Shown here one piece after another: positions 1 through 52,522 of a DNA stretch of 52,522 nt (positions within the stretch are counted from its first letter, which is position 1; each line of letters starts with the position of its first letter). The notes under the pieces were generated by a model that ran no database searches, was not told where the DNA came from, and saw nothing but the letters and a program-made list of their open reading frames with translations. The DNA is taken from NCBI GenBank assembly GCA_001805615.1, contig MHGP01000035.1, positions 10,222 to 62,743 of the forward strand. The letters are read 5' to 3'. The position numbers were made by a program, and so were the translations under genes. The stretch comes from Omnitrophica WOR_2 bacterium RIFCSPHIGHO2_02_FULL_48_11. Its GTDB lineage: Bacteria > Omnitrophota > Gorgyraeia > Zapsychrales > GWA2-47-8.

Positions 1-49
1 ATCGCGGATAGTTTTTTTCATTATTTGTGCAAATGGCATTGTTTTCTCT

Positions 50-2161
50 TTAAGTAGACTGAGCGGGTTGATTAAAGAAACCTTCTACGGCAACGAGATC
101 TCTCTGCAGACTGTCCAGCTTTTGAACACCATCTTGCCTGATAAATTTGCGATAAAACAGCTTTAAATTCGAACGTTGGATAAGCCTCCCTATCCCGATC
201 GGTGTTTGAGCATACAATTTTACCTGATTGGCGATGTGTTTCTTCTGCTCTTCATCATGAAAGAAACAAAATTCAACCGGGCTGGACAACCTCGGGAAAT
301 CATTTGGATTGATCCGAAAGTTAGCCTGGCTTACCGCAAGGAAATCATAATAAAAACTTTTTGTAAAGACAGAGGCTGTGTCCGTTATAGAATTTCTTTT
401 CCTTAAGACGATAAATTGATTCAATTCCTCCAGGTACCCTTCAACCTCAGCAGTCAAGATCCCCTTGGTTTTGAGCGTCTCGGCGATCGATGTAAATAAT
501 AAGCGACAAATATCCTCAAATTCCGCAAACAGTAAAGCCCGATGCAGCAGCAATTCATTGGTCCCGAGTTCACCGCCGATATATTTTTCTAGCACTTCCG
601 GGGTCAGGACATAATTTTTTGCTTCATCGAAACTCTCATATAGATCTTTTGAGGTATGGACGATGAATTCGGCAATGATTTCATTGATACGGGCCGAATA
701 TAGTTCCGGATGCTGTTTGACATGGAGCAGACATTCAAAGGGCGACCCCCCCAACGTGCGCACCAAGGCAAAGGCCTCCTCAAAAATAGCATTGTTATGG
801 AATGTCTCAACCAATAAGTTCATGATGCGGCAGTCGATATAATCTTCCAACGACATGCTTTTGTTTCCAACGATAATTTCTTCGATCTCGGCCACGGGGT
901 GCTTTTCGCCAAAAAATTCATAAATACCAATGCAACCGGGGATTATCCGGTATTTGGTGATGAGCCCATAATTCTTTCTGGTCTCTCCGGTGGCCATATC
1001 AGTTCCCCGCAGAAGCATGGCTTGAAACATTCTCATGCTATTGACATTATTTTCGATACCAAAACGCAGCGATTGAAAATGTTTCTCCTTCGTGTCTCCC
1101 GGCATTCCCAAAATAATTTCAGAATGGGTTTTGCTATTTTTTAAATTGTTGCCGAAATCGATCAGCTCCTGATAGGCCGCGGAAGAAATATTGCTTCGCT
1201 TGATAGCTTTGAGGACTTCCGGATCCGTGGATTGGATCGACGCCCCCAGGGTCCACGACCCCCCGAGGATCTTGGCCGCTTCAATCGTGCGATGCGGCTG
1301 ATTCTTGCCGGCCGAGGCGGACAAAAGAATGGGATAGTGATATTTTTTTTGGATCTCGGCCACCGCCCGGGCCGTATCCAAGTCTTCCTTGTACATGGCA
1401 AAATTAAGATCGGTGATGATTAATTCATCCATGTTCTTGACGCGCGAGGCAATGTATTCCAACTCGGTATTAATACGTTCCTGCTCAAATCGATGCACCT
1501 TGTTTTTTACGACCATCCCATCGGCACAAAATGTGCAGGAAAACGGACACCCGCGCGTTGTTTCAATCATAGGGACAAGGGGATATTGAAAAAATTTGTC
1601 CAGTATTCCCGTTAAATAAGGGGACGGAATGACATTCACATCTGTTATGCGCTGAATAGGCCCTGAAATAACTTTCCCGTCGAAAACATAGGTCGTGTTA
1701 TTGGCTGATCGGCCCTCTTCCTTAAATCGCTGAACGTCAAAATTTATCTCCTTTAATTGTGCCGTGAGATTCACAAATCCCATCTCTCCTTCGAGTTCAA
1801 TATAAAAATCGATAGCAGGATGTGTACTTAAGAATTCATATTTTTCATCGTTAACAATGGGAAAATTGGGACCGCCGAAAACAGTTACTGTTTTCGGACT
1901 GCGCTCTTTGACGAGGGTGGCCATTTTATAGGCTAATTCAAAATTCCAGCTATAATTTGAAAGACAAAGCATGGCGGGAGATTTTTCGCTCAAGGCTTTG
2001 GCTAAATCGGCGGGAAACTTGAATAATTGAAAATCAAATTCATCGCCAAAATTATGTTTGGCATAACTCAGGACAAAGCTGATGCCCAATGGAAAAGTGG
2101 CGGCACTTATTCCTTGTGCGGTGTGAGTTAAATCTGCAAAATAAATTTTTTCTTTGCTCAT
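50..2161 (-). CDS. B12-binding-domain radical SAM protein (class B radical SAM, putative methyltransferase), 703 aa
   Basis: Long ORF. The N-terminal segment looks like a B12-binding domain (..LCLSNYSWNF..VTVFGGPNFP..). It is followed by the radical SAM CX3CX2C motif in TTRGCPFSCTFCADG and a long C-terminal extension of unknown function. Confidence 0.8.
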   Translation of the reverse strand: MSKEKIYFADLTHTAQGISAATFPLGISFVLSYAKHNFGDEFDFQLFKFPADLAKALSEKSPAMLCLSNYSWNFELAYKMATLVKERSPKTVTVFGGPNFPIVNDEKYEFLSTHPAIDFYIELEGEMGFVNLTAQLKEINFDVQRFKEEGRSANNTTYVFDGKVISGPIQRITDVNVIPSPYLTGILDKFFQYPLVPMIETTRGCPFSCTFCADGMVVKNKVHRFEQERINTELEYIASRVKNMDELIITDLNFAMYKEDLDTARAVAEIQKKYHYPILLSASAGKNQPHRTIEAAKILGGSWTLGASIQSTDPEVLKAIKRSNISSAAYQELIDFGNNLKNSKTHSEIILGMPGDTKEKHFQSLRFGIENNVNSMRMFQAMLLRGTDMATGETRKNYGLITKYRIIPGCIGIYEFFGEKHPVAEIEEIIVGNKSMSLEDYIDCRIMNLLVETFHNNAIFEEAFALVRTLGGSPFECLLHVKQHPELYSARINEIIAEFIVHTSKDLYESFDEAKNYVLTPEVLEKYIGGELGTNELLLHRALLFAEFEDICRLLFTSIAETLKTKGILTAEVEGYLEELNQFIVLRKRNSITDTASVFTKSFYYDFLAVSQANFRINPNDFPRLSSPVEFCFFHDEEQKKHIANQVKLYAQTPIGIGRLIQRSNLKLFYRKFIRQDGVQKLDSLQRDLVAVEGFFNQPAQST

Positions 2162-2194
2162 AAGAATTTAATTAATTTTGATGAATTAAAACTC

Positions 2195-2222
2195 ATAGTA
2201 ACATGCGGGCACATATAATCAA
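2195..2222 (-). promoter_or_regulatory. Weak candidate sigma70-type promoter TTGATT-N16-TACTAT upstream of the B12 radical SAM gene
   Basis: The minus strand of the 69-bp gap 2162..2230 reads TTGATT (2222..2217), a 16-nt spacer, then TACTAT (2200..2195). Both hexamers are imperfect and there is no operator-like repeat. Confidence 0.3.
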
Positions 2223-2230
2223 TTTTTATA

Positions 2231-3478
2231 TTATTGAAGCAGCTCCCGGTTCTTCCTTAAAAAATCTGTGCCGATTCTCGATCGAAAACTAAGACTTCTG
2301 TGCCCAGCTGGAAAAATGCTTCGGTAACGATTTTGCAATTCAATTTCTTCCGCTGTTATTACCCAAGTCTTATCTAACCGGGCGTTCATCTCCTTCGCCA
2401 GTTCCACTATTTCTTCTGGTGAATTCTCCACAACTTCAAGCCCTGCCTTAAGATAAAGATCATTCTGGTACCATGCATCGGCGCCATATTGAACAATTTC
2501 TTTATACGTTAAGAATCGTTTTCGATTCTTATCCCACAGCTTTTTGTGGATAACCACATCATCCTCTCGCCATCCAACCAGCCCAGCAGGAGGTGCGCTA
2601 TTACTGTAGGCAACGGGGATATTAAACATCCAGGCAATACTATGTAAACCGCCTTCCGTGGCAATAAAAAATTTGCATTTTGAAATACAATAAATATCCC
2701 CTAATTCGCTGCGAAATTTGTTGGCATAATCAATGACTTTATCACTTTTACCGACAAATGGTTTTTCTACAACATGTCCCATTCTAAGAACATACAGTCC
2801 GTGCGAAGCCAAATGTTCGGCTGCGGGCAAAAAGTTTTCCACATTGCAATTACGGTAATCATGATAGGCCCATTCTTGCGGCGAACGATAATTATGGACC
2901 GTATTCAAATAAGCCTTATCGCGAACGTGAAGGCAAATAAAGGGCTCGTTATTTTTTATTCCCATTTCTTCCAATAACTTCTTTCCTTTTGATTCTTCAT
3001 CTCCTATAAAAGCAAGCTGCGGTGGGATGGTATCCAACACCTCCTGATAACATTGCACGTACGGCAATTCCAGCCATAGAGGTGATTTCTTCGTTATGGA
3101 TTTAATGTGCGTGCTCATCCAACATATCAAGTCATTATCGATCAAGCACAATCGCCTCTGAAACATCCGATGCAACTGCTGATTGGCTGTCTTCTCGCTG
3201 ACTATAATTAAAAATTCCCCAGGGTTATATTCTCCCGCCTTTTTCTTGCGCAAATACAGCTCAGCATGAATATAATGACCGATCCGTTCAAAACCGCCTA
3301 TGGCAATTCGGAAATGAAACACCGGCTGCAATATCCTCAAAATAAAAAATAAAATAAAACCTGGCAACAGAAGAATTGTTTTTAAAATCTTAGTCGAAAA
3401 TTTTTCAAATAACTTTTTTGATGCCATGGGTTGGAGTATTTGCATGATATTTATCTGAATTCTATAGGTATTATTCAT
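2231..3478 (-). CDS. Hypothetical membrane-anchored protein, possible glycosyltransferase, 415 aa
   Basis: Long ORF in the operon with an N-terminal hydrophobic helix (ILKTILLLPGFILFFILRIL) followed by a soluble domain. I can name no catalytic motif with certainty. It loosely recalls the TIGR04372 putative-GT family, but that is from memory and unverified. Confidence 0.35.
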   Translation of the reverse strand: MNNTYRIQINIMQILQPMASKKLFEKFSTKILKTILLLPGFILFFILRILQPVFHFRIAIGGFERIGHYIHAELYLRKKKAGEYNPGEFLIIVSEKTANQQLHRMFQRRLCLIDNDLICWMSTHIKSITKKSPLWLELPYVQCYQEVLDTIPPQLAFIGDEESKGKKLLEEMGIKNNEPFICLHVRDKAYLNTVHNYRSPQEWAYHDYRNCNVENFLPAAEHLASHGLYVLRMGHVVEKPFVGKSDKVIDYANKFRSELGDIYCISKCKFFIATEGGLHSIAWMFNIPVAYSNSAPPAGLVGWREDDVVIHKKLWDKNRKRFLTYKEIVQYGADAWYQNDLYLKAGLEVVENSPEEIVELAKEMNARLDKTWVITAEEIELQNRYRSIFPAGHRSLSFRSRIGTDFLRKNRELLQ

Positions 3479-3487
3479 GATGAACGC

Positions 3488-4255
3488 TTAACGGGTCACT
3501 TTAATATTGCTTAATTGAGCAAGTTTTCGAGCTAAAGACTCATGCCATTGCAAAGAAAGGCCACCATCAACAACGATATTTTGTCCGGTTATAAATGAAG
3601 ATTTTGAACTGCAAAGAAATGATACCAGCTGAGCTATATCCTGCGATGTTCCCATCCGCCCCAAAGGCACTATACTCTGATACATATCAACCAGTTCCTG
3701 ATTATCTTGATAAAATCCTTTTGATTCCTCTTTGATAATCGTCCCTGGCGATATCACATTGACCCTGATTCCTTTGGGCCCTAACAGGACCGCGTAATAA
3801 CGTCCCAATTGCACCAACCCAGCTTTACCGACGTGATAGCTTACGGGCTGTTCATCTGCAACATATTCCGACGCAATGGAACTGATAATAACAATGGCCC
3901 CGCCTTCACTTTTATTAAAATTTTCTTTCACACATTCAATAATATTTTTTGTCGCTGTTAAACTGACCTCGAGCTCTCCGCCCCATGGATCAGACTCACC
4001 GCGGAACCTCTGCGAAAAAATTAAATTATTTATTTTTCCGTTCTGGTGGATAATTTTCTGAAAAGTAGCAGCAATATTAGTTTGCTCAGCCAGATCCAGC
4101 ATCCAAAAATGTGCATTGAGTATTTTTTTATCTTCCGCCTTCGGTTCTCGACGGCCGACAATGGAAACAATATGCCCTTGGTTACTGAATTCTTTGACTA
4201 TCTCTCTTCCGATCCCGCGAGTACCGCCGACAATTACACTGTGCTGTTTAATCAT
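3488..4255 (-). CDS. Short-chain dehydrogenase/reductase (classical SDR)
   Basis: Gly-rich NAD(P) motif VIVGGTRGIGREI, catalytic YxxxK (YHVGK), typical 255-aa length. The start overlaps the upstream stop as ATGA (4252..4255). Confidence 0.85.
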   Translation of the reverse strand: MIKQHSVIVGGTRGIGREIVKEFSNQGHIVSIVGRREPKAEDKKILNAHFWMLDLAEQTNIAATFQKIIHQNGKINNLIFSQRFRGESDPWGGELEVSLTATKNIIECVKENFNKSEGGAIVIISSIASEYVADEQPVSYHVGKAGLVQLGRYYAVLLGPKGIRVNVISPGTIIKEESKGFYQDNQELVDMYQSIVPLGRMGTSQDIAQLVSFLCSSKSSFITGQNIVVDGGLSLQWHESLARKLAQLSNIKVTR

Positions 4256-5265
4256 GAGACCTCTTTGTTATCAAGCTCATTTTCTTTCACTTGCGAGCCT
4301 TTTCCAAATTTCCACGTTGTTAACCGGTCTATCCGATTATAATATGTAAGCAAAGGAGAGCGCCTTATGAGAACATCTCCCTTGATTTCACTTTCTGCAA
4401 AATCATTACGCATCCAATCATTGCAATTCTTACAAAAAGGAACCTTGTCAAATTGACCAGTTTCATGATAATAACGAGCCTTTTCCATTTCTTCTCCATG
4501 CCAAACATCTTTAATGCTTGTCTTAAAAACATTTCCGACCTTTGTCATGCCATGCCCATCCCAACAACAAAGAGGAGTATTACCGTTGTTATGAATCAAC
4601 ATAGTCGTGTACAAAATAGAACAAGGCTTTCGTTTTTTTTGTAGTCGCTCTTTTATCATTTCTTTAGAAATATACGCTTCCGCCACGCGCACAGCATCGA
4701 CATGCTGAATCCAATAATTAACAAAATGATCCATTTCGTGCCTATTGATTTCCTCAACGACAAAGGAAACTCCAATACGCGTGTCTCTAGTTTCTCCACG
4801 GGCTTTTAACAAATGAAACACAGCTTCGTGAACCTTTTCCAGCTTAGGGGTTGAGCGGACATGGTTTAATGTTTCCTTGGTGGTGGCATCTATACTCACA
4901 AAAATACAATCAATCTTTAAATCAATGATGCGTTTGGCATATTCTTCCGTCATCAAAAGCCCGTTGGTATTAAGATTCACCGCTAATCCCCTATCCTTCA
5001 TGGCTTTCAAATAATCCCAACAATCTTTCTGCAATAATGGTTCTGAATAGCCGTTTCCAGCGACGACAACATCTTTGCCTTTAAGCTCATCAAAAAGTTT
5101 GCAAGCTTCCTGAAGATTCATATTCCCGCGGATGAGAGTTTGAGCTTCTTTACTGTCCCCATGGACAGGACATTTAGGACAGCGCAAATTACAAAAACCT
5201 TCAGAAAAGCCAAAGCTTAAACTTTGGGGATATTCTGGAACTGGAATTCGTTGCAATGTTTTCAT
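4252..5265 (-). CDS. Radical SAM enzyme with C-terminal SPASM/twitch-like Cys-rich domain
   Basis: CX3CX2C motif in FCNLRCPKCPVHG. C-terminal auxiliary-cluster-like cysteines (CS..PLCCWDG...FCKNCNDW). Confidence 0.8.
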   Translation of the reverse strand: MKTLQRIPVPEYPQSLSFGFSEGFCNLRCPKCPVHGDSKEAQTLIRGNMNLQEACKLFDELKGKDVVVAGNGYSEPLLQKDCWDYLKAMKDRGLAVNLNTNGLLMTEEYAKRIIDLKIDCIFVSIDATTKETLNHVRSTPKLEKVHEAVFHLLKARGETRDTRIGVSFVVEEINRHEMDHFVNYWIQHVDAVRVAEAYISKEMIKERLQKKRKPCSILYTTMLIHNNGNTPLCCWDGHGMTKVGNVFKTSIKDVWHGEEMEKARYYHETGQFDKVPFCKNCNDWMRNDFAESEIKGDVLIRRSPLLTYYNRIDRLTTWKFGKGSQVKENELDNKEVS

Positions 5266-5277
5266 CTGTATAAAATT

Positions 5278-7446
5278 CTATTTAACTGCGTCCTGATTAA
5301 GCTGAGCACCGGATACTATTTCCAACTTAGGTAAAAATAATATAAACTGCCCGCCTTCATTCAAAAATTTTTTATGCCGCTTGATGATCGGTTCATTGTA
5401 GCGCCATGCCAGGATCAATACATAATCCGGATTGCGCTTATAAATTTCATCACTTGAAAAAACCGGCAGGTGATGGCCGGGCGTATACAAGTTATACCGT
5501 GCCGGATTATCATCGACAATGTAGTCCAATTTATCCGCCAGATCAAATAGATATAATAATGTCGTTACCCCGACGGATGCGCCGTATCCGGCAACTTTTT
5601 TCCCCTGAGATTTCATATCGGTGAGCCATGCCGATAACTGAGCTTTCCACTCCTCGACCTCCTGAGAAATTTCTCGATAAATAGCCGGGTCACCCACACC
5701 TATTTTATTTTCCTGCTGGATCATTTGCTGGACCATCGGAGAAACATTTCTTTTCCCTCCCTTTAATTGAACAATGACGCGGAAGGACCCTCCCTTGGTC
5801 GGAATATGTTCGGCATAAATCAATTCCATTCCTTGTTCGCGGAAAAATTTCTCCATGCAGGAAACTGTAAAATAAGATAAGTGCTCGTGGTAAATTGTAT
5901 CAATGAGTTTTCCTTGGACAAAATCAACCATGTAGCCTGTTTCAAAAACAAAACAGCCATCTGCCGAAAGCAAAGTACGAATTCCCCGGATGAAAGAAGG
6001 CAAATCATCAATGTTCGCAATGACATTATTAGCTGTAATAATTGAAGCGGGCCCGTGCTGCTCATAAATTTGGCGCGCCAATTCTTCACGAAAATAATCA
6101 TTTAAAGTTTCAATGCCGGCGGCATTGGCTGATTTTGAGGCCTCAGGAGCCGGATCGATTCCAAGAACCTTCATTCCCTGACGTTTAAAAGCTTTGAGTA
6201 ATGTTCCGTCATTACTACCGATATCTATAACCAAAGACGCCTGGGCGGGTTTTAGATAATCCAAAACTTCTTTGGCATAGCGATTAAAATGTTCGACCAG
6301 ACCTAAGGAAATGGAAGTCTGATAAATATAATTACCGTAAAGTATTTTAGGATTCACCACATCCAATAACTGGGCGCAACCGCAAGTCTTGCACAGAAAT
6401 AATTCCAAAGGAAATTCTTCCTGCTTCTGATGAATTTTCTCAACCGGCACATAAGAATCACCAACGGGCGTTGGAATAAATTTCAAGATAAGCTCTAAAT
6501 CCTTGAAATGACATAACCGGCAGTCAGAACGCCGCACACATGAAGATTGATGATTTTTTTGTTCCTTGCTTTTTAATTTTTGAATAAAAATTTCTATCAC
6601 CTCATCAACGTTTGTAAAAACCATCCCTGTTGCTTTTATTAATTTCTCCACATTTAAATACGAGCGTGGCGGTCTTTTCTCCAGTAAATTTAATTTATTT
6701 TGCGGCAAGGCCACAATCTCAGCTTTCTTGCCTAATTTCTTAAAAAACGCTTCGGCTAAGGCGACTCGATTCATAGAATTCGGATTAGCCAAATGATATA
6801 TTCCCGAACAATTTTTCTCACATAAACCAACTAAGGCCTTGCCCACATCCTCCACCTGGGTCGGTCCGAATTCCTGATCTTCAATGCAATAGATCGGCTG
6901 GGATTTTTCCGCGAGACGATTCCATTCGGTAAACATATGGTTTGAAAAAGGATCATCGGCAATCACTTTATCTAATCTCACAATTAAAGCCCCGGGATAA
7001 TTCTTGGTAATAAATTTTTCAACATCCCATTTTTGATGCGCATACACCGATACGGGCGATGGCTGAGCATCTTCCTTATAATTGCCCTTTTGCCCGTCGA
7101 ATACAGCCGATGTGGAAATAAAAATAGGTTTTACTCCCAAACGAACCAAATCCTCGATCAATTGGATCATATTGGTCACATTAATTTTGCAACTCACATC
7201 CTTTTCGCGAAAACATCGGTCGGTATTGGTAAAACCGGCAAATATGATGGCAAATTTCGGTTCAGCACCTTGAAAAAATGATGGTCCGATAACACTTTCT
7301 ATTCGATCTTTGGTTAAATCGAATTGAATAAACTCGGGATAAGAGGCAGAATATTGCGTCCCGACGGTTTTATAGCCCCGCGATTTCAGGTAAGCATAAG
7401 TAGCTCGGCCGACAAACCCGGAGGCGCCTAAGACTAAAAATTTCAT
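5278..7446 (-). CDS. Fusion protein: N-terminal RmlD-like NAD(P)-dependent sugar reductase/epimerase plus C-terminal NDP-hexose C-methyltransferase-like domain, 722 aa
   Basis: N-terminal part: GASGFVG Rossmann motif and YAHQK (YxxxK). C-terminal part: zinc-ribbon cysteines CRLC...CKTCGC, SAM motif VIDIGSNDGTLL, and a C-methyltransferase C-terminal-type segment KVAGYGASVG..YIVDDNP. Confidence 0.8.
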   Translation of the reverse strand: MKFLVLGASGFVGRATYAYLKSRGYKTVGTQYSASYPEFIQFDLTKDRIESVIGPSFFQGAEPKFAIIFAGFTNTDRCFREKDVSCKINVTNMIQLIEDLVRLGVKPIFISTSAVFDGQKGNYKEDAQPSPVSVYAHQKWDVEKFITKNYPGALIVRLDKVIADDPFSNHMFTEWNRLAEKSQPIYCIEDQEFGPTQVEDVGKALVGLCEKNCSGIYHLANPNSMNRVALAEAFFKKLGKKAEIVALPQNKLNLLEKRPPRSYLNVEKLIKATGMVFTNVDEVIEIFIQKLKSKEQKNHQSSCVRRSDCRLCHFKDLELILKFIPTPVGDSYVPVEKIHQKQEEFPLELFLCKTCGCAQLLDVVNPKILYGNYIYQTSISLGLVEHFNRYAKEVLDYLKPAQASLVIDIGSNDGTLLKAFKRQGMKVLGIDPAPEASKSANAAGIETLNDYFREELARQIYEQHGPASIITANNVIANIDDLPSFIRGIRTLLSADGCFVFETGYMVDFVQGKLIDTIYHEHLSYFTVSCMEKFFREQGMELIYAEHIPTKGGSFRVIVQLKGGKRNVSPMVQQMIQQENKIGVGDPAIYREISQEVEEWKAQLSAWLTDMKSQGKKVAGYGASVGVTTLLYLFDLADKLDYIVDDNPARYNLYTPGHHLPVFSSDEIYKRNPDYVLILAWRYNEPIIKRHKKFLNEGGQFILFLPKLEIVSGAQLNQDAVK

Positions 7447-7967
7447 TGGAAAATTTCCTTTGATTTTTTAAGTTGACCCATAAAAATTTTCACCTCTGCT
7501 GCGTCTTTTTCTTCCGGAGCCCAAGGGGCAAAAATTGTATCTGTCCGGACAAAGGGACCCTGCGTTGCCTCATGAAAAACAATAAAGTCACTGTTGATGA
7601 TTAAGGTGTGATAAACAGGATCATTAATTCTAAAATAAAATTGTTTCCCTGACGCATAATCCCCCATCTCTATCACCTGACGCAATTGACCATTTTCATC
7701 AAACAGCAAGACATCAACGCTGCCTTCAATCAAATGGAAAGACTCACTCTTATGCAAATGTTTGTGCGGTCTCACGTAAGCTTCTTTCGCGTGAATAATC
7801 AGCATTTCATGAATAGCATCTTCCACACTCCTGTGCGAACAAAGCCGGATCCGTTGGCGCGGATTGGCCATGGCCATTTTTTTTAAAGCAGCGATGTCCT
7901 GACGGGAAACATTGGTAATTTCCTCGTTGGTATACAATACTTCTTCATTAAATTTTTTAGTTTGCAT
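7443..7967 (-). CDS. WbuC-family cupin-fold protein
   Basis: 174 aa. The segment RIRLCSHRSVEDAIHEMLIIHAKEAYVRPHKH..SESFHLIEGSVDVLLFDENG matches my recollection of WbuC-type cupins in O-antigen loci. ATGA overlap with the downstream gene. Confidence 0.65.
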   Translation of the reverse strand: MQTKKFNEEVLYTNEEITNVSRQDIAALKKMAMANPRQRIRLCSHRSVEDAIHEMLIIHAKEAYVRPHKHLHKSESFHLIEGSVDVLLFDENGQLRQVIEMGDYASGKQFYFRINDPVYHTLIINSDFIVFHEATQGPFVRTDTIFAPWAPEEKDAAEVKIFMGQLKKSKEIFQ

Positions 7968-9213
7968 ATCCCGCTTCTTTCCGATTGGATCTTAAAATCT
8001 CCAAAGCACATGAACTTCCTCCAAAAATAGAAGTAAATTCGCCGCCTTGTTTAACAAACGACTGATTATTAGCTATCACTTTCTTCTCGCTTAAAGGATT
8101 AAGACTTAGCACACAAAGCTTAATATTGTCGTCGATCAAAACCCGGGATCCTTTGATTTCTAATTTTGATCCCGGCATAAATAATCCATTCTTCTGAGGA
8201 TGATCGTCAATAAAACATTCAATATAACCTTTAAGGCCGAAAATATTCACAAAAGTACAAGCTAAATGACCCGCGCCGAAAAGCGCGATCTTCCCGTTTT
8301 GTTCTTTAAATTCTCTAAAAAAATTTTGTATTTTCTCTTTATAAACTTCTAAATTCTTTGCAAAATTTTTCGCACGTAAAACCTCAGATTGCAAAATTTT
8401 ATCCTGCAAAACTTGCGGTTGAATATTTTCGCTAGGCTGCACAATAGCTATAAGAGAATTTTCAAAGGGATAAGGGTAATTTTTATACCATTTCAAAGAT
8501 AATTGATTGTAGGAAAAGCAATTCTTAAAAGTCGCCGGCGTAAAATAAAGCGTATGCTCTTCCCAGATCGTCGTGTAATCACATATTGCAATGGCCTGCG
8601 TACAATCCGGCACCTCAAAAACAATATAACCGCTTGGTTTGATTAAATCCTTTAAGACTTCCCAAAATTGTAACGGGTCATGGGCATGCTCCAGGATATG
8701 ACGGACGATCAAGACATCTGATTTGCCTCTACGACTAATAATCTTCTTTAAATTGTCCGTCGTCAAATAGGCCTGAATAGTTTCGATGCCAATACCCGTT
8801 TGCGCTATCCCCAGATCTTCTTTGGGATCGATGCGCCAGATATTCTTAAATCCTTTTTTATTGAAACGTTCCAAAGTTGAATCATCTTTGAAACTGACAC
8901 CGCCGATCTTGGCATCATGATTTAAACCGGGCAAGGCGATAATATTCTCCACCAAATCATCCAAGTGTGCCTCTGGCTCGTTATAAGTAATCCAATTAAA
9001 GCGCGGAGCAAGTTCGCTGGCAGGCACAGGGTCGTTGATCTGCACCAAACCCGTAGCCTCACAGATATTGAGCTTCATCGGATACACATATTCATTTTCC
9101 CGCGGATTCTGCAAAAATCTATTACAGATCGGCTGTGGACCAAGGTCCAAAAGCTCAACGACAGGTTCGGTACGGGCAAAATGATCTGTGACTGTTTTTC
9201 TACTAGGCAACAT
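7957..9213 (-). CDS. C-methyltransferase-like class I SAM-dependent methyltransferase paralogue (zinc ribbon apparently degenerate)
   Basis: N-terminal LLDLGPQPICNRF and LNICEATGLVQI resemble the zinc-ribbon region of NDP-hexose C-methyltransferases, but most Cys ligands are missing. VLIVRHILEHAHDP is present. C-terminal segment KIALFGAGHLA..CFIDDHPQKNG. Confidence 0.6.
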   Translation of the reverse strand: MLPSRKTVTDHFARTEPVVELLDLGPQPICNRFLQNPRENEYVYPMKLNICEATGLVQINDPVPASELAPRFNWITYNEPEAHLDDLVENIIALPGLNHDAKIGGVSFKDDSTLERFNKKGFKNIWRIDPKEDLGIAQTGIGIETIQAYLTTDNLKKIISRRGKSDVLIVRHILEHAHDPLQFWEVLKDLIKPSGYIVFEVPDCTQAIAICDYTTIWEEHTLYFTPATFKNCFSYNQLSLKWYKNYPYPFENSLIAIVQPSENIQPQVLQDKILQSEVLRAKNFAKNLEVYKEKIQNFFREFKEQNGKIALFGAGHLACTFVNIFGLKGYIECFIDDHPQKNGLFMPGSKLEIKGSRVLIDDNIKLCVLSLNPLSEKKVIANNQSFVKQGGEFTSIFGGSSCALEILRSNRKEAGYAN

Positions 9214-9688
9214 TATGCAATTCCTTAGAAATTATCTGTTCCTGATCGATGCGTTCATAAGGGCCGGTTATATGATCCCACGAGGATTCTGCCTCATCGC
9301 GCTTGATCACAAATTGCGTCGCATAAAAGATCGGAAAAAGCTCATCCAAACGTTGCTGATTCTCGACGGATATATCCTCCCTGGCAAAATGCACCTCATA
9401 CCCCTCATCAAGAACATATTTTAAAAATTTGTAATCAAAACGTCCACCGTAAAAAAACTGGCGTAAAGTAAAAAAGATAATGCCATCGATGTTCGCTTGT
9501 TTCTCATCCATCTTGGCTTTAATCACGCCATGCGAAGGTAAAGTTTTAAAATCTTCCGCGGTATAAAAAATAATTTTACCGCTCAGCTTTTTGGCTTTCT
9601 CGCCATTTGCCAAATGCTGCAACGATTGCGGCGCATATTTGACAAATCCGGCATCTAAACAGGAATAATAACTTTTCATTTGCTGCAC
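9203..9688 (-). CDS. Hypothetical protein, 161 aa
   Basis: ORF in operon register, overlapping both neighbours by a few nt. No recognisable motif. It might correspond to the small 'sporadic carbohydrate cluster' protein family that accompanies a 2OG oxygenase (unverified recollection). Confidence 0.4.
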   Translation of the reverse strand: MQQMKSYYSCLDAGFVKYAPQSLQHLANGEKAKKLSGKIIFYTAEDFKTLPSHGVIKAKMDEKQANIDGIIFFTLRQFFYGGRFDYKFLKYVLDEGYEVHFAREDISVENQQRLDELFPIFYATQFVIKRDEAESSWDHITGPYERIDQEQIISKELHNVA

Positions 9689-10440
9689 TCCTCCTTTTCA
9701 TGCTCCAGAGCAACTTGCGCTAAAGGTGAAAGGCGTAATATTTGGAAAAATTCTCCTAATCCCTTCGAGCCTACCGGAGAAAATAATCCTTTGTAGCGAA
9801 TGTTAAGCGACCATCGCGTTTCTTCTTCTTGGTTTAATGGGATCCCATGGACTAAGCCCGGCCAGAAAAAGAGTGCTTCCCCAAATTTCATCTCAAGCCG
9901 CGTTCCTTCTTTCTCGGTATATTTCTGAAATTGTTCATAACCTGAATCTAAATCAGATAAAAGCTCCAGTGCCTTGTCTGTTTTTGCTAAATTTAAAACA
10001 TACATTCCTTTTGTGGCATAGATATCCACCAAAGGAACCCAGCCCACCACTTCAAAGGGTGAATTGAGAGGAGAATCTCTATGGACCGGGGACGTATTGG
10101 AATCGCCGGGTTGTTGAATAACAAGATTCGTCCCTTTTTGGACTAAAATGTCCGGCCCGACGAGGTTCGTGAGAAGATCTTCATAGGCTTGATAAATTAA
10201 TTCCCCGGCATTTAAATTCTTCGAAATGTCATTATACAATTCAAAACGGCGGTCATTCAGCTGAGTCCCGGTAAGTTCATAATGGTGGAACTGATTAAAA
10301 AATTGCGTGGCATCTTCTCCATTATAGTCCACCATCTTCTTTGCTTTCTCGAATATTTGATCGCGCAGTTGCTCTAAGACATCGATCCTTTCCGCCGGCG
10401 CAATGATATAACCATTTTTTAAGAAAAATTCTCTGTCCAT
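9676..10440 (-). CDS. 2OG-Fe(II)/phytanoyl-CoA-dioxygenase-like oxygenase
   Basis: Candidate facial triad HxD (PVHRDSP) plus a distal His (GLVHGIP). Size of 254 aa and carbohydrate-cluster context fit. Confidence 0.6.
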   Translation of the reverse strand: MDREFFLKNGYIIAPAERIDVLEQLRDQIFEKAKKMVDYNGEDATQFFNQFHHYELTGTQLNDRRFELYNDISKNLNAGELIYQAYEDLLTNLVGPDILVQKGTNLVIQQPGDSNTSPVHRDSPLNSPFEVVGWVPLVDIYATKGMYVLNLAKTDKALELLSDLDSGYEQFQKYTEKEGTRLEMKFGEALFFWPGLVHGIPLNQEEETRWSLNIRYKGLFSPVGSKGLGEFFQILRLSPLAQVALEHEKEECSK

Positions 10441-10452
10441 GATGATTCCTTT

Positions 10453-11361
10453 CTAAATTGTTTTTTCAGTTAAAGTGGTTTCAGCTAAAAGTGTTTTTCG
10501 TATTCCTTCCGTAAGCGATGTAAATTTAAAATCGCCTATAATTTTAGATAAATTCCCATTGTTAAAAGCATTATCAACTTTGTTCTTGGATCTTTCTTTG
10601 AAACTAACCTTCAATTCTGTGCCAACCGCTTTCGCAACAATGTCTAACACCTGTCTAAACGTATAACTCTGTCCGCTCGCAACATTAACTACGCCGGAAT
10701 GTTTTTTTAACATCAATTGATCGATAAGCTTAACCACATCTTCAACAAACATAAATTCCCGCAGTTCAGAACCATCTCCCCAAAGCGTGATCAGCTCTTT
10801 ATTGATGGCGGCTTTTAAGAATCCTGCCGGGCCGTACGTTTTTCCCTGATCACCCGGGCCATAAATCAACGGCGGGCGAAGAATCAAAAGCGAGCTTTGC
10901 GGTTTTTGCTCAAATATTTTAGTGAACAACCGCTCCGATGTGTATTTCGCCAAACCATAATAAGACCGCGGCTGAATTAATGTTTCTTCAGTAATTTCTG
11001 TATTATGAATGTCCTCGCCATAAACCGCCGCGGAACTAAAAAAAACTAGTCGCTGAACTGGAGCGTTTTCCAAAACACGGCAGAGATTCACGCACATATG
11101 TACATTCTGCAAAAATGTTTCTGCGTTATCACTAAATTGACGTTTAATCGCCGAACACATAATCACGGCTGTTTCTAAATCAAAATTTTTTGCCAGCCGC
11201 TTGGCATCTTCATATTGCGTTAAATCCACTTGCTCAAGCGACTGACCAATGATTTCCAGGCCAGGATGCGTTCGACGGAAATAATTCTCCAAATGCCCGC
11301 CGATAAAACCGGTGTTTCCCAAAATCACTAACCGTCGAAATGTATGGGCTGGCTGCATCAT
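10453..11361 (-). CDS. NAD-dependent epimerase/dehydratase family protein (extended SDR)
   Basis: GNTGFIGGHL Rossmann motif, YGLAK catalytic YxxxK, 302 aa. Confidence 0.8.
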   Translation of the reverse strand: MMQPAHTFRRLVILGNTGFIGGHLENYFRRTHPGLEIIGQSLEQVDLTQYEDAKRLAKNFDLETAVIMCSAIKRQFSDNAETFLQNVHMCVNLCRVLENAPVQRLVFFSSAAVYGEDIHNTEITEETLIQPRSYYGLAKYTSERLFTKIFEQKPQSSLLILRPPLIYGPGDQGKTYGPAGFLKAAINKELITLWGDGSELREFMFVEDVVKLIDQLMLKKHSGVVNVASGQSYTFRQVLDIVAKAVGTELKVSFKERSKNKVDNAFNNGNLSKIIGDFKFTSLTEGIRKTLLAETTLTEKTI

Positions 11362-11366
11362 ATTTT

Positions 11367-12491
11367 TTAACTCTTTTTCATATTAATCAGGATCCGGCCC
11401 GCTTCGCCTTTTCGCAAAATCGCGATCGCCTCGTTGATTTCCTTAAGACTGAATTCATGCGTGATCAATTCGTCCAGTTTCAATTTTCCCGCCCGATAAA
11501 GCCGGATGTAACGCGGGATTTCCAGATGCGGCTGCGCATCGCCGCCGTGCGAACCTTTTAAAATTTTCTTAAAATGCAACGGCAAAGAATAAATCGAGAT
11601 ATTGTCGCCTTTTTTAGGGACTCCAACGAGTATCGTCTTGCCGTCGGGATGGGTCAATTCATAAGCAGTCTCGATCACGCGCGCGTTGCCGGTTGTGTCC
11701 ACGACCACGTCCGCCCCCTGAGCGCCGACCAGCTTCTTGATCTCTGCGAGGTAATCGGGATTCTTTTTAGAATTGAAACAATGCGTAACGCCGAATTTTT
11801 TCGCCATGTCCAATTTGGAATCAAACAGATCAACGCCGATGATCGGATGCGCAGAGGCCATCTGGGCGGATTGCGCGATATTCAAACCCACGCCGCCTAT
11901 CCCAAAGATCACGATCGACTGGCCGATTTTAAGCTGTGCGTTGTTATTGATCACCCCCATCGCGGTCGTGACCGAGCAGCCAAAAAGTGGTGCCAGGCGA
12001 AGATCAAAATCGTTAGGGATCGTCGTCAAACGATTCTCCGAAACGATCGCATAATCATTAAAAGTCGTTACCCATCCGGCATTGACTTTTTTCCCCTGCC
12101 TGCCGGCAGGCAGGACGTTCCAATCATACACCGGTGTTTCCGCTTGCAGACCGTCGCTCGGCTTCCAATGCATGACCACGTGATCGCCTTTCTTCATCCG
12201 CTTCACCCCCGGCCCAACGTCAAGGACGACACCTGAACCTTCGTGCCCTAAAAGGTGAGGCAAAAATTTATCCGGCCCCTTGGCGCCTTCGATCTCATTG
12301 ATCTGCGCGCCGCAAATACCGCTGTAGCGGACCTCGACCAAGACTTGCCCGAAAGACAACACTTTGGGCAAATCCAGCCGCGCCACGACGAGCGGTTTAT
12401 TCAGATCGACGAGGACCGCGGCCTGCATCGTCTTTTGCGCTGCGGCAGAAATTTTACTTTCTAAGATTTCTTGTTTCATAATTTTCCCCAA
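11367..12491 (-). CDS. Zinc-binding medium-chain alcohol dehydrogenase
   Basis: GHEGSGVV zinc-ligand motif and GIGGVGL nucleotide-binding motif. The true start may be an internal Met (MQAAVLVD..). Confidence 0.85.
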   Translation of the reverse strand: MGKIMKQEILESKISAAAQKTMQAAVLVDLNKPLVVARLDLPKVLSFGQVLVEVRYSGICGAQINEIEGAKGPDKFLPHLLGHEGSGVVLDVGPGVKRMKKGDHVVMHWKPSDGLQAETPVYDWNVLPAGRQGKKVNAGWVTTFNDYAIVSENRLTTIPNDFDLRLAPLFGCSVTTAMGVINNNAQLKIGQSIVIFGIGGVGLNIAQSAQMASAHPIIGVDLFDSKLDMAKKFGVTHCFNSKKNPDYLAEIKKLVGAQGADVVVDTTGNARVIETAYELTHPDGKTILVGVPKKGDNISIYSLPLHFKKILKGSHGGDAQPHLEIPRYIRLYRAGKLKLDELITHEFSLKEINEAIAILRKGEAGRILINMKKS

Positions 12492-12497
12492 TGTAAG

Positions 12498-13163
12498 TTA
12501 TTCGAAATAAATAAATTCATAATCGCCGGTATAACCAAAATGCCGGTACAACCAGACCCATTCTTCCTGGTCAAAAAAGGATTCACACGTCAAGGCCCAG
12601 CACTGCAGATTGAAAAGCTCTGCTTCGCTGCGGTAACTTTCGAGCATGACATAACCCTGTTTGCCGACGCGTTCGACTTCCTTTAAAGCTTTTTCCAATT
12701 CAAAGAGCCGCAGGTTATGAAAACATCCCAGGGATATCACCAGATCAAAATATTTATCTTTCCAGGGATAAGGCACGTCCTGCGCCTTGCGGCGGGTTAA
12801 ATGAGACCGTATGCCTTCGGGCGCGTCGGCGAGGCCGTGTTTGGAAATATCAAAACCATGCACCTCGGATTGCGGCAGCAATTGTTTTAATTCATACAAT
12901 AAATGGGCCTTGCCGCAGCCAATATCTAAAATTTTGGCATCCGGTTTTAAATGATACGTTTTGATAATATTTTCGGCAGCGGCTTTCCAGCGGCCGTCAT
13001 ATTTGTAACCGCCATATCCGTACCTTCGATCGCCGTCCCAATAATCAAATTCATATTCCTTGGCCTTCAACATGCAATGAATTTTGTCATCCACCATGCG
13101 GGCCAAATAATCTCTTTTAGTTCTTTTGTGCAACGGTGTCACGATCTCGCGCAGTTGTCCCAT
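12498..13163 (-). CDS. Class I SAM-dependent methyltransferase
   Basis: Motif I ILDIGCGKAHLL, 221 aa. Confidence 0.8.
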   Translation of the reverse strand: MGQLREIVTPLHKRTKRDYLARMVDDKIHCMLKAKEYEFDYWDGDRRYGYGGYKYDGRWKAAAENIIKTYHLKPDAKILDIGCGKAHLLYELKQLLPQSEVHGFDISKHGLADAPEGIRSHLTRRKAQDVPYPWKDKYFDLVISLGCFHNLRLFELEKALKEVERVGKQGYVMLESYRSEAELFNLQCWALTCESFFDQEEWVWLYRHFGYTGDYEFIYFE

Positions 13164-13167
13164 CGAT

Positions 13168-14187
13168 TTACTCCCGCTTTTCTTTTTTTATGGCGAGGCT
13201 CGCCTCGTATTTCGGCGAGGCGGCCTTTACCAATTCTGATTCTGATAGTTTTGCTGGAATTTCGCTATTCACTAAATTCTTCAGAACGTCCACCAGATGA
13301 TCCGTGGTGATCTTAAATTCTTTCATCAAACTCGCCTGTGAACCGTATTTCTTTGGGAATACATCCGGGATACCGATGCGTTTAAATTTTTTACCCGGAT
13401 TGAAATTGGCCTCGGCCAAAATTTCCGCCACCGCCCCGCCTAAACCGCCCAGGATAGTATGTTCTTCGATCGTCACCACCGTGGCAACCCGGTCTGCGGC
13501 TTTTAAAATACTTTCTTTATCCAAGGGTTTTACCGTCGGGACATGCAGAACAGTGATTTCTAACCCTTCCTGCGCCAAACGTTCGGCCGCTTCCAAACCA
13601 TTTTGCAAAGTAATACCGGTCGTGATCACCAACGCATCGCTGCCTTCGCGGTAGAGCAAGGCCTTGCCAATTTTAAAAGGAATATCTTCGCGCGTTACGA
13701 TGGGATCGCCACCCTTCGCAAAACGGATATACATCGGGCCAGGATAATCCAATGTCTGGGCCATCACCCGCCGCATTTCCTCCGCGTCCGCCGGCGCCAC
13801 AATCGTCATGTTGGGGATCGCGCGCAAAATCGCAATATCATCGATCGCTTCATGGGTCGGCCCTAAGGGCGTATAAACCAATCCGCCGCCGCTCGCCAGA
13901 AGCCGCACATTGACATTATGCAAACACAGATCCAGCACAATCTGCTCGAAACAGCGTCGAGTCAAGAAAGTGGCGATCGTGTTGATATAAACGATCTTCC
14001 CCTCCATCGCTAAACCCGCCGCGAGCCCCACGATATTGGCCTCGCTGACGCCTTCCATTAAGAAACGTTCCGGCATTTCATCTTTAAATTTCTGTAAGAC
14101 GCCGACACCCAGATCCGATCCTATAAAAAAGACGCGTTTATCTTTCTTCGCTAATTCATACACCACATCTAAGCTGGCTTGCCGCAT
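13168..14187 (-). CDS. Transketolase, C-terminal (pyrimidine-binding) subunit
   Basis: 339 aa with ..FLMEGVSEANIVGLAAGLA.. and a transketolase C-terminal domain layout. It lies immediately downstream of the N-terminal subunit gene. Confidence 0.9.
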   Translation of the reverse strand: MRQASLDVVYELAKKDKRVFFIGSDLGVGVLQKFKDEMPERFLMEGVSEANIVGLAAGLAMEGKIVYINTIATFLTRRCFEQIVLDLCLHNVNVRLLASGGGLVYTPLGPTHEAIDDIAILRAIPNMTIVAPADAEEMRRVMAQTLDYPGPMYIRFAKGGDPIVTREDIPFKIGKALLYREGSDALVITTGITLQNGLEAAERLAQEGLEITVLHVPTVKPLDKESILKAADRVATVVTIEEHTILGGLGGAVAEILAEANFNPGKKFKRIGIPDVFPKKYGSQASLMKEFKITTDHLVDVLKNLVNSEIPAKLSESELVKAASPKYEASLAIKKEKRE

Positions 14188-14190
14188 AAA

Positions 14191-15018
14191 TTACTCCACC
14201 TGTTCCAAAAGTTTTACGATCTCCTCATCGGAAACCTTGCTCTTGTGATGCCATTTCATATTGTTCTCGCAAAAGCTGATCCCTTTTCCCTTCACCGTAT
14301 GACAAATGATGGCGGTCGGTTTCTGTGAGTCGACCGGTAATGAAGAAAAAAGTTTACGCAAAGCTTCTACATCATGACCATCCACCTCGACCGTGCCAAA
14401 ACCGAAACTGCGCCATTTATCGGCAAAAGGTTCCAGGTCCTGGACTTCGAACGTCGTCGAGTAGGACTGGTGCTTGTTGTAGTCAACGATAACCGTCAGA
14501 TTGCTCAATTTATGTTTTCCGGCGGACAGCGCGGCTTCCCACACGGAACCCTCGTCACACTCACCGTCGCCGACAATCACAAAAACGCGGTGCTTGGCTT
14601 TTTCAATTTTTCCATTAAGCGCAAAACCTAAACCAATCGAAAGCCCGTGCCCCAAACTTCCCGTCGAAGCTTCAACACCCGGCACTTTATGCTCCGGATG
14701 CCCTCCCAAGATTCCGTCAGCCTTACAGAACTTCCACAATTCTGCTTCCGGGAAAAATCCTTTCTCGGCCAAAATAGTGTACAGTGCCAAACAGCCATGA
14801 CCTTTGCTTAAAATACAGCGGTCGCGGTCCTTCCAATGAGGGTTTTTCGCATCATAATGCAAAATATCGTCATAAAGAACGCGTAAAATCTCCACGACGG
14901 AAAACGCCGACCCAACGTGCCCCCGGCGCCCGGCATCTAAAATCTTAATGATCGTCCGGCGAAGCTCTTTGGAACGTTTATCCAACTGGGACTGACTATG
15001 CATGACTGGTTGATTCAT
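14191..15018 (-). CDS. Transketolase, N-terminal (thiamine-diphosphate-binding) subunit
   Basis: SKGHGCLALY, GSLGHGLSIGLG, and the ThDP motif GDGECDEGSVWEA...VIVDYN. Confidence 0.9.
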   Translation of the reverse strand: MNQPVMHSQSQLDKRSKELRRTIIKILDAGRRGHVGSAFSVVEILRVLYDDILHYDAKNPHWKDRDRCILSKGHGCLALYTILAEKGFFPEAELWKFCKADGILGGHPEHKVPGVEASTGSLGHGLSIGLGFALNGKIEKAKHRVFVIVGDGECDEGSVWEAALSAGKHKLSNLTVIVDYNKHQSYSTTFEVQDLEPFADKWRSFGFGTVEVDGHDVEALRKLFSSLPVDSQKPTAIICHTVKGKGISFCENNMKWHHKSKVSDEEIVKLLEQVE

Positions 15019-16069
15019 AATATTCCTTAACTGTCCTTAACATTTTCTGGGCTTTATGCAGTTGCTCTTTCAAAATCTTTTTTCGATCGCCCAACTCCCC
15101 TTGCGCGAATCCCCGGCGGAGCATGTCCTTGGGGACAAACTCATTCAAAAGGATCAACGTCCACTTCATGCTCCACAGCGGATAAAAAAGTTGAACCCGT
15201 TGCGCTAAATTCCGGTATTCGCCGAAGACCTGATAAATTTCTTTCGCAAACTGCTGCTGGGATGCCTCAGACAGGCTCATGCCCGGATGCAACAAGAAAT
15301 CCGAGATCATTTTCACCGGATCATCCCAGCCGAAATATTCGAAATCTAGAAAGACCAGGCTTCCGTCCGGGCGGCGCAAGGCATTGTGAAACCCAAAATC
15401 CGACGGGCTTAACGTCCTTTCACTGGCGCTGCTCTCCTCAGTAAAAGCAATGCCCCACTTCTCCAATTCTTTTTTCGTCTGTTCGATCGCGTGCTGTAAA
15501 AAAGGCAAATACTCGCTTTTAAGAAAATCATGCAGCCATTGGTATTCTTCCCCTTCACCTTGCACGGCCAGCAGCCGGTTAAATCGTTTTTCTAAATTAT
15601 CGAACAAGGCCTGCGCCGAAAAACACGCCTCGGAGGCGGGAGCAAAATCCTGTCCCCGCGCCTTACCGCGCAGATCCTTGAGCGTTGCCAAAAAATTCAC
15701 TGCGACAGTGATGTCTTGAGCGCTTACCGCCGAGGATACGATCTTTTCTCCGTCAATAAATCCATAAATAGCGCATGCATCTTTAACATCCGCCCGGATA
15801 GGCTCGGGGATGCATCTTACGCCGTTATTCCACAAAAATTGCAGACTGTTAAACTCAACGCCCGCGCGGTCACGCTTATCTCCCGGATGCTGAAAATAAA
15901 ATTTGGCAGCATAAAATTTTCCGCCCTGCGTTTCGATGCGGTAAACCCGGCTATTGCGTCCGCCGCCGATAGTTTCCGCCGAAACAACCGCCCGGCCCAA
16001 CAGGGCTGCGGCGATCCTTTTGGCTGCTTCGACCTGTGTTTTATCTTCTTGCCCCAGCGAAATAGTCAT
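14996..16069 (-). CDS. Aminoglycoside-phosphotransferase/choline-kinase-fold kinase
   Basis: Catalytic-loop-like FGFHNALRRPDG followed by FLDFEYFGWDDP (Mg-binding DFE-type motif), 357 aa. Confidence 0.7.
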   Translation of the reverse strand: MTISLGQEDKTQVEAAKRIAAALLGRAVVSAETIGGGRNSRVYRIETQGGKFYAAKFYFQHPGDKRDRAGVEFNSLQFLWNNGVRCIPEPIRADVKDACAIYGFIDGEKIVSSAVSAQDITVAVNFLATLKDLRGKARGQDFAPASEACFSAQALFDNLEKRFNRLLAVQGEGEEYQWLHDFLKSEYLPFLQHAIEQTKKELEKWGIAFTEESSASERTLSPSDFGFHNALRRPDGSLVFLDFEYFGWDDPVKMISDFLLHPGMSLSEASQQQFAKEIYQVFGEYRNLAQRVQLFYPLWSMKWTLILLNEFVPKDMLRRGFAQGELGDRKKILKEQLHKAQKMLRTVKEYYESTSHA

Positions 16070-16667
16070 AAATTTCTTCCCACGTCGATAAAACCCTGAC
16101 GCTTTTCAACGGTTGCCTTTTATCATTCGATGCATACAAAATTTTTTCAACATTATTCGGAAACGAATCTTCTAGAAAAGTTTCTTCCAGATCATCAATA
16201 AAATGCGTACAACCCAGTTGTTTAAGCCGGGCGATCTTTTCTGCCCGGGTCGATTCAAAAAATATCTGTTTCTTAGATAAACCTAATCCTCCTGCTGAGA
16301 AAAAACCATTTGCCCGCATCCAGTTTAAAGCGACATGCCGCAGATCAATTCCCTCACGGTCCATCGACGCAAATTGGGTTTTGTGACTGATAACGCACAC
16401 GTCCCATTTTTCTTTTTTACAAAATTCCACGAACTCTTTCACGCCGTCTATCAACTGGGCTTGATCCATGGCCTTACCATAAATAAAGGCCTGTAATTTC
16501 TGCCACTGAATATCACCGTCAGGCAACCGGCGGATATGGTCACGGATCTCCTTCTTATTCCGCGGCACTTGTCCGTTGATCAATCCCCAGGCCTGTGCCG
16601 TCTTAAGCATCACCGCGTCATAATTGACGATCGTATTATCAAAATCGATCCCGATGACGTGTTTCAT
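16041..16667 (-). CDS. HAD-superfamily hydrolase (putative sugar-phosphate phosphatase)
   Basis: N-terminal DxDxT motif (VIGIDFDNTIV), 208 aa. Confidence 0.75.
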   Translation of the reverse strand: MKHVIGIDFDNTIVNYDAVMLKTAQAWGLINGQVPRNKKEIRDHIRRLPDGDIQWQKLQAFIYGKAMDQAQLIDGVKEFVEFCKKEKWDVCVISHKTQFASMDREGIDLRHVALNWMRANGFFSAGGLGLSKKQIFFESTRAEKIARLKQLGCTHFIDDLEETFLEDSFPNNVEKILYASNDKRQPLKSVRVLSTWEEIYDYFAGARR

Positions 16668-17662
16668 TTTAAATGCACCGTTTTCATCGTGCGGATATTG
16701 TAATAACGGTCATCCGTCATCGAGTTGGGAATTTTATTCGCGTCAAAAGCCTTCTTAAGATCCAAGATCGCCTGTTCAATGGTGTGCCGCGGAGCAAAGT
16801 TCAGCTCCTTCTTGATCTTCTTGGAAGAAACATGATACGACCGGTTGTCATCCGTCGGCACAGTCTTGATCGGGACATGGTCGCCCACGATGGACTGGAC
16901 CATTTTGGCGATATCCTTGACTTTATGGTTCTCGTAACCGGCGTTATAAATTTTTTTGTGAATTTTTTCGTCCGGCAATTCCAGCAAATACACATAAAGG
17001 TCGGTCATGTCTTCGATATGAATATTCGGCCGCGTCTGATCGCCGCCGAAGACCGTGATCTCTTTTTTGTTGATGGCGTGATTGGTCAAAATATTGACCG
17101 TCAAATCTAAGCGCAGGCGCGGCGAATACCCGCACACCGTTGCCGGCCGCAAGATCGAAACGATAAAGTCATCCGTCGCTTCTTCTAAAAGAACATCTTC
17201 ACAAAGCGCTTTATATTTGGAATAATCGGTCAACGGCTCGAGCGAAAGTTCTTCCGTGACATCCGTCGTCTCCTTGATCCCGTAAACGCTCGAACTCGAG
17301 GCGTAAATAAACCGCTTCACCTTGTTTTTCTTGGCAATCTGGACCAACGGCCGAAAGGCATCATAGTTGATCGACTTCCCCAACCCCGGGTCCAGATCAA
17401 AACTGGGGTCATTGGAAATGCAGGCCAAGTGGATCACCGCATCCGTGCCCGGCATGATCTTTTCCAATAATTTCGTATCGCGCAGATCCCCCTTGATCTC
17501 GGTCAAATTGGGATGCCCTTGTACCTCTTTTAAGACAGCATCGCCGTAAAGATAAAGGTCCAACACCTTGACCTTATAACCTTTCTTGATAAGTTTGGGG
17601 ACCAGCACGGCCCCGACATAACCGGCACCGCCGGTGATCAAAATCGTCTGCAGCTTACTCAT
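16664..17662 (-). CDS. NAD-dependent epimerase/dehydratase (extended SDR)
   Basis: ILITGGAGYVG Rossmann motif and YSKYK (YxxxK). I place the start at Met23 of the ORF (MSKLQTIL..), which gives an ATGA overlap with the upstream stop at 17659. Confidence 0.85.
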   Translation of the reverse strand: MSKLQTILITGGAGYVGAVLVPKLIKKGYKVKVLDLYLYGDAVLKEVQGHPNLTEIKGDLRDTKLLEKIMPGTDAVIHLACISNDPSFDLDPGLGKSINYDAFRPLVQIAKKNKVKRFIYASSSSVYGIKETTDVTEELSLEPLTDYSKYKALCEDVLLEEATDDFIVSILRPATVCGYSPRLRLDLTVNILTNHAINKKEITVFGGDQTRPNIHIEDMTDLYVYLLELPDEKIHKKIYNAGYENHKVKDIAKMVQSIVGDHVPIKTVPTDDNRSYHVSSKKIKKELNFAPRHTIEQAILDLKKAFDANKIPNSMTDDRYYNIRTMKTVHLK

Positions 17663-18261
17663 AACGCCTCTACCTTTCGATTGGCTTTTAAGTTTTTTGC
17701 AATAATGACATCGATAAACATGTGACAAATAGCGTGATGGATCACTTCGACGTGACCATATTGCATGCTAGGAACATAAAAATTAATTTCACCTTTCGTC
17801 CTAAGGGGATTATTTTCCCCAAATCCAGAAAGAGTAATAATACGGATTTTCTTTTTCTGAGCAACATCGATCGCTCGTAAAATATTTTCAGACATCCCAG
17901 AACTGCTGATCGCGATTAAAACATCTTTCTCCTCGCCGAACATTTCAAGCGGTTTCTCAAATACATGCTTATAGCCATTGTCGTTGCCAATACAGGTCAA
18001 CGATACACTGTCATTGAAAGCCGTGGCGCGCACGCCGGCATTCTTCCAAAAATCGGTTGCCATATGACTGGCGATCGCGGAGCTCCCACCGTTTCCGATG
18101 AGCATAAGTTTTCCGCCGATATTGGTCTGCGCCAAAATCAAATTAATCGCGGATTCGACTGCCTCATCTAAAGCAGAAAGACCTTCTCCTTTTTTAGTTG
18201 TAACGATATCCTTCAATAAACTTATTAGCAACTGATGATTGTGGTTTATTTCTTCTTTCAT
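17659..18261 (-). CDS. gmhA: SIS-domain sugar-phosphate isomerase, sedoheptulose-7-phosphate isomerase-like
   Basis: LIGNGGSSAIASHMATDF and AISSSGMSENI closely follow GmhA-type SIS motifs. 200 aa. Confidence 0.7.
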   Translation of the reverse strand: MKEEINHNHQLLISLLKDIVTTKKGEGLSALDEAVESAINLILAQTNIGGKLMLIGNGGSSAIASHMATDFWKNAGVRATAFNDSVSLTCIGNDNGYKHVFEKPLEMFGEEKDVLIAISSSGMSENILRAIDVAQKKKIRIITLSGFGENNPLRTKGEINFYVPSMQYGHVEVIHHAICHMFIDVIIAKNLKANRKVEAL

Positions 18262-19790
18262 TTGAGTAACCTCGTTATAAATTTGTTTAGATCCACCAGA
18301 TGAACCGGCTCACGGTTGCAGACGATCTGCACCGCCAATGATCCGACGGCATTGCCGATAAACGAAATAAGATCCTGCGGCAATTTGGCGGCAAAACACG
18401 GAGCTACATAGGCAAAAAAGGCGTCTCCCGCCCCGATCGCATCAACGATCCGATAAGCAAAGGCCGGGGTTTCGTGAAAGCCTTCTTTCTGTGAATAACA
18501 TTGCGAACCATGGAACCCGCGCGTGGCGATAATATGTTCGCAGCCGATCTGCGCATAAACTTTCTTTAAAAGCATGCGCACATCGCTGAACTTGTCATGC
18601 GCCGCGTAGCGCAATTCCATCTCATCGATACACACACAATTGGCACCCGGATATTTTGTGATCAGATTAAAACCGATATTGGCGCTATTGGTCTGAACAT
18701 TGACGGCCAGATATTTGGCCTTTGAACGGACAAAGTTGATGATCTTCTTGGTCATCAACCCGTGACCGAAATCTGAAACAATGACCACATCATAATTCTT
18801 TATTCTTTTCTGCAGCTGCTCGAGGATCTGCGCTTCTTGTTCCGCGGCAATATCATCATCCTTGATGTAACAAATCTCAAATAATTTCCGGCTACCCCAT
18901 TCGCTCACATAACGCCGCTTGACGATCGTCCCGCTGTCGGGCCGATAAACAAAAAAAGGCATGATGTTCGAAGCGAGTTTACCGCGGATAAAATCTTCAC
19001 AGGTGTTCTTTTTTCCCAAAACCGTCAACAGATCCACTTTGCCGCAAACGCTGGCCACATTATTCGCCGTTGCCAAAGTCCCTCCCGCGAACATTTCCTC
19101 GGACGTATAGCGGGTCGCCACCAAATGCTCCTTGGAGGATTTTCCCATCGGAAGACAATAATGATATTCGTCGATGATCGCATCGCCGATCACCAGCGCA
19201 TTCAATTTCTTCAAGCCTTGCAAAGAATTCACGACAGAATCGATCGTATAACGTTTACCCAGCGCCCGCAGGTACTTAAAAGTGCGCGACGGAAAAACAT
19301 CCAGATTATTATTGATCAAACTCGAGGAACTAAAGGTGATGTCATCGGTAAAGGCAATGCGCCCGCCGACCGATTTAACGGCATCCTCTTCTTCATAGAT
19401 CTTGCCGGTGACGTCCTTTTCACGGCTGCGGTATTCGGACCCCTTCGCATAAACGTTAGGCTTTAAAATTTTGATGGCCTCGACCGCCGTCGGAGCATCA
19501 ACGACACTTACGTAATCCGTGACCGCCAAAGACGCCAGCGTTTCGGAACGCAGATCTTCATTAAAGATCGGCCGGCCCGGCCCGCGCTTGACATGTTTAT
19601 CCTTGGTGACAGTGACGACGAGGACATCACCCTCTTTTTTTGCCAAATTAAAATGCCGGATGTGCCCCAAATGCACCAGGTCAAAGACACCGTGGCACTG
19701 GACGACCTTTTTGCCTTTTTTCTTCAAGTCCTCGACGATCTTGGCCAACGCCGGCAACGGCTTAATCTTTATTTTGACGTTATTTTCCAT
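18258..19790 (-). CDS. Bifunctional nucleotidyltransferase (cytidylyltransferase fold) / PfkB-family sugar kinase, HldE-like with inverted domain order
   Basis: N-terminal HxGH motif (FDLVHLGHIRH). C-terminal PfkB signature DAIGAGDAFFAY. The ORF opens at a GTG at 19844, but I prefer the ATG at 19790, which is preceded by AAGGAAA. Confidence 0.8.
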   Translation of the reverse strand: MENNVKIKIKPLPALAKIVEDLKKKGKKVVQCHGVFDLVHLGHIRHFNLAKKEGDVLVVTVTKDKHVKRGPGRPIFNEDLRSETLASLAVTDYVSVVDAPTAVEAIKILKPNVYAKGSEYRSREKDVTGKIYEEEDAVKSVGGRIAFTDDITFSSSSLINNNLDVFPSRTFKYLRALGKRYTIDSVVNSLQGLKKLNALVIGDAIIDEYHYCLPMGKSSKEHLVATRYTSEEMFAGGTLATANNVASVCGKVDLLTVLGKKNTCEDFIRGKLASNIMPFFVYRPDSGTIVKRRYVSEWGSRKLFEICYIKDDDIAAEQEAQILEQLQKRIKNYDVVIVSDFGHGLMTKKIINFVRSKAKYLAVNVQTNSANIGFNLITKYPGANCVCIDEMELRYAAHDKFSDVRMLLKKVYAQIGCEHIIATRGFHGSQCYSQKEGFHETPAFAYRIVDAIGAGDAFFAYVAPCFAAKLPQDLISFIGNAVGSLAVQIVCNREPVHLVDLNKFITRLLK

Positions 19791-19894
19791 CCCAATTTTC
19801 CTTAATACTCCCAATTGATCGTATAGATGAAATTGGGATAGCACTGATTACCTTTATTGTTGTTTTAGAAACATCAGGCATTCCGATTTCCCTT

Positions 19895-20899
19895 TTAATC
19901 CTTTACTAAATATTTGAACCAATCTTCCGTCGCTTTTTCAATTTTCTCCGGGGTCCACACCGGCGCGTCTTTCCAGTAATCGATATACTGCAGCGTCTTT
20001 TCGACACCCTCTTCGAACGACACCTTAGGCTCCCAGCCGATCATTTTTTGAATTTTAGAAATATCCGCCCAGGTGCAATCCGGTTCACCGGGCCGCCTGG
20101 GAATATGGACCTTTTCTCCCCCAAGCAATTCGGCTAAACGGTTAACGCTTTGCGGGTTTCCTGTCCCGACGTTAAAAATTTCACCCTGCACGTCCGAATG
20201 AGCGGCAGCGATGAACGCGTCCACCACATCCGAGACATAGGTAAAATCACGCTTTTGATTTCCGTCACCGACGACCGTGTACGGTTTTCCGGCGAGTTTT
20301 TGCGCCAGAAATACGCCGAAAACCGCTCCGTAGGTTCCGGTCGTACGAGCCCGCGGACCATAGACATTAAATAAACGCAAAGACACAACCGGCAATTTAT
20401 AAACTTGTCCCCAATGCAAGGCAGTCTGCTCCCCGATATATTTGGTGAAGGCATAGGGATATTGCGGACTTATGGGAGTTGTTTCCGGGGAAGGAAAGTA
20501 TCCTTTCGGAGGAATACCGTAGCAAGAAGTCGATGCGGTATATAAAAATCTTTTTACACCCGACAAGCGCGCGGCCTCCACCACCGTCATGGTGCCCTGC
20601 ACGTTCGACCAGAAATATCCCTGCGGATTGACGATCGAAGGAACAATGTCCGCCAAGGCCGCCATGTGGAAGACCATCTCCTGATTTTTAAAATGCGGGA
20701 TGATCTTTTCAAAGTTCGCCACATCCGTCTCGACCACTTTAAGATTGGAATTCCCTTTGTGCTGAGCGAGATTGGCCGGCTTGCTCGTTGAAAAATTATC
20801 CAGGACAGTGACTTGATGTCCATCCGCGATCAGGCGATCCACCAAATGACTGCCGATAAAGCCCGCTCCCCCCGTCACTAAAACTTTCTTGCTTCCCAT
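19895..20899 (-). CDS. NDP-sugar dehydratase/decarboxylase-type extended SDR (UDP-glucuronate decarboxylase / 4,6-dehydratase-like)
   Basis: VLVTGGAGFIGSHLVDRL, YAFTK (YxxxK), 334 aa. Confidence 0.8.
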   Translation of the reverse strand: MGSKKVLVTGGAGFIGSHLVDRLIADGHQVTVLDNFSTSKPANLAQHKGNSNLKVVETDVANFEKIIPHFKNQEMVFHMAALADIVPSIVNPQGYFWSNVQGTMTVVEAARLSGVKRFLYTASTSCYGIPPKGYFPSPETTPISPQYPYAFTKYIGEQTALHWGQVYKLPVVSLRLFNVYGPRARTTGTYGAVFGVFLAQKLAGKPYTVVGDGNQKRDFTYVSDVVDAFIAAAHSDVQGEIFNVGTGNPQSVNRLAELLGGEKVHIPRRPGEPDCTWADISKIQKMIGWEPKVSFEEGVEKTLQYIDYWKDAPVWTPEKIEKATEDWFKYLVKD

Positions 20900-20903
20900 G
20901 CTT

Positions 20904-23201
20904 TTACCTCCAAGCTGGATTAATAATTAACTGTTGCTTATCCCCCATTAACAAAACCCATACAAAGGCCGCGGCAAGAGTGAACGCAACGGCCAAACCA
21001 AACAAGGCAATGCCCTGACTGATAACCGAGCCTAAGCCGTTTTCGAAAGCAAAGCGGACATGATGCTGCCCGCCGGTCAAAAGAACCGCTTTGAAATTTA
21101 AATACGCCTCAAAGACCGAAACGCGTTTTCCGTCAATATAGGCCTTCCATCCGGGGTGATACGAATCGGCATACACCAGCCAAGCGCCGGCCGAATAAGG
21201 CACGTTGACATCAAAAGCAACCTGATTGGCGGAAAATTTTTTCATCCGGATCTCCGAATTTTCCCTGGGCCGCGGCGGCTGATTTGAAAATGCATCCTTG
21301 GTCGCGGCATCCACACCGCGCAGCACCGCTGTATCAAATATTTTTGGCATGCTGCGCATCGCAGCGGTAGTCTGCTCCAGCGTATCCGTATAAACCGCCT
21401 TGGAAACCAACCGGATCTTCGGGGTATAGCAGCCGATCGTGCGTAAAAAATCTTCATCAATGCTATACCGGGTCTGCGTAAACCGCGAAAATCCCAAAGG
21501 CAGCATATGCGTTTTAAATTCCGAAAAACAGGAATCAAATTGAAAGAAGCTGTACGCGACGGAATAATGATTTCTGCCTTCCGGCCGGGTCACCAGCTGA
21601 TACGCATCTTTCTGCCGGGACTCCACGGGCTTCTCGGTCCTTTTTTCCTGAAACTGCATCGGATGCGCCTGCAACGTATAAAGCAAGGGACGGTATTCGT
21701 CCGAAAGTTTTTCCGCTGCCTTATAATAAATGAGCTGGGACGAAAAAATATCAAATAAAAATGCCGCTATAAGCACAGCCTGGCTCAGCGGACCCATCCA
21801 CCCGCGGTTCAATTTCCGCTGTGTCTTTTTTTCATAAATATTGCAGATCACAAAAACCATAACGAGCAAAAGGACCGCGGCCAGATACACCATATATTTC
21901 AAAGGAACACTGTTCAGCGTGAGACTCGCCGCCCACCCTTTCCAATCCGATCCTTTAAGATAAAAATCCATGATCCAATCGCCGGATACCCGGAAGGCAT
22001 CGATGAGAAAAACCAAAATAGCTGCAACGATCAAGGCCGAACGCACTTGCACTTTGCCGGGGGTTTTCCAGAAACTCTCCCACCCAAAGCCCGCACACAG
22101 CAGCATGAATATATGAATAACATAATCGATGAGACCAATGTGACGATAATAGGACATCCCCGGAAAAAAATAACACAAGGCCGAAAAAATACCGCCAGCC
22201 GAATACCACCACAGCAATACCGTCGCAGCTAAAAAAACAAAGAAAATTTTACTTCTTACTTTCAGAATAGCCCAAACAAAGAAAAAGAGCGGTAACAAAC
22301 CGATATACCTGGTCGATGGGTTATGGACCGTTTGCAGCTGATAAAAATGGGACAGGCCGTTGCCTGTGCTCCAGGTCAAGAACATCCCTAAAGAATTTTT
22401 GCCGCCCGGGCCGCGAGACCGCAAATCAACAAAATCCAGCATCTCTTTCAGATGAACAAAAAGGCTGGCCGCCACGACTACGCACACAACGATCAAAAAA
22501 ATACTGTAGTTAGACGGCTGCTTAAAGCCGTGCCAAATTTTCTTGTCGCTGATCAAATAAAGGCCCACAAACAATATGGTAAAAATGAAGGTCCACAGAG
22601 AAATATAATAGAGGATCGTCCCGGTGATCCACGCCATAAAGACAACACCTACCAACCAAAAAAATTTCGGTTTCTTCCTCTCAAAGAATAAAAGCAAAAA
22701 ATAAATCCCTAAAGGAAGCAAATAAAAGATACGAAAATTGAAATTCACCTGGTGATACATGTCCGGATAACTCACGGCCGCAAGGCACAGGATAAAGATC
22801 GTGCTCTTTTGGGCGAACAACGCTCTGCTCAACAAATACATCCCCATGAGAAAGATCAACTGTTCCGCCAGCAAGGTCGCCTTAAACAATAAGAGCGCGT
22901 CTTTGATCTTAAAAATGTATCCCGCCAAAAATGACAAATAGCTGAACGGCGTGATCGATTCCAACTGTTCATGGTTGCTCAACAATCCAAAAGTATCAAA
23001 AGGCATCCACTGCGCGATCTCTTTGTTAAACAGCAAGTTGCTATAAAAAAAATGATAGAGTTCATACGCCAGCATTGAGTCGTGCCGCGGGATTATGTTG
23101 CTCTGAAAATAAGGCACATTCAAAGCAATAACAATGAGCGCCAGAACGCCCAGCAGGCACCGTCCCCAGAGGTGATCAATAAATTTCAAACTTTCCTTCA
23201 T
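20904..23201 (-). CDS. Polytopic membrane protein, YfhO-like (GT-C-type) glycosyltransferase
   Basis: 765 aa with many hydrophobic helices over about 480 aa. The C-terminal soluble domain carries YADSYHPGWKAYIDGKRV, characteristic of YfhO-family proteins. A final C-terminal TM helix is present. Confidence 0.65.
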   Translation of the reverse strand: MKESLKFIDHLWGRCLLGVLALIVIALNVPYFQSNIIPRHDSMLAYELYHFFYSNLLFNKEIAQWMPFDTFGLLSNHEQLESITPFSYLSFLAGYIFKIKDALLLFKATLLAEQLIFLMGMYLLSRALFAQKSTIFILCLAAVSYPDMYHQVNFNFRIFYLLPLGIYFLLLFFERKKPKFFWLVGVVFMAWITGTILYYISLWTFIFTILFVGLYLISDKKIWHGFKQPSNYSIFLIVVCVVVAASLFVHLKEMLDFVDLRSRGPGGKNSLGMFLTWSTGNGLSHFYQLQTVHNPSTRYIGLLPLFFFVWAILKVRSKIFFVFLAATVLLWWYSAGGIFSALCYFFPGMSYYRHIGLIDYVIHIFMLLCAGFGWESFWKTPGKVQVRSALIVAAILVFLIDAFRVSGDWIMDFYLKGSDWKGWAASLTLNSVPLKYMVYLAAVLLLVMVFVICNIYEKKTQRKLNRGWMGPLSQAVLIAAFLFDIFSSQLIYYKAAEKLSDEYRPLLYTLQAHPMQFQEKRTEKPVESRQKDAYQLVTRPEGRNHYSVAYSFFQFDSCFSEFKTHMLPLGFSRFTQTRYSIDEDFLRTIGCYTPKIRLVSKAVYTDTLEQTTAAMRSMPKIFDTAVLRGVDAATKDAFSNQPPRPRENSEIRMKKFSANQVAFDVNVPYSAGAWLVYADSYHPGWKAYIDGKRVSVFEAYLNFKAVLLTGGQHHVRFAFENGLGSVISQGIALFGLAVAFTLAAAFVWVLLMGDKQQLIINPAWR

Positions 23202-24781
23202 AATTTCCCAAATCCCCGTCGGGTCAGCCGGCGTCCCAAAAGCCTGAACAGCAGCCGGCCGTAATTGGGCCCGGTCTTCATGATCTTAAAAGACGAGAAC
23301 CCCATGACCAAAGAACGATTCATCCAAGAGATCGGGACCTCTGCCACCTTGTACCCCAACAGCAAAGGTTTTAATCCGGTTTCGGCATTCGCCGCAAAAT
23401 CATCGAATTCAATTGTGATATTTTGCGCCACCGTTCTTTTAAAAATTTTCAGATTGTTCGTTAAGTCCCGGAATTGTTTTCCCAGAAGGATATTGGCCAG
23501 AAAGTGAAACGCCCGGTTAGCGATGATCTTCGTGAACGGATAATTCAAGAGGACCGATTCTCGGGAGAACCGCGACCCGACCACCACGTCCGCTCCCTTC
23601 ACCAAGGCATCAAACAAATCACGCAATTCCGGAATGATCTCCTGAAAATCGCAATCCATGATCAGAACGTATTCCCCTTTCGCCGCAGCAATCCCTTCCC
23701 GCAAAGCACGGCCTACGCCGTTGGGCGGACTGCGCTTGACGACACGAACTCTTAGGTCTTCAACAGCCAGTTTTTGAGCGACCGCATACGTTTGGTCTTT
23801 GGAATTGTCATCGACAATAATAATTTCATGAATATATTTTCCGTAAAAATTTTTTAACCCCTCGACCAAAGGGCCGACGTTCATTTCTTCATTATGGCAT
23901 GGGATAACAAAGGAAACTTGGCCGGCGAACTCAGCATGCTCAGCGAGGTCCCGGCTGATCCTGGGTTGAGCGTTGGTGGCGGCATACCGGGCCCAGACAT
24001 AAATCGACCCGGCAAAATTCCGGATCCCTGGACAATTTTCCATAATTAAGCTTAAATTTTTGGCCGGCCAGAGCAAACGGCGCGGGACCGGGGCGTATAA
24101 GAAATCATAAGGAGTGGCATGAATGTGGGTGTAACCGGTTTCGGAAAATACGGAAAGGATTTGCAGATGATTTAAGGAGAGCGCTTCAGCCGGTCGGCGC
24201 CAGCGGATAGGAATGAGCCTTTGGATGAATCTGCGCAGCCGGTAATACGGGTTCCAGGGATTGAGCTCAAAAAACAAGACCGCGCCTCCAGGTTTCAGCA
24301 AATGCTTAACATCATTCAGCAAAATATTACGGCTCTCATCGCCCAGCATATGATGCGCCACGATATAGTCGAATTTTTCCTCACGGATAGGCCCGGGAAA
24401 ATCATCCATATACTTGACCTGCGCGTTCAACCCTTGGAGAGTTTTCTCAGCGCGGCCGGCGTCTTCTTTGGAAAACACCACCGCAGTCACCGGGCATTCG
24501 TTGCGGGTAACTTTAATCATCGCCTGGGTGAAGATGCCGCTGCCTGCCCCGATTTCCAATATCTTCTGCCCGGGAAGAATGTGAAAAATATGCCGCATCG
24601 TTGAGGCCCGCCACTGCATCCTTTCGGCAATGAAATGATCGTATTGACCCCAGTACCCCATCCTGCTTTTTTCCTGGACGTAAAGCTTATCCGCCAAGCA
24701 TTCTCCTTGAGAACGTACCGGGTATTGCGGGATTGTAGGAGCAGAGGTTTGGAGTTCTTTATCCATTAGATTAAAACTCAC
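23198..24781 (-). CDS. Fusion: N-terminal class I SAM methyltransferase plus C-terminal GT2 polyprenyl-phosphate glycosyltransferase-like (DPM1/GtrB-like) domain
   Basis: MT motif I ILEIGAGSGIFT. GT2 motifs VSFVIPCHNEE, IIIVDDNSKDQT, VLIMDCDFQ. ATGA overlap with the YfhO-like gene. Confidence 0.8.
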   Translation of the reverse strand: MSFNLMDKELQTSAPTIPQYPVRSQGECLADKLYVQEKSRMGYWGQYDHFIAERMQWRASTMRHIFHILPGQKILEIGAGSGIFTQAMIKVTRNECPVTAVVFSKEDAGRAEKTLQGLNAQVKYMDDFPGPIREEKFDYIVAHHMLGDESRNILLNDVKHLLKPGGAVLFFELNPWNPYYRLRRFIQRLIPIRWRRPAEALSLNHLQILSVFSETGYTHIHATPYDFLYAPVPRRLLWPAKNLSLIMENCPGIRNFAGSIYVWARYAATNAQPRISRDLAEHAEFAGQVSFVIPCHNEEMNVGPLVEGLKNFYGKYIHEIIIVDDNSKDQTYAVAQKLAVEDLRVRVVKRSPPNGVGRALREGIAAAKGEYVLIMDCDFQEIIPELRDLFDALVKGADVVVGSRFSRESVLLNYPFTKIIANRAFHFLANILLGKQFRDLTNNLKIFKRTVAQNITIEFDDFAANAETGLKPLLLGYKVAEVPISWMNRSLVMGFSSFKIMKTGPNYGRLLFRLLGRRLTRRGFGKL

Positions 24782-25520
24782 CTTTTATCATGAAATACGG
24801 TAAGACCTTATTGAAAAATTTAAATTGGTCAGTATAACTTTCGGTTTTTAATAATGAAGGAAAACAATTAATCAAGAGGGGAGGAAAAAATCCAAAACGG
24901 CGATATTGAATATTATGAAAACCGGCTTCAGTCAGGCTCATTCTAACACGATCAGGAAGGCTGTCGAACTTATGGCCCTCAGCTTGCCAGCCTCGATCCA
25001 ACAAAGTATCAATGTAGTGCAAAGGATTTAAAGCGTTCGGTTCCAAAAAAACCATCCTGCCATCTTTTTTGAGACAGCGTGCGATATTTTCAAAACAATT
25101 TTTAACATCAAATAAATGATGCAGGACATTAAAGCCGATCACAATATCGAACTTCTTATCATTTTCAACGTTTAAGCTATGAATATCGCTGCGCATGATC
25201 GTGTACTGCTTTTCGGGTATTTTCAGTTTATCAGTATCTTCCTGAAGTTTCTTCAGCATTCTTTCGGAAATATCGATAGCCGTAAGCTGGTATCCTCTTA
25301 AAAGCAGCGGAAGTGTATATCGCCCTGCCCCGCAGCCTATCTCTAAAATTTGCTCTTGCGTGGTCAGCGTGGCAAAAGGGATAAATTTATTTAGAATTGA
25401 AGCAACAAAATGCGAATTGCCGTCATACCACATCCGGGAGTGTTCCCGGGAGTTATAGAACTCCTTTTGAAAGCTATTCCACTTCTCTTGTTCCGTGATT
25501 TTGACCTGGCTAGTTAGCAT
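24771..25520 (-). CDS. Class I SAM-dependent methyltransferase
   Basis: Motif I ILEIGCGAGRYTLP, 249 aa. First gene after the internal promoter. Confidence 0.8.
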   Translation of the reverse strand: MLTSQVKITEQEKWNSFQKEFYNSREHSRMWYDGNSHFVASILNKFIPFATLTTQEQILEIGCGAGRYTLPLLLRGYQLTAIDISERMLKKLQEDTDKLKIPEKQYTIMRSDIHSLNVENDKKFDIVIGFNVLHHLFDVKNCFENIARCLKKDGRMVFLEPNALNPLHYIDTLLDRGWQAEGHKFDSLPDRVRMSLTEAGFHNIQYRRFGFFPPLLINCFPSLLKTESYTDQFKFFNKVLPYFMIKGEF

Positions 25521-25589
25521 ATATTCTTCAGATTGTTTGCGCAGTAATTCGTTTAATATGAATAACTTAAATCTCTATATAAACTCCCA

Positions 25590-25606
25590 TGTTCAAAATA
25601 TGAACA
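25590..25606. promoter_or_regulatory. 17-bp perfect palindrome TGTTCA-N5-TGAACA (candidate operator, copy 2)
   Basis: Plus strand 25590..25606 reads TGTTCAAAATATGAACA. It lies 7 nt downstream of the -10 hexamer of promoter P2, and the same half-sites occur at 51101..51117. Confidence 0.5.
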
Positions 25607-25613
25607 CTTGTGT

Positions 25614-25641
25614 ATTATAGTCCTTAACTCCCCCCTGTCAA
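25614..25641 (-). promoter_or_regulatory. Consensus sigma70-type promoter P2: TTGACA-N16-TATAAT
   Basis: Minus strand reads TTGACA (25641..25636), a 16-nt spacer ggggggagttaaggac, then TATAAT (25619..25614). It sits in the 132-bp gap between the 25653 stop and the 25520 start. Confidence 0.6.
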
Positions 25642-25652
25642 GGCAAAAACCG

Positions 25653-27020
25653 TCACTGGCCAGTGTTTTGTTCCAAATAATTACCCACACGGGCACTGGT
25701 CTTACCTCTCTCACTTATGGCGTATTGTTTTAGGGACGGCTCCGCCACAACTTCTACCAATTGCGCCCTGCGTAATTTTTCAGCGATAAGGGACAGCTCC
25801 TGGACCGGCACATTGATCTTCTCGCTGATGTCGATTAAATCAAGTTTCCCGTCCGCGTAGGCAATAAAATCCATCATGTTCCTGACTTGCTCAGCCGACC
25901 CCTTGGCGCTGATTGTCGGATAGAGGCCTCTTTTCCCCAGCTGCGGCTCACCCAAACACGTCATTTTATATTTTTTATTTTTTTCCAATGCCTCGATACA
26001 CTCTTGCAGCACTGCAAATGATCCGGCCAATCCTTCCGCCGAAATAAGTTTTAAATTATCCAAGGACGTATGATATTCGGGATACGTTCCATATTTGCTG
26101 CGCATAATGGAAGCCACCGGCAGGTCAGCTCCGACGGAACAATACTGCCGTTCATCGCTGCCGCGATTCAAAAATGAATACTTAATAAAATCTGGGTGTC
26201 TCAATTTCAACACATTCAGCGCGACCTTGTCCGCCAATGTGTTCCCTAGCCGGGAAGGAAGATACGAATAACAACGCTCATCGCCGACGCAGGTCACATT
26301 AAAACCGGCAATGATGTTTTGTTTCATGTGTTGCAAATTTTTGCTCAGATAAGTGACCGAGCCGATCGTTTCCGGAATAAAAACAATCCGATAGGTATAT
26401 TCCCGCGGTTCACTTAAAAGCCATTTGGCCAGAAACGTGGTGACCACCGGGCCGGAAAGTTCATTATTGGCCATAGAAGGATGGCAAACGTAAGTGGAAA
26501 GAAAAATCTCCTTTTGTGATTGGCCCGGGATGATCAATTCACCATAGGTGAGCGAGCCATCCTTGAGTTCGGAATCGATCACGACTTTATACTTCCCCTT
26601 TTTCAGCTTCTGCCGATCCTTATGCGCCAGGCAAAATCCCCACCGCTCTGCATAATAAGAAGTGACATACGGTATGGCATTGGGTAATTTCTTATCCGAA
26701 TAAAGATGCTCTTGGAGCTCAGCCAGCGTAACGGTTTTATTGACCGGGGTCGCATAACCAACGACGTGGAGGTTATTCTTCTTAAAATCAATGACCTTCT
26801 TTCCCTTGGCATCACTGACATAGGCGTCCTGGATATTCCATTCTTTGGGAACCGTCCAATCAAACACCGGCGTTCCCGACGGGACTTCCTGCACGGTTAA
26901 AGGAATGTGCTCTTGCAATATTTTCAGGGTCGCCCGGACACCGTTTCCCGTAATGCTGCGGCATATCGGGAGCAACCGCTCCGCCAATTTGTACATGGCT
27001 TTTCCTGTCATAGTGTTCAT
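25653..27020 (-). CDS. Aminopeptidase-like (M28-fold, DUF4910-type) polysaccharide-locus protein with C-terminal winged-helix segment
   Basis: 455 aa. The layout and segments such as YRIVFIPETIGS match my recollection of the COG4310-type family that accompanies AAC(3)-like genes in glycan loci. Unverified without an HMM search. Confidence 0.55.
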   Translation of the reverse strand: MNTMTGKAMYKLAERLLPICRSITGNGVRATLKILQEHIPLTVQEVPSGTPVFDWTVPKEWNIQDAYVSDAKGKKVIDFKKNNLHVVGYATPVNKTVTLAELQEHLYSDKKLPNAIPYVTSYYAERWGFCLAHKDRQKLKKGKYKVVIDSELKDGSLTYGELIIPGQSQKEIFLSTYVCHPSMANNELSGPVVTTFLAKWLLSEPREYTYRIVFIPETIGSVTYLSKNLQHMKQNIIAGFNVTCVGDERCYSYLPSRLGNTLADKVALNVLKLRHPDFIKYSFLNRGSDERQYCSVGADLPVASIMRSKYGTYPEYHTSLDNLKLISAEGLAGSFAVLQECIEALEKNKKYKMTCLGEPQLGKRGLYPTISAKGSAEQVRNMMDFIAYADGKLDLIDISEKINVPVQELSLIAEKLRRAQLVEVVAEPSLKQYAISERGKTSARVGNYLEQNTGQ

Positions 27021-36376: not shown

Positions 36377-38107
36377 TTAAGCGCCGGCCGCTAAAATTTC
36401 ACGGAAGCGATCGATCCCGCGATCATCATTGTATTCATCATATTCCCGCAGCAATTCAGCCGGGATGGAGCTGCACGGATTTTCATTTCCTATCAATATT
36501 TTCTTGATCATGTTCAATAATTTCTCGGGATCGGCAAAAACAATTTTATCCTTAAAATGTTTGGCAAAGGGATGGCCGTAACCGACTTCATCCAGATACA
36601 GGCCCTCGATCCCGCAGATGATCGCGATCGTGGATGAGCTGGTCATTCCCTGGCTGACAACGATATCGGCAACTCCGATCGCTTCGATAAAGCAATATTT
36701 CTTCTCATCGAGGATATAAAAATTCGTCGTCCGCTTGATCCCCTGCCGGATCTCCTCAAACTGCGCCTTAAGCGGCCGCGGCAGCTGCTGAAATCTTTCC
36801 GCGGCCTTGGGCTTTATCAGGACGGTCACGTTAGGATTTTCCAAAGCGCATTGATAAGCTGTCCGCCAAAAATTGACAAAATGCTGCGGCGTCATCTCAC
36901 AGATCTCGTCAAATGATTCATCGAAAAATGAAACGACCCGACGGTCATTGGGCAGGCCCAGTTCCGCCAGGACCGACTCCTTCCGCTGGGCCACATCACA
37001 AATGAACCGTTTAAAGACATAACCCGTCGGCACATACGGCGTCGACAAACCCTGCACGTGGATCTTCCCCCATGTCAAATATTTGTCGCAGCCTAAATTC
37101 GAAACGGTCCAGCGGTTCGATTCAATCGAGAAATCAGACCAATGCATCAGGTAATACCGTGTCCCATAATTCTCACAGATGATCGCCTCGGCGATATGGT
37201 TGGAGGCAAAATAACAATGCCCCAGCTCCGAGGTCACGCGATAGTGCGAGAAGATCCGCTCATAGGCTAAGGCATAAAACGCAAAATATAAAAATATGGC
37301 CCGGAATAGCGTAAAATTCCCAGACGGCAATTCTTTCCATAAAAGACCGCTGCTTGCCAAGATGTATCGGGGAATAACCCTTCCGAAAAACGGCTTCACA
37401 CCCAACGACAACTTTTGCAGATTAAAGTGTGCGTAAGGAGACCGCCGGGCGTCCTCATAGCCTTTAAGCCGTGCCCCGGTTTTTGGGATGCTCCTGGAGA
37501 AAAGCAAAAATGATTTTTGCTTTATCTTTTCGCTATCAACCAAAAAATCATCATGAAAGTAATATCCGCCCACGTCATACAAACCCCAAACCGCTTCCCG
37601 CATCACCTTATAAGACTCTCGCGGACCCCGCAGAGTCAAACCGTTTTTCAAACTGAAAGCTAAACAAAACAAAATGTTCCAAAAAATTTGGGCCAGGCGC
37701 TCCCCAAGACCCGACCGTTTCCATTGAACCTTGGGCGAGATCTTAAATTTAGCGGCAAAGCGTTCAACGGCAAACCGGTGGATCGCATTATCCTCTAAAA
37801 CAACCGGGCCGGCAGAATCCGCCAGACTGTCGTTGAGAAGATTGGAAAGCTTGATCATGTATTCCAAAACACAGCGGCTGGCAAAGAAATTAAAACGGTG
37901 CGTTTGAAAACTCTTATTCAACCCCTTCACAAAATCCGATTCCAGGATTTTGTTCGTTTGAATAAACTCATCGGCGAGCTTTGGGATCTCATCGTTGAGC
38001 CAGCGGAAATACTCGGGATTGAGACGTTCCCGGTTGGCCGCATCAAAAGGCAGAAAGAACCGTGTCAGGATCTCGCCAAAAATAATTTTTTTAAAAATAT
38101 CGGTCAT
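36377..38107 (-). CDS. Hypothetical 576-aa protein with GT-B-like C-terminal domain (candidate nonulosonic acid transferase)
   Basis: Long ORF embedded in the pse genes with no named family recognised. The C-terminal ~190 aa (VVSFFDESF..VLIKPK..SQGMTSSSTIA..GYGHPF) parallels the 404-aa protein at 40289..41503. Confidence 0.4.
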   Translation of the reverse strand: MTDIFKKIIFGEILTRFFLPFDAANRERLNPEYFRWLNDEIPKLADEFIQTNKILESDFVKGLNKSFQTHRFNFFASRCVLEYMIKLSNLLNDSLADSAGPVVLEDNAIHRFAVERFAAKFKISPKVQWKRSGLGERLAQIFWNILFCLAFSLKNGLTLRGPRESYKVMREAVWGLYDVGGYYFHDDFLVDSEKIKQKSFLLFSRSIPKTGARLKGYEDARRSPYAHFNLQKLSLGVKPFFGRVIPRYILASSGLLWKELPSGNFTLFRAIFLYFAFYALAYERIFSHYRVTSELGHCYFASNHIAEAIICENYGTRYYLMHWSDFSIESNRWTVSNLGCDKYLTWGKIHVQGLSTPYVPTGYVFKRFICDVAQRKESVLAELGLPNDRRVVSFFDESFDEICEMTPQHFVNFWRTAYQCALENPNVTVLIKPKAAERFQQLPRPLKAQFEEIRQGIKRTTNFYILDEKKYCFIEAIGVADIVVSQGMTSSSTIAIICGIEGLYLDEVGYGHPFAKHFKDKIVFADPEKLLNMIKKILIGNENPCSSIPAELLREYDEYNDDRGIDRFREILAAGA

Positions 38108-38108
38108 A

Positions 38109-39275
38109 CTACGAGCGAACCTTTCTGTACTGCTGAATGATCTTTTCAGTGACGGCGATCACGCGTTTTACATCGGCCGTTGACATTTTCGGAAAAAGCG
38201 GCAAGGTCACTGTTTCCTCATAATAATTTTCCGCGTTAGGACAACTCCCTCTCGCGTATCCTAACTTCTGATAAAACGGCTGATAATAGATCGGGATATA
38301 ATGCACATTCACTAAGATCCCCTGCCGGCGATATTCCTCAAAGATGGTTTTTCGCGGTACGGAAAATTTATTACGCTTAAACATGAGCACATAAATATGC
38401 TGCGCGGATCTGACTTGCGGCGCATCCGGCAAAAATCGCACCTCGTCATAGCGGCTGAAGGCCTTGTTATAAGCAGCGGCAATTTCTCGCCGGCGTTTGA
38501 GAAATTTATTTAATTTGGGCAGTTGACTTAAACCCAACGCGCACTGCATATCCGTCAGGCGGTAATTGAACCCCAGATCCTGCATTTCATAGTACCAACC
38601 GCCGTCATTCCCGGTTAATTGATTGGGATCGCGGGTAATACCGTGGGTGCGCAAGCGCAAAAGTTTTTTGTAAAAATGATCATTATTCATAACCACCGCG
38701 CCGCCTTCCGCCGTCGTAATATGTTTGACCGCGTGAAAACTTAAAGTTGTCATATCGGCAAATCTTCCGGAACCGATCTTTGTTCCCTCATACGTCGCGC
38801 CCAAAGCGTGCGAGGCATCTTCGATCAGTAACAATTTATTTTTCTGCGCGATCTCGTATATTTTCTTTAGATCCGCCGGCTGGCCGGCAAAATCCACCGG
38901 AATGATTGCCTTGGTTTTACCGGTAATTTTCTTTTCGATCTCGGCCGGGTCGATATTGATCGTATCTTCCCGGATATCCGCAAAGATAGGCTTTCCCCCG
39001 CAATAAAGCACACAGTTCGCCGAAGCCACAAAACTGATCGGGCTCGTGATGACTTCATCCCCGGATTGAATGCCGGCAGCCAAACAGGCCAAGTGCAACG
39101 CGGCGGTCCCGTTGGCGACCGATACCGCATATTTCGCGTCACAGCATTTGGCAACGGCGCGATCAAAAAGCTCAACGGTCGGCCCTTGCGTTAAAAAGTT
39201 CGATTTTAAAATTTTCGTAACGCTGCGAATGTCTTTTTGATCAATCCACTGTATCGCGTAAGGAATAGTTTTCAT
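38109..39275 (-). CDS. pseC: UDP-4-amino-4,6-dideoxy-N-acetyl-beta-L-altrosamine transaminase
   Basis: IPYAIQWIDQKDI..LTQGPTV..NGTAALHLA and the PLP-lysine segment SFHAVKHITTAEGG. Adjacent to pseB. Confidence 0.85.
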   Translation of the reverse strand: MKTIPYAIQWIDQKDIRSVTKILKSNFLTQGPTVELFDRAVAKCCDAKYAVSVANGTAALHLACLAAGIQSGDEVITSPISFVASANCVLYCGGKPIFADIREDTINIDPAEIEKKITGKTKAIIPVDFAGQPADLKKIYEIAQKNKLLLIEDASHALGATYEGTKIGSGRFADMTTLSFHAVKHITTAEGGAVVMNNDHFYKKLLRLRTHGITRDPNQLTGNDGGWYYEMQDLGFNYRLTDMQCALGLSQLPKLNKFLKRRREIAAAYNKAFSRYDEVRFLPDAPQVRSAQHIYVLMFKRNKFSVPRKTIFEEYRRQGILVNVHYIPIYYQPFYQKLGYARGSCPNAENYYEETVTLPLFPKMSTADVKRVIAVTEKIIQQYRKVRS

Positions 39276-40255
39276 ATGGTTTTAATGATTTCCTTAAGCT
39301 CGTCCACCGTCAGCCACTGGCTGTTGGTATCGCTCGAATATTTGAAATCTTCCGGCACATCTTTGCCGATCGGATAATTCTCATCGCTCCACCAGTGAAA
39401 TGCCGGCTGAATCACATAACAATTGTCTAATTCTTTGGTATTGCGGGCGTCATCCACCGAGACCATAACTTCATGCAATTTTTCTCCGGGACGGATACCG
39501 ACATTTTTGGTTTTACATTCCGGGGCGATGGCCTTGGCCAGGTCCATAATGTTCATGCTGGGGATTTTCGGAATAAAGATTTCCCCGCCGTGCATTTCTT
39601 CAAAACGGGAGATCACAAAGCGTACCCCCTGCTCGAGTGTAATCCAAAAGCGCGTCATCTTGGGATGCGTGATGGGAAGCACACCTTCTTTCTTTTTATC
39701 AAGAAAAAAGGGAATCACACTCCCGCGACTGCCCACAACGTTGCCGTAACGCACAACCGAAAACCGCGCGCCGGAAATTCCAGAATAAGAATTCGCCGCA
39801 ACAAATAATTTATCCGAACAGAGTTTTGTGGCGCCGTACAGATTGATCGGGTTGCAAGCCTTGTCCGTACTAAGTGCGACAACTTTTTTCACTCCCCTTT
39901 CCAAGGACGCCTCGATAATATTCATCGCACCCAGGATATTGGTCTTGATCGCTTCCGTCGGATTATATTCCATCGCCGGCACCTGTTTAAGGGCTGCGGC
40001 ATGGATGACATAGTCAACATCATGAAACGCGAGCTTTAAACGTTCTTTATCACGCACATCGCCGATAAAAAATCGGATATTCTTATACTGGGCAAATTGC
40101 TGCTGCATATCGAACTGCTTGGCCTCATCGCGGCTGTAAATAATCAATTTTTGGGGACTTAATTCATCCAATACGATTTTGGCGAATTTTTTACCGAAAG
40201 AACCGGTCCCCCCGGTGATTAAAATGGTTTTACCTGTTAACGGACTTTTTTTCAT
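39272..40255 (-). CDS. pseB: UDP-N-acetylglucosamine 4,6-dehydratase (inverting)
   Basis: TILITGGTGSFGKKF, LIIYSRDEAKQFDM, YGATK. This is the typical PseB/FlaA1 signature. GAGGA Shine-Dalgarno 7 nt upstream of the ATG. Confidence 0.9.
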   Translation of the reverse strand: MKKSPLTGKTILITGGTGSFGKKFAKIVLDELSPQKLIIYSRDEAKQFDMQQQFAQYKNIRFFIGDVRDKERLKLAFHDVDYVIHAAALKQVPAMEYNPTEAIKTNILGAMNIIEASLERGVKKVVALSTDKACNPINLYGATKLCSDKLFVAANSYSGISGARFSVVRYGNVVGSRGSVIPFFLDKKKEGVLPITHPKMTRFWITLEQGVRFVISRFEEMHGGEIFIPKIPSMNIMDLAKAIAPECKTKNVGIRPGEKLHEVMVSVDDARNTKELDNCYVIQPAFHWWSDENYPIGKDVPEDFKYSSDTNSQWLTVDELKEIIKTI

Positions 40256-40288
40256 ATTTCCTCACTTCTCATTGCTGTTAAAAAAATT

Positions 40289-41503
40289 TTAAGTAGCTGC
40301 GTATTCTTTTTTTGTACTTTCCTCTAAAGGAACAATTTTGTCAAAGGCATCAGCCACGATGTCCGCATAAAATTTTCGCGGTGTGCTCGTTCTCTTGATA
40401 AACGTTTCCTCGTACTGCCGGTACTTATCCTCATCGATGTGAGACACGGTACTAGCATCCAGGTTCTCAATCGACCGCACGTCCTGCGGTATTTGAGCAA
40501 ATTGCTTAGCGGCAGCCGCAATAACTCTCCCATAAAACTGCCCTTTGACCTTCATCGGCAGCAAGAAGATCAACGGCTTACGGAACATCACGGCAAAATT
40601 CATCGAGGTGCTGCCATGGCACAAAACACATTTGGCGTGCGCGACCAGATCGACCGTCTTTCCTTTGAGCACCATTCTTCCTTCAAATAAATTCGGCATA
40701 TTTTCATAAGGGGCCTTGGGATGGGCGGCAATCACAACCTTAAGCTGCAATTTCTGCTCTATGATCTTAAGCAGGCGGTTCACCTCGTCATAATATTCTT
40801 CCGGGGAGCGAAACGGATTCTGGGGACCGTCCGTCAGATGAAAATCCGGATGGAACGGCCAGCCCTCATCCAAAAACACAACATAATCCCCCTCCACAAG
40901 CGGCTTTTCTCGCCGCTGCTGATGCGCCAGATACAGATCATAATCTAACGTGTGTGCCCAAATGATTCTTGTCCGCTCATCGGTTTGCGGAAATTTATGC
41001 TGATCATAAAGCCCGCCGGCGATCACGAATCGCGCGGGTACGGATCCGGAACGGGTTGATAAAAATTTCTTTTGCAGCCGTTCTGTGAGCCGTTGCCAGG
41101 ACCGCCGTGACAATGCCATCCGCCACAGCGGTTGATACCGTACTTTGGGAATGCTGTTGGCGCAAAAATTCCCATGAATGACATTATTATCCTTTAAATA
41201 TTTTTCCAAGAGAGGCTCGGTCTCCGGACGGCCGACAAAATCAACCAAAAACCAGCGCCGCGCTTTCCTTTCCGCAAAGAATTGCTCAATGTCCGCCGGA
41301 GATTTCACGACGCAAACATGTTCATAGGCCCACGGCTGAATTAAACCTCTTTCCATGACCTCGGGATTGAGCAAAAAAGTCACATCCAAAAAGCTCACCT
41401 GATAGCCCCGCGCGCGAAACCGTTCGACCCCCAGCCGGTCGTAATCGCGCTTCATTAAAGGCAGCGGAATAATAAAACAAATTTCTCGTATGGCCATATG
41501 CAA
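40289..41503 (-). CDS. Hypothetical 404-aa GT-B-like protein with DEG / HP / STS motifs (candidate nonulosonic acid transferase)
   Basis: VVFLDEGWPFHPD (res 208-220), VVIAAHPKAP (res 256-265), CHGSTSMNF (res 295-303). It lies between the two NulO pathways. Confidence 0.4.
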   Translation of the reverse strand: MHMAIREICFIIPLPLMKRDYDRLGVERFRARGYQVSFLDVTFLLNPEVMERGLIQPWAYEHVCVVKSPADIEQFFAERKARRWFLVDFVGRPETEPLLEKYLKDNNVIHGNFCANSIPKVRYQPLWRMALSRRSWQRLTERLQKKFLSTRSGSVPARFVIAGGLYDQHKFPQTDERTRIIWAHTLDYDLYLAHQQRREKPLVEGDYVVFLDEGWPFHPDFHLTDGPQNPFRSPEEYYDEVNRLLKIIEQKLQLKVVIAAHPKAPYENMPNLFEGRMVLKGKTVDLVAHAKCVLCHGSTSMNFAVMFRKPLIFLLPMKVKGQFYGRVIAAAAKQFAQIPQDVRSIENLDASTVSHIDEDKYRQYEETFIKRTSTPRKFYADIVADAFDKIVPLEESTKKEYAAT

Positions 41504-41506
41504 TCC

Positions 41507-42715
41507 TTACGCTATCTCTGCCTTGATCGGTTGCCGCTCATCATAAATACGCACCAGCGCCGCAGACACCTTTTGCACATCCGCTTCGGCAATGTGCGAA
41601 TATAGCGGCAAGCTCAAAATATTATCGGCCACCGACTTTGTCGTCTTTAACGTCAGGGCCGGGTTATTCCGGTAATCCGCAAAGGCTTTTTGTTCATGCA
41701 CCGGCGGATAAAAATATTTCTTAACAATGATGTTTTCTGCCGTCAGGGCCCTATACAGCTGATCACGGCTTAGGCCAAACTTCTTTGCATCGATCAGGAT
41801 GGAAAAATCTTTAAAACTGCTGCGGCTCCCGGCGGCGATCTTTTGAAAGCTGATACCCGGCAAATCCGCCAGCAATTTCTTGTACAATTGGGCGATACGA
41901 TTACGCTGCGCGACATTCTTTTCTAAATCCTTAAGACTCTCGATGCCCAGCAACGCATGAAACTCGCTCATGCGGGAATTAAAACCGGAAAAAACACTGT
42001 CGTAATCGCCGGAATCACCGTAATTGCGGCCCACCCGAAGCTGTCTGGCCAGATCCCCATCATTGGTCGCAACGATCCCGCCCTCGCCGGAGGTCAAAAG
42101 TTTCGTCGGACTGAGGCTAAAGACTTCCGCGTCGCCGAATCCGCCGATATTTTTCCCCTGATACTGCGAGCCGAATCCATGCGCCGCGTCAAAGATCAGT
42201 TTTAAACGATGCTTCTTGGCAATTTTTTCAAGCGCGCTGATATCGGCCGGATTTCCAAAGATATGCACGCCCAAGATCGCCGACGTTTGCGGGGTGATCG
42301 CCTTCTCCACCTGCGCGGGGTCAATGTTGTACGTCTCCGGCAGGCAGTCCACAAACACGGGCTTGAGATTGTTCCACACCAGCGCATGGGCCGTGGCATG
42401 AAACGTAAAGCTCGGCAAGATCACTTCGCCTTTCAATTTTAAGATCTTAAACGTCAGCATGAGTCCCGAGGTACAGCTGCTCACCGCCACCGCTTCTTTA
42501 ACCCCGAGATAATTTGCCACCTGTTTTTCAAATTCCTTAACATAGCCGGCGTTGGTGATCATGCCGCTTTCCAAAATTTGCGTGTATTGGCTGGTCAATT
42601 TGGCGATCGACGGGATCGTGGGCTTGGTGATCGGCAACGGCTGCGCGAAGGCAGGCTGCCCCCCTAAGATCGCTGCAGAGTTTACCGGAGGAACTTTCGT
42701 CTGTGTTTTACTCAT
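41507..42715 (-). CDS. DegT/DnrJ/EryC1/StrS-family PLP-dependent sugar aminotransferase
   Basis: 402 aa with the PLP-lysine segment FSLSPTKLLTSGEGG and typical family layout. Confidence 0.85.
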   Translation of the reverse strand: MSKTQTKVPPVNSAAILGGQPAFAQPLPITKPTIPSIAKLTSQYTQILESGMITNAGYVKEFEKQVANYLGVKEAVAVSSCTSGLMLTFKILKLKGEVILPSFTFHATAHALVWNNLKPVFVDCLPETYNIDPAQVEKAITPQTSAILGVHIFGNPADISALEKIAKKHRLKLIFDAAHGFGSQYQGKNIGGFGDAEVFSLSPTKLLTSGEGGIVATNDGDLARQLRVGRNYGDSGDYDSVFSGFNSRMSEFHALLGIESLKDLEKNVAQRNRIAQLYKKLLADLPGISFQKIAAGSRSSFKDFSILIDAKKFGLSRDQLYRALTAENIIVKKYFYPPVHEQKAFADYRNNPALTLKTTKSVADNILSLPLYSHIAEADVQKVSAALVRIYDERQPIKAEIA

Positions 42716-44097
42716 TTGTTATACTCCACGTTGTAATATTTACGATCGTTGACGTCTTTAATTTCATTTTTCTCAATCGCGCGTTTAATGCGCAGGACCG
42801 ACTTCTCCAGATCCTGATCGGCTTTATAGCGCAAAAATTTTTCGATCCTTGAAAAGGAAACCAGATAGTTGCGCGGGTCATTGTTGGAATCCTCCACGAC
42901 CAATTGGGCCTCAGGCACGCAGCTATGGACCTTCTGAGCGATCTGAATGATCTGATAATTTTGCCGGCTTGATCCGACATTGAAGACATTCCCTTTGATC
43001 TTATCCACCGGCGCTTTTAAACACTTGATATACGCATCCGCCGCATCCTCAACATGCAAAAGCGGCCGCCACTGTTTCCCGCCGTTAAAAACCAAGATCT
43101 TTTTTTCAGTCACGGCGGTCTTGGTCATCGTATTGACCACGAGATCAAAGCGCATCCGCGGCGAATAACCGTACAGTGTGCTCATCCGTAAGATCGTCGG
43201 AGAAAAATTTTCGTCCTCGAGGCTTAAGATCCCTTCTTCGGCCTGGATCTTGGAACGCGCGTAAAGCGAAACCGGATTGAGCGGCGAATTTTCTTTCAAC
43301 TCCTGATCCCCGTCCATAACGCCGTACACACTGCAGGTCGAGGCATAAATGAACCGGTTGATCTGATGATATTTGCAGGCCTCGGCCAAAACCTTGTTCG
43401 CCAAATAATTTGTTTCGATGGCGGATTCGGGTTTCTCCTGGCAGGCCGGATCACCGACCACGGCGGCCAGATTAATGACCGCATCGACGCCTTCCAGGGC
43501 CTTGACCAGCGTCGGGATATTGCGCATATCGCCTTCAATCAGCTCAAACCCTTTTTGCCCGATCAATCCCTCGACCGGCCCAGCACCGAACATGAGAAGG
43601 TCCAAGACCCGCACACGAAAACCGTCCGCCAAAAGTTTTCGCACCAAGATCGATCCTAGGTAGCCGGCTCCTCCCACCACCAAGACATGACGATCCGCGT
43701 GATGTTTCTTTCTCTTGGGAAATTGTTCCTCCATCAATTCCGAACATAACGCCAAACGCTCCGGCTGCCCCTCTTCATCAAGCACCAGAATATAACGGCT
43801 ATCCGGCATGCGGCTCAACAATTCCTTTATCTTGGCGCGGACAACTTGGGAATTGCTTAAATCTTTAGGATTAAGAATAACCGGATTAGGATTAAGAATT
43901 TTATTCACTAAACTTTTAATATCCTGACCCTTCAAGATACTTTTGCGTATTTCGCTGTCGCTGACCACTCCGGCAAAACGCTTTTTCTCATCAACGACAT
44001 ACGCCACCCGCAGTCCAGAGTGGTCAATAGCCCGCATTGCGTCCTTGACCGTGGCTTTTTCCGAAATAAGGGCACTTTTTAAAATTTTATTTTTCAT
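42712..44097 (-). CDS. CBS-pair domain fused to NAD-dependent sugar dehydratase/epimerase (extended SDR)
   Basis: The N-terminal ~125 aa looks like a CBS pair (..ATVKDAMRAIDHSGLRVAYVVDEKKRFAGVVSDSEIRK..). This is followed by HVLVVGGAGYLGSILV and YARSK (YxxxK). Confidence 0.8.
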   Translation of the reverse strand: MKNKILKSALISEKATVKDAMRAIDHSGLRVAYVVDEKKRFAGVVSDSEIRKSILKGQDIKSLVNKILNPNPVILNPKDLSNSQVVRAKIKELLSRMPDSRYILVLDEEGQPERLALCSELMEEQFPKRKKHHADRHVLVVGGAGYLGSILVRKLLADGFRVRVLDLLMFGAGPVEGLIGQKGFELIEGDMRNIPTLVKALEGVDAVINLAAVVGDPACQEKPESAIETNYLANKVLAEACKYHQINRFIYASTCSVYGVMDGDQELKENSPLNPVSLYARSKIQAEEGILSLEDENFSPTILRMSTLYGYSPRMRFDLVVNTMTKTAVTEKKILVFNGGKQWRPLLHVEDAADAYIKCLKAPVDKIKGNVFNVGSSRQNYQIIQIAQKVHSCVPEAQLVVEDSNNDPRNYLVSFSRIEKFLRYKADQDLEKSVLRIKRAIEKNEIKDVNDRKYYNVEYNK

Positions 44098-44738
44098 TTT
44101 TTTCGCTTAATCACTTTCGCCGGCACACCGGCAACCGTAACACGTTCCGGAACGGAAGCGATCACAACCGCGCCGGCTCCGACCATCGTGTTCTTTCCGA
44201 TAGAAACATTTTGGATCACGGCGGCGCCTGTCCCCACATAAGAACAACTGCCTACCCGCACCGTTCCGGCCAAATGCGCGCCCGGCCAAATATGGCAAAA
44301 AGCCTCAAGGTAACAGTCATGATCAACGCTGGCACCGGTATTCACCACCGCCCCGTCTTCCAAGATCGCGGAAGGATTGATCACCGCTCCGGCCATCACC
44401 ACCACTCCGCGACCTAGCCGCGCATGGCGCGACACAACCGCCCGCGGATGCACGGCGGAGATCACTTGAAAGCCGAGCGCCGTCGCTTTTTGAAAGATGG
44501 TTTTACGTATTTCATTATTACCGATACCTAACGCAATTTTTACGGCCCGCTTATTCTTGATCTTTTCCAAATACGCGGCATTTCCTAAAATGCGGCAGCC
44601 GTTGATGCTTTGGTTGACCTTCTTTTTATCATCATCGATAAAACCTAACACCGGAATTTTTGATTCCGCTAAAATGTCGAGGATGACCTTGCCGTGTCCT
44701 CCCGCGCCCCAGATAATAACTTTTGTTGGTTTAGTCAT
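44094..44738 (-). CDS. NeuD/PglD-family sugar N-acetyltransferase (left-handed beta-helix)
   Basis: N-terminal KVIIWGAGGHGKVILDIL..GFIDDD, followed by hexapeptide repeats (..GAVINPSAILEDGAVVNTGASV..VGTGAAVIQNVSIGKNTMVGAGAVV). Confidence 0.85.
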   Translation of the reverse strand: MTKPTKVIIWGAGGHGKVILDILAESKIPVLGFIDDDKKKVNQSINGCRILGNAAYLEKIKNKRAVKIALGIGNNEIRKTIFQKATALGFQVISAVHPRAVVSRHARLGRGVVVMAGAVINPSAILEDGAVVNTGASVDHDCYLEAFCHIWPGAHLAGTVRVGSCSYVGTGAAVIQNVSIGKNTMVGAGAVVIASVPERVTVAGVPAKVIKRKK

Positions 44739-44742
44739 ATTT

Positions 44743-45891
44743 TTAGTAGGTGATCTTTTTCTGTATTAATCGGTTATTTAAATTGACCTTCCCTAAAAAT
44801 TTTACGATCCGGCCGCTGGCCTTTCCGTCACCATAAGGATTGCGGCACTGCTTGACACGCCGGCGGAACTTTTGATCATGGATCACTTTTTGGATCACGC
44901 GCGCAATGATCCGCTTCTCATGCGGCACATCGATCACATTGACACTGCGCTCTCTGCCTTCTTGACGGCAGCCGATATTAATCACCGGCAAACGGAACGA
45001 CGCCGCTTCAATGATCCCGCTGCTGGAATTTCCTATCAGCACCGATGCTATTTTTAAAAGGCCCAAATAATCGGCATGCGGGATACTTTTATAATGTTTC
45101 AGGAACAGATATTTTTTAAATTTACCCAAAACCTTGATCATCGCCCGCCCGCCGGCATCCGCATTCGGATAAACCACCACAGTTTGCAACTTTAGATCAA
45201 CAATGGCCTGCAAGGTCGACTGGATCTGCTTTCCCGCTTCCTTGATTTGTGAATGCACCGGATGCTGCACCAAAAGACCCAACGGCTGGCGTGGATCAAG
45301 GCGATATTTTTTTAATAATGTTTGTTTAGGCATGACCTGGTCATTTAAGATCCGATCCAGCGCCGGAGCACCCGCGACCATGACACGCCACGGCTCTTCC
45401 CCCAATCTCAGGATCCGCTCTCTCGCTTTTTGGGTAGCTGGAAAATGAATATGCGCGAGTTTGGTGATCGCATGGCGGACAACCCCGTCCACATGACCCG
45501 AGACCTCGCCGCCGTGAATATGCACAACGGGAATGTTCATATAATTCGCCGCCACCGCGGCCGCCAGGACCTCGCCCCGGTCGCCCAAAGTCAAAATAAA
45601 ATCCGGTCTCAACCGTTGAAAGCATCGCACAAATTTGGAGGTGCCGCGCCCCACACCATCGGCCATCGCCCCACCTTTATCCTGCGCATGACTGATGTCG
45701 ATCTTTGCGTAAACCGAAAACCCGTCGCGTTCAATTTCTTTCACGGTATAACCAAACTCCGTCATCAAATGCATTCCCGTCGCCACCACATACAAATTGA
45801 AATGCTTCGAACTCCGGATCGCCTCCATCACCGGAGCCAAGATCCCGTATTCCGCCCGCGTTCCCGTGATCACACACACTTTACGTTTCAT
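44743..45891 (-). CDS. neuC: UDP-N-acetylglucosamine 2-epimerase (hydrolysing), NeuC/LegG-like
   Basis: KVCVITGTRAEYGILAPVMEAI and VVHIHGGEVSG. I place the start at MKRKVCV.., giving an ATGA overlap with the neuB-like stop (45888..45891). Confidence 0.85.
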   Translation of the reverse strand: MKRKVCVITGTRAEYGILAPVMEAIRSSKHFNLYVVATGMHLMTEFGYTVKEIERDGFSVYAKIDISHAQDKGGAMADGVGRGTSKFVRCFQRLRPDFILTLGDRGEVLAAAVAANYMNIPVVHIHGGEVSGHVDGVVRHAITKLAHIHFPATQKARERILRLGEEPWRVMVAGAPALDRILNDQVMPKQTLLKKYRLDPRQPLGLLVQHPVHSQIKEAGKQIQSTLQAIVDLKLQTVVVYPNADAGGRAMIKVLGKFKKYLFLKHYKSIPHADYLGLLKIASVLIGNSSSGIIEAASFRLPVINIGCRQEGRERSVNVIDVPHEKRIIARVIQKVIHDQKFRRRVKQCRNPYGDGKASGRIVKFLGKVNLNNRLIQKKITY

Positions 45892-46937
45892 TGCACGATA
45901 TCCCATGAAAAAATTTGATCTTTACGGATTATAGTTTTGGCCCTTTTCCCGGTCAGCCGCTGTAGCCATTTCGGCTCGATCCCGGTTCCCGGCCGCTTGA
46001 CCGTCAGCATATCCGACGTGATTGTGACCCCTTTTTCAATATCACACGCCGCCACAATACTCTTGCGCGCGACCTTCTGAATCGCGATCTCCGACGGATT
46101 AGGTTTCTTAATACCGTTGCCTCTGGCTTTCTCAACATTACGAATCGCCTCGACCATTTTCTGAAACTCCTGCGGCTCCAGCGAAGTTTTATGGTCCGGC
46201 CCCGGCAAATTTTTATCCAGTGTCAGATGTTTTTCAATGACGCACGCGCCCAGCGCAACCGCCGCAACGCTGATCTCAATTCCCAATGTATGGTCCGAAT
46301 ACCCCACCGCGACATCAAATTTATTTCTTAAAGTCAGCATCGCATTCAAATTCACTTCTTCATATTTGGTCGGATAATTCGACGTGCAATGCAGCAAAAT
46401 CAGCTCCCTGTTCCCCTCCTTATGAATCGTCTTCACCGCTTCAACAACCTCCTCCAGCGACGACATGCCCGTCGACAAGATGATCGGCTTTTTAAACTGT
46501 GCCACTTGCTGCAACAAAGGGACATTGGTCAATTCTCCAGAACCGATCTTATACGCCGGCAATCCCAGCAACGCGAGGAACTCCGCGCTGATCCGATCGA
46601 ACGGCGTTGACAAAAACATGATCCCCTTTTTCTGGGAATACTCAAATAATTCGGAAAATTGATCCTCGGAAAGTTCCAGTTTTTTAAGCATGGCGTATTG
46701 GGAAGGATGCGCATCGGTCTTTTTTTGATATTCCGCTTTCGGCGCGTTCGCCGTCACTAATTCCTCAGCGCGAAAGGTTTGAAATTTTATCGCGTCCGCA
46801 CCGATCCTTTTTGCACTATCCACTAACTTCTTAGCCATGGCGATCTGACCGTTGTGATTCACCCCTGCCTCAGCGATGATAAAGACCGGACATTGTTCCG
46901 CGATCACACGGTTCCCTATTTTAATTCCCTTAGCCAT
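45888..46937 (-). CDS. neuB: N-acylneuraminate/legionaminate synthase, NeuB/LegI-like
   Basis: CPVFIIAEAGVNHNGQIAMAKKLV, GADAIKFQTF, and a SAF-like C-terminus. 349 aa. Confidence 0.9.
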   Translation of the reverse strand: MAKGIKIGNRVIAEQCPVFIIAEAGVNHNGQIAMAKKLVDSAKRIGADAIKFQTFRAEELVTANAPKAEYQKKTDAHPSQYAMLKKLELSEDQFSELFEYSQKKGIMFLSTPFDRISAEFLALLGLPAYKIGSGELTNVPLLQQVAQFKKPIILSTGMSSLEEVVEAVKTIHKEGNRELILLHCTSNYPTKYEEVNLNAMLTLRNKFDVAVGYSDHTLGIEISVAAVALGACVIEKHLTLDKNLPGPDHKTSLEPQEFQKMVEAIRNVEKARGNGIKKPNPSEIAIQKVARKSIVAACDIEKGVTITSDMLTVKRPGTGIEPKWLQRLTGKRAKTIIRKDQIFSWDIVQ

Positions 46938-47532
46938 GGTGTTTTGACTTTCCCAAAAGATAGATCGTCTCGTTATTCTTTAAAACCTCTTTTTCAAGGC
47001 TGAAAAGCGTATTAAAAACCTCTCTCAGTTCTTCAAATGACTTCACAAAACCGATGGGATCCGGTGGTAAATACAGCGTGATATAAACATAGTTGGCTTT
47101 CGCCGCGGCTTTCTGCAAAACTTCTTCCCAATTTTGTAAATAAGACAGAACCTCTAGCATCACGATGGCGTCCCATCTTTGCGGAGCACTTAAAGCTTCT
47201 TCGGCGGTCGCGGTGGAGAAACGAATCCCCGGGTACCGTTGTTCAGCTTTAGCGATCGCTGTTTGCGAAATATCAACACCCATCACAGAATCGGCAATCG
47301 TTGCGAGTTGATTTGTAAAAGCCCCTTTGCCGCAACCGATGTCCAGAATGGAAGAGAACCTGTAATTTTTCAAGAGCTCCCAGGAACCTTGCTTGGTCGG
47401 ATGCCGCAGATCCTCCTGAAACCAGCTGTCAAAACCTTCTCGCTCCTCGTTGGCGTACATCTCTTCAAAGCGGCCCACGAATTTACGGTTTTCGGTATCA
47501 AAAACATATTTATGATACGGTTGCTGTGTCAT
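46930..47532 (-). CDS. Class I SAM-dependent methyltransferase
   Basis: Motif I ILDIGCGKGAFTNQL, 200 aa. Located between the neuA-like and neuB-like genes. Confidence 0.75.
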   Translation of the reverse strand: MTQQPYHKYVFDTENRKFVGRFEEMYANEEREGFDSWFQEDLRHPTKQGSWELLKNYRFSSILDIGCGKGAFTNQLATIADSVMGVDISQTAIAKAEQRYPGIRFSTATAEEALSAPQRWDAIVMLEVLSYLQNWEEVLQKAAAKANYVYITLYLPPDPIGFVKSFEELREVFNTLFSLEKEVLKNNETIYLLGKSKHHG

Positions 47533-48169
47533 GTTCTACACCCGCGTGTTGTTTCAACAAAACTTGCTCCGCCAGCCAGAAATCAAACTCCTCATCGATC
47601 TCGATATTTTCTTCGCGGCCGGTAAAAACGTTGCCTGCCTTTTTTCCGTAGAGCGTTCCTTTTTTGATCAACGACGATTTCACCACATACACATTGCCGT
47701 CGTCGTAAAAAAATCCCTTTAACTCCTGCCGGCGCTTGGTGTAACTGCCGTATTCCATAAATTTGCAGATAAACCCGGTCGCCAAATTATCACACTTCTT
47801 TTTTTCAAACTCTCTGATACATTCATCGATCAATCCGGCCCGGCGGATCGGTGAGGTCGGCTGCAAGATCACAACATTCTCCGCATCGATCTTAGTTAAT
47901 ACCTGCTGCAAGGCCGACAAGGTCGTCGCGGTATCCGTTGCCAATTTCTTCGGCCGGTCGATCACCTCGCACCCGAACGTTCGTGCCACTTGAGCGATCT
48001 CGGCATCTTCCGTCGAGACCACGCACCGGTCGAGCAATTTCGCTTGCCGCGCCGCTTCCATCGTCCAGGCGAGCAAAGGTTTGCCGGCGATCATTTTGAT
48101 ATTTTTCCGCGGGATCCCTTTGCTTCCTCCGCGCGCCGGGATCACGGCTAAGTACGGGATACGAGACAT
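47510..48169 (-). CDS. neuA: Acylneuraminate cytidylyltransferase, NeuA/LegF-like
   Basis: LAVIPARGGSKGIPRKNIKMIAGKPLL. I place the start at the internal Met (MSRIPYL..). The upstream part of the ORF overlaps the preceding gene in another frame. Confidence 0.85.
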   Translation of the reverse strand: MSRIPYLAVIPARGGSKGIPRKNIKMIAGKPLLAWTMEAARQAKLLDRCVVSTEDAEIAQVARTFGCEVIDRPKKLATDTATTLSALQQVLTKIDAENVVILQPTSPIRRAGLIDECIREFEKKKCDNLATGFICKFMEYGSYTKRRQELKGFFYDDGNVYVVKSSLIKKGTLYGKKAGNVFTGREENIEIDEEFDFWLAEQVLLKQHAGVEHDTATVS

Positions 48170-49344
48170 TCTTTTTCTACTTCCTGAGCGGTGTCGCGCA
48201 CCGCTGCAATAACCTGGTTGATACGTTCTTCCGGCATCAAAACCATGATTGGCAGCGCGATCGCCCGCCGCAGATAACCGGTTGACTGGCTCCAAACTTT
48301 CTCCAGATCTTTTCCTTTAAATTCCGAAAAGTTATAAAAAATCTGTGTCCATGTACCGGCAAAATGCCAATCGATCGCGTCGGGCAAATTTTTCGTCCCA
48401 AAGCCTTTGTCTTTCAACTTTTTTGCAAAAAGCGACGCCTTCTCTCTCGATGGCATGAAAAAGATCAGCGTGTCGCCCGCATCACCCTCGGGGTTGGGGA
48501 TCTCCCGGAACTCGATGCCCGGAATATTCTTGATCCCTTCCTTGATCTTGCGCTTATTGTCGCGCTGTTTTTGCAGGATATAATCCAATTTCTTTAACTG
48601 GGCTAAGCCGATCGCGCCGTGCAGTTCATTGGCTTTATAATTGAAGCCCCAAGTCGTGCGCGTGTCTTCGCCGCGGGGCACCTTGGGATTTTGTTCATGG
48701 CCGTGATCCGAATATTCCCGTGCCTTCAAATAAATTTTTTCATCATTGGTAACAACCAGCCCGCCTTCGCCGGTCGTGATGATCTTACCGATATCCAAAC
48801 TGTAGATCCCGACGGCGCCAAGCGTTCCCAGATATTTTCCTTTATACGTCGCGCCCATGGCCTGAGCACTGTCTTCCACGATCGGCAAACCATGCTTTTG
48901 CGCGATCGCCTGGATCTCCTCCATCTTGGCAGCGACTCCGGCCATGTATACCGGCACGATCGCTTTAGTTTTTTTCGTGATCTTTTTTTCCAGATCTTTG
49001 GGGTCCATATTCAACGATTTATCCACCTCCGTCACAACGGGAACAGCGCCTAATTCCAAGATCGCCTCGATGGTCGCGATAAACGTAAAACTCTGCGTGA
49101 TGACCTCGTCCCCGGCCTTGACCCCGACGGCAAGCAAGGCAAGCTTCAAAGCAGCGGTCCCATTGCAAACACACAAGACATGCTTCACACCGATCTTCTT
49201 AGCAACGGCATTTTCAAAATCATTCACCCGAAAAATGTTCTGCCGCTTGGCATCTAATCCGTAGCGGTATAAAACGCCTCCCTTATCAAAAAGGTCGGCC
49301 ACCGCCTGTTTTTCTTCTTCTCCGATCAACTCAAACCCTGGCAT
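48148..49344 (-). CDS. DegT/DnrJ/EryC1/StrS-family PLP-dependent aminotransferase (second copy)
   Basis: 398 aa with the PLP-lysine segment YSLDIGKIITTGEGG. Confidence 0.85.
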   Translation of the reverse strand: MPGFELIGEEEKQAVADLFDKGGVLYRYGLDAKRQNIFRVNDFENAVAKKIGVKHVLCVCNGTAALKLALLAVGVKAGDEVITQSFTFIATIEAILELGAVPVVTEVDKSLNMDPKDLEKKITKKTKAIVPVYMAGVAAKMEEIQAIAQKHGLPIVEDSAQAMGATYKGKYLGTLGAVGIYSLDIGKIITTGEGGLVVTNDEKIYLKAREYSDHGHEQNPKVPRGEDTRTTWGFNYKANELHGAIGLAQLKKLDYILQKQRDNKRKIKEGIKNIPGIEFREIPNPEGDAGDTLIFFMPSREKASLFAKKLKDKGFGTKNLPDAIDWHFAGTWTQIFYNFSEFKGKDLEKVWSQSTGYLRRAIALPIMVLMPEERINQVIAAVRDTAQEVEKECLVSRT

Positions 49345-50506
49345 AAGTTCCCCCCGGATGAAATATTTTTGTCATCATCTTTCTTACATCTTCTTTCGTA
49401 ATTTCCATAGGATTCTGGTCGATCGCCGCCTTTAAGACATCGTATTGCTCGATGAGGAATTCCGCATCCTTATCGGTCAATTTATAGGCAGCGATGGCCT
49501 TGGGCACATCGAGCTTGGTCATTAATTCCGCAATCCGTTTTACGAATTCGCTGTTTTTTTCTTTCACCGCAAGTTTTTTGTCAGCGCCTTCCATGAGATC
49601 ATAAAGGGCGGCATAATCCTGATACCCTTTTTCGACATTAAGGCGCGTGATCTCCGGCAGAAAGATCGCCCCGGCATAGCCGTGGGGAACTTTATAGACC
49701 GCACCCAGCGGATACGAAAACGCCCCCGACGGGCCGGAGCCTGCATTGATCAAGGCGGCGCCCGCCAAATACGCGCCCAGCGCCAAATGACCGCGGATCT
49801 CGATGTCTTGAGGGTGATCCAGGACTTTATTTAAATTATTATAAAGCAGGCGAAAGGCCTCTGTGGAATACATCCGGGAAACCGGGGTGTGATTTTTGTG
49901 CACATAACTTTCTAACGTATGGACCAAAGCATCTGCGCCCGAGGAGACGGTGACCGCTTTCGGACACCCGACGGTAAAAAGCGGATCAAGGATCGCCTGC
50001 ACGGGGTAATTGTATTCGGAGTTGATGCCCAATTTTTTCTTTTGCTTCGCATCCGTAAAGACCGCGTTGTAAGTGACTTCACTTCCGGTCCCCGCGGTCG
50101 TTGGGATCGCCACAACCGGCAAAGGACGGTGCTGCAATTTAGGAAAACCACGGTAGGAGATCGCTTCTCCCGGATTGGTCACCAGCGTCGCGACACCCTT
50201 CGTTAAATCCAACGTGCTGCCCCCGCCGATCCCCACGAGACATTCGAATCCCTGATTTAAGAACGGTTTTTTAAACGCCTCCAGGAAATCATAGTCGGGC
50301 TCGATGGCATCATTCTCAAACGTTTGATAGGCGACCTGCGCCGCCTTGATACTTTCCAAAGCCTTTCTCGTCTGCGGATGCGCTACGATACCGCGATCCA
50401 AAATAATCCCGACTTTTCTATAACCTAACTCCGTCAGGATCTTCCCCAGCTGTTCGCTCGTCGCTGCGCCGAACACCAAATGTGTTTTCAGTTTAAAATT
50501 AAACAT
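49331..50506 (-). CDS. Iron-containing (group III) alcohol dehydrogenase
   Basis: VGIGGGSTLDLTKGVA and downstream His-rich metal-site segments (..ALVHTLESYVH..). I place the start at MFNFKLK.. (internal Met of the ORF). Confidence 0.85.
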   Translation of the reverse strand: MFNFKLKTHLVFGAATSEQLGKILTELGYRKVGIILDRGIVAHPQTRKALESIKAAQVAYQTFENDAIEPDYDFLEAFKKPFLNQGFECLVGIGGGSTLDLTKGVATLVTNPGEAISYRGFPKLQHRPLPVVAIPTTAGTGSEVTYNAVFTDAKQKKKLGINSEYNYPVQAILDPLFTVGCPKAVTVSSGADALVHTLESYVHKNHTPVSRMYSTEAFRLLYNNLNKVLDHPQDIEIRGHLALGAYLAGAALINAGSGPSGAFSYPLGAVYKVPHGYAGAIFLPEITRLNVEKGYQDYAALYDLMEGADKKLAVKEKNSEFVKRIAELMTKLDVPKAIAAYKLTDKDAEFLIEQYDVLKAAIDQNPMEITKEDVRKMMTKIFHPGGTYARV

Positions 50507-51062
50507 TTTTCTCCATGAGGACATTGTCTTTGGAAAGTTCATGAATAAGGTCAACTGTTTTAACCGGATAGCCGGGATCGACAATAACATTTTCCCGGCA
50601 GATAAACACGACACCCCTAAAATCCGCGGGCGGAAGTTCTTCGGTGTAGGCCAATTTATAATCCGTTAATCCCAGATCTTTAAAGACCATTTCCGTTAGG
50701 ATCGCAAAGTCTGATTTCCCCAGAATGACAAAATTCCTCTCCCCCTCTTGATAAAGCGCGGCAATGAGTTGCTTGGCCTGGTCTTTGATAAGGCCGATGG
50801 CATTGAGTGTATTCAGGGTGTATTTGATGGATTTGCGCATTTTTTCGGCAAATCCTTTTGGGGTAAGAATATATTGAACTTTACGTTGATTGAGTTGCGT
50901 GATGCGGATATAACCCTTGGCCACGAGGCGACGGATGAGCATATTCGTTTGCCCCAGGGAAAGCTGCAAATGGCGGGAAAGGTCGCGCTGATTAGAGCCT
51001 AACTTCTGTCCGATAATATTAACGAGCTCAAACTCGCGTTCGTCCAAAACTTCTTTAGGCAT
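50499..51062 (-). CDS. MarR-like winged-helix transcriptional regulator (EPS-associated type) with extra ~85-aa C-terminal domain
   Basis: N-terminal NQRDLSRHLQLSLGQTNMLIRRLVAKGYIRITQLNQRKVQYILTPKGFAEK matches my recollection of the EPS-associated MarR family. It is the first gene after promoter P1. Confidence 0.65.
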   Translation of the reverse strand: MPKEVLDEREFELVNIIGQKLGSNQRDLSRHLQLSLGQTNMLIRRLVAKGYIRITQLNQRKVQYILTPKGFAEKMRKSIKYTLNTLNAIGLIKDQAKQLIAALYQEGERNFVILGKSDFAILTEMVFKDLGLTDYKLAYTEELPPADFRGVVFICRENVIVDPGYPVKTVDLIHELSKDNVLMEKNV

Positions 51063-51100
51063 ATATACTTATCACTTTGCTAGAGGTTTTATAGACAGCT

Positions 51101-51117
51101 TGTTCAATAATTGAACA
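51101..51117. promoter_or_regulatory. 17-bp perfect palindrome TGTTCA-N5-TGAACA (candidate operator, copy 1)
   Basis: Plus strand 51101..51117 reads TGTTCAATAATTGAACA. It lies 5 nt downstream of the -10 hexamer of P1 and 39 nt upstream of the regulator start codon. Confidence 0.5.
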
Positions 51118-51122
51118 TATAA

Positions 51123-51150
51123 ATTATAAAGAATTGCCTAAAAATGTCAA
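51123..51150 (-). promoter_or_regulatory. Consensus sigma70-type promoter P1: TTGACA-N16-TATAAT
   Basis: Minus strand reads TTGACA (51150..51145), a 16-nt spacer tttttaggcaattctt, then TATAAT (51128..51123). It sits in the 118-bp AT-rich gap upstream of the regulator gene. Confidence 0.6.
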
Positions 51151-51180
51151 TAATTAATTGAATTCTAAGGGTTGGGCCGC

Positions 51181-52092
51181 TTAGAGAATTTCCCAGGCCT
51201 GGCCGCGGTGGCCAAAGGAAAAATGCGCGGGGTAAAGGATTTCAGCAAGAATTTCCAGCGATTCAACCACCCGGGGGCCGGGACGGTTGAAATATTGATT
51301 GCCATCGACAAGAAAAACCTGCTCCTCTTTAACGGCCCGGAGACCTTTCCACACAGGGTTACCGGTCAAATTTTTTATCTCTTGGCGGCTGCGCTTGATA
51401 TCCCAGCCGCATGGCATTGTAATAATAATGTCCGGATCCTTACTTTTAAGATCTTCCCAGGTCATCCAGGGGGCGTGTTGGCCGGGCGTTCCGAAAAGAT
51501 CCTTCGCTCCCAGCATCTGGACCAGCTCGGGAACCCAATTTCCCGCAGCCATCAAAGGGTCAAACCATTCGATACAGGCGACGGTGGGTTTCGGCCAGGC
51601 ATGGTTAATTTTCTTCTGGATCGCCTGCATCCGGGAATTTAATTGCGCGACCAATTCCTCTGCGCGCTTGGGGGCCTGCAGGGCTTTCGCGACCTGATGC
51701 AAACTGTCCCAAATATCGTTCAAAGAATTCGGCCGCAGAGAAACGATCTTTGTCTCTGAATCCAGCCACTGGCAAACCGCTTTTTCCACATCCTTCAGGC
51801 TCACCGCGCAAACCTCGCAATGGTCCTGGGTGACGATCACATCCGGTTTCAAACTTTTCAACTTTTCCTCATCTATAATATAAACAGATAAAAATTCGCG
51901 GACGATCTCTTTGACCTGCCGGTCGATCTCACGGCTGCTGGCATGAACATTGACCTTGGTCTCGGAACAGGACGGGAGTTTGTGGACACCGGATGGAAAA
52001 TCGCATTCGTGGGAACGCCCAACGAGATTTTTTTCAAATCCCAGAGCGCAGACAATTTCAGTGGCACTGGCGATGAGCGAAACGATCCGCAT
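51181..52092 (-). CDS. BtuF-like (class III periplasmic-binding-protein fold) cobalamin/iron-chelate-binding protein without signal peptide
   Basis: The protein starts directly with MRIVSLIASATEIVCALGF, the mature-domain motif of the family. The start codon shares one base with the cobO stop (TAATG at 52090..52094). Confidence 0.7.
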   Translation of the reverse strand: MRIVSLIASATEIVCALGFEKNLVGRSHECDFPSGVHKLPSCSETKVNVHASSREIDRQVKEIVREFLSVYIIDEEKLKSLKPDVIVTQDHCEVCAVSLKDVEKAVCQWLDSETKIVSLRPNSLNDIWDSLHQVAKALQAPKRAEELVAQLNSRMQAIQKKINHAWPKPTVACIEWFDPLMAAGNWVPELVQMLGAKDLFGTPGQHAPWMTWEDLKSKDPDIIITMPCGWDIKRSRQEIKNLTGNPVWKGLRAVKEEQVFLVDGNQYFNRPGPRVVESLEILAEILYPAHFSFGHRGQAWEIL

Positions 52093-52522
52093 TAGTATTC
52101 GATCCCCGGCTGAGCTTTGACCCCCTGCTCATACGGATGTTTGATGCATTTCATTTCCGTAACAAGGTCAGCCAATTCGATCAATTCCGGCGGAGCGCCA
52201 TTACCGGTCAAAATAACATGTTTCAATTCCGGCTTTTTCATTAACTCGCTCACCACTTCCTGCGAACTTAAAAAATTGTATTTCATCACGTAATTGATCT
52301 CATCAAAAATAACCAGCTGATATTTCTCGTCATGAAGGATCTCGCAGCATTTGCGCCAGGCCCGCTGAGCGGTCTTGACATCCCCATCAAAATTCTTGGT
52401 GTCCCAGGTAAAACCATCACCCATCGTAAAAACATCGCATAGATCACTGAACTTCTTGAAAAATTTGCTCTCGCCGGTCTGCCAATTTCCCTTGATGAAC
52501 TGCACAATGCCGACCTTGTAGC
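52092..52522 (-). CDS. cobO: Cob(I)yrinic acid a,c-diamide / cob(I)alamin adenosyltransferase, 5'-truncated by the window edge
   Basis: ..VQFIKGNW.., QLVIFDEINYVMKY, HVILTGNGAPPELIELADLVTEM. The reading frame stays open to position 52522 (..YKVGIVQFIKG), so the N-terminal P-loop lies outside the window. Confidence 0.85.
   Translation of the reverse strand, partial: YKVGIVQFIKGNWQTGESKFFKKFSDLCDVFTMGDGFTWDTKNFDGDVKTAQRAWRKCCEILHDEKYQLVIFDEINYVMKYNFLSSQEVVSELMKKPELKHVILTGNGAPPELIELADLVTEMKCIKHPYEQGVKAQPGIEY

Follow-up and report, generated by a model that had tools for sequence, protein, structure and literature searches.

A dual-nonulosonate surface-sugar supercluster of at least 70 kb in an Omnitrophota bacterium, with two promoter-operator pairs and an adjoining ABC half-transporter gene

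Introduction

What glycan could a 51-kb array of sugar genes build, and how would that glycan leave the cytoplasm if the array has no export or polymerisation genes? The question was raised by an earlier note on a stretch of 52,522 nt (hereafter the window), which had read it as a single regulator-headed locus serving to decorate a protein or pre-existing polymer. The DNA comes from an uncultured bacterium of the Omnitrophota (Omnitrophica WOR_2), the source being aquifer sediment/groundwater. We called domains in all 47 genes with Pfam and NCBIfam profiles and followed the array beyond the window.

Results

Extent of the locus

The surface-sugar supercluster to which the window belongs has about 65 genes and spans at least 70 kb, of which the window covers the first 51 kb, or the 5′ two-thirds (Table 1). 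As the earlier note had it, the ORF listing contains 47 minus-strand ORFs in a row, from position 51062 down to 50, with a coding share of 99.2% of that span. Both of the longer internal gaps it gave are present: the largest, 132 bp at 25521..25652, and a second of 104 bp with an ATG start at 19790 that shrinks to 50 bp with a GTG start at 19844; the gap next in size (2162..2230) is 69 bp. The 4-nt overlaps between genes are real but do not number 16: longest-ORF coordinates give 14 junctions, and an ATGA overlap is possible at 17 using in-frame ATG codons. No convincing intrinsic terminator had been seen, and in our scan of three window segments no terminator-like match fell inside an intergenic gap; two segments had no excess over shuffles (21 versus 22.4; 13 versus 20.6), and the middle one held 38 versus 26.8 +/- 5.4.

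The same-strand array runs on beyond both ends. Upstream lie cobalamin-salvage genes (51181-52505 and farther); downstream, contigs that match the window exactly or nearly so carry an ABC exporter gene and a minimum of 18 further glycan genes on the same strand, window positions 1-12161 being 100% identical to contigs that bear the whole exporter gene. The end formerly set at position 50 thus gives way to a length of at least 70 kb, a lower bound, with the 3′ end beyond the further 19 kb recovered.

Table 1. Coordinates of features in the window, with supporting matches.
Feature	Position	Strand	Support
Promoter P1	51123..51150	-	TTGACA-16 nt-TATAAT, 12/12 sigma-70 consensus; 118-bp gap upstream of regulator gene
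Operator O1	51101..51117	.	Palindrome TGTTCAATAATTGAACA, 5 nt past -10 box
g47, winged-helix regulator, 187 aa	50499..51062	-	N-terminal HTH_24, 29.4 bits (cut-off 21.9)
Legionaminic/neuraminic-type module g46-g38	41507..50614	-	Pfam/NCBIfam
g37, soluble GT-B-fold protein	40289..41503	-	Model pLDDT 91.9; no Pfam match
Pseudaminic-acid module	33121..40255	-	Pfam/NCBIfam
PseB	39272-40255	-	536 bits (cut-off 408)
PseC	38109-39275	-	500 bits (cut-off 424)
g34, GT-B-fold PFTS-family protein	36377-38107	-	Model pLDDT 91.5
CMP-transferase (pseudaminic-acid module)	35623-36360	-	
PseG-PseH fusion (pseudaminic-acid module)	34130-35626	-	
PseI	33121-34245	-	467 bits (cut-off 340)
N-acylation/elongation module g30-g24	25653..33105	-	Pfam/NCBIfam
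Promoter P2	25614-25641	-	TTGACA-16 nt-TATAAT, 12/12 sigma-70 match; 132-bp gap
Operator O2	25590-25606	-	TGTTCAAAATATGAACA; 132-bp gap (P2 and O2 together 25590..25641)
Putative decoration module g23-g21	20904..25520	-	Pfam/NCBIfam and TM prediction
g23, methyltransferase	24771-25520	-	Domain match
g22, MT-GT2 fusion	23198-24781	-	Domain match
g21, YfhO-family GT-C	20904-23201	-	13 predicted TM segments; invariant Asp41 in first loop
Heptose-type module g20-g13	13168..20899	-	All matches under equivalog cut-offs
C-methyl/branched-sugar tailoring module g12-g1	50..13163	-	Pfam/NCBIfam
g2, TIGR04372 glycosyltransferase	2231-3478	-	208 bits (cut-off 45); N-terminal membrane anchor
B12 radical SAM	50-2161	-	Nearest KedN5-type C-methyltransferases, 165 bits, under cut-off
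ABC half-transporter, first 13 codons	1..39	-	MPFAQIMKKTIRD; 597 aa, runs off window

Two promoters and a shared operator

The array is predicted to comprise at least two transcription units, rather than the one operon proposed before, because two perfect sigma-70 promoters, each with a palindrome, occupy the two largest gaps. These are the only promoter matches in the window at up to one mismatch, and the palindrome that follows each of them, TGTTCA-N5-TGAACA, occurs in two exact copies, 0.08 being expected even with one mismatch allowed. The regulator gene g47 is indeed the first of the array, with a perfect promoter of its own upstream. Its nearest family is the MarR family EPS-associated regulator TIGR04176 (49 bits, under the cut-off of 88), and it is 34% identical over its full length to the regulator heading another cluster (L015). 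An Elusimicrobiota genome carries this motif upstream of its own orthologue of the regulator, and a relative (L014) has an identical operator and a perfect promoter in the equivalent gap, with proteins only ~59% identical. TGTTCA-N5-TGAACA is likely the binding site of this MarR/EPS-type regulator, a pairing that we infer, and regulator and DNA site appear to be common to different phyla.

Sugar pathways

The four sugar-nucleotide pathways recognised previously are present in gene content, except that the window lacks a hexose-1-phosphate nucleotidyltransferase for the fourth, the C-methyl sugar pathway. The module next to the regulator encodes, in order, an Fe-ADH, a DegT aminotransferase, a CMP-transferase, a methyltransferase, NeuB (486 bits, cut-off 400), the hydrolysing 2-epimerase NeuC (435, cut-off 236), a NeuD/PglD acetyltransferase (234, cut-off 161), a CBS-SDR dehydratase-like protein and a second DegT aminotransferase, the LegB and LegC models scoring under their cut-offs. 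With the pseudaminic-acid module, the window holds two NeuB-family synthases and two CMP-transferases.

The N-acylation/elongation module comprises an acyl-AMP ligase, a GT2 (g29), a radical SAM protein, a GFO/IDH/MocA oxidoreductase, an acyl carrier protein, an AAC(3)-like N-acyltransferase and a DUF4910/DUF2172/HTH_47 protein, and L014 has all seven genes in unchanged order. The heptose-type module consists of an SDR, an HldE-like protein with swapped domain order, a GmhA-like SIS isomerase, a further SDR, a weak HAD-like match, an APH-family kinase and a split transketolase (halves of 274 and 197 bits). The last module begins with a methyltransferase, a Zn-ADH, an SDR, a 2OG-Fe oxygenase (TIGR04324, 190 bits, cut-off 150), an LIC12192-like protein, a C-methyltransferase and a WbuC cupin, and continues with an RmlD-like::C-methyltransferase fusion, a radical SAM/SPASM protein, an SDR, the TIGR04372 glycosyltransferase and the B12 radical SAM protein. 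Pfam and NCBIfam profiles also recovered the three radical SAM proteins (one B12-binding) and the seven methyltransferase-type domains, each exactly where it had been placed; two C-methyltransferases in the window belong to Methyltransf_14.

Glycosyltransferases and export

The earlier inventory of transfer machinery, one GT2, one MT-GT2 fusion and a YfhO-like protein, is correct, but the three proteins it left as orphans are glycosyltransferase candidates: the TIGR04372 member g2 and the GT-B-fold proteins g34 and g37. The best Foldseek matches of g37 are GtfB, UGTs, OleD and UDP-GlcNAc 2-epimerases; those of g34, which belongs to family PF27878 PFTS_polysacc, include TagF. TM-scores for both are modest (0.4-0.55), and profile searches against solved structures gave no match by sequence. 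We found 2954 representative relatives of g37 at E<=1e-30; this candidate nonulosonate transferase is always encoded immediately upstream of PseB, and relatives of g34 are frequently fused to a CTP_transf_3 (cytidylyltransferase) domain. The earlier note had also suggested a search for syntenic loci, and the order g37 - PseB - PseC - g34 is kept in Omnitrophota, WOR-1, Elusimicrobiota and other contigs, across four phyla; in the WOR-1 relative a Wzx gene adjoins the same nonulosonate module.

By profile rank, g29 falls with elongating GT2s, whereas the GT2 domain of g22 is nearest to Dol-P/Und-P (polyprenyl-phosphate) sugar synthases. Its neighbour g21 is the sole polytopic membrane ORF in six frames of the window. 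The MT, MT-GT2 and YfhO triad is free-standing elsewhere (L012), and GT2-YfhO pairs recur in relatives; L014 has a YfhO gene with no adjoining MT-GT2, and in L011 a YfhO homologue adjoins a Wzy_C gene. The MT-GT2/YfhO pair is of the type used for decorating a pre-existing glycan outside the membrane.

The absence of export genes noted before was an artefact of the window edge: an ABC half-transporter gene (ABC_membrane and ABC_tran domains) starts 10 nt past the B12 radical SAM stop. Its best matches, all under curated cut-offs, are HepA (393/725 bits), MsbA (324/602) and PglK (245/1000), and Gorgyraea atricola (Omnitrophota) has a half-transporter of this class within a dual-nonulosonate cluster. 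A profile search of the flanks, as the earlier note had proposed, found this exporter, but no Wzx, Wzy, Wzz, Wzm/Wzt or priming phosphoglycosyltransferase in ~70 kb (the window and 19 kb farther); nor did that sequence contain a ligase or oligosaccharyltransferase. Since the 3′ end lies beyond it, we make no claim of polymerase or ligase absence for the whole locus.

Discussion

We consider it somewhat more probable than even that the glycan is built stepwise on a lipid carrier, flipped by the ABC transporter and decorated outside the membrane by the GT2/YfhO pair. Transcription would start from at least two perfect sigma-70 promoters, with the product of the first gene acting at the adjoining operators. 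Cytoplasmic enzymes would supply CMP-pseudaminic acid, a CMP-legionaminic-type acid, an NDP-heptose-type sugar and C-methylated/aminated deoxysugars, some of them N-acylated through the acyl carrier protein. The two GT2s, the TIGR04372 member and the two GT-B-fold proteins would then add sugars singly to a polyprenyl-linked acceptor, primed by an enzyme encoded outside the recovered sequence; these five cytoplasmic candidates, with one more downstream, are enough for stepwise assembly. The MsbA/PglK/HepA-type half-transporter would flip the glycan, complete but not polymerised, across the inner membrane. Outside that membrane the MT-GT2/YfhO pair may add one more sugar, probably a methylated one, taken from a polyprenyl-phosphate donor; the final acceptor might be a surface protein, lipid A-core or a capsule anchor. 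Because no priming, ligase or oligosaccharyltransferase gene was found, we only infer the lipid-linked route, as we do the donor specificities, the carrier and the flipping role of the transporter, whose cargo could be something else.

An unlikely alternative is a classical O-antigen locus of the Leptospira rfb type: the window would be its variable 5′ tailoring part, and genes for Wzx/Wzy (or Wzm/Wzt), a ligase and a priming enzyme would follow at the 3′ end. Leptospira rfb loci start with a MarR gene, reach 121 kb (PMC10958091, PMC4758666) and carry sugar-modifying genes 5′ and Wzy-pathway genes in a conserved 3′ part (PMC10958091), so the architecture here, once held against an O-antigen-type locus, is no argument against one. 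Leptospira-named families recur in the window and its extension (TIGR04324 above cut-off, TIGR04326 at 242 against 250, TIGR04323/LA_2486 weakly), and the Wzx and Wzy_C neighbours in relatives point the same way; against this stand the ~70 kb that yielded none of the assembly genes and the mid-array MsbA/PglK-type exporter, recurring in another Omnitrophota cluster.

Pure decoration of a flagellin, pilin, S-layer protein or existing polymer, by a system that has no assembly or export route of its own, strikes us as improbable. The paired nonulosonate pathways, also a feature of flagellin glycosylation islands in Campylobacter, the missing polymerase and priming transferase, and the decorating type of the GT2/YfhO pair, the part of the earlier reading that stands, would all suit it; the adjoining ABC exporter and six cytoplasmic glycosyltransferase candidates do not, the window has no Maf/MptE-like domain, and the adjoining 10 kb upstream and 19 kb downstream are free of flagellin, pilin and S-layer genes. 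A secreted oligosaccharide or aminoglycoside-like natural product, exported by the ABC transporter, is very improbable: C-methyltransferase-like B12 radical SAM proteins (KedN5, PhpK and AprD4 as weak matches), the AAC(3)-like acyltransferase, the APH-family kinase, the many methyltransferases, the MarR-type regulator and the exporter recall such clusters, but heptose genes, a YfhO GT-C and CMP-nonulosonate pathways are typical of cell-surface glycans, no gene for a cyclitol, polyketide or peptide scaffold is present, and the modules recur in surface-glycan settings with Wzx, Wzy_C and PMT_2 genes.

Among known systems, the Campylobacter jejuni flagellin glycosylation island is likewise a single large locus that combines the pseudaminic and legionaminic pathways with methyl and other modifications, but it differs in its Maf (MptE-like) transferases and nearby flagellin genes, and our array has GT2 enzymes, a GT-C enzyme and an ABC exporter. 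The stepwise assembly and flipping that we favour resemble the Helicobacter pylori Wzk and Campylobacter PglK pathways, in which cytoplasmic transferases and an MsbA-like ABC half-transporter work without Wzy or Wzz (PMC2841628), although our transporter falls under every curated cut-off and the recovered sequence has no WecA/PglC primer or WaaL/PglB transferase. In CsbB/GtcA/YfhO systems, which decorate existing polymers, a GT-A (GT2) gene also adjoins a YfhO-family GT-C gene (PMC8035078), and the nearest relatives of our GT2 domain, polyprenyl-phosphate sugar synthases, fit that pattern; unlike CsbB/GtrB, however, it is methyltransferase-fused with zero predicted membrane segments, a second methyltransferase is co-transcribed, a GtrA-type flippase is absent, the YfhO match spans only the C-terminal 70 residues, and the host belongs to the PVC group rather than the Firmicutes. 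The Tannerella forsythia Pse/Leg transferases, predicted GT-B/TagB-like two-domain proteins beside the sugar pathway (PMC5420450), recall g34 with its TagF match, though g34 and g37 are of other families and the likeness is by fold only.

The MarR-headed Leptospira rfb locus comes closest as a precedent: it too has many sugar-modifying enzymes and methyltransferases in its regulator-proximal part, and an ABC-transporter transmembrane region is encoded within the locus (PMC10958091). Our locus belongs to another phylum, has no rhamnose genes in 70 kb and is headed by a regulator well under the MarR_EPS cut-off; large and ornate as it is, it is nevertheless a kind of surface-glycan locus already known.

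Gene array and its borders

Large surface-glycan loci are already well known, and the locus in the window is as such no surprise; its main value lies in two candidate families of nonulosonate transferases and in a regulator-operator pair found in more than one phylum. The array itself was largely as described from the sequence: we confirmed an unbroken minus-strand chain of 47 open reading frames (ORFs) from 51062 to 50, with coding sequence making up 99.2% of the span, and the 132-bp gap at 25521..25652. The second gap, after 19895, measures 104 bp with an ATG at 19790 or 50 bp with a GTG at 19844. On recounting, the 16 reported 4-nt overlaps became 14 junctions in longest-ORF coordinates and 17 when an ATGA overlap is allowed. 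The longest ORFs of PseI (33121-34245), the second cytidylyltransferase (47510-48295) and the Fe-ADH (49331-50614) extend 116-148 nt into their upstream neighbours; public gene calls give shorter versions, and the true starts are probably internal.

The earlier note had seen no convincing terminator, which held for all intergenic gaps of the window, none of which contained a terminator-like hairpin, and for two of three segments, where hairpins occurred at no higher rate than after shuffling; the middle segment was mildly enriched (38 versus 26.8 +/- 5.4 in shuffled sequence). The borders drawn for the array are not its ends: same-strand genes extend beyond both, two upstream of the regulator and 13 codons of a further gene after g1, the B12-binding radical SAM gene that closes the chain.

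Features of the locus, its flanks and its relatives. L014, Hainich groundwater relative; L015, Elusimicrobiota relative; downstream genes are numbered from the ABC gene
Feature	Position	Strand	Content
Partial BtuR/CobO	52092-52505	minus	upstream of the regulator
Periplasmic binding protein	51181-52092	minus	upstream of the regulator
Promoter P1	51150..51123	minus	in one of the two largest gaps
Promoter P2	25641..25614	minus	in one of the two largest gaps
Promoter-operator cassettes, window	51101-51150; 25590-25641
Promoter-operator cassettes, relatives	L014 1889-1936, 9443-9493; L015 2412-2456
Legionaminic/neuraminic-type module	g46-g38	minus	NeuB, NeuC, NeuD, CBS-SDR, two DegT aminotransferases, methyltransferase, cytidylyltransferase, Fe-ADH
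Pseudaminic-acid module	g36-g31	minus	PseB, PseC, PseI, PseG-PseH fusion, cytidylyltransferase
N-acylation module	g30-g24, 25653-33105	minus	in order: acyl-AMP ligase, GT2, radical SAM, GFO/IDH/MocA oxidoreductase, acyl carrier protein, AAC(3)-like N-acyltransferase, DUF4910/HTH_47 protein
Heptose-type module	g20-g13	minus	GmhA-like, HldE-like, split transketolase, APH-family kinase; all under equivalog cut-offs
C-methyl/branched-sugar module	g12-g1	minus	two Methyltransf_14 C-methyltransferases (one fused to RmlD-like reductase), WbuC cupin, TIGR04324 2OG-Fe oxygenase, radical SAM/SPASM, B12-binding radical SAM
ABC half-transporter	39..1 (first 13 codons in window)	minus	ABC_membrane + ABC_tran, 597 aa; directly after g1
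Downstream 1-4	after ABC gene	same	C-methyltransferase; SGNH-like with three membrane segments; DegT aminotransferase; FdtA-like isomerase
Downstream 5-9		same	two SDRs; methyltransferase; GT2; third cytidylyltransferase; methyltransferase
Downstream 10		same	TIGR04326 surface-carbohydrate protein, 242 bits (cut-off 250)
Downstream 11-15		same	radical SAM/SPASM; aminotransferase; SDR; HAD phosphatase; second B12 radical SAM
Downstream 16		same	start of 2-hydroxyacid dehydrogenase-like ORF, recognised by N-terminal sequence only

Sugar pathways

Pfam and NCBIfam scans of every window protein upheld the gene list read from the sequence and both of its totals, three for radical SAM enzymes and seven for methyltransferase-type domains. 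PseB (536 bits; cut-off 408), PseC (500; 424) and PseI (467; 340) reached equivalog level; the PseG-PseH fusion (hydrolase and acetyltransferase) has the expected domain layout with scores under cut-off (135 versus 154 and 46 versus 93), and g33, the possible PseF cytidylyltransferase of the same module, is a CTP_transf_3 protein (Pfam, 122 bits) whose best NCBIfam matches are KdsB-like. NeuB (486 bits; cut-off 400), the NeuC hydrolysing 2-epimerase (435; 236) and the NeuD/PglD acetyltransferase (234; 161) likewise exceeded their cut-offs, while matches to the LegB dehydratase and LegC aminotransferase equivalogs fell short (99 versus 475 and 208 versus 420) and indicate the right superfamilies only.

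Scores in the heptose-type module were lower (GmhA model, 100 bits versus 265; HldE domains, 122 versus 345 and 100 versus 182); its HAD-like phosphatase (g16) gave a weak match only, and a relaxed Pfam scan of the unassigned proteins added nothing else. The HldE-like protein (18258-19844) reverses the domain order of E. coli HldE, with the nucleotidyltransferase N-terminal and the PfkB kinase C-terminal, an order found also in L014, where the heptose module is syntenic. The transketolase that adjoins the heptose genes (13168-15018) is split into separate genes for its N- and C-terminal subunits, and could be a source of sedoheptulose 7-phosphate or the maker of a two-carbon branch; Omnitrophica WOR_2 bacterium RIFCSPHIGHO2_01_FULL_48_9 is the annotated source of a transketolase with at least 90% identity.

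For g1 the nearest models are KedN5-type C-methyltransferases, and Pfam and NCBIfam found no hexose-1-phosphate nucleotidyltransferase for the C-methyl sugar in the window. The C-methyl sugar tailoring genes coincide with a stretch of lower G+C (about 0.40 at 2001-10000 versus 0.45-0.51 in the remainder), which suggests separate acquisition of this module and is consistent with a mosaic build-up of the locus. The seven-gene module g30-g24 probably N-acylates an amino sugar; its gene order is kept in L014 (2004-9359).

Directly upstream, a same-strand operon for cobalamin salvage and transport (window 51181-52505; upstream contig L005, 3150-10912) encodes CobT, CobS, CobC-like, BtuF/C/D-like, CobU and CobO proteins. 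Its position beside a locus with at least two B12-dependent radical SAM enzymes may reflect a cofactor-supply link; an Rfam scan of the window found no RNA family, including no cobalamin riboswitch by the B12 genes.

Candidate nonulosonate transferases

Few pseudaminic or legionaminic acid transferases are known (PMC5420450). Two proteins encoded beside PseB and PseC, g34 and g37, had no Pfam match in our local library, and neither their sequences and family profiles nor the sequences of g2 and g21 significantly matched any solved structure. Models built with alignments of 57 (g34) and 63 (g37) relatives predicted a two-Rossmann-domain GT-B architecture with confidence (pLDDT 91.5 and 91.9, respectively). 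By Foldseek, the g34 model matched trehalose-phosphate synthases, PimB' and the teichoic-acid polymerase TagF, and the g37 model matched GtfB, UGTs, OleD and UDP-GlcNAc 2-epimerases, all at TM-scores of 0.4-0.55.

Fusion to a CTP_transf_3 cytidylyltransferase is common among g34 relatives, and some relatives carry the newer Pfam domain PF27878 (PFTS_polysacc). The g37 family, for which there is no Pfam model, comprises 2954 representative members at E<=1e-30. Omnitrophota, Margulisiibacteriota and Elusimicrobiota account for most relatives of g21, g34 and g37. Structurally confident and widespread (about 3000 representative clusters for g37), both proteins are candidate nonulosonate transferases. 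The order g37-PseB-PseC-g34 recurs in WOR-1, in Elusimicrobiota and in another member of the Omnitrophota, Gorgyraea atricola (L017), where an ABC half-transporter 29% identical to the window-flanking one follows the quartet. Two genes after that transporter, L017 (17798-19528) encodes an HMGL-like protein of 576 aa that shows a weak MptE-like (Maf-type) domain; the window has no counterpart of it.

In profile comparisons g34 was unrelated to the downstream TIGR04326 protein and g37 to the TIGR04372 glycosyltransferase; compared with each other, g34 and g37 showed weak similarity in the C-terminal domain only (probability 46%). Because this similarity is so weak, we dropped a firm assignment of the sialyltransferase motif (D/E-D/E-G plus HP), and regard the HP that is invariant in g37 (AAHPR), and an acidic pair that both families share, only as hints.

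The third protein previously taken for an orphan, g2, is a TIGR04372 glycosyltransferase (208 bits; cut-off 45) that carries a single membrane anchor at its N-terminus. With g2 and the GT-B folds of g34 and g37, the window therefore has five cytoplasmic glycosyltransferase candidates and one GT-C, and the locus is not short of transfer machinery, as it had seemed when only a few enzymes and three orphans were recognised.

The methyltransferase, MT-GT2 and YfhO triad

The GT-C protein, g21, matches Pfam YfhO (37.4 bits; cut-off 28.5), has 13 transmembrane segments and is the sole polytopic membrane ORF of the window in any frame. Its relatives carry PF09586; within the YfhO family it falls in a small, divergent clade, and Asp41, in the first loop after TM1, is invariant. 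The neighbouring g22 joins a methyltransferase to a GT2 domain and has no predicted membrane segment; the best matches of its GT2 domain were Dol-P hexose transferase, AglJ, PgfS, PpgS and ArnC, all far under cut-off, and it ranks with Dol-P/Und-P sugar synthases, whereas the separate GT2 protein g29 ranks with elongating enzymes. Multi-component CsbB/GtcA/YfhO systems, in which a membrane-linked GT-A makes the polyprenyl-phosphate sugar, share the polytopic GT-C transferase but include a GtrA-family flippase, for which we found neither a domain nor a second multi-TM ORF in the window. The triad of methyltransferase, MT-GT2 fusion and YfhO protein also stands alone in a groundwater contig (L012), and as a recurrent module it could shed light on the addition of methylated sugars outside the membrane. 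L014, in which the N-acylation and heptose modules are syntenic, lacks the two methyltransferase genes.

A shared promoter-operator cassette

Allowing at most one mismatch, the sigma-70 promoter pattern TTGACA-16 nt-TATAAT matched only twice in the window, both times perfectly and on the minus strand. Each promoter is followed after 5-7 nt by TGTTCA-N5-TGAACA, giving two exact copies compared with 0.08 expected even with one mismatch. The equivalent gap in L014, whose YfhO protein is 59% identical, repeats both the perfect promoter and the operator without change, and a second cassette there precedes the acyl-ligase module. In L015 an orthologous regulator, with 34% identity to g47 along the entire protein, stands first in a nonulosonate cluster, and upstream of it a near-perfect promoter, TTGACA-17 nt-TATACT, overlaps an exact TGTTCAATAGTTGAACA. 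The nearest model to g47, the winged-helix protein that heads the window array, is the MarR family EPS-associated regulator TIGR04176 (49 bits; cut-off 88), and TGTTCA-N5-TGAACA is probably the operator of this MarR/EPS-type regulator. Between its regulator gene and NeuB, L015 (3030-3140) also has two ~45-nt direct repeats (caggtgtc...ggc(a/g)...aggcaatctaataggaacacataa).

The two promoter-operator cassettes of the window therefore point to two or more transcription units, rather than one, that share a site probably of repressor type, and to a modular cassette. A regulator-operator pair common to Omnitrophota and Elusimicrobiota suggests on/off switching of nonulosonate glycans in uncultured bacteria.

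We tentatively propose, as a reading with somewhat less than an even chance of being right, that g37 and g34 (the latter often fused to a CMP-sugar synthetase) of the conserved quartet, from two uncharacterised GT-B-fold families, would be the pseudaminic/legionaminic acid transferases so far missing from many uncultured phyla; that one winged-helix regulator family, binding TGTTCA-N5-TGAACA over the transcription start, would control these nonulosonate clusters across phyla; and that the MT-GT2 fusion would methylate its sugar at the polyprenyl-phosphate stage, before YfhO-type transfer outside the membrane.

Export and comparison with known systems

The exact g1 protein occurs on several public contigs from Rifle aquifer assemblies, whose overlap with window positions 1-12161 is identical at 99.98-100% (blastn) and which carry at least 19 kb more of same-strand glycan genes. 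All the assemblies that we fetched end within about 1.4 kb of each other, roughly 19 kb past the window, and the locus runs on; genome and metagenome scans aimed at its 3' end each yielded one locus, and an exact search with the transketolase C-terminal subunit had no entry. Directly after g1, starting at window position 39, is an ABC exporter of the fused TMD-NBD type, a class that recurs in L017; its nearest curated models are HepA (393 bits), MsbA (324) and PglK (245), none at cut-off. The earlier inference that the locus lacks export genes thus fails, and the missing exporter is an example of a window-boundary artefact.

Pfam and NCBIfam searches with a membrane-ORF scan of the window, together with precomputed Pfam annotations and scans for the ~19-kb extension, revealed no Wzx, Wzy, Wzz, Wzm/Wzt, priming transferase, ligase, flagellin or Maf in the ~80 kb of window and both flanks. 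The reported lack of Wzx, Wzy, Wzz and a priming phosphoglycosyltransferase accordingly stands for the window and the extension, although the array continues past the contig ends. The locus may yet be a decoration system rather than an O-antigen or capsule locus. The Maf transferases (MptE-like, PF01973) and adjacent flagellin genes of a Campylobacter-type flagellin glycosylation island have no counterpart in the window or in either flank.

The most parsimonious mechanism would proceed in three steps. GT2, TIGR04372 and GT-B enzymes would assemble the glycan stepwise on a lipid carrier in the cytoplasm; the MsbA/PglK-type transporter would flip it, as in the Wzy-independent Wzk route of Helicobacter (PMC2841628); and a polyprenyl-phosphate sugar synthase paired with YfhO would add a further sugar outside the membrane, as the corresponding pair does in CsbB/YfhO systems (PMC8035078). 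No primer, ligase or acceptor for such a lipid-linked route was seen in the ~80 kb.

The closest precedent is the rfb locus of Leptospira, which is headed by a MarR-type gene and can be as long as 121 kb (PMC10958091, PMC4758666); sugar modification is encoded towards its 5' end and the Wzy pathway towards its 3' end (PMC10958091). A counterpart of the conserved 3' block of rfb, with genes for O-antigen processing and rhamnose, would lie past the point where the fetched assemblies stop. In architecture the window locus is alike, a very large co-directional glycan array that opens with a regulator gene, although the product, g47, stays below the TIGR04176 cut-off; it is of the same general kind, in a little-studied phylum.

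Follow-up and report, generated by a model that had tools for sequence, protein, structure and literature searches.

The window (the whole stretch of 52,522 nucleotides analysed here) contains a copy of a biosynthetic gene cassette that is conserved and widespread, has spread horizontally and is so far unstudied. Its apparent product is an unusual heptose-type sugar in nucleotide-activated form; a literature search found no publication on the cassette. The reading we favour, with slightly less than even confidence, is that a sugar of the NDP-heptose type would be oxidised, receive a ketol branch from a split transketolase (TK), and be reduced and methylated, giving a heavily tailored sugar for a surface glycan.

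Gene content and conservation of the cassette

An earlier note on this DNA had described a module of seven consecutive genes. All seven ORFs were confirmed on the minus strand at the coordinates in Table 1 and with the proposed domains (by Pfam, except for the HAD protein, for which the Pfam scan gave no match); neighbouring ORFs overlap or abut by 3-29 nt, an operon-like spacing. The seven genes do belong together, although the conserved unit is larger, extending from ~11367 to 20899 and including a methyltransferase (MT), a Zn-dependent dehydrogenase (Zn-ADH) and an additional SDR, in the order SDR, NT-PfkB, SIS, SDR, HAD, APH, TK-N, TK-C, MT, Zn-ADH. The NT-PfkB ORF reaches back to a GTG at 19844, but the ATG at 19790 is favoured as the start because homologues are 510-515 aa long.

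Table 1. Features of the conserved block and of the genes downstream of it.
Feature	Position	Strand	Matches and remarks
Extended SDR, LegB / GalE / dTDP-glucose dehydratase-like	19895..20899	-	Pfam Epimerase, GDP_Man_Dehyd; opens conserved block
Bifunctional NT (N-terminal) + PfkB sugar kinase (C-terminal)	18258..19790	-	CTP_transf_like 33-157, PfkB 198-488
GmhA-like SIS ketose/aldose phosphate isomerase, variant subfamily	17659..18261	-	SIS_2
Extended SDR, probable NDP-heptose dehydrogenase	16664..17662	-	Nearest PDB 6VO6/6VO8
C1-capped HAD phosphatase, unannotated family	16041..16667	-	Four HAD motifs + HAD-fold model
APH / choline-kinase-fold small-molecule kinase	14996..16069	-	Pfam APH
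Split transketolase ThDP/PP-domain subunit (TK-N), AptA-like variant	14191..15018	-	Transketolase_N
Split transketolase Pyr + C-terminal subunit (TK-C), AptB-like variant	13168..14187	-	Transket_pyr, Transketolase_C
Class I SAM methyltransferase, core cassette member	12498..13163	-	Methyltransf_31/25/11
Zn-dependent medium-chain dehydrogenase	11367..12491	-	ADH_N, ADH_zinc_N; class III ADH-like
SDR reductase	10453-11361	-	Downstream gene
2OG-Fe(II) oxygenase	9676-10440	-	Downstream gene
Protein without assigned family	9203-9688	-	Downstream gene
C-methyltransferase	7957-9213	-	Downstream gene
WbuC cupin	7443-7967	-	Downstream gene
RmlD + C-methyltransferase	5278-7446	-	Downstream gene
Radical SAM/SPASM	4252-5265	-	Downstream gene
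Short-chain SDR	3488-4255	-	Downstream gene
TIGR04372 glycosyltransferase	2231-3478	-	Downstream gene

TK-N-seeded loci in over 20 phyla, both bacterial and archaeal, follow the order NT-PfkB, SIS, SDR, HAD, APH, TK-N, TK-C, MT, Zn-ADH, and all four APH-seeded loci do so too, with the kinase adjoining TK. By either search the arrangement recurs across bacteria and archaea, and since dozens of loci spread over many phyla show the same order, it lies far beyond chance. Presence was counted in the 30 loci of the window's clade with complete flanks: HAD, APH and MT were each found in 26, the 16664-type SDR and NT-PfkB each in 20, SIS in 15, Zn-ADH in 14, and an orthologue (at least 50% identity) of the 19895..20899 SDR in 13. 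The tightest core consists of TK, HAD, APH and MT. A few loci (L024 and L042) have HAD-APH-TK only, both SDR and NT-PfkB being absent within 10 kb.

The cassette is carried on a plasmid in Solidesulfovibrio carbinolicus (DSM 3852), where a second TK pair lies nearby, and is also present in the cyanobacterium Kamptonema (sp. PCC 6506). Pseudaminic/legionaminic-type genes were seen near it in the window and on the S. carbinolicus plasmid, and in L042 a KdsB/NeuA-type cytidylyltransferase adjoins TK.

The split transketolase

A scan of 47 window ORFs, each 150 aa or longer, gave no transketolase domain outside this pair. The closest PDB match of TK-N is the split transketolase 6YAK, and the nearest solved structure is that of an active split transketolase (PMC7661550). 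Cofactor and catalytic residues are retained: TK-N keeps H26, H66, H100, H261 and the GDG...N motif, and TK-C keeps E411 and H473, as well as R358. The canonical acceptor-site residues R91, S385, H461 and D469 are lost. TK-N carries the AptA-like changes R91C, Q118H, K244H and G262H, and TK-C carries S385G, H461G, L466Y, E468P, D469L and R520K. Among 80 related loci H461G is found in all and D469L in all but two, with S385G and R520K in most; 71 of 83 sequences have C at position 91, and the combination of G461 with Y or F at 466 occurs in 109 of 147 representatives at 50% identity. E. coli TktA and the characterised C. hydrogenoformans split TK, unlike the cassette TK, keep R91, H461 and D469, and human TKT likewise keeps R91. 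Acceptor specificity in E. coli TK is set by S385, D469 and R520, R91 pairing with D469 (PMC5073344).

Seven departures from canonical TKs are common to the window's clade and to AptA/AptB of E. coli SE15 (named in PMC13001218): the loss of R91, Q118H, K244H and G262H are shared with AptA, and the loss of H461, L466Y and D469L with AptB. In the N subunit just two columns set the clade apart from a residue common to three canonical TKs, namely Q118H and K244H, and AptA has both. AptAB, which we take to be apulose-4-phosphate transketolase (apulose-4-P + GAP <-> Xu5P + DHAP), would on that reaction have a ketone as acceptor and a donor with a quaternary C3, and to our knowledge it is the only transketolase that works on a ketone. 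The likeness could stem from common ancestry instead of common chemistry. AptB, moreover, is without R358 and without K or R at 520, both kept in the cassette clade; in canonical TKs these two positions make up the distal phosphate site.

A role as an ordinary enzyme, either boosting sedoheptulose-7-phosphate for NDP-heptose or serving as the housekeeping transketolase of the organism, is very unlikely. It would suit the unbroken catalytic histidines, E411 and ThDP motif, the activity of the nearest solved relative, and the adjoining heptose-type genes, which require sedoheptulose-7-P. However, R91, S385, H461 and D469, kept in the canonical TKs compared, are replaced throughout the clade, the cassette TK is scattered patchily across phyla at 58-74% identity, and the variant motif recurs in over 100 separate clusters at 50% identity. 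The plasmid copy lies beside a second TK pair, the cyanobacterium needs a canonical transketolase for its Calvin cycle, and E. coli possesses, besides TktA and TktB, the similar AptAB. Because the active site resembles that of the one transketolase known to act on a ketone, we regard TK as a pathway enzyme and not the housekeeping one, as the earlier note had supposed; of the two roles which that note offered, the plain supply of sedoheptulose-7-P is made unlikely by the altered acceptor site.

Heptose-type enzymes and the HAD-APH pair

The protein first called HldE-like is indeed an HldE-related nucleotidyltransferase/kinase, with 36% (NT) and 21% (kinase) identity to E. coli HldE in a permuted alignment and with HxGH and GAGD motifs in its sequence. 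Its domain order is swapped, however, the NT preceding the kinase whereas in E. coli HldE the kinase comes first, and its scores (rfaE_dom_II 100 bits, rfaE_dom_I 122 bits) lie below the cut-offs; every match to the heptose-pathway NCBIfam equivalog models is far below cut-off. The SIS protein scores 97-100 bits against GmhA models with cut-offs of 209-276, keeping H61, H180 and the phosphate-binding S119/S121/S124 and showing the changes E65D, Q172E and R69N; the first two occur in every cassette locus compared, and position 69 is variable but never Arg. True GmhB genes are present in several related loci, and together with the GmhA-like isomerase and the HldE-related kinase/NT they uphold the proposal of a dedicated heptose-type sugar-nucleotide pathway.

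The 16664..17662 SDR matches PDB 6VO6/6VO8 with an E value of 8e-41 and ~40% identity (runner-up 3e-25), structures we take to be those of Cj1427, an NDP-heptose (GDP-heptose) C4-dehydrogenase. It has YxxxK and the motif SSSSVYG without the dehydratase D-E pair, and its orthologues, 53-71% identical, lie directly upstream of HAD-APH-TK; by sequence it is a probable NDP-heptose dehydrogenase yielding a keto-sugar. For the 19895..20899 SDR the best NCBIfam scores were LegB (172 bits) and GalE (166 bits), all below cut-off.

The HAD protein has 2033 homologues, and the 120 listed are without a Pfam domain and named 'hypothetical' at most. Its motifs D8xD10xT12, S94, K144 and D158D159 are invariant, and its AF2 model (pLDDT 93.7) has 5'(3')-deoxyribonucleotidases as top folds (TM ~0.7). 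The earlier note had taken it for the canonical heptose phosphatase, a reading we rejected because the protein does not resemble GmhB and in several loci occurs alongside GmhB. The HAD and APH genes share an overlap of 29 nt; of more than 6900 homologues of the kinase, few among the 120 listed are named, and those generically. K56, D224, N229 and D242, its catalytic residues, are invariant, and the top folds of its AF2 model (pLDDT 90) are LicA choline kinase, APH(9) and ethanolamine kinase. HAD and APH form a single fused ORF in 18 loci and are a conserved unit specific to the heptose-type clade, so that the second kinase, previously left unexplained, is now explained in part.

Proposed pathway and its alternatives

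From gene content and order, conservation across loci, active-site substitutions and gene fusions, all observed directly, we infer the following chemistry. By homology, the GmhA-like isomerase and NT-PfkB would make NDP-heptose or a close analogue, with GmhB supplied in the locus or from elsewhere, and the 16664..17662 SDR, to judge by its closest solved relative, would oxidise it to a keto-sugar. TK would draw a glycolaldehyde unit from hydroxypyruvate or one of the common ketose phosphates and, as its AptAB-like active site suggests, add it to the ketone, whose carbon would become quaternary and bear a two-carbon ketol (C-glycolyl) branch. Gene order and fusions suggest that Zn-ADH, probably a ketoreductase, would reduce the ketone of the new side chain and that MT would methylate the product; in other loci a DegT aminotransferase may transaminate this ketone instead. 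MT orthologues (48-78% identical) stand immediately after TK-C in 26/30 complete loci, with Zn-ADH after MT in 14/30, and TK-C is fused to MT in P0344 and to Zn-ADH in P0311; these fusions, like that of HAD with APH, tie the partners together. The weakest step is that of HAD-APH, which as one unit would most likely attach a phosphate as a temporary handle close to the ketone that reacts, and later remove it; equally simply, it might shift a phosphate between two sugar positions.

A distant TK subclade (L067-L080) adjoins genes for NDP-sugar pyrophosphorylase, PglF-type dehydratase, DegT and TylF, in clusters of the 4-keto-6-deoxy-sugar type in which no kinase, phosphatase or isomerase genes were found. 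With the AptAB-like site and the 6VO6-like SDR, this makes the second role in the earlier note, a ketol branch on a keto-sugar, the better fit. An NDP-keto-sugar context is also indicated by the genes that follow the cassette in the window, among them C-methyltransferases, WbuC cupins and RmlD-type reductases.

A modified form of the first role is less likely, yet deserves serious weight: TK might act early, on sugar phosphates, its product being a non-canonical ketose phosphate. This could be the phosphate of an octulose or of a deoxy-ketose, or be 3-C-branched, with the ketol transferred onto a ketose phosphate such as DHAP, Ru5P or F6P. It would be converted to an aldose phosphate by the variant GmhA-like isomerase, either APH with HAD or PfkB with GmhB would move the phosphate to the anomeric position, and the nucleotidyltransferase would activate it; such kinase/phosphatase pairs do the same job in the HldE/GmhB, HddA/GmhB and LmbP/LmbK pathways. 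A phosphatase-kinase pair is superfluous in plain NDP-keto-sugar branching, and as it is coupled to TK in 26/30 loci, TK could act on sugar phosphates; the HAD-APH fusion likewise suggests consecutive steps on one substrate. Further points for an early action of TK are that HAD-APH-TK, the tightest core, can occur without SDR or NT-PfkB (L024, L042), that the clade retains R358 and K/R520, and that the AptAB substrates are themselves sugar phosphates. The SIS serines are kept, which fits a new ketose phosphate made by TK, and the catalytic changes E65D and Q172E are expected for a different ketose phosphate. Against an early action of TK, the window has two kinases but one nucleotidyltransferase, SIS is found in 15/30 complete loci as against 20/30 for the 16664-type SDR, the distant subclade does without isomerase, kinase and phosphatase, and the fusion partners of TK-C are tailoring enzymes and not the isomerase or a kinase.

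It is improbable that the cassette leaves the heptose itself unmodified and makes instead a small phosphorylated or CDP-activated substituent. This would be the phosphate of a methylated polyol or hydroxy acid, assembled from a two-carbon ketol unit, and would be attached to the glycan, for instance onto nonulosonic acids produced by other genes of the locus. The folds closest to APH are choline/ethanolamine kinases, the NT domain is of the cytidylyltransferase family that includes TagD, ECT and CCT, and CDP-ribitol synthesis combines a Zn-ADH with a cytidylyltransferase; the nearby pseudaminic/legionaminic-type genes and the cytidylyltransferase of L042 would also suit such a product. However, none of the clade's 30 complete loci has a NeuB gene within 10 kb, HldE domain II gives the best score for the NT domain, whose fusion partner is an HldE-type kinase, genes for the GmhA-like isomerase and for GmhB occur together with this NT, and a fused phosphatase-kinase would be futile for a simple phospho-alcohol.

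Downstream of Zn-ADH, the block 2231..11361 on the minus strand gave Pfam matches, and NCBIfam TIGR04324, TIGR04366 and TIGR04372 scored above cut-off. Homologues of these genes recur 3' of the cassette in related loci, and the block often accompanies the cassette as its set of tailoring and transfer genes.

Organization and distribution of the cassette

By ORF and domain scan, the whole window is one long glycan locus on the minus strand. On that strand the seven positions given for consecutive genes in the earlier note each correspond exactly to an ORF of the expected size, and Pfam and NCBIfam upheld the domains it had named for six of the proteins, namely NT/PfkB, SIS, SDR, APH and both halves of the split transketolase (TK-N and TK-C). 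The gene set is thus real, although the conserved unit turned out to exceed seven genes. Adjacent cassette genes overlap or sit at most a few bases apart, the HAD and APH genes sharing 29 nt and the APH and TK-N genes 23 nt.

Features of the window discussed in the text (window coordinates)
Feature	Position	Strand	Assignment or context
TIGR04372 glycosyltransferase	2231-3478		NCBIfam cut-off reached
RmlD-type reductase/C-methyltransferase	5278-7446		one 722-aa ORF
TIGR04366 WbuC cupin	7443-7967		NCBIfam cut-off reached
TIGR04324 2OG-Fe(II) oxygenase	9676-10440		NCBIfam cut-off reached
Zn-ADH	11367..12491	-	cassette
Methyltransferase	12498..13163	-	cassette
Split transketolase, TK-C	13168..14187	-	cassette; Pfam/NCBIfam
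Split transketolase, TK-N	14191..15018	-	cassette; Pfam/NCBIfam
APH-fold kinase	14996..16069	-	cassette; Pfam/NCBIfam
HAD protein	16041..16667	-	cassette; no Pfam family; HAD motifs and predicted fold
Extended SDR (16664-type)	16664..17662	-	cassette; Pfam/NCBIfam
GmhA-like SIS	17659..18261	-	cassette; Pfam/NCBIfam
NT-PfkB	18258..19790	-	cassette; cytidylyltransferase-fold domain, then PfkB kinase (Pfam/NCBIfam)
SDR	19895..20899	-	cassette
DUF4910/DUF2172 and winged-helix protein	25653-27020		mid-glycan locus
Aminoglycoside 3-N-acetyltransferase-like protein	27017-27889		mid-glycan locus
AMP-ligase	31594-33105		adjoins nonulosonic-acid module
NeuB	33121-34245 and 45888-46937		two modules (33121-47532)
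CMP-transferases	35623-36360 and 47510-48295		nonulosonic-acid modules
PseB-like dehydratase	39272-40255		nonulosonic-acid modules, with DegT aminotransferases
PglD-like acetyltransferase	44094-44738		nonulosonic-acid modules
NeuC-like 2-epimerase	44743-45906		nonulosonic-acid modules
DegT-family aminotransferase	48148-49344		overlaps next gene
Iron-containing alcohol dehydrogenase	49331-50614

A search of 185,579 species genomes with TK-N as query yielded 80 loci from 576 confirmed candidates, at 48-93% identity; a Planctomycetales MAG, whose TK-N is 93% identical, is the nearest relative in public data, and groundwater and soil metagenomes contain near-identical DNA. Among the hosts are members of the Planctomycetota, Verrucomicrobiota, Omnitrophota, Acidobacteriota, Actinomycetota, several proteobacterial classes, Desulfobacterota, Nitrospirota, Elusimicrobiota, Margulisbacteria, CPR bacteria, and Bathy-, Nano- and Woesearchaeota. 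Gene order across loci, compared by tblastn with the window proteins and by clustering all ORFs de novo, follows a single recurring arrangement: SDR, NT-PfkB, SIS, sometimes a GSU2086-family gene, the 16664-type SDR, HAD, APH, TK-N, TK-C, methyltransferase and Zn-ADH. When counted in the 30 loci of the window's clade having at least 8 kb on each side, HAD, APH and methyltransferase genes were each present in 26, the 16664-type SDR and NT-PfkB each in 20, SIS in 15 and Zn-ADH in 14. Seeding with the APH kinase instead of TK-N recovered the same arrangement in all four loci (4/4), one of them from the cultured cyanobacterium Kamptonema (Oscillatoria) PCC 6506. Clustered at 90%, the APH kinases number more than 6900 and the HAD proteins about 2000; among the matches listed, hardly any carries a name. 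We found no published account of the cassette in the literature on transketolase with heptose, O-antigen, glycosylation islands or branched-chain sugars.

The cassette is also carried by plasmid pDCAR1 of Solidesulfovibrio carbinolicus, with a second TK pair adjoining; being a cultured sulfate reducer with the cassette on a plasmid, this species could serve as a tractable host for genetics. On the 133-kb plasmid the locus (L085, pDCAR1 85530-114513) has the cassette within a pseudaminic-acid locus, and a methyltransferase and an ATP-grasp enzyme accompany the neighboring second TK pair. A general tie to nonulosonic-acid genes, which the window and this plasmid had suggested, was discarded: NeuB occurs within 10 kb in 0/30 complete loci.

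Several variants of the arrangement were seen. In ten related loci (L010, L011, L028, L030, L031, L040, L044-L046 and L052) NT-PfkB and SIS are separated by the GSU2086-family protein (NF052581, about 335 aa), which is absent from the window; it has distant similarity to ornithine cyclodeaminase and deoxyhypusine-synthase-like folds, and is an optional additional member of the cassette. In a proteobacterial MAG (L042:16321-17094) a minimal HAD-APH-TK set stands beside a MotB/OmpA-type gene and a KdsB/NeuA-type cytidylyltransferase, neighbors which hint that some versions of the cassette belong to flagellar glycosylation islands. An apparent TK-N/TK-C fusion in another related locus, L033, was dismissed, since the halves are in two different reading frames.

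A split transketolase with an altered acceptor site

For both subunits the best solved match is the split transketolase of C. hydrogenoformans (PDB 6YAK/6YAJ; N subunit 46% identical, C subunit 35%), a characterised, canonical enzyme (PMC7661550). The two share the alpha2-beta2 split architecture, predicted for the window enzyme, and the cofactor-binding residues; in canonical numbering H26, H66, H100, H261, E411, H473 and the GDG...N motif are kept in the window and all related loci. In contrast, R91, Q118, K244, G262, S385, H461, D469 and R520, all kept by the C. hydrogenoformans enzyme, are changed in that of the window. At the canonical acceptor site R358 is kept, while the remaining positions read S385G, H461G, D469L, R91C and R520K; E. 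coli TktA and the C. hydrogenoformans enzyme have the canonical residues at these positions, as does human TKT in the N subunit, the part compared. Engineering work has established that acceptor choice is controlled by S385, D469 and R520, D469 pairing with R91 (PMC5073344). Across the loci, position 461 is Gly in 80/80 and position 469 is Leu with two exceptions; Gly usually replaces S385 and Lys usually replaces R520, and position 91 is Cys in 71 of 83 sequences. Judged by these residues, the protein appears to retain the cofactor and catalytic apparatus of canonical transketolase (EC 2.2.1.1) and to lack its aldose-phosphate acceptor site.

This departure is not a peculiarity of the window. 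Among 1.84 billion representatives searched with TK-C, 2088 matched at E <= 1e-30; the best 150 were examined and 147 could be aligned, of which 109 have G461 with Tyr/Phe466 (77 of those with L469) and only seven, from about rank 65, are canonical. The window enzyme thus belongs to a large, diverse, non-canonical clade, and the proposal that it merely supplies sedoheptulose-7-P, as one option in the earlier note had it, or acts as a housekeeping transketolase, is hardly likely; the residues that would bind an aldose-phosphate acceptor are replaced. Pfam detected no second transketolase domain among the scanned window ORFs. Altogether, split transketolases of this kind appear to form a large and unstudied clade, set in the glycan loci of many phyla of bacteria and archaea; Kamptonema and Solidesulfovibrio are cultivable hosts. 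A sequence rule (R91 lost, Q118H, K244H, G461, Y466 and usually L469) would tell the clade from housekeeping transketolase.

A second comparison is offered by aptA and aptB of E. coli SE15, named as transketolase genes of D-apiose degradation (2026 paper, PMC13001218). In the alignment AptA/AptB and the window clade share the loss of R91, Q118H, K244H, G262H, the loss of H461, L466Y and D469L; in the N subunit, only Q118H and K244H set the clade apart from a residue common to all three canonical enzymes compared, and AptA has both. Identity to AptA (39%) and AptB (35%) is no closer than to the canonical split enzyme, so the likeness is concentrated in the shared positions. AptAB, the apulose-4-phosphate transketolase (EC 2.2.1.13; Carter et al. 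2018), reportedly interconverts apulose-4-phosphate plus glyceraldehyde-3-P with xylulose-5-P plus dihydroxyacetone phosphate (DHAP), a reaction that implies a ketone as acceptor and a donor with a quaternary C3. Both systems combine a split transketolase with the same departures at or near the active site. They differ in that AptB is without R358 and R520, whereas the window clade keeps R358 and K/R520, and in that AptAB is catabolic, encoded beside an FGGY kinase, a transporter and a regulator, while the window enzyme belongs to a glycan biosynthesis operon. The window enzyme has the derived residue set of AptAB, with neither the apiose-catabolic context nor a close relationship.

Partner genes and the proposed chemistry

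NCBIfam matches to heptose-pathway models all fall well below the curated equivalog thresholds. The SIS protein scores 97-100 bits against GmhA models with cut-offs of 209-276; it keeps the GmhA metal/catalytic residues H61 and H180 and the phosphate-binding S119, S121 and S124, but in the window carries E65D, Q172E and R69N. The first two changes occur in every cassette locus compared, and the canonical GmhA pattern was seen in one locus of a distant group. The protein previously termed HldE-like does contain HldE-related kinase and NT domains, but NT precedes kinase, the reverse of E. coli HldE, and with the HldE equivalog model it reaches 157 bits where the cut-off is 521. From its domains the fusion is clearly HldE-related, yet divergent and permuted; by domain order and score it would not count as an HldE, and HldE-type activities are plausible because both catalytic motifs are intact.

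Set against the ADP-/GDP-heptose pathway (GmhA, HldE or HldA/HldC, GmhB, HldD) and the C. jejuni capsule enzymes Cj1427, Cj1430 and Cj1428, the cassette shares a GmhA-family SIS, a PfkB kinase and cytidylyltransferase-fold NT, GmhB in several sister loci, an SDR resembling PDB 6VO6, and cupin and reductase genes downstream. It differs in the reversed kinase/NT order, the isomerase substitutions E65D and Q172E, and the absence of GmhB from the window. No described heptose pathway is known to include a transketolase, an APH-fold kinase, or the HAD family, methyltransferase or Zn-ADH of the cassette.

The HAD protein, described before as a phosphatase, has the motifs and fold of that superfamily: all four HAD motifs are kept across 36 homologues, and the model (pLDDT 93.7) is a C1-capped HAD with a helical cap, closest in fold to deoxyribonucleotidases. 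It is nevertheless not GmhB-like; with no Pfam match and a C1 cap, the modeled protein would lie outside GmhB, a capless C0 HAD of Pfam Hydrolase_like/PNK3P. A role as GmhB stand-in was rejected as well: true GmhB genes accompany the cassette in seven related loci, including Kamptonema, so the HAD must be more than a substitute. In 18 of some 50 loci one ORF encodes both HAD and APH, with HAD at the front, which suggests that kinase and phosphatase act as one unit. The second kinase, which the earlier note had found unexplained, does lie outside the described heptose routes, but the fusions give it a partner in the HAD; this unit is specific to the heptose-type clade. TK-C in turn is naturally fused to a Zn-dependent dehydrogenase (representative protein P0311, 658 aa) and to a class I methyltransferase (P0344, 654 aa), which argues that Zn-ADH and methyltransferase act on the substrate or product of the transketolase.

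Two other assignments for the HAD-APH pair were discarded. MtnK/MtnX-type salvage, raised by the APH fold and a weak MtnX-like HAD match, is disfavored by fold searches, where MtnK and MtnX rank far down and the nearest folds of the kinase are choline and ethanolamine kinases. The name thiamine kinase, given in some sources, is a generic label from COG, and it would be futile for a phosphatase-kinase pair to act on thiamine. PDB sequence searches with the kinase and the HAD returned nothing meaningful.

A possible source of the ketone lies directly upstream of HAD-APH-TK. The 16664-type SDR matches PDB 6VO6/6VO8 at E 8e-41 with about 40% identity, sixteen orders of magnitude better than the next solved protein, and is without the Asp-Glu pair of 4,6-dehydratases; these structures are presumably of Campylobacter jejuni Cj1427, which catalyses C4 oxidation of GDP-D-glycero-alpha-D-manno-heptose. 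Downstream of the cassette are TylC3-type C-methyltransferases, WbuC/DUF6016 cupins and RmlD-like reductases, with DegT aminotransferases in other loci, which by their predicted families are typical NDP-4-keto-sugar tailoring enzymes. A distant TK subclade, which is about 50% identical and shares the G461/L469 motif but has no HAD or APH, neighbors an NDP-sugar pyrophosphorylase, a PglF-type 4,6-dehydratase, DegT and TylF-like methyltransferases in an ordinary Wzy-type polysaccharide locus.

Taken together, the AptAB-like residues, the 6VO6-like SDR and the fusions favor the second option of the earlier note, ketol transfer onto a keto-sugar. Such keto-sugar branching is the most likely explanation, held at a little less than an even chance. 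SIS and NT-PfkB would make an NDP-heptose or close analogue, which the 6VO6-like SDR would oxidise to a ketone, at C4 or C6; onto this the AptAB-like transketolase would move a glycolaldehyde unit, with hydroxypyruvate or a ketose phosphate as donor, the retention of H100 suggesting a hydroxylated C2 unit rather than acetyl. The new ketol would be reduced by Zn-ADH (or transaminated in loci bearing DegT) and then methylated. The HAD-APH unit, we infer, may add and later remove a phosphate close to the ketone, in which case the acceptor would resemble DHAP.

Part of the same evidence can be read differently. Lincosamide octose is made by a transaldolase (LmbR), an isomerase (LmbN), a kinase (LmbP), a phosphatase (LmbK) and a nucleotidyltransferase (LmbO), and the cassette follows a like logic of C-C transferase followed by isomerase, kinase, phosphatase and nucleotidyltransferase. 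On that logic the transketolase would make a new, possibly branched, ketose phosphate, which the variant isomerase, the kinase/phosphatase pair and the NT would process in the manner of HldE/GmhB or LmbP/LmbK. This route, the chief rival, finds support in the retention of R358 and K520, in a phosphate site that the isomerase has conserved and in the existence of minimal HAD-APH-TK loci; we regard it as possible but rather doubtful. The parallel itself, drawn earlier with the transaldolase included, fails on that point, as Pfam detected no transaldolase domain in any scanned window ORF; kinase and phosphatase are also of other families, and the window has an extra SDR, methyltransferase and Zn-ADH. 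That the cassette makes a CDP-activated small substituent is improbable.

Returning to keto-sugar branching, the module would, by analogy, work as a hybrid of NDP-heptose synthesis/tailoring and ThDP-dependent sugar branching. Branch formation on NDP-4-keto sugars is known from YerE (yersiniose A), an acetolactate-synthase-family enzyme that moves an acetyl equivalent from pyruvate, and related E1-like pairs serve in avilamycin/aldgamycin sugar branching. YerE is alike in proposed chemistry alone, in which a ThDP-bound two-carbon carbanion adds to a nucleotide keto-sugar at its ketone and ketoreduction comes next, whereas the window enzyme is predicted to be a transketolase-family heterotetramer, probably carrying a dihydroxyethyl (glycolaldehyde) unit. 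It is not an acetolactate-synthase-family ThDP/FAD protein; with no sequence relationship, the likeness is purely functional. A Coxiella lead, prompted by a Coxiellaceae locus among the matches and by the branched nature of virenose and dihydrohydroxystreptose, was dropped, since none of the Coxiella LPS papers listed mentions a transketolase.

Sugars of the branched and higher-carbon kinds are rare and have a distinctive antigenicity, and the enzymes known to form their C-C bonds are few, among them YerE-type ThDP enzymes, transaldolases (lincosamide, apramycin) and radical SAM enzymes. The clade described here comes with a partner set of, in predicted roles, a keto-forming SDR, a fused phosphatase-kinase, a methyltransferase and a ketoreductase. 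In its fullest form, the reading is that this is the first transketolase-family enzyme to forge a C-C bond on a nucleotide-activated keto-heptose, giving a branched nine-carbon sugar, that the fused phosphatase-kinase provides a transient phosphate handle mimicking the DHAP-like acceptor of AptAB, and that the variant-motif clade (>100 clusters at 50% identity) is a general, hitherto unrecognised two-carbon branching toolkit for bacterial and archaeal glycan sugars; this we put forward tentatively, as being rather unlikely as a whole. The cassette is of real interest to glycobiology and biocatalysis, its chemistry being a proposal; if true, it would provide a new enzymatic route to branched sugars, an annotation for thousands of genes now called 'hypothetical', 'phosphotransferase' or 'transketolase', and new ketone-accepting biocatalysts, ketones being handled poorly by engineered transketolases.

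Other carbohydrate genes of the window

Two NeuB-type nonulosonic-acid modules are found elsewhere in the window. It also encodes several aminotransferases, C-methyltransferases, GT2 enzymes, radical SAM and B12-radical SAM enzymes and a YfhO-like membrane protein, as well as the WbuC cupin, the TIGR04372 glycosyltransferase and a 2OG oxygenase of the 'sporadic carbohydrate cluster' type. The nonulosonic-acid modules are separate, and an AMP-ligase and a GNAT protein adjoin them; one locus appears to make two different, probably acylated, nonulosonic acids. The overlapping DegT-family aminotransferase and iron-containing alcohol dehydrogenase form an oxidase and transaminase pair by which a primary or secondary alcohol could be turned into an amino sugar.

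TIGR04324, TIGR04366 and TIGR04372 are families defined solely by their occurrence in sporadically distributed carbohydrate clusters, and their homologues accompany the TK cassette on the S. carbinolicus plasmid as well as in several further phyla. The DUF4910/DUF2172 and winged-helix protein is translationally coupled to the aminoglycoside 3-N-acetyltransferase-like protein. Finally, the 722-aa ORF joins an RmlD-type NDP-4-keto-sugar reductase domain with an entire sugar C-methyltransferase (Methyltransf_13/23/14); it is unusual for these two steps of deoxysugar tailoring to be fused.

Follow-up and report, generated by a model that had tools for sequence, protein, structure and literature searches.

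An internal promoter (P2) in the glycan locus examined here, from the MAG of an uncultivated Omnitrophota bacterium, is most likely a genuine second promoter under operator control by the regulator encoded at the head of that locus, as its sequence and the distribution of its parts among related loci suggest. It was found in the window (the whole 52.5-kb stretch of DNA that was analysed) together with a twin (P1) ahead of the regulator gene. Each consisted of a perfect consensus promoter followed by the inverted repeat TGTTCA-N5-TGAACA, a combination called a module below. The features of the window were the following.

25636..25641, minus strand: -35 hexamer of P2, TTGACA, identified by sequence match
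25614..25619, minus strand: -10 hexamer of P2, TATAAT, at a 16-nt spacer from the -35 hexamer
25606..25590, minus strand: putative operator of P2, TGTTCAtatttTGAACA (TGTTCA-TATTT-TGAACA), an exact inverted repeat 7 nt past the -10 hexamer
25521..25608, minus strand: leader of P2, ca. 87 nt, with the start predicted at about 25607-25608 from the spacing to the -10 hexamer
24771..25520, minus strand: class I SAM methyltransferase gene, 249 aa, ATG at 25520, the first gene past P2
25653..27020, minus strand: gene for a DUF4910/DUF2172/HTH_47 protein, the last gene ahead of P2
51123..51150, minus strand: promoter P1, TTGACA-16-TATAAT, 12/12 in the consensus scan
51101..51117, minus strand: putative operator of P1, TGTTCA-ATTAT-TGAACA, exact, 5 nt past the -10 hexamer, found by pattern search
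50499..51062, minus strand: regulator gene, 187 aa, the first gene past P1, characterised with Pfam, NCBIfam and AlphaFold
25653..51062, minus strand: upstream gene chain, 24 genes
50..25520, minus strand: downstream gene chain, 23 genes within the window

Anatomy of the two promoters and their locus

On re-reading of the minus strand, all coordinates, hexamers, spacers and half-sites that the sequence-only reading had given for P2 and P1 were correct, and its counts of 24 and 23 genes held within the window. The gene ahead of P2 ended in a TGA at 25655..25653 on the minus strand, followed after 11 nt by the TTGACA of P2, and the 132-nt gap carrying the promoter was the widest in the minus-strand gene chain. 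The 249-aa methyltransferase beyond the gap was the head of a conserved cassette of methyltransferase, methyltransferase-GT2 (MT-GT2) fusion and YfhO-like genes. P2 matched at each of the 24 specified positions and had the exact 16-nt spacer, and the T-tract upstream of the -35 hexamer and the C preceding it agreed with the phylum consensus described below. In P1 the hexamers occupied 51150..51145 (TTGACA) and 51128..51123 (TATAAT) on the minus strand, so that both sites had TTGACA and TATAAT within the 16-18 nt of each other that define a sigma-70-type promoter. The GC content profile had no break at P2. An invertible or mobile promoter was considered and rejected, as the repeat had 6-bp arms and a 5-bp spacer and lay without flanking repeats.

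By consensus scans and a regular-expression count, the 52.5-kb window held only two 12/12 sigma-70 promoters, both on the minus strand, and only two exact copies of TGTTCA-N5-TGAACA, which coincided with those two promoters. An i.i.d. model of base composition gave expectations of ca. 0.03 perfect promoters and ca. 0.004 palindromes per window, and the pairing of perfect promoter and palindrome at P1 and P2 is far beyond chance. The promoter spacers GGGGGGAGTTAAGGAC and TTTTTAGGCAATTCTT were unrelated, and the two sites had no similarity outside the functional hexamers. As they were alike only at functional positions, P2 was rejected as a recent duplicate of P1. The region 25200-26000 was identical in contigs of four DNA runs and was therefore uninformative on selection, and no RNA run was found to contain the sequence.

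A one-mismatch palindrome, TGTCCAGCTTTTGAACA, lay at 112-128 inside the 3' end of the gene for a B12 radical SAM enzyme, with no promoter. This copy is probably due to chance, with 2.25 matches expected when up to two mismatches are allowed.

All 47 of the 47 long open reading frames from 51062 to 50 were on the minus strand and tightly packed, and Pfam annotation agreed with the gene content that the sequence-only reading had assigned to the two halves. The upstream chain comprised the regulator, an iron-dependent alcohol dehydrogenase (Fe-ADH), DegT aminotransferases, cytidylyltransferases, two NeuB synthases, a UDP-GlcNAc 2-epimerase, a PglD-like acetyltransferase, an AMP-ligase with a carrier protein, a GT2 and a radical SAM protein. 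Two NeuB-type nonulosonic-acid pathways and an acyl-AMP ligase/ACP cassette thus lay within 25653..51062. In the downstream chain the methyltransferase, the MT-GT2 fusion and the YfhO-like membrane protein were accompanied by dehydratases, a kinase/cytidylyltransferase, a SIS protein, transketolase halves, C-methyltransferases, and SPASM and B12 radical SAM enzymes, and the chain included a heptose-like module. Identical genes were present on NCBI contig MHGK01000005.1 of assembly GCA_001805525.1, and the stretch also occurred in groundwater and soil metagenomes.

The locus did not end with the window. Same-strand glycan genes ran on for at least 10 kb beyond its start (positions 12123-22112 of L181/L182), which makes the locus at least 62 kb long. 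Past window position 1 this extension encoded an ABC transporter, a C-methyltransferase, a GDSL-like protein, an aminotransferase, dehydratases, a GT2 and a third cytidylyltransferase, and these 10 kb held no palindrome or perfect promoter that would form a third module. The proposal of a second transcription unit of about 25 kb with 23 genes was therefore too short at its distal end.

Two smaller observations concerned the gene array. The longest open reading frame of the Fe-ADH gene, starting with GTG at 50614, overlapped the 3' end of the regulator gene by 116 nt (50499-50614), a pattern also seen in L001; the true start is probably near the regulator stop, as the Pfam match began only at residue 44. 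The GC content of window positions 2000-10000 was ca. 40%, against 44-51% elsewhere in the locus, and this segment of C-methyltransferase, radical SAM and SDR genes may be a separately acquired module.

The regulator and the distribution of its module

The best NCBIfam match of the 187-aa regulator was TIGR04176 (MarR family EPS-associated transcriptional regulator), with 49.4 bits against a cutoff of 88. The neighbourhood of polysaccharide genes that belongs to the definition of that family was present at the window locus. Residues 6-53 matched HTH_24 (29.4 bits vs a cutoff of 21.9), whereas the scores for the Pfam MarR families stayed below their gathering cutoffs (PF01047, MarR, 21.0 vs 24.6; PF12802, MarR_2, 23.1 vs 27). 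A protein database held 773 relatives, typically of 55-68% identity and 185-200 aa, and those that were named came from Omnitrophota. Among them the helix-turn-helix was almost invariant, with the pattern QRDLS, SLGxTNMLIRRL and KGYIRIxQLN.

In the AlphaFold model (pLDDT 85) a winged helix at the N-terminus was followed by a 38-residue helix, and the C-terminal domain was small and of beta-alpha-beta-beta-beta-alpha order. Foldseek gave MepR, HcaR, FabT and MexR as top matches over the N-terminal 100-130 residues (E 3e-4 to 3e-3), and RosR/AspA-type winged helices were matched as well, so that the predicted fold appears to be of the winged-helix type of MarR. The C-terminal domain (residues 100-187; 50499-50810), modelled alone, reached a pLDDT of 87, and its comparison with the PDB by Foldseek returned no significant structural neighbour (best E 0.44). 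This part of the protein may be a new small sensor domain, and its invariant residues R109, F111, G115, D118, C155 and E157 would be candidates for a ligand or redox site.

The cis-element was followed in 80 loci (L001-L080), gathered via the protein alone from one-genome-per-species bacterial and archaeal assemblies and totalling 1.23 Mb. Nearly all were labelled Omnitrophota or, in bulk MAG submissions, 'Planctomycetales'. The palindrome, with at most one mismatch, was found no more than 260 nt upstream of the regulator gene in 71 of the 80. Exact copies occurred in 59 loci, ca. 20-200 nt ahead of the regulator start in 55 of these, and 16 further loci had a one-mismatch copy in that upstream position, mostly with CGTTCA or TGAACG. 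Four more loci (L012, L017, L029 and L051) carried an exact palindrome 1.3-2.9 kb upstream of the regulator on the same strand; in three of these loci a promoter of 12/12 or 11/12 stood ahead of it, and in L029 none was recognisable. The sequence-only reading had named the absence of the motif from orthologous loci that keep the regulator as evidence against itself, and no such general absence was seen. In total the 1.23 Mb contained 61 exact palindromes, and every one lay upstream of a regulator gene and on its strand, 57 of them within ca. 200 nt of the regulator start (two in tandem in L036).

The promoter was conserved along with the repeat. When the best match within 50 nt upstream of the palindrome was taken and spacers of 15-18 nt were allowed, a 12/12 promoter stood ahead in 47 of the 71 loci and an 11/12 promoter in 15. 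A count of both strands gave 53 perfect promoters in the 1.23 Mb, and the palindrome followed 48 of them; the spacer in 47 of these 48 was 16 nt and not 17 nt. Relative to the end of the -10 hexamer, the palindrome started between -1 (sharing the final T of TATAAT) and +11 nt, a position suited to a repressor. Its spacer was 87% A/T, and an A/T-rich tract with a conserved C at -36 lay upstream of the -35 hexamer. It is unusual for a full consensus promoter to be conserved to this degree across a phylum. The co-occurrence of regulator gene, palindrome and consensus promoter was phylum-wide.

In nearly every locus a packed chain of same-strand genes followed the regulator. The first of them was a sugar-nucleotide 4,6-dehydratase/epimerase gene in 31 of 72 loci, and elsewhere nucleotidyltransferases, ABC transporters, radical SAM enzymes or SIS proteins were encoded first. 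Many of the glycan enzymes of the window had homologs in the flanks of the 80 loci. These chains of glycan genes behind the regulator indicated that the module is a conserved head of glycan loci in the phylum.

A second search, in metagenomes, used the module as its query (perfect promoter, 0-12 nt, exact palindrome) and returned 95 loci. By an approximate classification of what lay downstream, these fell into four classes.

ca. 42 loci: a regulator of the 187-aa type
ca. 37 loci: a shorter winged-helix protein (ca. 110-130 aa)
ca. 12 loci: another gene first
ca. 4 loci: cut by the contig end

A regulator gene followed 0.7-3.2 kb further on in about eight of the loci with another gene first. 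The short subfamily had its ATG inside the palindrome spacer (TGTTCA-ATGAA-TGAACA), 8-9 nt after the -10 hexamer; this arrangement was found in L085, L096, L098, L108, L110, L111, L135, L136, L142, L148, L152, L153 and ca. 25 more loci. With a start codon so close to the promoter, the mRNA of this class is apparently leaderless, and translation would begin within the putative operator of the gene itself. Two of the short proteins were compared with TIGR04176 and scored 99.0 and 102.3 bits (cutoff 88), and are therefore true members of that family. The occurrence of an identical 17-mer at the own promoters of two diverged subfamilies was the strongest argument for the regulator as the reader of the site.

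We regard it as improbable that the palindrome is bound by some other protein, be it a winged-helix or a global factor, or that the locus regulator acts on it as an activator. Another binder might be sought in the product of the gene just upstream of P2, which has a C-terminal winged helix (HTH_47). However, homologs of this DUF4910/HTH_47 protein occurred in only 2 of the 80 loci, and its absence from the other 78 of these loci with the module led us to reject it as a P2-specific binder. The palindrome, by comparison, stayed with the regulator gene in 71 loci and in both subfamilies. The confinement of exact palindromes to regulator upstream regions and the presence of the palindrome behind 48 of 53 perfect promoters likewise make a global factor unrelated to the regulator gene unlikely. 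As for activation, a promoter with a perfect consensus can do without an activator, and a binding site between -5 and +18 is placed as for a repressor.

The repeat could also act as RNA: a 5' stem-loop of 6-7 bp would give the mRNA stability or serve as the target of an RNA-binding factor, with no part for the regulator. The 27-nt segments of both sites did fold, at -8 and -5 kcal/mol and better than shuffled sequences (z ca. -3), and the whole repeat of P2 would fall at about +1 to +18 and so within the transcript. Against this, the left arm would be untranscribed in the 18 of 48 perfect-promoter sites in which the repeat began -1 or 0 nt after the -10 hexamer, and also in the leaderless short subfamily, with its ATG in the spacer. 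The variants (CGTTCA or TGAACG) moreover affected one arm, and compensatory changes were not seen in the other; a scan of the whole window, the P2 leader included, gave no match to an Rfam family. From the untranscribed left arms, the one-sided variants and the lack of an Rfam match, the repeat was read as a DNA operator, and an action as RNA appears highly improbable.

P2 as a probable second target within the locus

P1 and P2 were of one promoter/operator type, and the locus-encoded regulator is the best candidate for both, as the sequence-only reading had suggested. That reading had further proposed that P2 splits the locus into two units, a claim that our search for a terminator did not bear out. 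Between the stop at 25653 and P2 (25720-25641 scanned) no convincing terminator was found; the sole hairpin flagged near P2 was weak and inside a coding region, and the 200-nt region folded like its shuffles (z -0.07). Transcripts from P1 therefore probably read through, and P2 is better described as an internal promoter than as a proven operon boundary.

Modules in series, which the sequence-only reading had taken for an arrangement without a described parallel, also occurred elsewhere, two or three to a locus, and the module itself was phylum-wide. In L102 the order was module, B12 radical SAM gene, module, regulator. In L176 an exact palindrome preceded an APH-like kinase gene and a second one, 1.4 kb away, preceded the regulator gene; the promoters ahead of the two were matching variants (TTGyTT-16-TACAAT). 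Three modules lay in L095 (3036-7705 of a 9.6-kb contig); the palindrome was exact in two of them and had one mismatch in the third, and each spacer contained the ATG. Behind the first module of L095 stood a 54-aa remnant of a truncated short regulator, suggesting that regulator copies have been duplicated and have decayed. Modules also stood directly before genes other than the regulator, namely an O-antigen-ligase-like gene in L118/L127, a 2-hydroxyacid dehydrogenase gene in L125 and a UDP-glucose dehydrogenase gene in L169. In the 10-kb flanks of the regulator, second modules were rare among the 80 loci, with a tandem exact pair in one locus and tandem pairs of palindromes with 0-1 mismatch in L042 and L061. 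In L042, L010, L053, L072 and L004, a gene for a distant homolog of the MT-GT2 fusion (23-26% identity) lay shortly ahead of the regulator module in the same orientation. Like P2, the module is thus often embedded in a longer array of same-strand glycan genes.

The junction at which P2 lies was compared in five contigs with an orthologous cassette of methyltransferase, MT-GT2 fusion and YfhO-like genes (48-61% identity). None of them had a module ahead of the methyltransferase gene, which instead had an abutting gene directly upstream. P2 is therefore lineage-specific at this junction, and it could be a recent or even an unused acquisition. A related possibility is that P2 is redundant or vestigial, the remnant of a second regulator-headed unit left after fusion of two glycan loci, with the distal genes transcribed by read-through from P1. 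The want of a terminator ahead of P2 and of a module in the orthologous cassettes would both fit such a history. So would the occurrence, in single MAGs, of two regulator copies that each have a module (L005/L024 and L075/L078), and the serial module-plus-regulator units of L102 and L176, which make loss of a regulator a plausible origin. Yet a decaying relic would not be expected to keep 12/12 hexamers, the 16-nt spacer and a 12/12 palindrome when its non-functional positions differ wholly from those of P1, and an origin by fusion is compatible with function at present. We consider it unlikely that P2 is redundant or vestigial. As the exact palindromes in 1.23 Mb all lay upstream of regulators, an extra full module is very unlikely to be accidental, and a second operator-controlled promoter of the locus regulator is still the reading that we prefer.

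Proposed mechanism and comparison with known systems

Taken as a whole, we consider it likely, on the grounds of sequence and co-occurrence, that the palindrome is the operator of the locus regulator, that P2 is a second co-regulated copy and that the control is by repression. A dimer of the regulator (50499..51062) would bind TGTTCA-N5-TGAACA, for which half-site centres 11 bp apart appear suitable. The operator would lie directly after the -10 hexamer or overlap it, covering, by the predicted start sites, roughly the stretch from -5 to +12 in P1 and that from +1 to +18 in P2, and the bound regulator would repress by blocking the binding or the escape of RNA polymerase. With perfect -35 and -10 hexamers, a 16-nt spacer and an A/T-rich upstream tract, the promoter is expected to be intrinsically very strong, and negative control would be expected of a promoter with a perfect consensus and no need of an activator.

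By this mechanism the regulator would repress its own gene at P1, a negative autoregulation, and with it the first 24 glycan genes; at P2 transcription would start anew for the distal genes, again under this repressor. Both parts of the locus of at least 62 kb could in that way be kept at one set-point or be switched together, with P2 serving as a co-regulated booster of at least 23 distal genes and not as a strict operon boundary. The C-terminal domain of the regulator would be the candidate sensor. Binding by the regulator, repression and the positions of the start sites are what we infer from the sequence, and the anatomy of the modules and their non-random occurrence are observed.

A much wider scheme can be imagined, which we offer as speculation and hold to be unlikely in its entirety. 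The module would be a phylum-wide master switch for the surface-glycan loci of Omnitrophota, in which a promoter of maximal strength is held off by a repressor with a new type of sensor domain, responding for example to a nucleotide sugar or to redox state via Cys155, Glu157, Arg109 and Asp118. Extra operators such as P2 would recruit glycan modules into an all-or-none programme tied to a nanobacterial, host-attached lifestyle, and the operator would define the regulon of TIGR04176, a widespread family.

The main value of these findings lies in a putative regulator/operator pair that extends through a phylum; P2 itself is of modest weight, a second operator of an ordinary repressor type. To our knowledge the Omnitrophota are uncultivated, and we know of no information on their gene regulation. 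The 17-mer allows prediction of the regulon in any MAG. Re-initiation at internal promoters under operator control may be the way in which loci of at least 60 kb are expressed. The conserved 12/12 promoter should function in E. coli, which would make repressor and inducer testable without culturing Omnitrophota.

The searchable literature on the motif, on TIGR04176 and on regulators of Omnitrophota yielded nothing relevant, and no published operator, mechanism or binding site was found in it. In the literature searched, the operator sequence of the TIGR04176 type, the 187-aa Omnitrophota subfamily with its extra domain and the near-universal 12/12 promoter with a fixed 16-nt spacer appear to be undescribed. 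The second copy within one locus is an ordinary extension of an autoregulated-repressor system.

MarR, MepR, OhrR and FabT are winged-helix dimers that bind an inverted repeat of 16-20 bp overlapping their own -10/+1 region; in MarR-type regulons the operator is repeated at further promoters, and autoregulation is textbook knowledge. The regulator described here resembles these repressors, of which MepR and FabT have been solved on DNA, in its modelled fold and in the conserved palindrome at its own promoter. It differs from them in an extra alpha/beta C-terminal domain of ca. 80 aa without a structural match, in a putative target that is a glycan locus of at least 62 kb and not an efflux or stress gene, and in a promoter that is a conserved perfect consensus. 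With TIGR04176 it shares the position beside polysaccharide genes, and true members of that family have the identical palindrome and consensus promoter. In contrast to that family, whose model covers ca. 105 positions and whose start is leaderless and within the operator, the window protein has 187 aa and its gene has a leader.

Rex-type repressors have a similar layout, in which a winged helix at the N-terminus is combined with an alpha/beta domain at the C-terminus and the operator at the promoter is palindromic. Compared with the winged helix and Rossmann sensor of Rex, the regulator has no GxGxxG motif and a different operator sequence. A Rex-like C-terminal domain was unsupported, the first Rex-family chain in the Foldseek results being at rank 48 (E 1.7).

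Long glycan operons are controlled in another way by UpxY/UpxZ in Bacteroides and by RfaH with ops/JUMPstart in Enterobacteria, systems that act through NusG-like proteins on elongation and antitermination. The system proposed here resembles these in that very long glycan operons begin with a regulator gene or cis-element that secures the expression of distal genes. It differs in that the regulator is a predicted DNA-binding winged helix, the site is at the promoter and a second promoter would serve the distal genes.

Follow-up and report, generated by a model that had tools for sequence, protein, structure and literature searches.

A predicted GT-B-fold protein encoded in the pseudaminic acid operon of an Omnitrophota genome is a candidate pseudaminic acid transferase related to the PFTS-motif family

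Gene X and the pseudaminic acid operon

The window analysed here, i.e., the whole stretch of 52,522 nucleotides, encodes an operon for the biosynthesis of pseudaminic acid (Pse), and within it a protein of 576 residues that we call X (Table 1). Gene X is a genuine conserved gene. Its ATG follows the TAG stop of pseC after 1 nt, and a 16-nt spacer with GAGGAG separates its TAA stop from the TTG start, at 36360, of a cytidylyltransferase gene. The coordinates, the length, the two gaps and the peptides of the initial annotation, which had proposed X as a pseudaminyltransferase, match the sequence exactly. The peptides are VVSFFDESF (residues 391–399), VLIKPK (429–434), SQGMTSSSTIA (485–495) and GYGHPF (509–514) in X, and VVFLDEGW (208–215), IAAHPK (258–263) and HGSTSMNF (296–303) in its 404-residue neighbour, hereafter Y404.

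Table 1. Coordinates of the pse genes, of gene X with its predicted domains and conserved motifs, and of Y404 in the window.
Feature	Position	Strand	Evidence or remarks
pseI (pseudaminic acid synthase)	33121..34245	(-)	TIGR03586 467 bits, cut-off 340.25
pseG-pseH fusion (UDP-sugar hydrolase + GNAT acetyltransferase)	34130..35626	(-)	TIGR03590, TIGR03585, PF13302
SpsF/COG1861-type cytidylyltransferase, 'pseF' by context	35623..36360	(-)	PF02348 122 bits
Gene X, 576 aa	36377..38107	(-)	ATG start; predicted GT-B fold, PFTS-related clade, candidate CMP-Pse glycosyltransferase
X, residues 1–95, N-terminal helical extension	37823..38107	(-)	DSSP H2-18, H23-28, H31-51, H58-66, H72-93
X, residues 96–380, enlarged Rossmann-like N-terminal (acceptor, predicted) domain	36968..37822	(-)	Alternating strands/helices in AlphaFold model
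X, residues 381–540, C-terminal Rossmann (nucleotide-sugar-binding, predicted) domain	36488..36967	(-)	Strands E390-396, E427-433, E463-465, E482-486, E501-505 and intervening helices
X, D396-E397 (FFDESF), end of first C-domain beta-strand	36917..36922	(-)	Conservation
X, K432-P433-K434 (K-x-K), end of second C-domain beta-strand	36806..36814	(-)	Conservation, hhalign
X, G487-M488-T489-S490-S491, N-terminus of helix 490–497	36635..36649	(-)	Local form of PFTS motif
X, H512-P513-F514, after TS loop	36566..36574	(-)	His invariant in X clade
pseC (aminotransferase), immediately upstream of X	38109..39275	(-)	TIGR03588 500 bits, cut-off 423.5
pseB (inverting 4,6-dehydratase)	39272..40255	(-)	TIGR03589 536 bits, cut-off 407.75
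Y404, second distinct GT-B-fold protein	40289..41503	(-)	AlphaFold pLDDT 92.5

PseB, PseC, the PseG-PseH fusion, PseI and the cytidylyltransferase account for the six steps of Pse biosynthesis. The two halves of the fusion scored below the cut-offs of their models (134.9 bits for TIGR03590 at residues 1–273, 45.6 bits for TIGR03585 at residues 342–479), and with the PseF model TIGR03584 the cytidylyltransferase reached just 24 bits (cut-off 205.7). X is not needed to complete the pathway and is therefore an extra, seventh function. We rejected the possibility that X replaces PseG or PseH, since both are encoded in the window, as the fusion, and PseG-type genes were found in most related loci.

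Predicted fold and conserved residues

AlphaFold modelled X with a pLDDT of 93.1 and a pTM of 0.92, the first 30 residues being of lower confidence (pLDDT about 59). The model shows a GT-B fold across the full length of the protein, with two Rossmann-like domains separated by a cleft, and with C-terminal helices running back to the N-terminal domain. Foldseek matched it with a probability of 1.0, over some 500 aligned columns, to GT20 trehalose-6-phosphate synthases, TagF, GT41 SPY/OGT, LpxB (GT19) and UDP-GlcNAc 2-epimerase. Among the matches listed, the best TM-score was that of the CDP-glycerol transferase TagF (0.56–0.57, rmsd about 7.5 Å, 8–9% identity) and the top E-values were those of UDP-glucose enzymes; the 50 matches listed included no GT-B sialyltransferase. 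The initial annotation had seen a GT-B-like pattern in the last ~190 residues. The fold was rightly called, its confinement to this region was not, since in both the AlphaFold and the Foldseek analyses the whole protein is GT-B. None of the outcomes that this annotation had named as refuting was observed: no confident homology to a non-transferase emerged, the predicted fold is GT-B, and X co-occurs with pse genes.

The N-terminal ~380 residues had been thought to be associated with the membrane. They correspond instead to the predicted acceptor domain and to the helical extension, and no segment attains transmembrane hydropathy. The highest 19-residue Kyte-Doolittle mean in X is 1.48, for a classical transmembrane value of 1.6, and it lies in the C-terminal Rossmann core. 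The hydrophobic stretches 138–153 and 268–282 belong to two helices (134–152 and 265–286) inside the confidently modelled globular N-terminal domain. Transmembrane helices were therefore rejected. In some homologues the mean around residues 120–160 attains 1.6–2.4, so that X-type proteins may associate monotopically with the membrane.

Conservation was studied in 75 homologues. In the N-terminal domain, the conserved residues are W174-G175, H185-D186-D187-F188, D191, E283, H297, H304, E307, W323-S324-D325, W346-G347, H350, G362 and K366. In the C-terminal domain, conservation is complete or at least 90% at D396, E397, K432, K434, G487–S491 and H512, which shows that the motifs picked out by the initial annotation are more than chance resemblances. 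D396, K432-x-K434 and GMTS(S) occupy the canonical donor-binding positions of a GT-B C-terminal domain. D396 is kept throughout the superfamily, the invariance of E397 is limited to the X clade, and K434 and K432 are, respectively, invariant and at least 90% conserved across the superfamily. The PFTS position reads G487-M-T-S in X, with T and S kept, and P and F changed. The genuine TIGR04417 proteins examined have PFSS and CFTS at this place, opposite which hmmalign puts GMTS. Its position suggests that GMTSS is a phosphate-binding loop. The H512-P-F of the X clade has no counterpart in P0347 and P0355, two genuine PFTS proteins that show a gap there.

These features can be compared with the GT-B sialyltransferase motifs defined by Freiberger (2007), as cited in PMC5420450. 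The sialyltransferases of families GT38, GT52 and GT80 resemble X in their GT-B fold, in a CMP-nonulosonate donor (putative for X) and in the order of three elements, first an acidic pair, then a basic residue with Pro after it, and last a phosphate loop rich in Ser and Thr. Their D/E-D/E-G motif is absent from X, which has D396-E397-S398, and only its D is kept in the superfamily. Their HP motif is absent from the aligned site, where X has K432-P433; a different pair, the H512-P513 specific to the clade, is found downstream of the TS loop. The D/E-D/E-G motif of GT80 lies in the N-terminal domain, unlike the D-E of X, which is in the C-terminal domain. Searches of Pfam, and of the PDB with profiles, gave no sequence or profile match of X to characterised sialyl-, Kdo- or Pse-transferase families.

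The initial annotation had also pointed to the same order of motifs in X and Y404. The conserved motifs of Y404 are D212-E213-G214, H261-P262 and S297-T298-S299, and its model was matched by Foldseek to GT1 enzymes and UDP-GlcNAc 2-epimerases. The alignment of motifs could be reproduced: hhalign placed the three quoted motifs opposite each other (42% probability, E 2.7e-4), with K432-P433 of X at H261-P262 of Y404, i.e., with a Lys in place of the His of the sialyltransferase-type HP motif. The aligned region is the C-terminal domain of X, also matched by TIGR04417. A specific kinship between the two proteins was nevertheless rejected, because BLASTP found no significant similarity and a broader, more diverse X profile lowered the hhalign probability to 2% (E 0.021). 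What they share is the generic nucleotide-binding topology of GT-B proteins.

Homologues, family and genomic context

X had been regarded as an orphan of an unrecognised family. We identified 112 homologues (36–51% identity, E down to 5e-193) in Omnitrophota, Margulisiibacteriota, Elusimicrobiota and related MAGs, and a profile search with the X clade retrieved 586 representative clusters (E ≤ 0.001). X matched the NCBIfam model TIGR04417 (PFTS_polysacc) weakly but specifically, with 31 bits (E 1.2e-7) for a curated cut-off of 100 bits and at residues 388–508 only. Similarly weak matches were obtained for 59 of the 75 X-clade members (best E 8e-11). The homology between the X clade and genuine TIGR04417 members extends over the full length: the X-clade profile A1 matched P0347 of Methanococcoides, which scores 241.7 bits with TIGR04417, nearly from end to end (positions 51–583, E 6.7e-17), and the X-clade profile matched an ORF of locus L025 with 77.7 bits (E 3e-23). 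X is thus related, below the threshold of the model, to a family that already has a name, the PFTS-motif family (TIGR04417/PF27878), for which we found no published function in the literature searched.

The members of TIGR04417 resemble X in size (~520–690 residues), in their location in NeuB/cytidylyltransferase clusters, often with a gene of the Y404 family directly upstream, and in the co-linear D, K-x-K and (P/G)(F/M)(T/S)S elements. Indeed, all distant relatives of X, including the genuine TIGR04417 proteins of the archaeon Methanococcoides, were found in such nonulosonic acid clusters. The X clade differs from them in being bacterial, tied specifically to pseB-pseC and often fused to PseF, and from P0347 and P0355 in its H512-P-F; X itself has GMTS instead of PFTS and aligns with the model in the C-terminal domain only. 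X had no match in Pfam-A, in a copy that predates PF27878, and the Pfam scan of all 75 X-clade members at E ≤ 1 returned scattered noise only. Nothing useful was found among PDB chains searched with X, with the 75-sequence profile and with a broader 74-sequence profile, the remainder being noise (E 0.27 or worse). A homologue search with P0347 gave just 16 proteins, all archaeal or metagenomic and none from a characterised organism.

X is linked to the pse genes through synteny and fusion. The co-occurrence with pse genes, a check proposed in the initial annotation, was found in 18 of the 19 X loci whose flanks extend about 5 kb or more in both directions. The usual order is pseB-pseC-X, X-pseB-pseC also recurs, and the synteny spans Omnitrophota, Margulisiibacteriota/WOR-1, Elusimicrobiota and 'Planctomycetales' MAGs. 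A PF02348 (PseF-type) cytidylyltransferase is fused to the C-terminus of X in 33 of the 112 homologues. The 29 fused domains examined were 42–54% identical to the cytidylyltransferase gene next to X, and not to the enzyme of the leg cluster. P0233 is a triple fusion, X-PseF-PseG, whose PseG part passes the cut-off of its model (163 versus 153.55 bits). These fusions follow the gene order and therefore prove a shared pathway, not consecutive steps. In a few loci (L045, plus L006, L008 and L037, which are short contigs) the X orthologue lies beside Y404 in NeuB/NeuC clusters with no pseB or pseC in view, so that the donor of the clade may not be uniformly Pse.

The Y404 family tracks a second nonulosonic acid pathway. 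Y404 is frequently a neighbour of X, in Bacteria and in one archaeon, and in many loci it directly precedes pseB, in the order Y-pseB-pseC-X.

Candidate function of X

X is nearly always found with pse genes and is often fused to a CMP-Pse synthetase. Together with the predicted GT-B fold, this makes it a good candidate for the enzyme that attaches Pse. The original proposal of a pseudaminyltransferase is supported by the predicted fold, by the pse synteny across phyla and by the PseF and PseF-PseG fusions, and has to be given up in what concerns the novelty of the family. The reading that we favour, and regard as reasonably probable from sequence and model, is that X is a soluble or peripheral cytoplasmic GT-B glycosyltransferase dependent on CMP-Pse. 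The adjacent PseF-type cytidylyltransferase would make CMP-Pse, the putative donor, and X would pass Pse to a glycan acceptor bound by its enlarged and strongly conserved N-terminal domain. K432, K434 and the T489–S491 loop might bind or neutralise the phosphate of CMP, in which case Lys would stand in for the His of the HP motif of sialyltransferases. The base or nucleophile could be one of the conserved acidic residues (D186/D187, D325 or D396/E397). Y404 probably transfers the other nonulosonic acid, which in this window is the product of a legionaminic-type pathway.

Few enzymes that attach Pse or legionaminic acid (Leg) are known: KpsS1 (GT118), Maf, FlmG and the Tannerella enzymes. The Leg transferase of protein glycosylation was described in 2018 as unidentified in any organism (PMC6137143). 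KpsS1, Maf and FlmG are Pse transferases (PMC12887879, PMC7591256). KpsS1 is of a retaining, Kdo-transferase-like lineage (PMC12887879), and flagellin is modified by FlmG according to the FlmG preprint. These three share with X the proposed function, Pse transfer from CMP-Pse; the searches detected no similarity in sequence, and X matched no Capsule_synth, Maf or GT118 family model of Pfam and NCBIfam. The enzymes of Tannerella forsythia (Tanf_01245/TFUB4_00887, BFO_1060 family) are genetically required for the addition of Pse or of a Leg derivative; they are GT-B/TagB-like, encoded beside the CMP-nonulosonate biosynthesis locus, and have donor-side motifs in the C-terminal domain (PMC5420450). 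They have ~445 residues with D/E-D/E-G and HP, whereas X has 576 with D-E-S and K-P-K. Their model, NF046086, which has a cut-off of 200 bits, weakly matched three of the 75 X-clade members (best E 1.9e-5) and the fusion P0233 (21.9 bits), with E between 1.9e-5 and 8e-5 for these proteins, and did not match X itself at E ≤ 0.1. Predictions of this kind call for caution: for SpsB of Bacillus subtilis, Leg transfer had been predicted on the basis of its context, TagB-like domain and DEG/HP motifs, yet the protein is not needed for this transfer (PMC7439481).

X might instead be a GT-B transferase that acts on the same glycan with another donor, the real Pse transferase being Y404. From an NDP-hexose, it could attach the sugar to which Pse is later linked, or it could be a TagF-like CDP-alditol phosphotransferase. 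This would fit the absence of the HP His from X, the D/E-D/E-G and HP that Y404 shares with the Tannerella enzymes, the position of Y404 just before pseB, and the fold matches of X, among which UDP-glucose enzymes have the top E-values and TagF the best TM-score. TagF and TagB are GT-B-like, and the donor of TagF has a cytidine-nucleotide leaving group. The likeness to TagF is in fold only, as neither X nor the 75 clade members matched PF04464 (Glyphos_transf). No supply gene for CDP-glycerol or CDP-ribitol is visible in the window, where PF01467 occurs only once, in an HldE-like fusion with a PfkB kinase. Moreover, the association with pse genes is closer for X than for Y404: in eight loci X accompanies pse genes with no Y404 within 10 kb, and L027 has Y404 with neither X nor pse genes. 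The fusions also involve X, not Y404. We thus regard another donor as unlikely.

Less likely still is that X acts on a nucleotide sugar of the Pse pathway as a GT-B enzyme other than a transferase, either a hydrolase or epimerase (NeuC/PseG/2-epimerase type) or one that modifies or edits CMP-Pse. UDP-GlcNAc 2-epimerases are among its fold matches, PseG itself is a GT-B-like hydrolase, and X directly follows pseC in the operon. Against this, the pathway lacks no step, PseG is encoded separately in the window and matched in most related loci, P0233 combines PseG and X in one polypeptide, and the large conserved N-terminal domain suggests a macromolecular or oligosaccharide acceptor rather than water. 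It is very improbable that X is a non-catalytic GT-B-like partner of Y404 or of another transferase (a scaffold or acceptor-binding subunit, by analogy with GtfB and GtfA): the two genes often lie side by side, both in Bacteria and in an archaeon, and X lacks the canonical catalytic His, but at least eight loci have X without Y404, and the strong conservation of polar and charged donor-site residues (D396, K432, K434, T489–S491, H512) fits catalysis.

Should X be a CMP-Pse-dependent transferase, the PFTS-motif family would gain a function, and the result would define a new glycosyltransferase family whose donor site is built on Lys. The natural fusions of synthetase and transferase would be one-polypeptide tools for chemoenzymatic pseudaminylation. 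The lack of a cultured host limits the practical value of these findings for now. Uncultivated Omnitrophota, Margulisiibacteriota and Elusimicrobiota of groundwater and soil would then carry surface glycans with two nonulosonic acids. A broader and more tentative view, which we find possible but doubtful, is that the PFTS superfamily is an uncharacterised CAZy-level family of CMP-nonulosonate glycosyltransferases in Bacteria and Archaea, with K-x-K replacing HP. In this view, X would be paired with the Y404 family in a conserved module of two enzymes, placing two different nonulosonic acids (here Pse and a legionaminic-type one) on one glycan, possibly as a di-nonulosonate, and the X-PseF(-PseG) fusions would channel CMP-Pse to the transferase.

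Comparison of X with its closest relative, that of L004, gave 51% identity, for 87% in PseB, 75% in PseC and 77% in PseI. Such faster divergence is common in acceptor-specific transferases and speaks for a transferase role of X.

Sequence family and fold of X

The 576-aa protein X, encoded between pseC and 'pseF', had been described in the initial annotation as an orphan. We found instead 112 homologues with 36–51% identity (E down to 5e-193), those with a named source coming from Omnitrophota, Margulisiibacteriota/WOR-1, Elusimicrobiota and similar MAGs, and an exhaustive profile search retrieved 586 representative clusters at E<=0.001. X matches weakly the model TIGR04417 ("polysaccharide biosynthesis PFTS motif protein"; 31 bits, cut-off 100), as do 59 of the 75 members of the X clade. 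The profile of this clade matches genuine TIGR04417 members over nearly their full length, e.g., P0347 of Methanococcoides (241.7 bits on TIGR04417). As judged from sequence, these matches place X in a sister clade of an already named family, on which a literature search found no paper. X falls below the cut-offs of both TIGR04417 and NF046086 (the BFO_1060 family of Tannerella transferases), has no sequence match in Pfam or PDB, and carries neither the glycine of the D/E-D/E-G motif nor the HP histidine. It stands outside every characterised family. Conservation across the superfamily includes D396, K432-x-K434 and a T/S-S loop, whereas H512 is conserved in the nearer relatives only. Alignment to these relatives identifies the peptide SQGMTSSSTIA as the version of the PFTS motif found in X, with GMTS opposite PFSS or CFTS.

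The AlphaFold model of X, computed with the 75-sequence alignment (pLDDT 93.1, pTM 0.92), has a helical extension (1–95), an enlarged Rossmann-like N-domain (~96–380), a Rossmann C-domain (~381–540) and C-terminal helices. Foldseek matched it to GT-B enzymes of the PDB at probability 1.0 over ~500 columns. Among the matches listed, GT20 trehalose-6-P synthases had the best E-values and TagF the best TM (0.57); others were GT41 SPY/OGT, LpxB and UDP-GlcNAc 2-epimerase. The GT-B pattern initially noticed in the last ~190 residues was therefore real but not confined there, since matches of this length imply a fold that extends over all of X. The suggestion of membrane association found no support: both hydrophobic stretches on which it was based are helices within the N-domain, and the maximum 19-residue hydropathy (1.48) is below the classical 1.6. 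Peripheral association, common among GT-B enzymes, is possible.

Two loci encode distant PFTS relatives in other company. In one (L029 4000..8896) they accompany a 634-aa PF27859 'LIC12162' family protein; in the other (L030 1..8869) they accompany a second PFTS paralogue, which is beside a DAHP_synth_1-type (Kdo-8-P-synthase-like) gene. These may represent further candidate ulosonic-acid transferase families.

Genomic linkage to pseudaminic acid

We scored the neighbours of X against curated NCBIfam models, each with its own cut-off.

Features of the window, with scores and cut-offs (bits) on curated models
Feature	Position	Strand	Model or description	Score	Cut-off
HTH_24/MarR-like regulator	50499..51062	minus
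DegT aminotransferase	48148..49344	minus
Legionaminic-type pathway	41507..48295	minus	upstream of Y404
Leg-cluster cytidylyltransferase	47510..48295	minus
Y404	40289..41503	minus	404 aa
PseB	39272..40255	minus	TIGR03589	536	407.75
PseC	38109..39275	minus	TIGR03588	500	423.5
X	36377..38107	minus	576 aa, start ATG
'pseF'	35623..36360	minus	TIGR03584	24	205.7
PseG part	within 34130..35626	minus	TIGR03590	134.9	153.55
PseH part	within 34130..35626	minus	TIGR03585	45.6	93.1
PseI	33121..34245	minus	TIGR03586	467	340.25
Aminopeptidase-like and Antibiotic_NAT proteins	25653..27889	minus
ORF without Pfam match	16041..16667	minus	208 aa
ORF without Pfam match	9203..9688	minus	161 aa
ORF without Pfam match	2231..3478	minus	415 aa

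The pseG and pseH functions are fused in a single 498-aa protein, both parts of which score under their cut-offs. The 'pseF' product is a PF02348 cytidylyltransferase of the SpsF/COG1861 type (122 bits) and not a TIGR03584 equivalog; because of its low score on that model, its presumed role as CMP-Pse synthetase is drawn from context. All steps of Pse biosynthesis have assigned genes, and X is therefore an additional function. The pseC stop (TAG) is separated by 1 base from the ATG of X. Between the stop of X (TAA) and the TTG with which 'pseF' starts lie 16 nt that include GAGGAG. The listed pseI ORF overlaps the 3' end of pseG-pseH by 116 nt; since the PseI model aligns only from residue 43, the real start is probably an internal Met, M34 or M35.

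The expected co-occurrence of X with pse genes was borne out: such genes were present in 18 of the 19 loci that had flanks of at least ~5 kb on both sides. Over 60 non-redundant loci, genomic and metagenomic, the commonest order was (Y404)-pseB-pseC-X, followed by (Y404)-X-pseB-pseC. In the closest relative (L004), a 'Planctomycetales' MAG whose genes are in the same order, identity was 51% for X, 87% for PseB, 75% for PseC and 77% for PseI. Fusions also link X to the pathway: 33 of the 112 homologues carry a C-terminal PF02348 domain, which in 29 out of 29 examined resembled 'pseF' (42–54% identity) and not the leg-cluster cytidylyltransferase. The 1167-aa P0233 (L026 10001..13504) is even a natural triple fusion, X-PseF-PseG, with the PseG part above the curated cut-off, in a locus ordered Y-pseB-pseC-X as elsewhere. 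Exceptions were L045 (21.7 kb; positions 9854..12882) and the short contigs L006, L008 and L037, where clear X orthologues (~45% identity) directly adjoin Y404-family genes within NeuB/NeuC/cytidylyltransferase clusters, and pseB/pseC are absent from the visible flanks. Either members of the X clade may differ in donor specificity, or these genomes may carry their pse genes at other positions.

Proposed function of X and of Y404

X is probably a cytoplasmic CMP-Pse-dependent glycosyltransferase. Only its fold, conservation and genomic linkage are documented; donor, catalytic residues, acceptor and stereochemistry are inferred. The likeliest mechanism is cytoplasmic glycosyl transfer with CMP-Pse as donor. 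D396, K432/K434 and the T489–S491 loop at a helix N-terminus would form the CMP-Pse site of the C-domain, and the large conserved N-domain (HDDF 185–188, E283, H297, H304, E307, WSD 323–325, H350 and K366, among others) would present the acceptor. This working would resemble that of bacterial GT-B CMP-nonulosonate transferases, but X is in none of their characterised families, and the known Pse transferases (KpsS1/GT118, Maf, FlmG, Tanf_01245) are unrelated or only faintly related to it in sequence. X is a candidate for a new family of transferases, marked by a donor motif based on Lys and by natural fusions to the synthetase. The case made by computation is good and open to direct testing; the hosts are uncultivated bacteria, and the family has relatives in archaea. 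Caution is required, since evidence of this kind had also led to the prediction that SpsB of Bacillus subtilis is a Leg transferase, and Leg transfer turned out not to need it (PMC7439481).

An unlikely alternative is that Y404 is the true Pse transferase and X a GT-B transferase with another donor. Y404 has a confident GT-B fold (pLDDT 92.5; best matches GT1 enzymes and UDP-GlcNAc 2-epimerases), and its family-conserved motifs (D212-E213-G214, H261-P262, S-T-S) resemble the D/E-D/E-G and HP of bacterial sialyltransferases and Tannerella Pse/Leg transferases (PMC5420450). The Y404 family shows good conservation between Omnitrophota and the archaeon Methanococcoides, whose member beside P0347 reaches 470 bits on the Y profile, and its genes very often adjoin one of the X/PFTS family. 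Yet Y404 is confined to loci with a second NeuB/cytidylyltransferase set close by, is missing from eight loci having X and pse, and occurs in L027 without X or pse genes. Our inference is that X acts on Pse and Y404 on the second nonulosonic acid.

The two proteins had been said to share the same order of elements. All peptides quoted from them have the residue numbers originally given, and hhalign pairs exactly the three motifs (42% probability, E 2.7e-4), so that K432 in X faces the histidine of the HP motif in Y404. A broader X profile lowered the match to 2% (E 0.021) and BLASTP found no similarity between them; beyond the shared fold, no relationship between X and Y404 can be demonstrated.

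It is improbable that X is a GT-B enzyme other than a transferase, with a nucleotide sugar of the pathway as substrate, as its 2-epimerase match might suggest. That X is a non-catalytic partner is very improbable given the superfamily-wide D396 and K432-x-K434.

The true start of Y404 is likely 2 codons further downstream, as a database protein with 99% identity to it has 402 aa. One of 75 Y404 relatives weakly matches TIGR04331 (LIC12162).

Other contents of the window

Every ORF of the window to which a function was assigned lies on the minus strand, and sugar biosynthesis or modification accounts for nearly all of them. Nearly the whole window (50..52092) forms one co-directional glycan-biosynthesis supercluster, with legionaminic-type and pseudaminic pathways, several radical-SAM/B12 enzymes, C-methyltransferases, a split transketolase, an HldE-like kinase/nucleotidyltransferase, GT2 enzymes and a YfhO-like membrane protein. 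The window yielded no Wzx-type flippase. The legionaminic-type pathway encodes NeuB, a NeuC-type epimerase, a PglD-like acetyltransferase, a CBS-dehydratase, an aminotransferase and the second cytidylyltransferase. The listed ORF of the latter shares 148 nt with that of the upstream DegT aminotransferase; its Pfam match begins at residue 50, and its true start is therefore probably downstream of the listed TTG.

Amid the sugar genes lie a DUF4910/DUF2172 aminopeptidase-like protein with a winged-helix domain, then an Antibiotic_NAT protein (aminoglycoside 3-N-acetyltransferase family), and the cluster has three ORFs without Pfam match. The DNA of the window occurs in groundwater and soil metagenomes. 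The small HTH_24/MarR-like regulator heads the nonulosonic-acid cluster here, as it does in two related loci that belong to other phyla (L003 202..741, L028 1590..1937).

Follow-up and report, generated by a model that had tools for sequence, protein, structure and literature searches.

A 52,522-nt stretch of contig MHGP01000035.1 from Omnitrophica WOR_2 bacterium RIFCSPHIGHO2_02_FULL_48_11 (hereafter, the window) contains a perfect consensus promoter followed by a 17-bp palindrome, ahead of a gene encoding a winged-helix protein. The question raised by this locus is what the palindrome does and which protein recognizes it. As judged from the comparisons described here, the palindrome is very probably the operator of the winged-helix regulator itself.

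Two promoter-palindrome modules in the window

The first-pass annotation had read, on the minus strand, TTGACA-16-TATAAT at 51150..51123 and, 5 nt past the -10 hexamer, TGTTCA-ATTAT-TGAACA with perfect 6-bp arms at 51117..51101; upon re-reading, both proved exact, the 5-nt gap being TTATA on the minus strand. The first gene behind this promoter (P1) is the winged-helix regulator, as had been stated, and the ATG of its 187-aa ORF is located at 51062. The same architecture had been reported at 25590..25641, where we confirmed TTGACA-16-TATAAT-7-TGTTCA-TATTT-TGAACA, a module positioned 69 nt 5' of the ATG (25520) of a 249-aa methyltransferase. Both promoters conform to the sigma-70-type pattern (TTGACA/TATAAT, 16-18 nt apart), matching it in 12 of the 12 positions with a 16-nt spacer. 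Transcription is predicted to start at ~51119-51110 from P1 and at ~25609-25601 from P2. The features of the window are compiled in Table 1, in which the two palindromes are denoted O1 and O2.

Table 1. Promoter elements, palindromes and genes of the window
Feature	Position	Strand	Content and basis
-35 hexamer of promoter P1	51150-51145	minus	TTGACA; direct reading; part of the sole 12/12 promoter in 33000-52522
-10 hexamer of P1	51128-51123	minus	TATAAT; direct reading; 16-nt spacer to -35
O1, predicted operator	51117-51101		TGTTCA-ATTAT-TGAACA; arms 51117-51112 and 51106-51101; over the expected +1
-35 hexamer of promoter P2	25641-25636	minus	TTGACA; 12 nt past the stop of the preceding gene
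-10 hexamer of P2	25619-25614	minus	TATAAT; 16-nt spacer to -35
O2, predicted operator	25606-25590		TGTTCA-TATTT-TGAACA; 7 nt past the P2 -10 hexamer
Regulator, 187 aa	50499..51062	minus	Winged helix, long helix and C-terminal domain; putative binder of O1 and O2
Cobalamin genes	52505-51181		CobO-type adenosyltransferase, periplasmic binding protein; upstream of P1; Pfam
Operon 1 past the regulator	25653..50506	minus	23 tightly packed genes; ORFs and Pfam
Legionaminic-acid-like set	50.5-42.7 kb	minus	Fe-ADH, DegT aminotransferase, CMP-transferase, methyltransferase, NeuB, NeuC-like epimerase, PglD-like acetyltransferase, CBS-dehydratase, aminotransferase; Pfam
Pseudaminic-acid-like set	40.3-33.1 kb		PseB-like Polysacc_synt_2, DegT (PseC-like), CMP-transferase (PseF-like), GNAT, NeuB; Pfam
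Rest of operon 1	down to 25653		AMP-ligase, GT2, radical SAM, oxidoreductase, N-acetyltransferase, DUF4910-wHTH protein; Pfam
Operon 2	50..25520	minus	At least 23 genes to the window edge: methyltransferases, methyltransferase-GT2 fusion, YfhO-like membrane protein, split transketolase, heptose-pathway genes (epimerases, HldE-like, GmhA-like), C-methyltransferases, radical SAM/B12 enzymes; Pfam

The recurrence of this architecture had been considered unlikely to be due to chance, and the counts bear this out. Two perfect palindromes with these 12 specified bases are present in the 52.5 kb, both at promoters, compared to ~0.003 expected (52,506/4^12), and TTGACA-N16-TATAAT with at most one mismatch occurs twice, in both cases with no mismatches, compared to 0.34 expected. 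Within 14000-52522, the scope of the promoter scan, P1 and P2 are the only 12/12 promoters, the other promoter-like matches scoring at most 10/12 and occurring at shuffle frequency. The sequence between the conserved blocks is wholly different at the two sites, which are thus not a duplication. When scored with a weight matrix derived from 76 of the orthologous sites (see below), O1 (28.4 bits) and O2 (25.4 bits) are the top two matches in the window. The next match, at 112-128 (12.9 bits, one mismatch), is located within a 703-aa ORF and has no promoter, so it was rejected as a third site and attributed to chance. We also considered and rejected a LexA/SOS box. The Gram-positive Cheo box is CGAAC-N4-GTTCG, with the half-sites in the opposite order and at other spacing, and there is no lexA gene or SOS gene context.

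The window comprises ~49 minus-strand ORFs with almost no intergenic space. The ATG of the Fe-ADH gene (50506) overlaps the stop codon of the regulator gene by 8 nt (ATGTTTAA), indicating that the regulator is co-transcribed with the pathway. An 86-aa ORF in operon 1 appears ACP-like upon inspection of its sequence; it has no Pfam match. No intrinsic terminators delimiting the two operons were detected above the shuffle background. In many other genomes, homologues of the heptose genes that lie behind O2 in the window (19895-20899, 18258-19844, 17659-18261 and 16664-17728) are found directly behind the regulator, which suggests that the two sites of the window belong to one conserved surface-glycan regulon; PseB/PseC-like homologues of 39272-40255 and 38109-39275 also occupy this position elsewhere. 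The best reading is that O1 and O2 would jointly control a ~51-kb cluster of glycosyltransferase genes and genes for legionaminic-acid-like, pseudaminic-acid-like and heptose sugars.

Conservation of the site and promoter in Omnitrophota

We compiled 80 Omnitrophota loci, each from a different species-level genome, solely on the basis of protein similarity (51-83% identity). In the 812 kb of these loci, YGTTCA-N5-TGAACR occurs 81 times, compared to ~0.2 occurrences expected. Of these sites, 76, in 72 loci, are located at most 220 bp upstream of the regulator ORF, and five further loci have the site at the front of a same-strand operon whose second, third or fourth gene is the regulator. Altogether, the palindrome heads the operon of the regulator orthologue in 77 of the 80 loci; the other three contain no site in the DNA examined, and coding sequence reaches the regulator ATG.

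In a palindrome-anchored alignment, a promoter precedes almost every site. TTGACA and TATAAT are present with no mismatches in 50 of 76 sites and with one mismatch in 16; taken separately, the -35 hexamer is TTGACA in 56/76 sites, the -10 hexamer is TATAAT in 63/76, and the spacer is 16 nt long in 63/74. Viewed from the side of the promoters, 52 of the 53 perfect TTGACA-16/17-TATAAT sequences in the 812 kb carry the palindrome. The gap between the -10 hexamer and the palindrome ranges from -1 to +14 nt: it is -1 in 21 sites (TATAA directly followed by TGTTCA), 0 in 9, 1 in 8, 2 in 10, 4-6 nt in 17 and 8-14 nt in 9, and thus does not exceed 2 nt in 48/74 sites. Given this range, the predicted operator always covers the -10/+1 region. 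Because the distance spans 15 nt, the exact step that is blocked may not be the same in every genome.

Within the palindrome, GTTCA and TGAAC do not vary, and the spacer is at least 80% A/T. The outer positions are T/A in 58 sites, C/A in 11 and T/G in 5, that is, they change without compensation, and the arms never covary; the palindrome is conserved as a sequence and not as a pairing. The sequence between the elements is unconserved even in a relative that is 83% identical (L011), and the conserved blocks therefore represent a phylogenetic footprint. Some loci (for example, L044 and L054) additionally contain auxiliary sites without a promoter of their own. The linkage between the palindrome and the regulator in 77 of the 80 genomes, together with its position on or shortly past a consensus promoter, supports the autoregulation that had been proposed for this locus.

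A winged-helix regulator with an additional C-terminal domain

In the AlphaFold2 model (pLDDT 83.5), residues ~8-66 of the regulator form a three-helix winged helix and residues 68-105 a long helix, after which comes a small C-terminal domain of beta-alpha-beta-beta-beta-alpha topology (110-177). Among the Pfam profiles, the threshold was passed by HTH_24 (PF13412; 29.4 bits vs 21.9, residues 6-53) and missed by MarR (PF01047; 21.0 vs 24.6), MarR_2 (PF12802; 23.1 vs 27) and HTH_27 (22.0 vs 22.2). A Foldseek search against the PDB aligned only the N-terminal half (~105 residues) to MepR, HcaR, FabT, MexR, RosR and AspA, with E-values of 1e-4 to 1e-3 and a TM-score to the query of at most 0.42. 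In the model, the HTH is preceded by one helix and the wing is followed by a single long one, an arrangement that seems to depart from the six-helix MarR fold, in which N- and C-terminal helices around the winged helix form the dimer.

The nearest curated family is TIGR04176, which by its name is an EPS-associated MarR family. The regulator matches this profile over residues 7-99 (E 3.8e-13), but the score of 49.4 bits is below the cut-off of 88, and whereas TIGR04176 proteins are single-domain proteins of ~100-115 aa, the regulator is 187 aa long and has an extra alpha/beta domain. The genomic setting is that of TIGR04176, namely a surface-glycan locus: the regulator is the first gene of a nonulosonic-acid-like/heptose/glycosyltransferase cluster, and a like context is seen in the 80 related loci. 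Thus, the regulator is a long-form relative of TIGR04176 and not a member, and its initial description as MarR-like is valid at the level of the winged helix but does not extend to the Pfam MarR and MarR_2 families or, as far as the model shows, to the overall fold, which is a wHTH with a long helix and an extra domain.

We found 773 homologues of the regulator, in which the wHTH is near-invariant, including the recognition region with the motifs QR..LS, SLGxxN, KGxI and YILTPxG. The nearest homologues bearing a name are labelled Omnitrophica or Omnitrophota, and an identical regulator is encoded on contigs from groundwater metagenomes and in assemblies GCA_001805525.1 and GCA_001003305.1.

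The C-terminal domain, when modelled alone, reached a pLDDT of 88.2. No ligand was identified, no significant fold relatives were detected with Foldseek (best E 0.5), and a profile search against PDB sequences yielded no significant matches either, with E-values of 0.024 or higher to winged-helix proteins and one of 0.39 over residues 74-145. Among 1.84 billion representatives searched, the domain is found only at the C-terminus of ~180-200-aa proteins of the regulator family (51 representatives at 50% identity). We considered a nucleotide-binding domain of the PglD_N or Rex kind and rejected it, given that Foldseek with the pLDDT 88 model returned nothing better than E 0.5, and the domain was given no assignment.

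Short-form relatives in other phyla

A scan of metagenome contigs for TATAA-N0-9-TGTTCA-N5-TGAACA, that is, by the DNA pattern alone, identified at least 120 loci. Among the 120 matches listed, 41 have a regulator homologue starting at most 450 nt from the palindrome, and 8 more have, within the same distance, homologues of genes of the window cluster (sugar-modifying enzymes, glycosyltransferases, radical SAM) and no regulator homologue. Many of the regulators adjacent to the palindrome are ~100-aa true members of TIGR04176, scoring 134-152 bits. A profile of this short form retrieved at least 8000 relatives, all with E-values of 1e-5 or lower; one close relative is named as a Pelagibacteraceae protein, and Tara and other marine samples are the source of many others. 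By hhalign, the long form and the short form are related with a probability of 98.7%, and they have the DNA-reading motifs QR, SLGxxN, KGxI and YILTPxG in common; the short forms lack the C-terminal domain.

Furthermore, we inspected six TIGR04176 loci that were picked by protein and not by motif, namely, three from probable SAR11, one each from Ferrigenium and Pseudohongiellaceae, and one from a 3.86-Mb genome. GTTCA-N5-TGAAC is present at the operon promoter in all six. The three probable SAR11 loci, which are marine and AT-rich, contain two tandem palindromes 22-24 bp apart, one filling the -35/-10 spacer (TTTAC directly followed by TGTTCA) and the other overlapping the -10 hexamer (TATAA directly followed by TGTTCA), and more sites occur elsewhere between genes of that glycan cluster. 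In Ca. Ferrigenium straubiae, TTGACA-17-TGTAAT-6-CGTTCATTTGCTGAACG lies immediately before the gene, and the cluster behind the regulator encodes PseB-like, DegT, NeuC and NeuB proteins. In the 3.86-Mb genome and the Pseudohongiellaceae genome, the palindrome is located upstream of a NusG-paralogue/MarR_EPS/Wza-Wzz operon and has an ops-like GGCGGTAGCGTG behind it.

These data bear on the identity of the binder. The palindrome could instead be bound by a different trans-acting protein, such as a global regulator encoded elsewhere, with the winged-helix protein binding something else: site 2 (25590-25606) is 25 kb away from the regulator gene, the linkage between gene and site could reflect a co-inherited factor, and the eight listed metagenome palindromes near cluster genes have no regulator homologue within 450 nt. 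We regard this as improbable, given that the site and the gene are neighbours or share an operon in 77/80 Omnitrophota and in 6/6 TIGR04176 loci from three other lineages (probable SAR11, Gallionellaceae and Gammaproteobacteria), that the half-sites and the DNA-reading residues of the family are equally invariant, and that none of the other DNA-binding genes recurs consistently in the loci examined. The DUF4910-HTH_47 protein encoded just upstream of site 2 (25653-27020) was considered as a candidate binder and rejected, as it shows no linkage to the motif in other loci.

The same comparison addresses the possibility that the palindrome acts in RNA, as a 5'-leader hairpin stabilizing the mRNA or recruiting an antitermination factor for a very long operon. 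The transcribed sequences could form 7-bp hairpins of -5 and -8 kcal/mol (z ~-2.4 to -2.7), long polysaccharide operons often need leader elements, and two loci, L223 and L224, carry both an ops-like GGCGGTAGCGTG and a NusG paralogue 3' of the palindrome, in the same leader. Nevertheless, the hairpins are weak and no Rfam family has a match in the window; in the 48 of 74 sites where the palindrome starts within 2 nt of the -10 hexamer, the left arm would remain untranscribed; and one of the two copies in the probable SAR11 loci sits inside the -35/-10 spacer. The uncompensated changes at the outer positions of otherwise invariant arms, along with the location of the left arm upstream of plausible starts in most loci, exclude a hairpin as the functional form, and we consider this explanation extremely improbable.

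Proposed mechanism

Returning to the palindrome as a DNA operator of the regulator, we consider it likely that the regulator is a dimeric autorepressor that occludes a very strong promoter and controls the glycan cluster through two operators. P1 (51150-51123) would be a near-maximal sigma-70-type promoter, with its -10/+1 region lying under the 17-bp operator YGTTCA-N5(A/T-rich)-TGAACR. The winged-helix protein is predicted to bind this operator as a dimer, with one recognition helix per 6-bp half-site and the centres of the half-sites 11 bp apart, and, once bound, would keep RNA polymerase off the promoter or prevent either open-complex formation or escape. The outcome would be negative autoregulation of the regulator together with the translationally coupled ~25-kb nonulosonic-acid operon, and the P2-O2 module (25641-25590) would subject the methyltransferases, the glycosyltransferase and the heptose pathway of the cluster's distal half to the same repressor.

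Alternatively, the protein might bind the palindrome as an activator or dual regulator, or mainly as a roadblock or insulator against upstream read-through. In favour of such a role, no terminator was detected between the upstream genes (the cobalamin genes for O1, operon 1 for O2) and P1 or P2, and some loci, such as L044 and L054, have auxiliary sites without their own promoter. Steric repressors sit over the core promoter, unlike class I or class II activators, and the operator location, over -10 to +14 or, in probable SAR11, inside the -35/-10 spacer, is that of a steric repressor; moreover, a 12/12 consensus promoter has no need of an activator. Activation or roadblocking as the main function therefore seems unlikely to us, to about the same degree as a foreign binder, and repression of P1 and P2 by the 187-aa protein is the reading that we infer.

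As for the relief of such repression, the C-terminal alpha/beta domain of the long form is a candidate sensor. Alternatively, the loop might simply buffer expression from a very strong promoter: given that the short forms do without this domain, it may act mainly as a homeostatic clamp.

Implications

As far as the sequences can tell, the mechanism is classical, that of a MarR-type autorepressor acting on its own promoter, and TIGR04176 proteins would work in the same way. The advance lies in assigning a precise predicted operator (YGTTCA-N5-TGAACR) and a coherent regulon of nonulosonic-acid, heptose and other surface-glycan operons to a large family that had an automatic name only. In the literature that we searched, coverage of which was incomplete, we found neither TIGR04176 nor the Omnitrophota long form described with an operator or a regulon, and queries on the motif, on EPS-associated MarR proteins, on SAR11 with MarR and on Omnitrophota regulators yielded nothing on an operator.

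The family occurs in lineages that are not yet manipulable or are famously regulation-poor (Omnitrophota and, probably, SAR11), where surface glycans are thought to govern interactions with phages and grazers. The conservation is unusually clean and crosses phyla, and the motif is a simple guide to the limits of glycan-island operons when genomes are assembled from metagenomes. Furthermore, the concentration of 52 of 53 perfect promoters in 812 kb within one regulon is unusual and provides a quantifiable case for the study of promoter strength and repression in an uncultivated phylum.

More tentatively, the promoter, the GTTCA-N5-TGAAC operator and the wHTH autorepressor might together constitute a portable, self-contained cassette that moves with surface-glycan islands from one phylum to another (Omnitrophota, probable SAR11, Gallionellaceae and Gammaproteobacteria), a possibility that we do not favour. 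If it did, a maximal promoter held in check by the repressor that it drives would provide host-independent, copy-number-buffered expression of newly acquired glycan clusters, and the cassette would be one of very few regulons with a dedicated transcription factor in streamlined genomes (SAR11, Omnitrophota), with the orphan C-terminal domain of the long form adding feedback by a nucleotide-sugar intermediate.

Comparison with known systems

The closest known relatives are the proteins of TIGR04176 ('MarR family EPS-associated transcriptional regulator', ~100-115 aa). Their winged helix is homologous to that of the window regulator, their genes head, or are embedded in, clusters for surface polysaccharides that include NeuB, CMP-transferase, heptose or Wza/Wzz genes, and the same GTTCA-N5-TGAAC palindrome is found at their promoters. 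In contrast, the window protein has an extra 90-aa alpha/beta domain that is seen only in its subfamily, and whereas the short forms of probable SAR11 have two tandem operators over the whole core promoter, the window has one per promoter.

Canonical MarR autorepressors (MarR, MepR, MexR, FabT, HcaR) are dimeric winged-helix proteins that act on 16-20-bp palindromes overlapping their own -35/-10 region, an architecture that the sequence at P1 fits, and Foldseek aligns the N-terminal half of the window regulator to MepR, HcaR, FabT and MexR. However, the regulator remains below the Pfam thresholds for this family and has an additional C-terminal domain, and its fold is closer to the RosR/AspA-type archaeal wHTH proteins than to the six-helix MarR fold.

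Rex-type repressors, in which an N-terminal wHTH precedes a C-terminal Rossmann sensor domain, similarly combine a wHTH with a small alpha/beta domain containing a glycine-rich beta1-alphaA turn (ILGKSDFA in the window regulator) and act on a palindromic operator over the promoter. There is no significant structural match to them (Rex-family 3wg9, E 1.8) and no sequence match, and the Rex box, TTGTGAA-N4-TTCACAA, is unlike the operator of the window, so that the likeness is an analogy only.

Finally, RfaH/ops and UpxY resemble the window system in that a dedicated regulatory device occupies the 5' end of a very long operon for surface glycans. No NusG paralogue was found in the window and no ops element near the two sites. 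RfaH/ops and UpxY act on elongation, via the non-template strand or RNA, whereas the device of the window is predicted to be a duplex-DNA operator at the promoter.

Results and discussion

Across the 80 species-level Omnitrophota loci selected by similarity to the regulator protein (L011-L090, 812 kb), the palindrome follows 52 of the 53 matches to TTGACA-16/17-TATAAT, and perfect consensus promoters are almost exclusive to this regulon; the favoured promoter spacer in these loci is 16 nt, not 17. Some of the loci carry two candidate operators (see the table), with spacings of 77-80 bp, 15 bp or 124 bp; such pairs may represent promoters in tandem, or else auxiliary sites that serve in looping or cooperative binding. 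In the window, the sequence at 112-128 (TGTCCAGCTTTTGAACA, 12.9 bits) differs from the palindrome by one mismatch. It falls within the 703-aa radical SAM/B12 gene, at the 3' end, has no promoter upstream and is most likely a chance occurrence.

The genes downstream of the regulator between 33121 and 50506 belong to one operon and, judging from Pfam matches, make up two distinct nonulosonic-acid pathways, one legionaminic-acid-like and the other pseudaminic-acid-like; NeuB is present as two paralogues, and the number of CMP-transferases is two or three. At 50499-50506 (ATGTTTAA), the start codon of the Fe-ADH gene and the stop codon of the regulator gene overlap, which implies that the regulator would be translationally coupled to the biosynthetic genes. 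The C-terminal alpha/beta domain of the regulator was modelled confidently (pLDDT 88), and a search of PDB folds with this model gave no match better than E 0.5. Among 1.84 billion proteins, the domain has only 51 representatives, every one of them in the regulator's own family; the invariant residues of the domain region are G107, R109, F111, G115, D118, G150, C155 and E157.

Cobalamin salvage genes for a CobO-type adenosyltransferase and a B12-type periplasmic binding protein (51181-52505) are located directly upstream of P1, the promoter preceding the regulator gene, with no terminator found in between, and the opposite end of the glycan cluster (50-2161) encodes a B12-binding radical SAM enzyme. 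A search of the window for Rfam families, cobalamin riboswitches included, gave no match.

Features of the regulator gene, its operon and related loci
Feature	Location	Content or remark
Legionaminic-acid-like set	window, 50.5-41.5 kb	Fe-ADH, DegT, CMP-transferase, methyltransferase, NeuB, NeuC-like, PglD-like, CBS-dehydratase, DegT
Pseudaminic-acid-like set	window, 40.3-33.1 kb	PseB-like, DegT, CMP-transferase, GNAT, NeuB
Regulator C-terminal alpha/beta domain	window, 50499-50771	residues 98-187; orphan
Paired candidate operators	L044, 5892/5972	upstream copy without own consensus promoter
Paired candidate operators	L050, 5894/5974	upstream copy with own consensus promoter
Paired candidate operators	L054, 4490/4567	upstream copy without own consensus promoter
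Paired candidate operators	L070, 5896/5911	
Paired candidate operators	L039, 3185/3309	
Leader	L223, 7204-7330	palindrome, then ops-like GGCGGTAGCGTG
Leader	L224, 6308-6440	palindrome, then ops-like GGCGGTAGCGTG

An unusual gene set, comprising an AMP-dependent ligase, a GFO/IDH/MocA oxidoreductase and an aminoglycoside-3-N-acetyltransferase-like protein, is present in the window (27017-33105, where an 86-aa ORF of ACP-like appearance lies among these genes at 27886-28146) and flanks the regulator in probable SAR11 contigs (L211, 1-3171), which suggests that glycan-modification modules are common to distant phyla. In these contigs (L211-L220), two tandem palindromes, 22-24 bp apart, precede the short-form TIGR04176 genes (e.g. 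L218, 4700-4740), one within the -35/-10 spacer and the other overlapping the -10 element, the second ending 0-6 nt from the ATG. Additional palindromes are found between genes elsewhere in the same cluster of glycan genes (e.g. L211, 3204; L215, 2440 and 2463).

In two proteobacterial EPS loci (L223 and L224), the leader is followed by genes for a NusG paralogue, MarR_EPS and wza/wzz. Given the palindrome, the subsequent ops-like element and the NusG paralogue, it appears that a single operon combines two layers of control, a repressor acting at the promoter and an RfaH-type elongation device.
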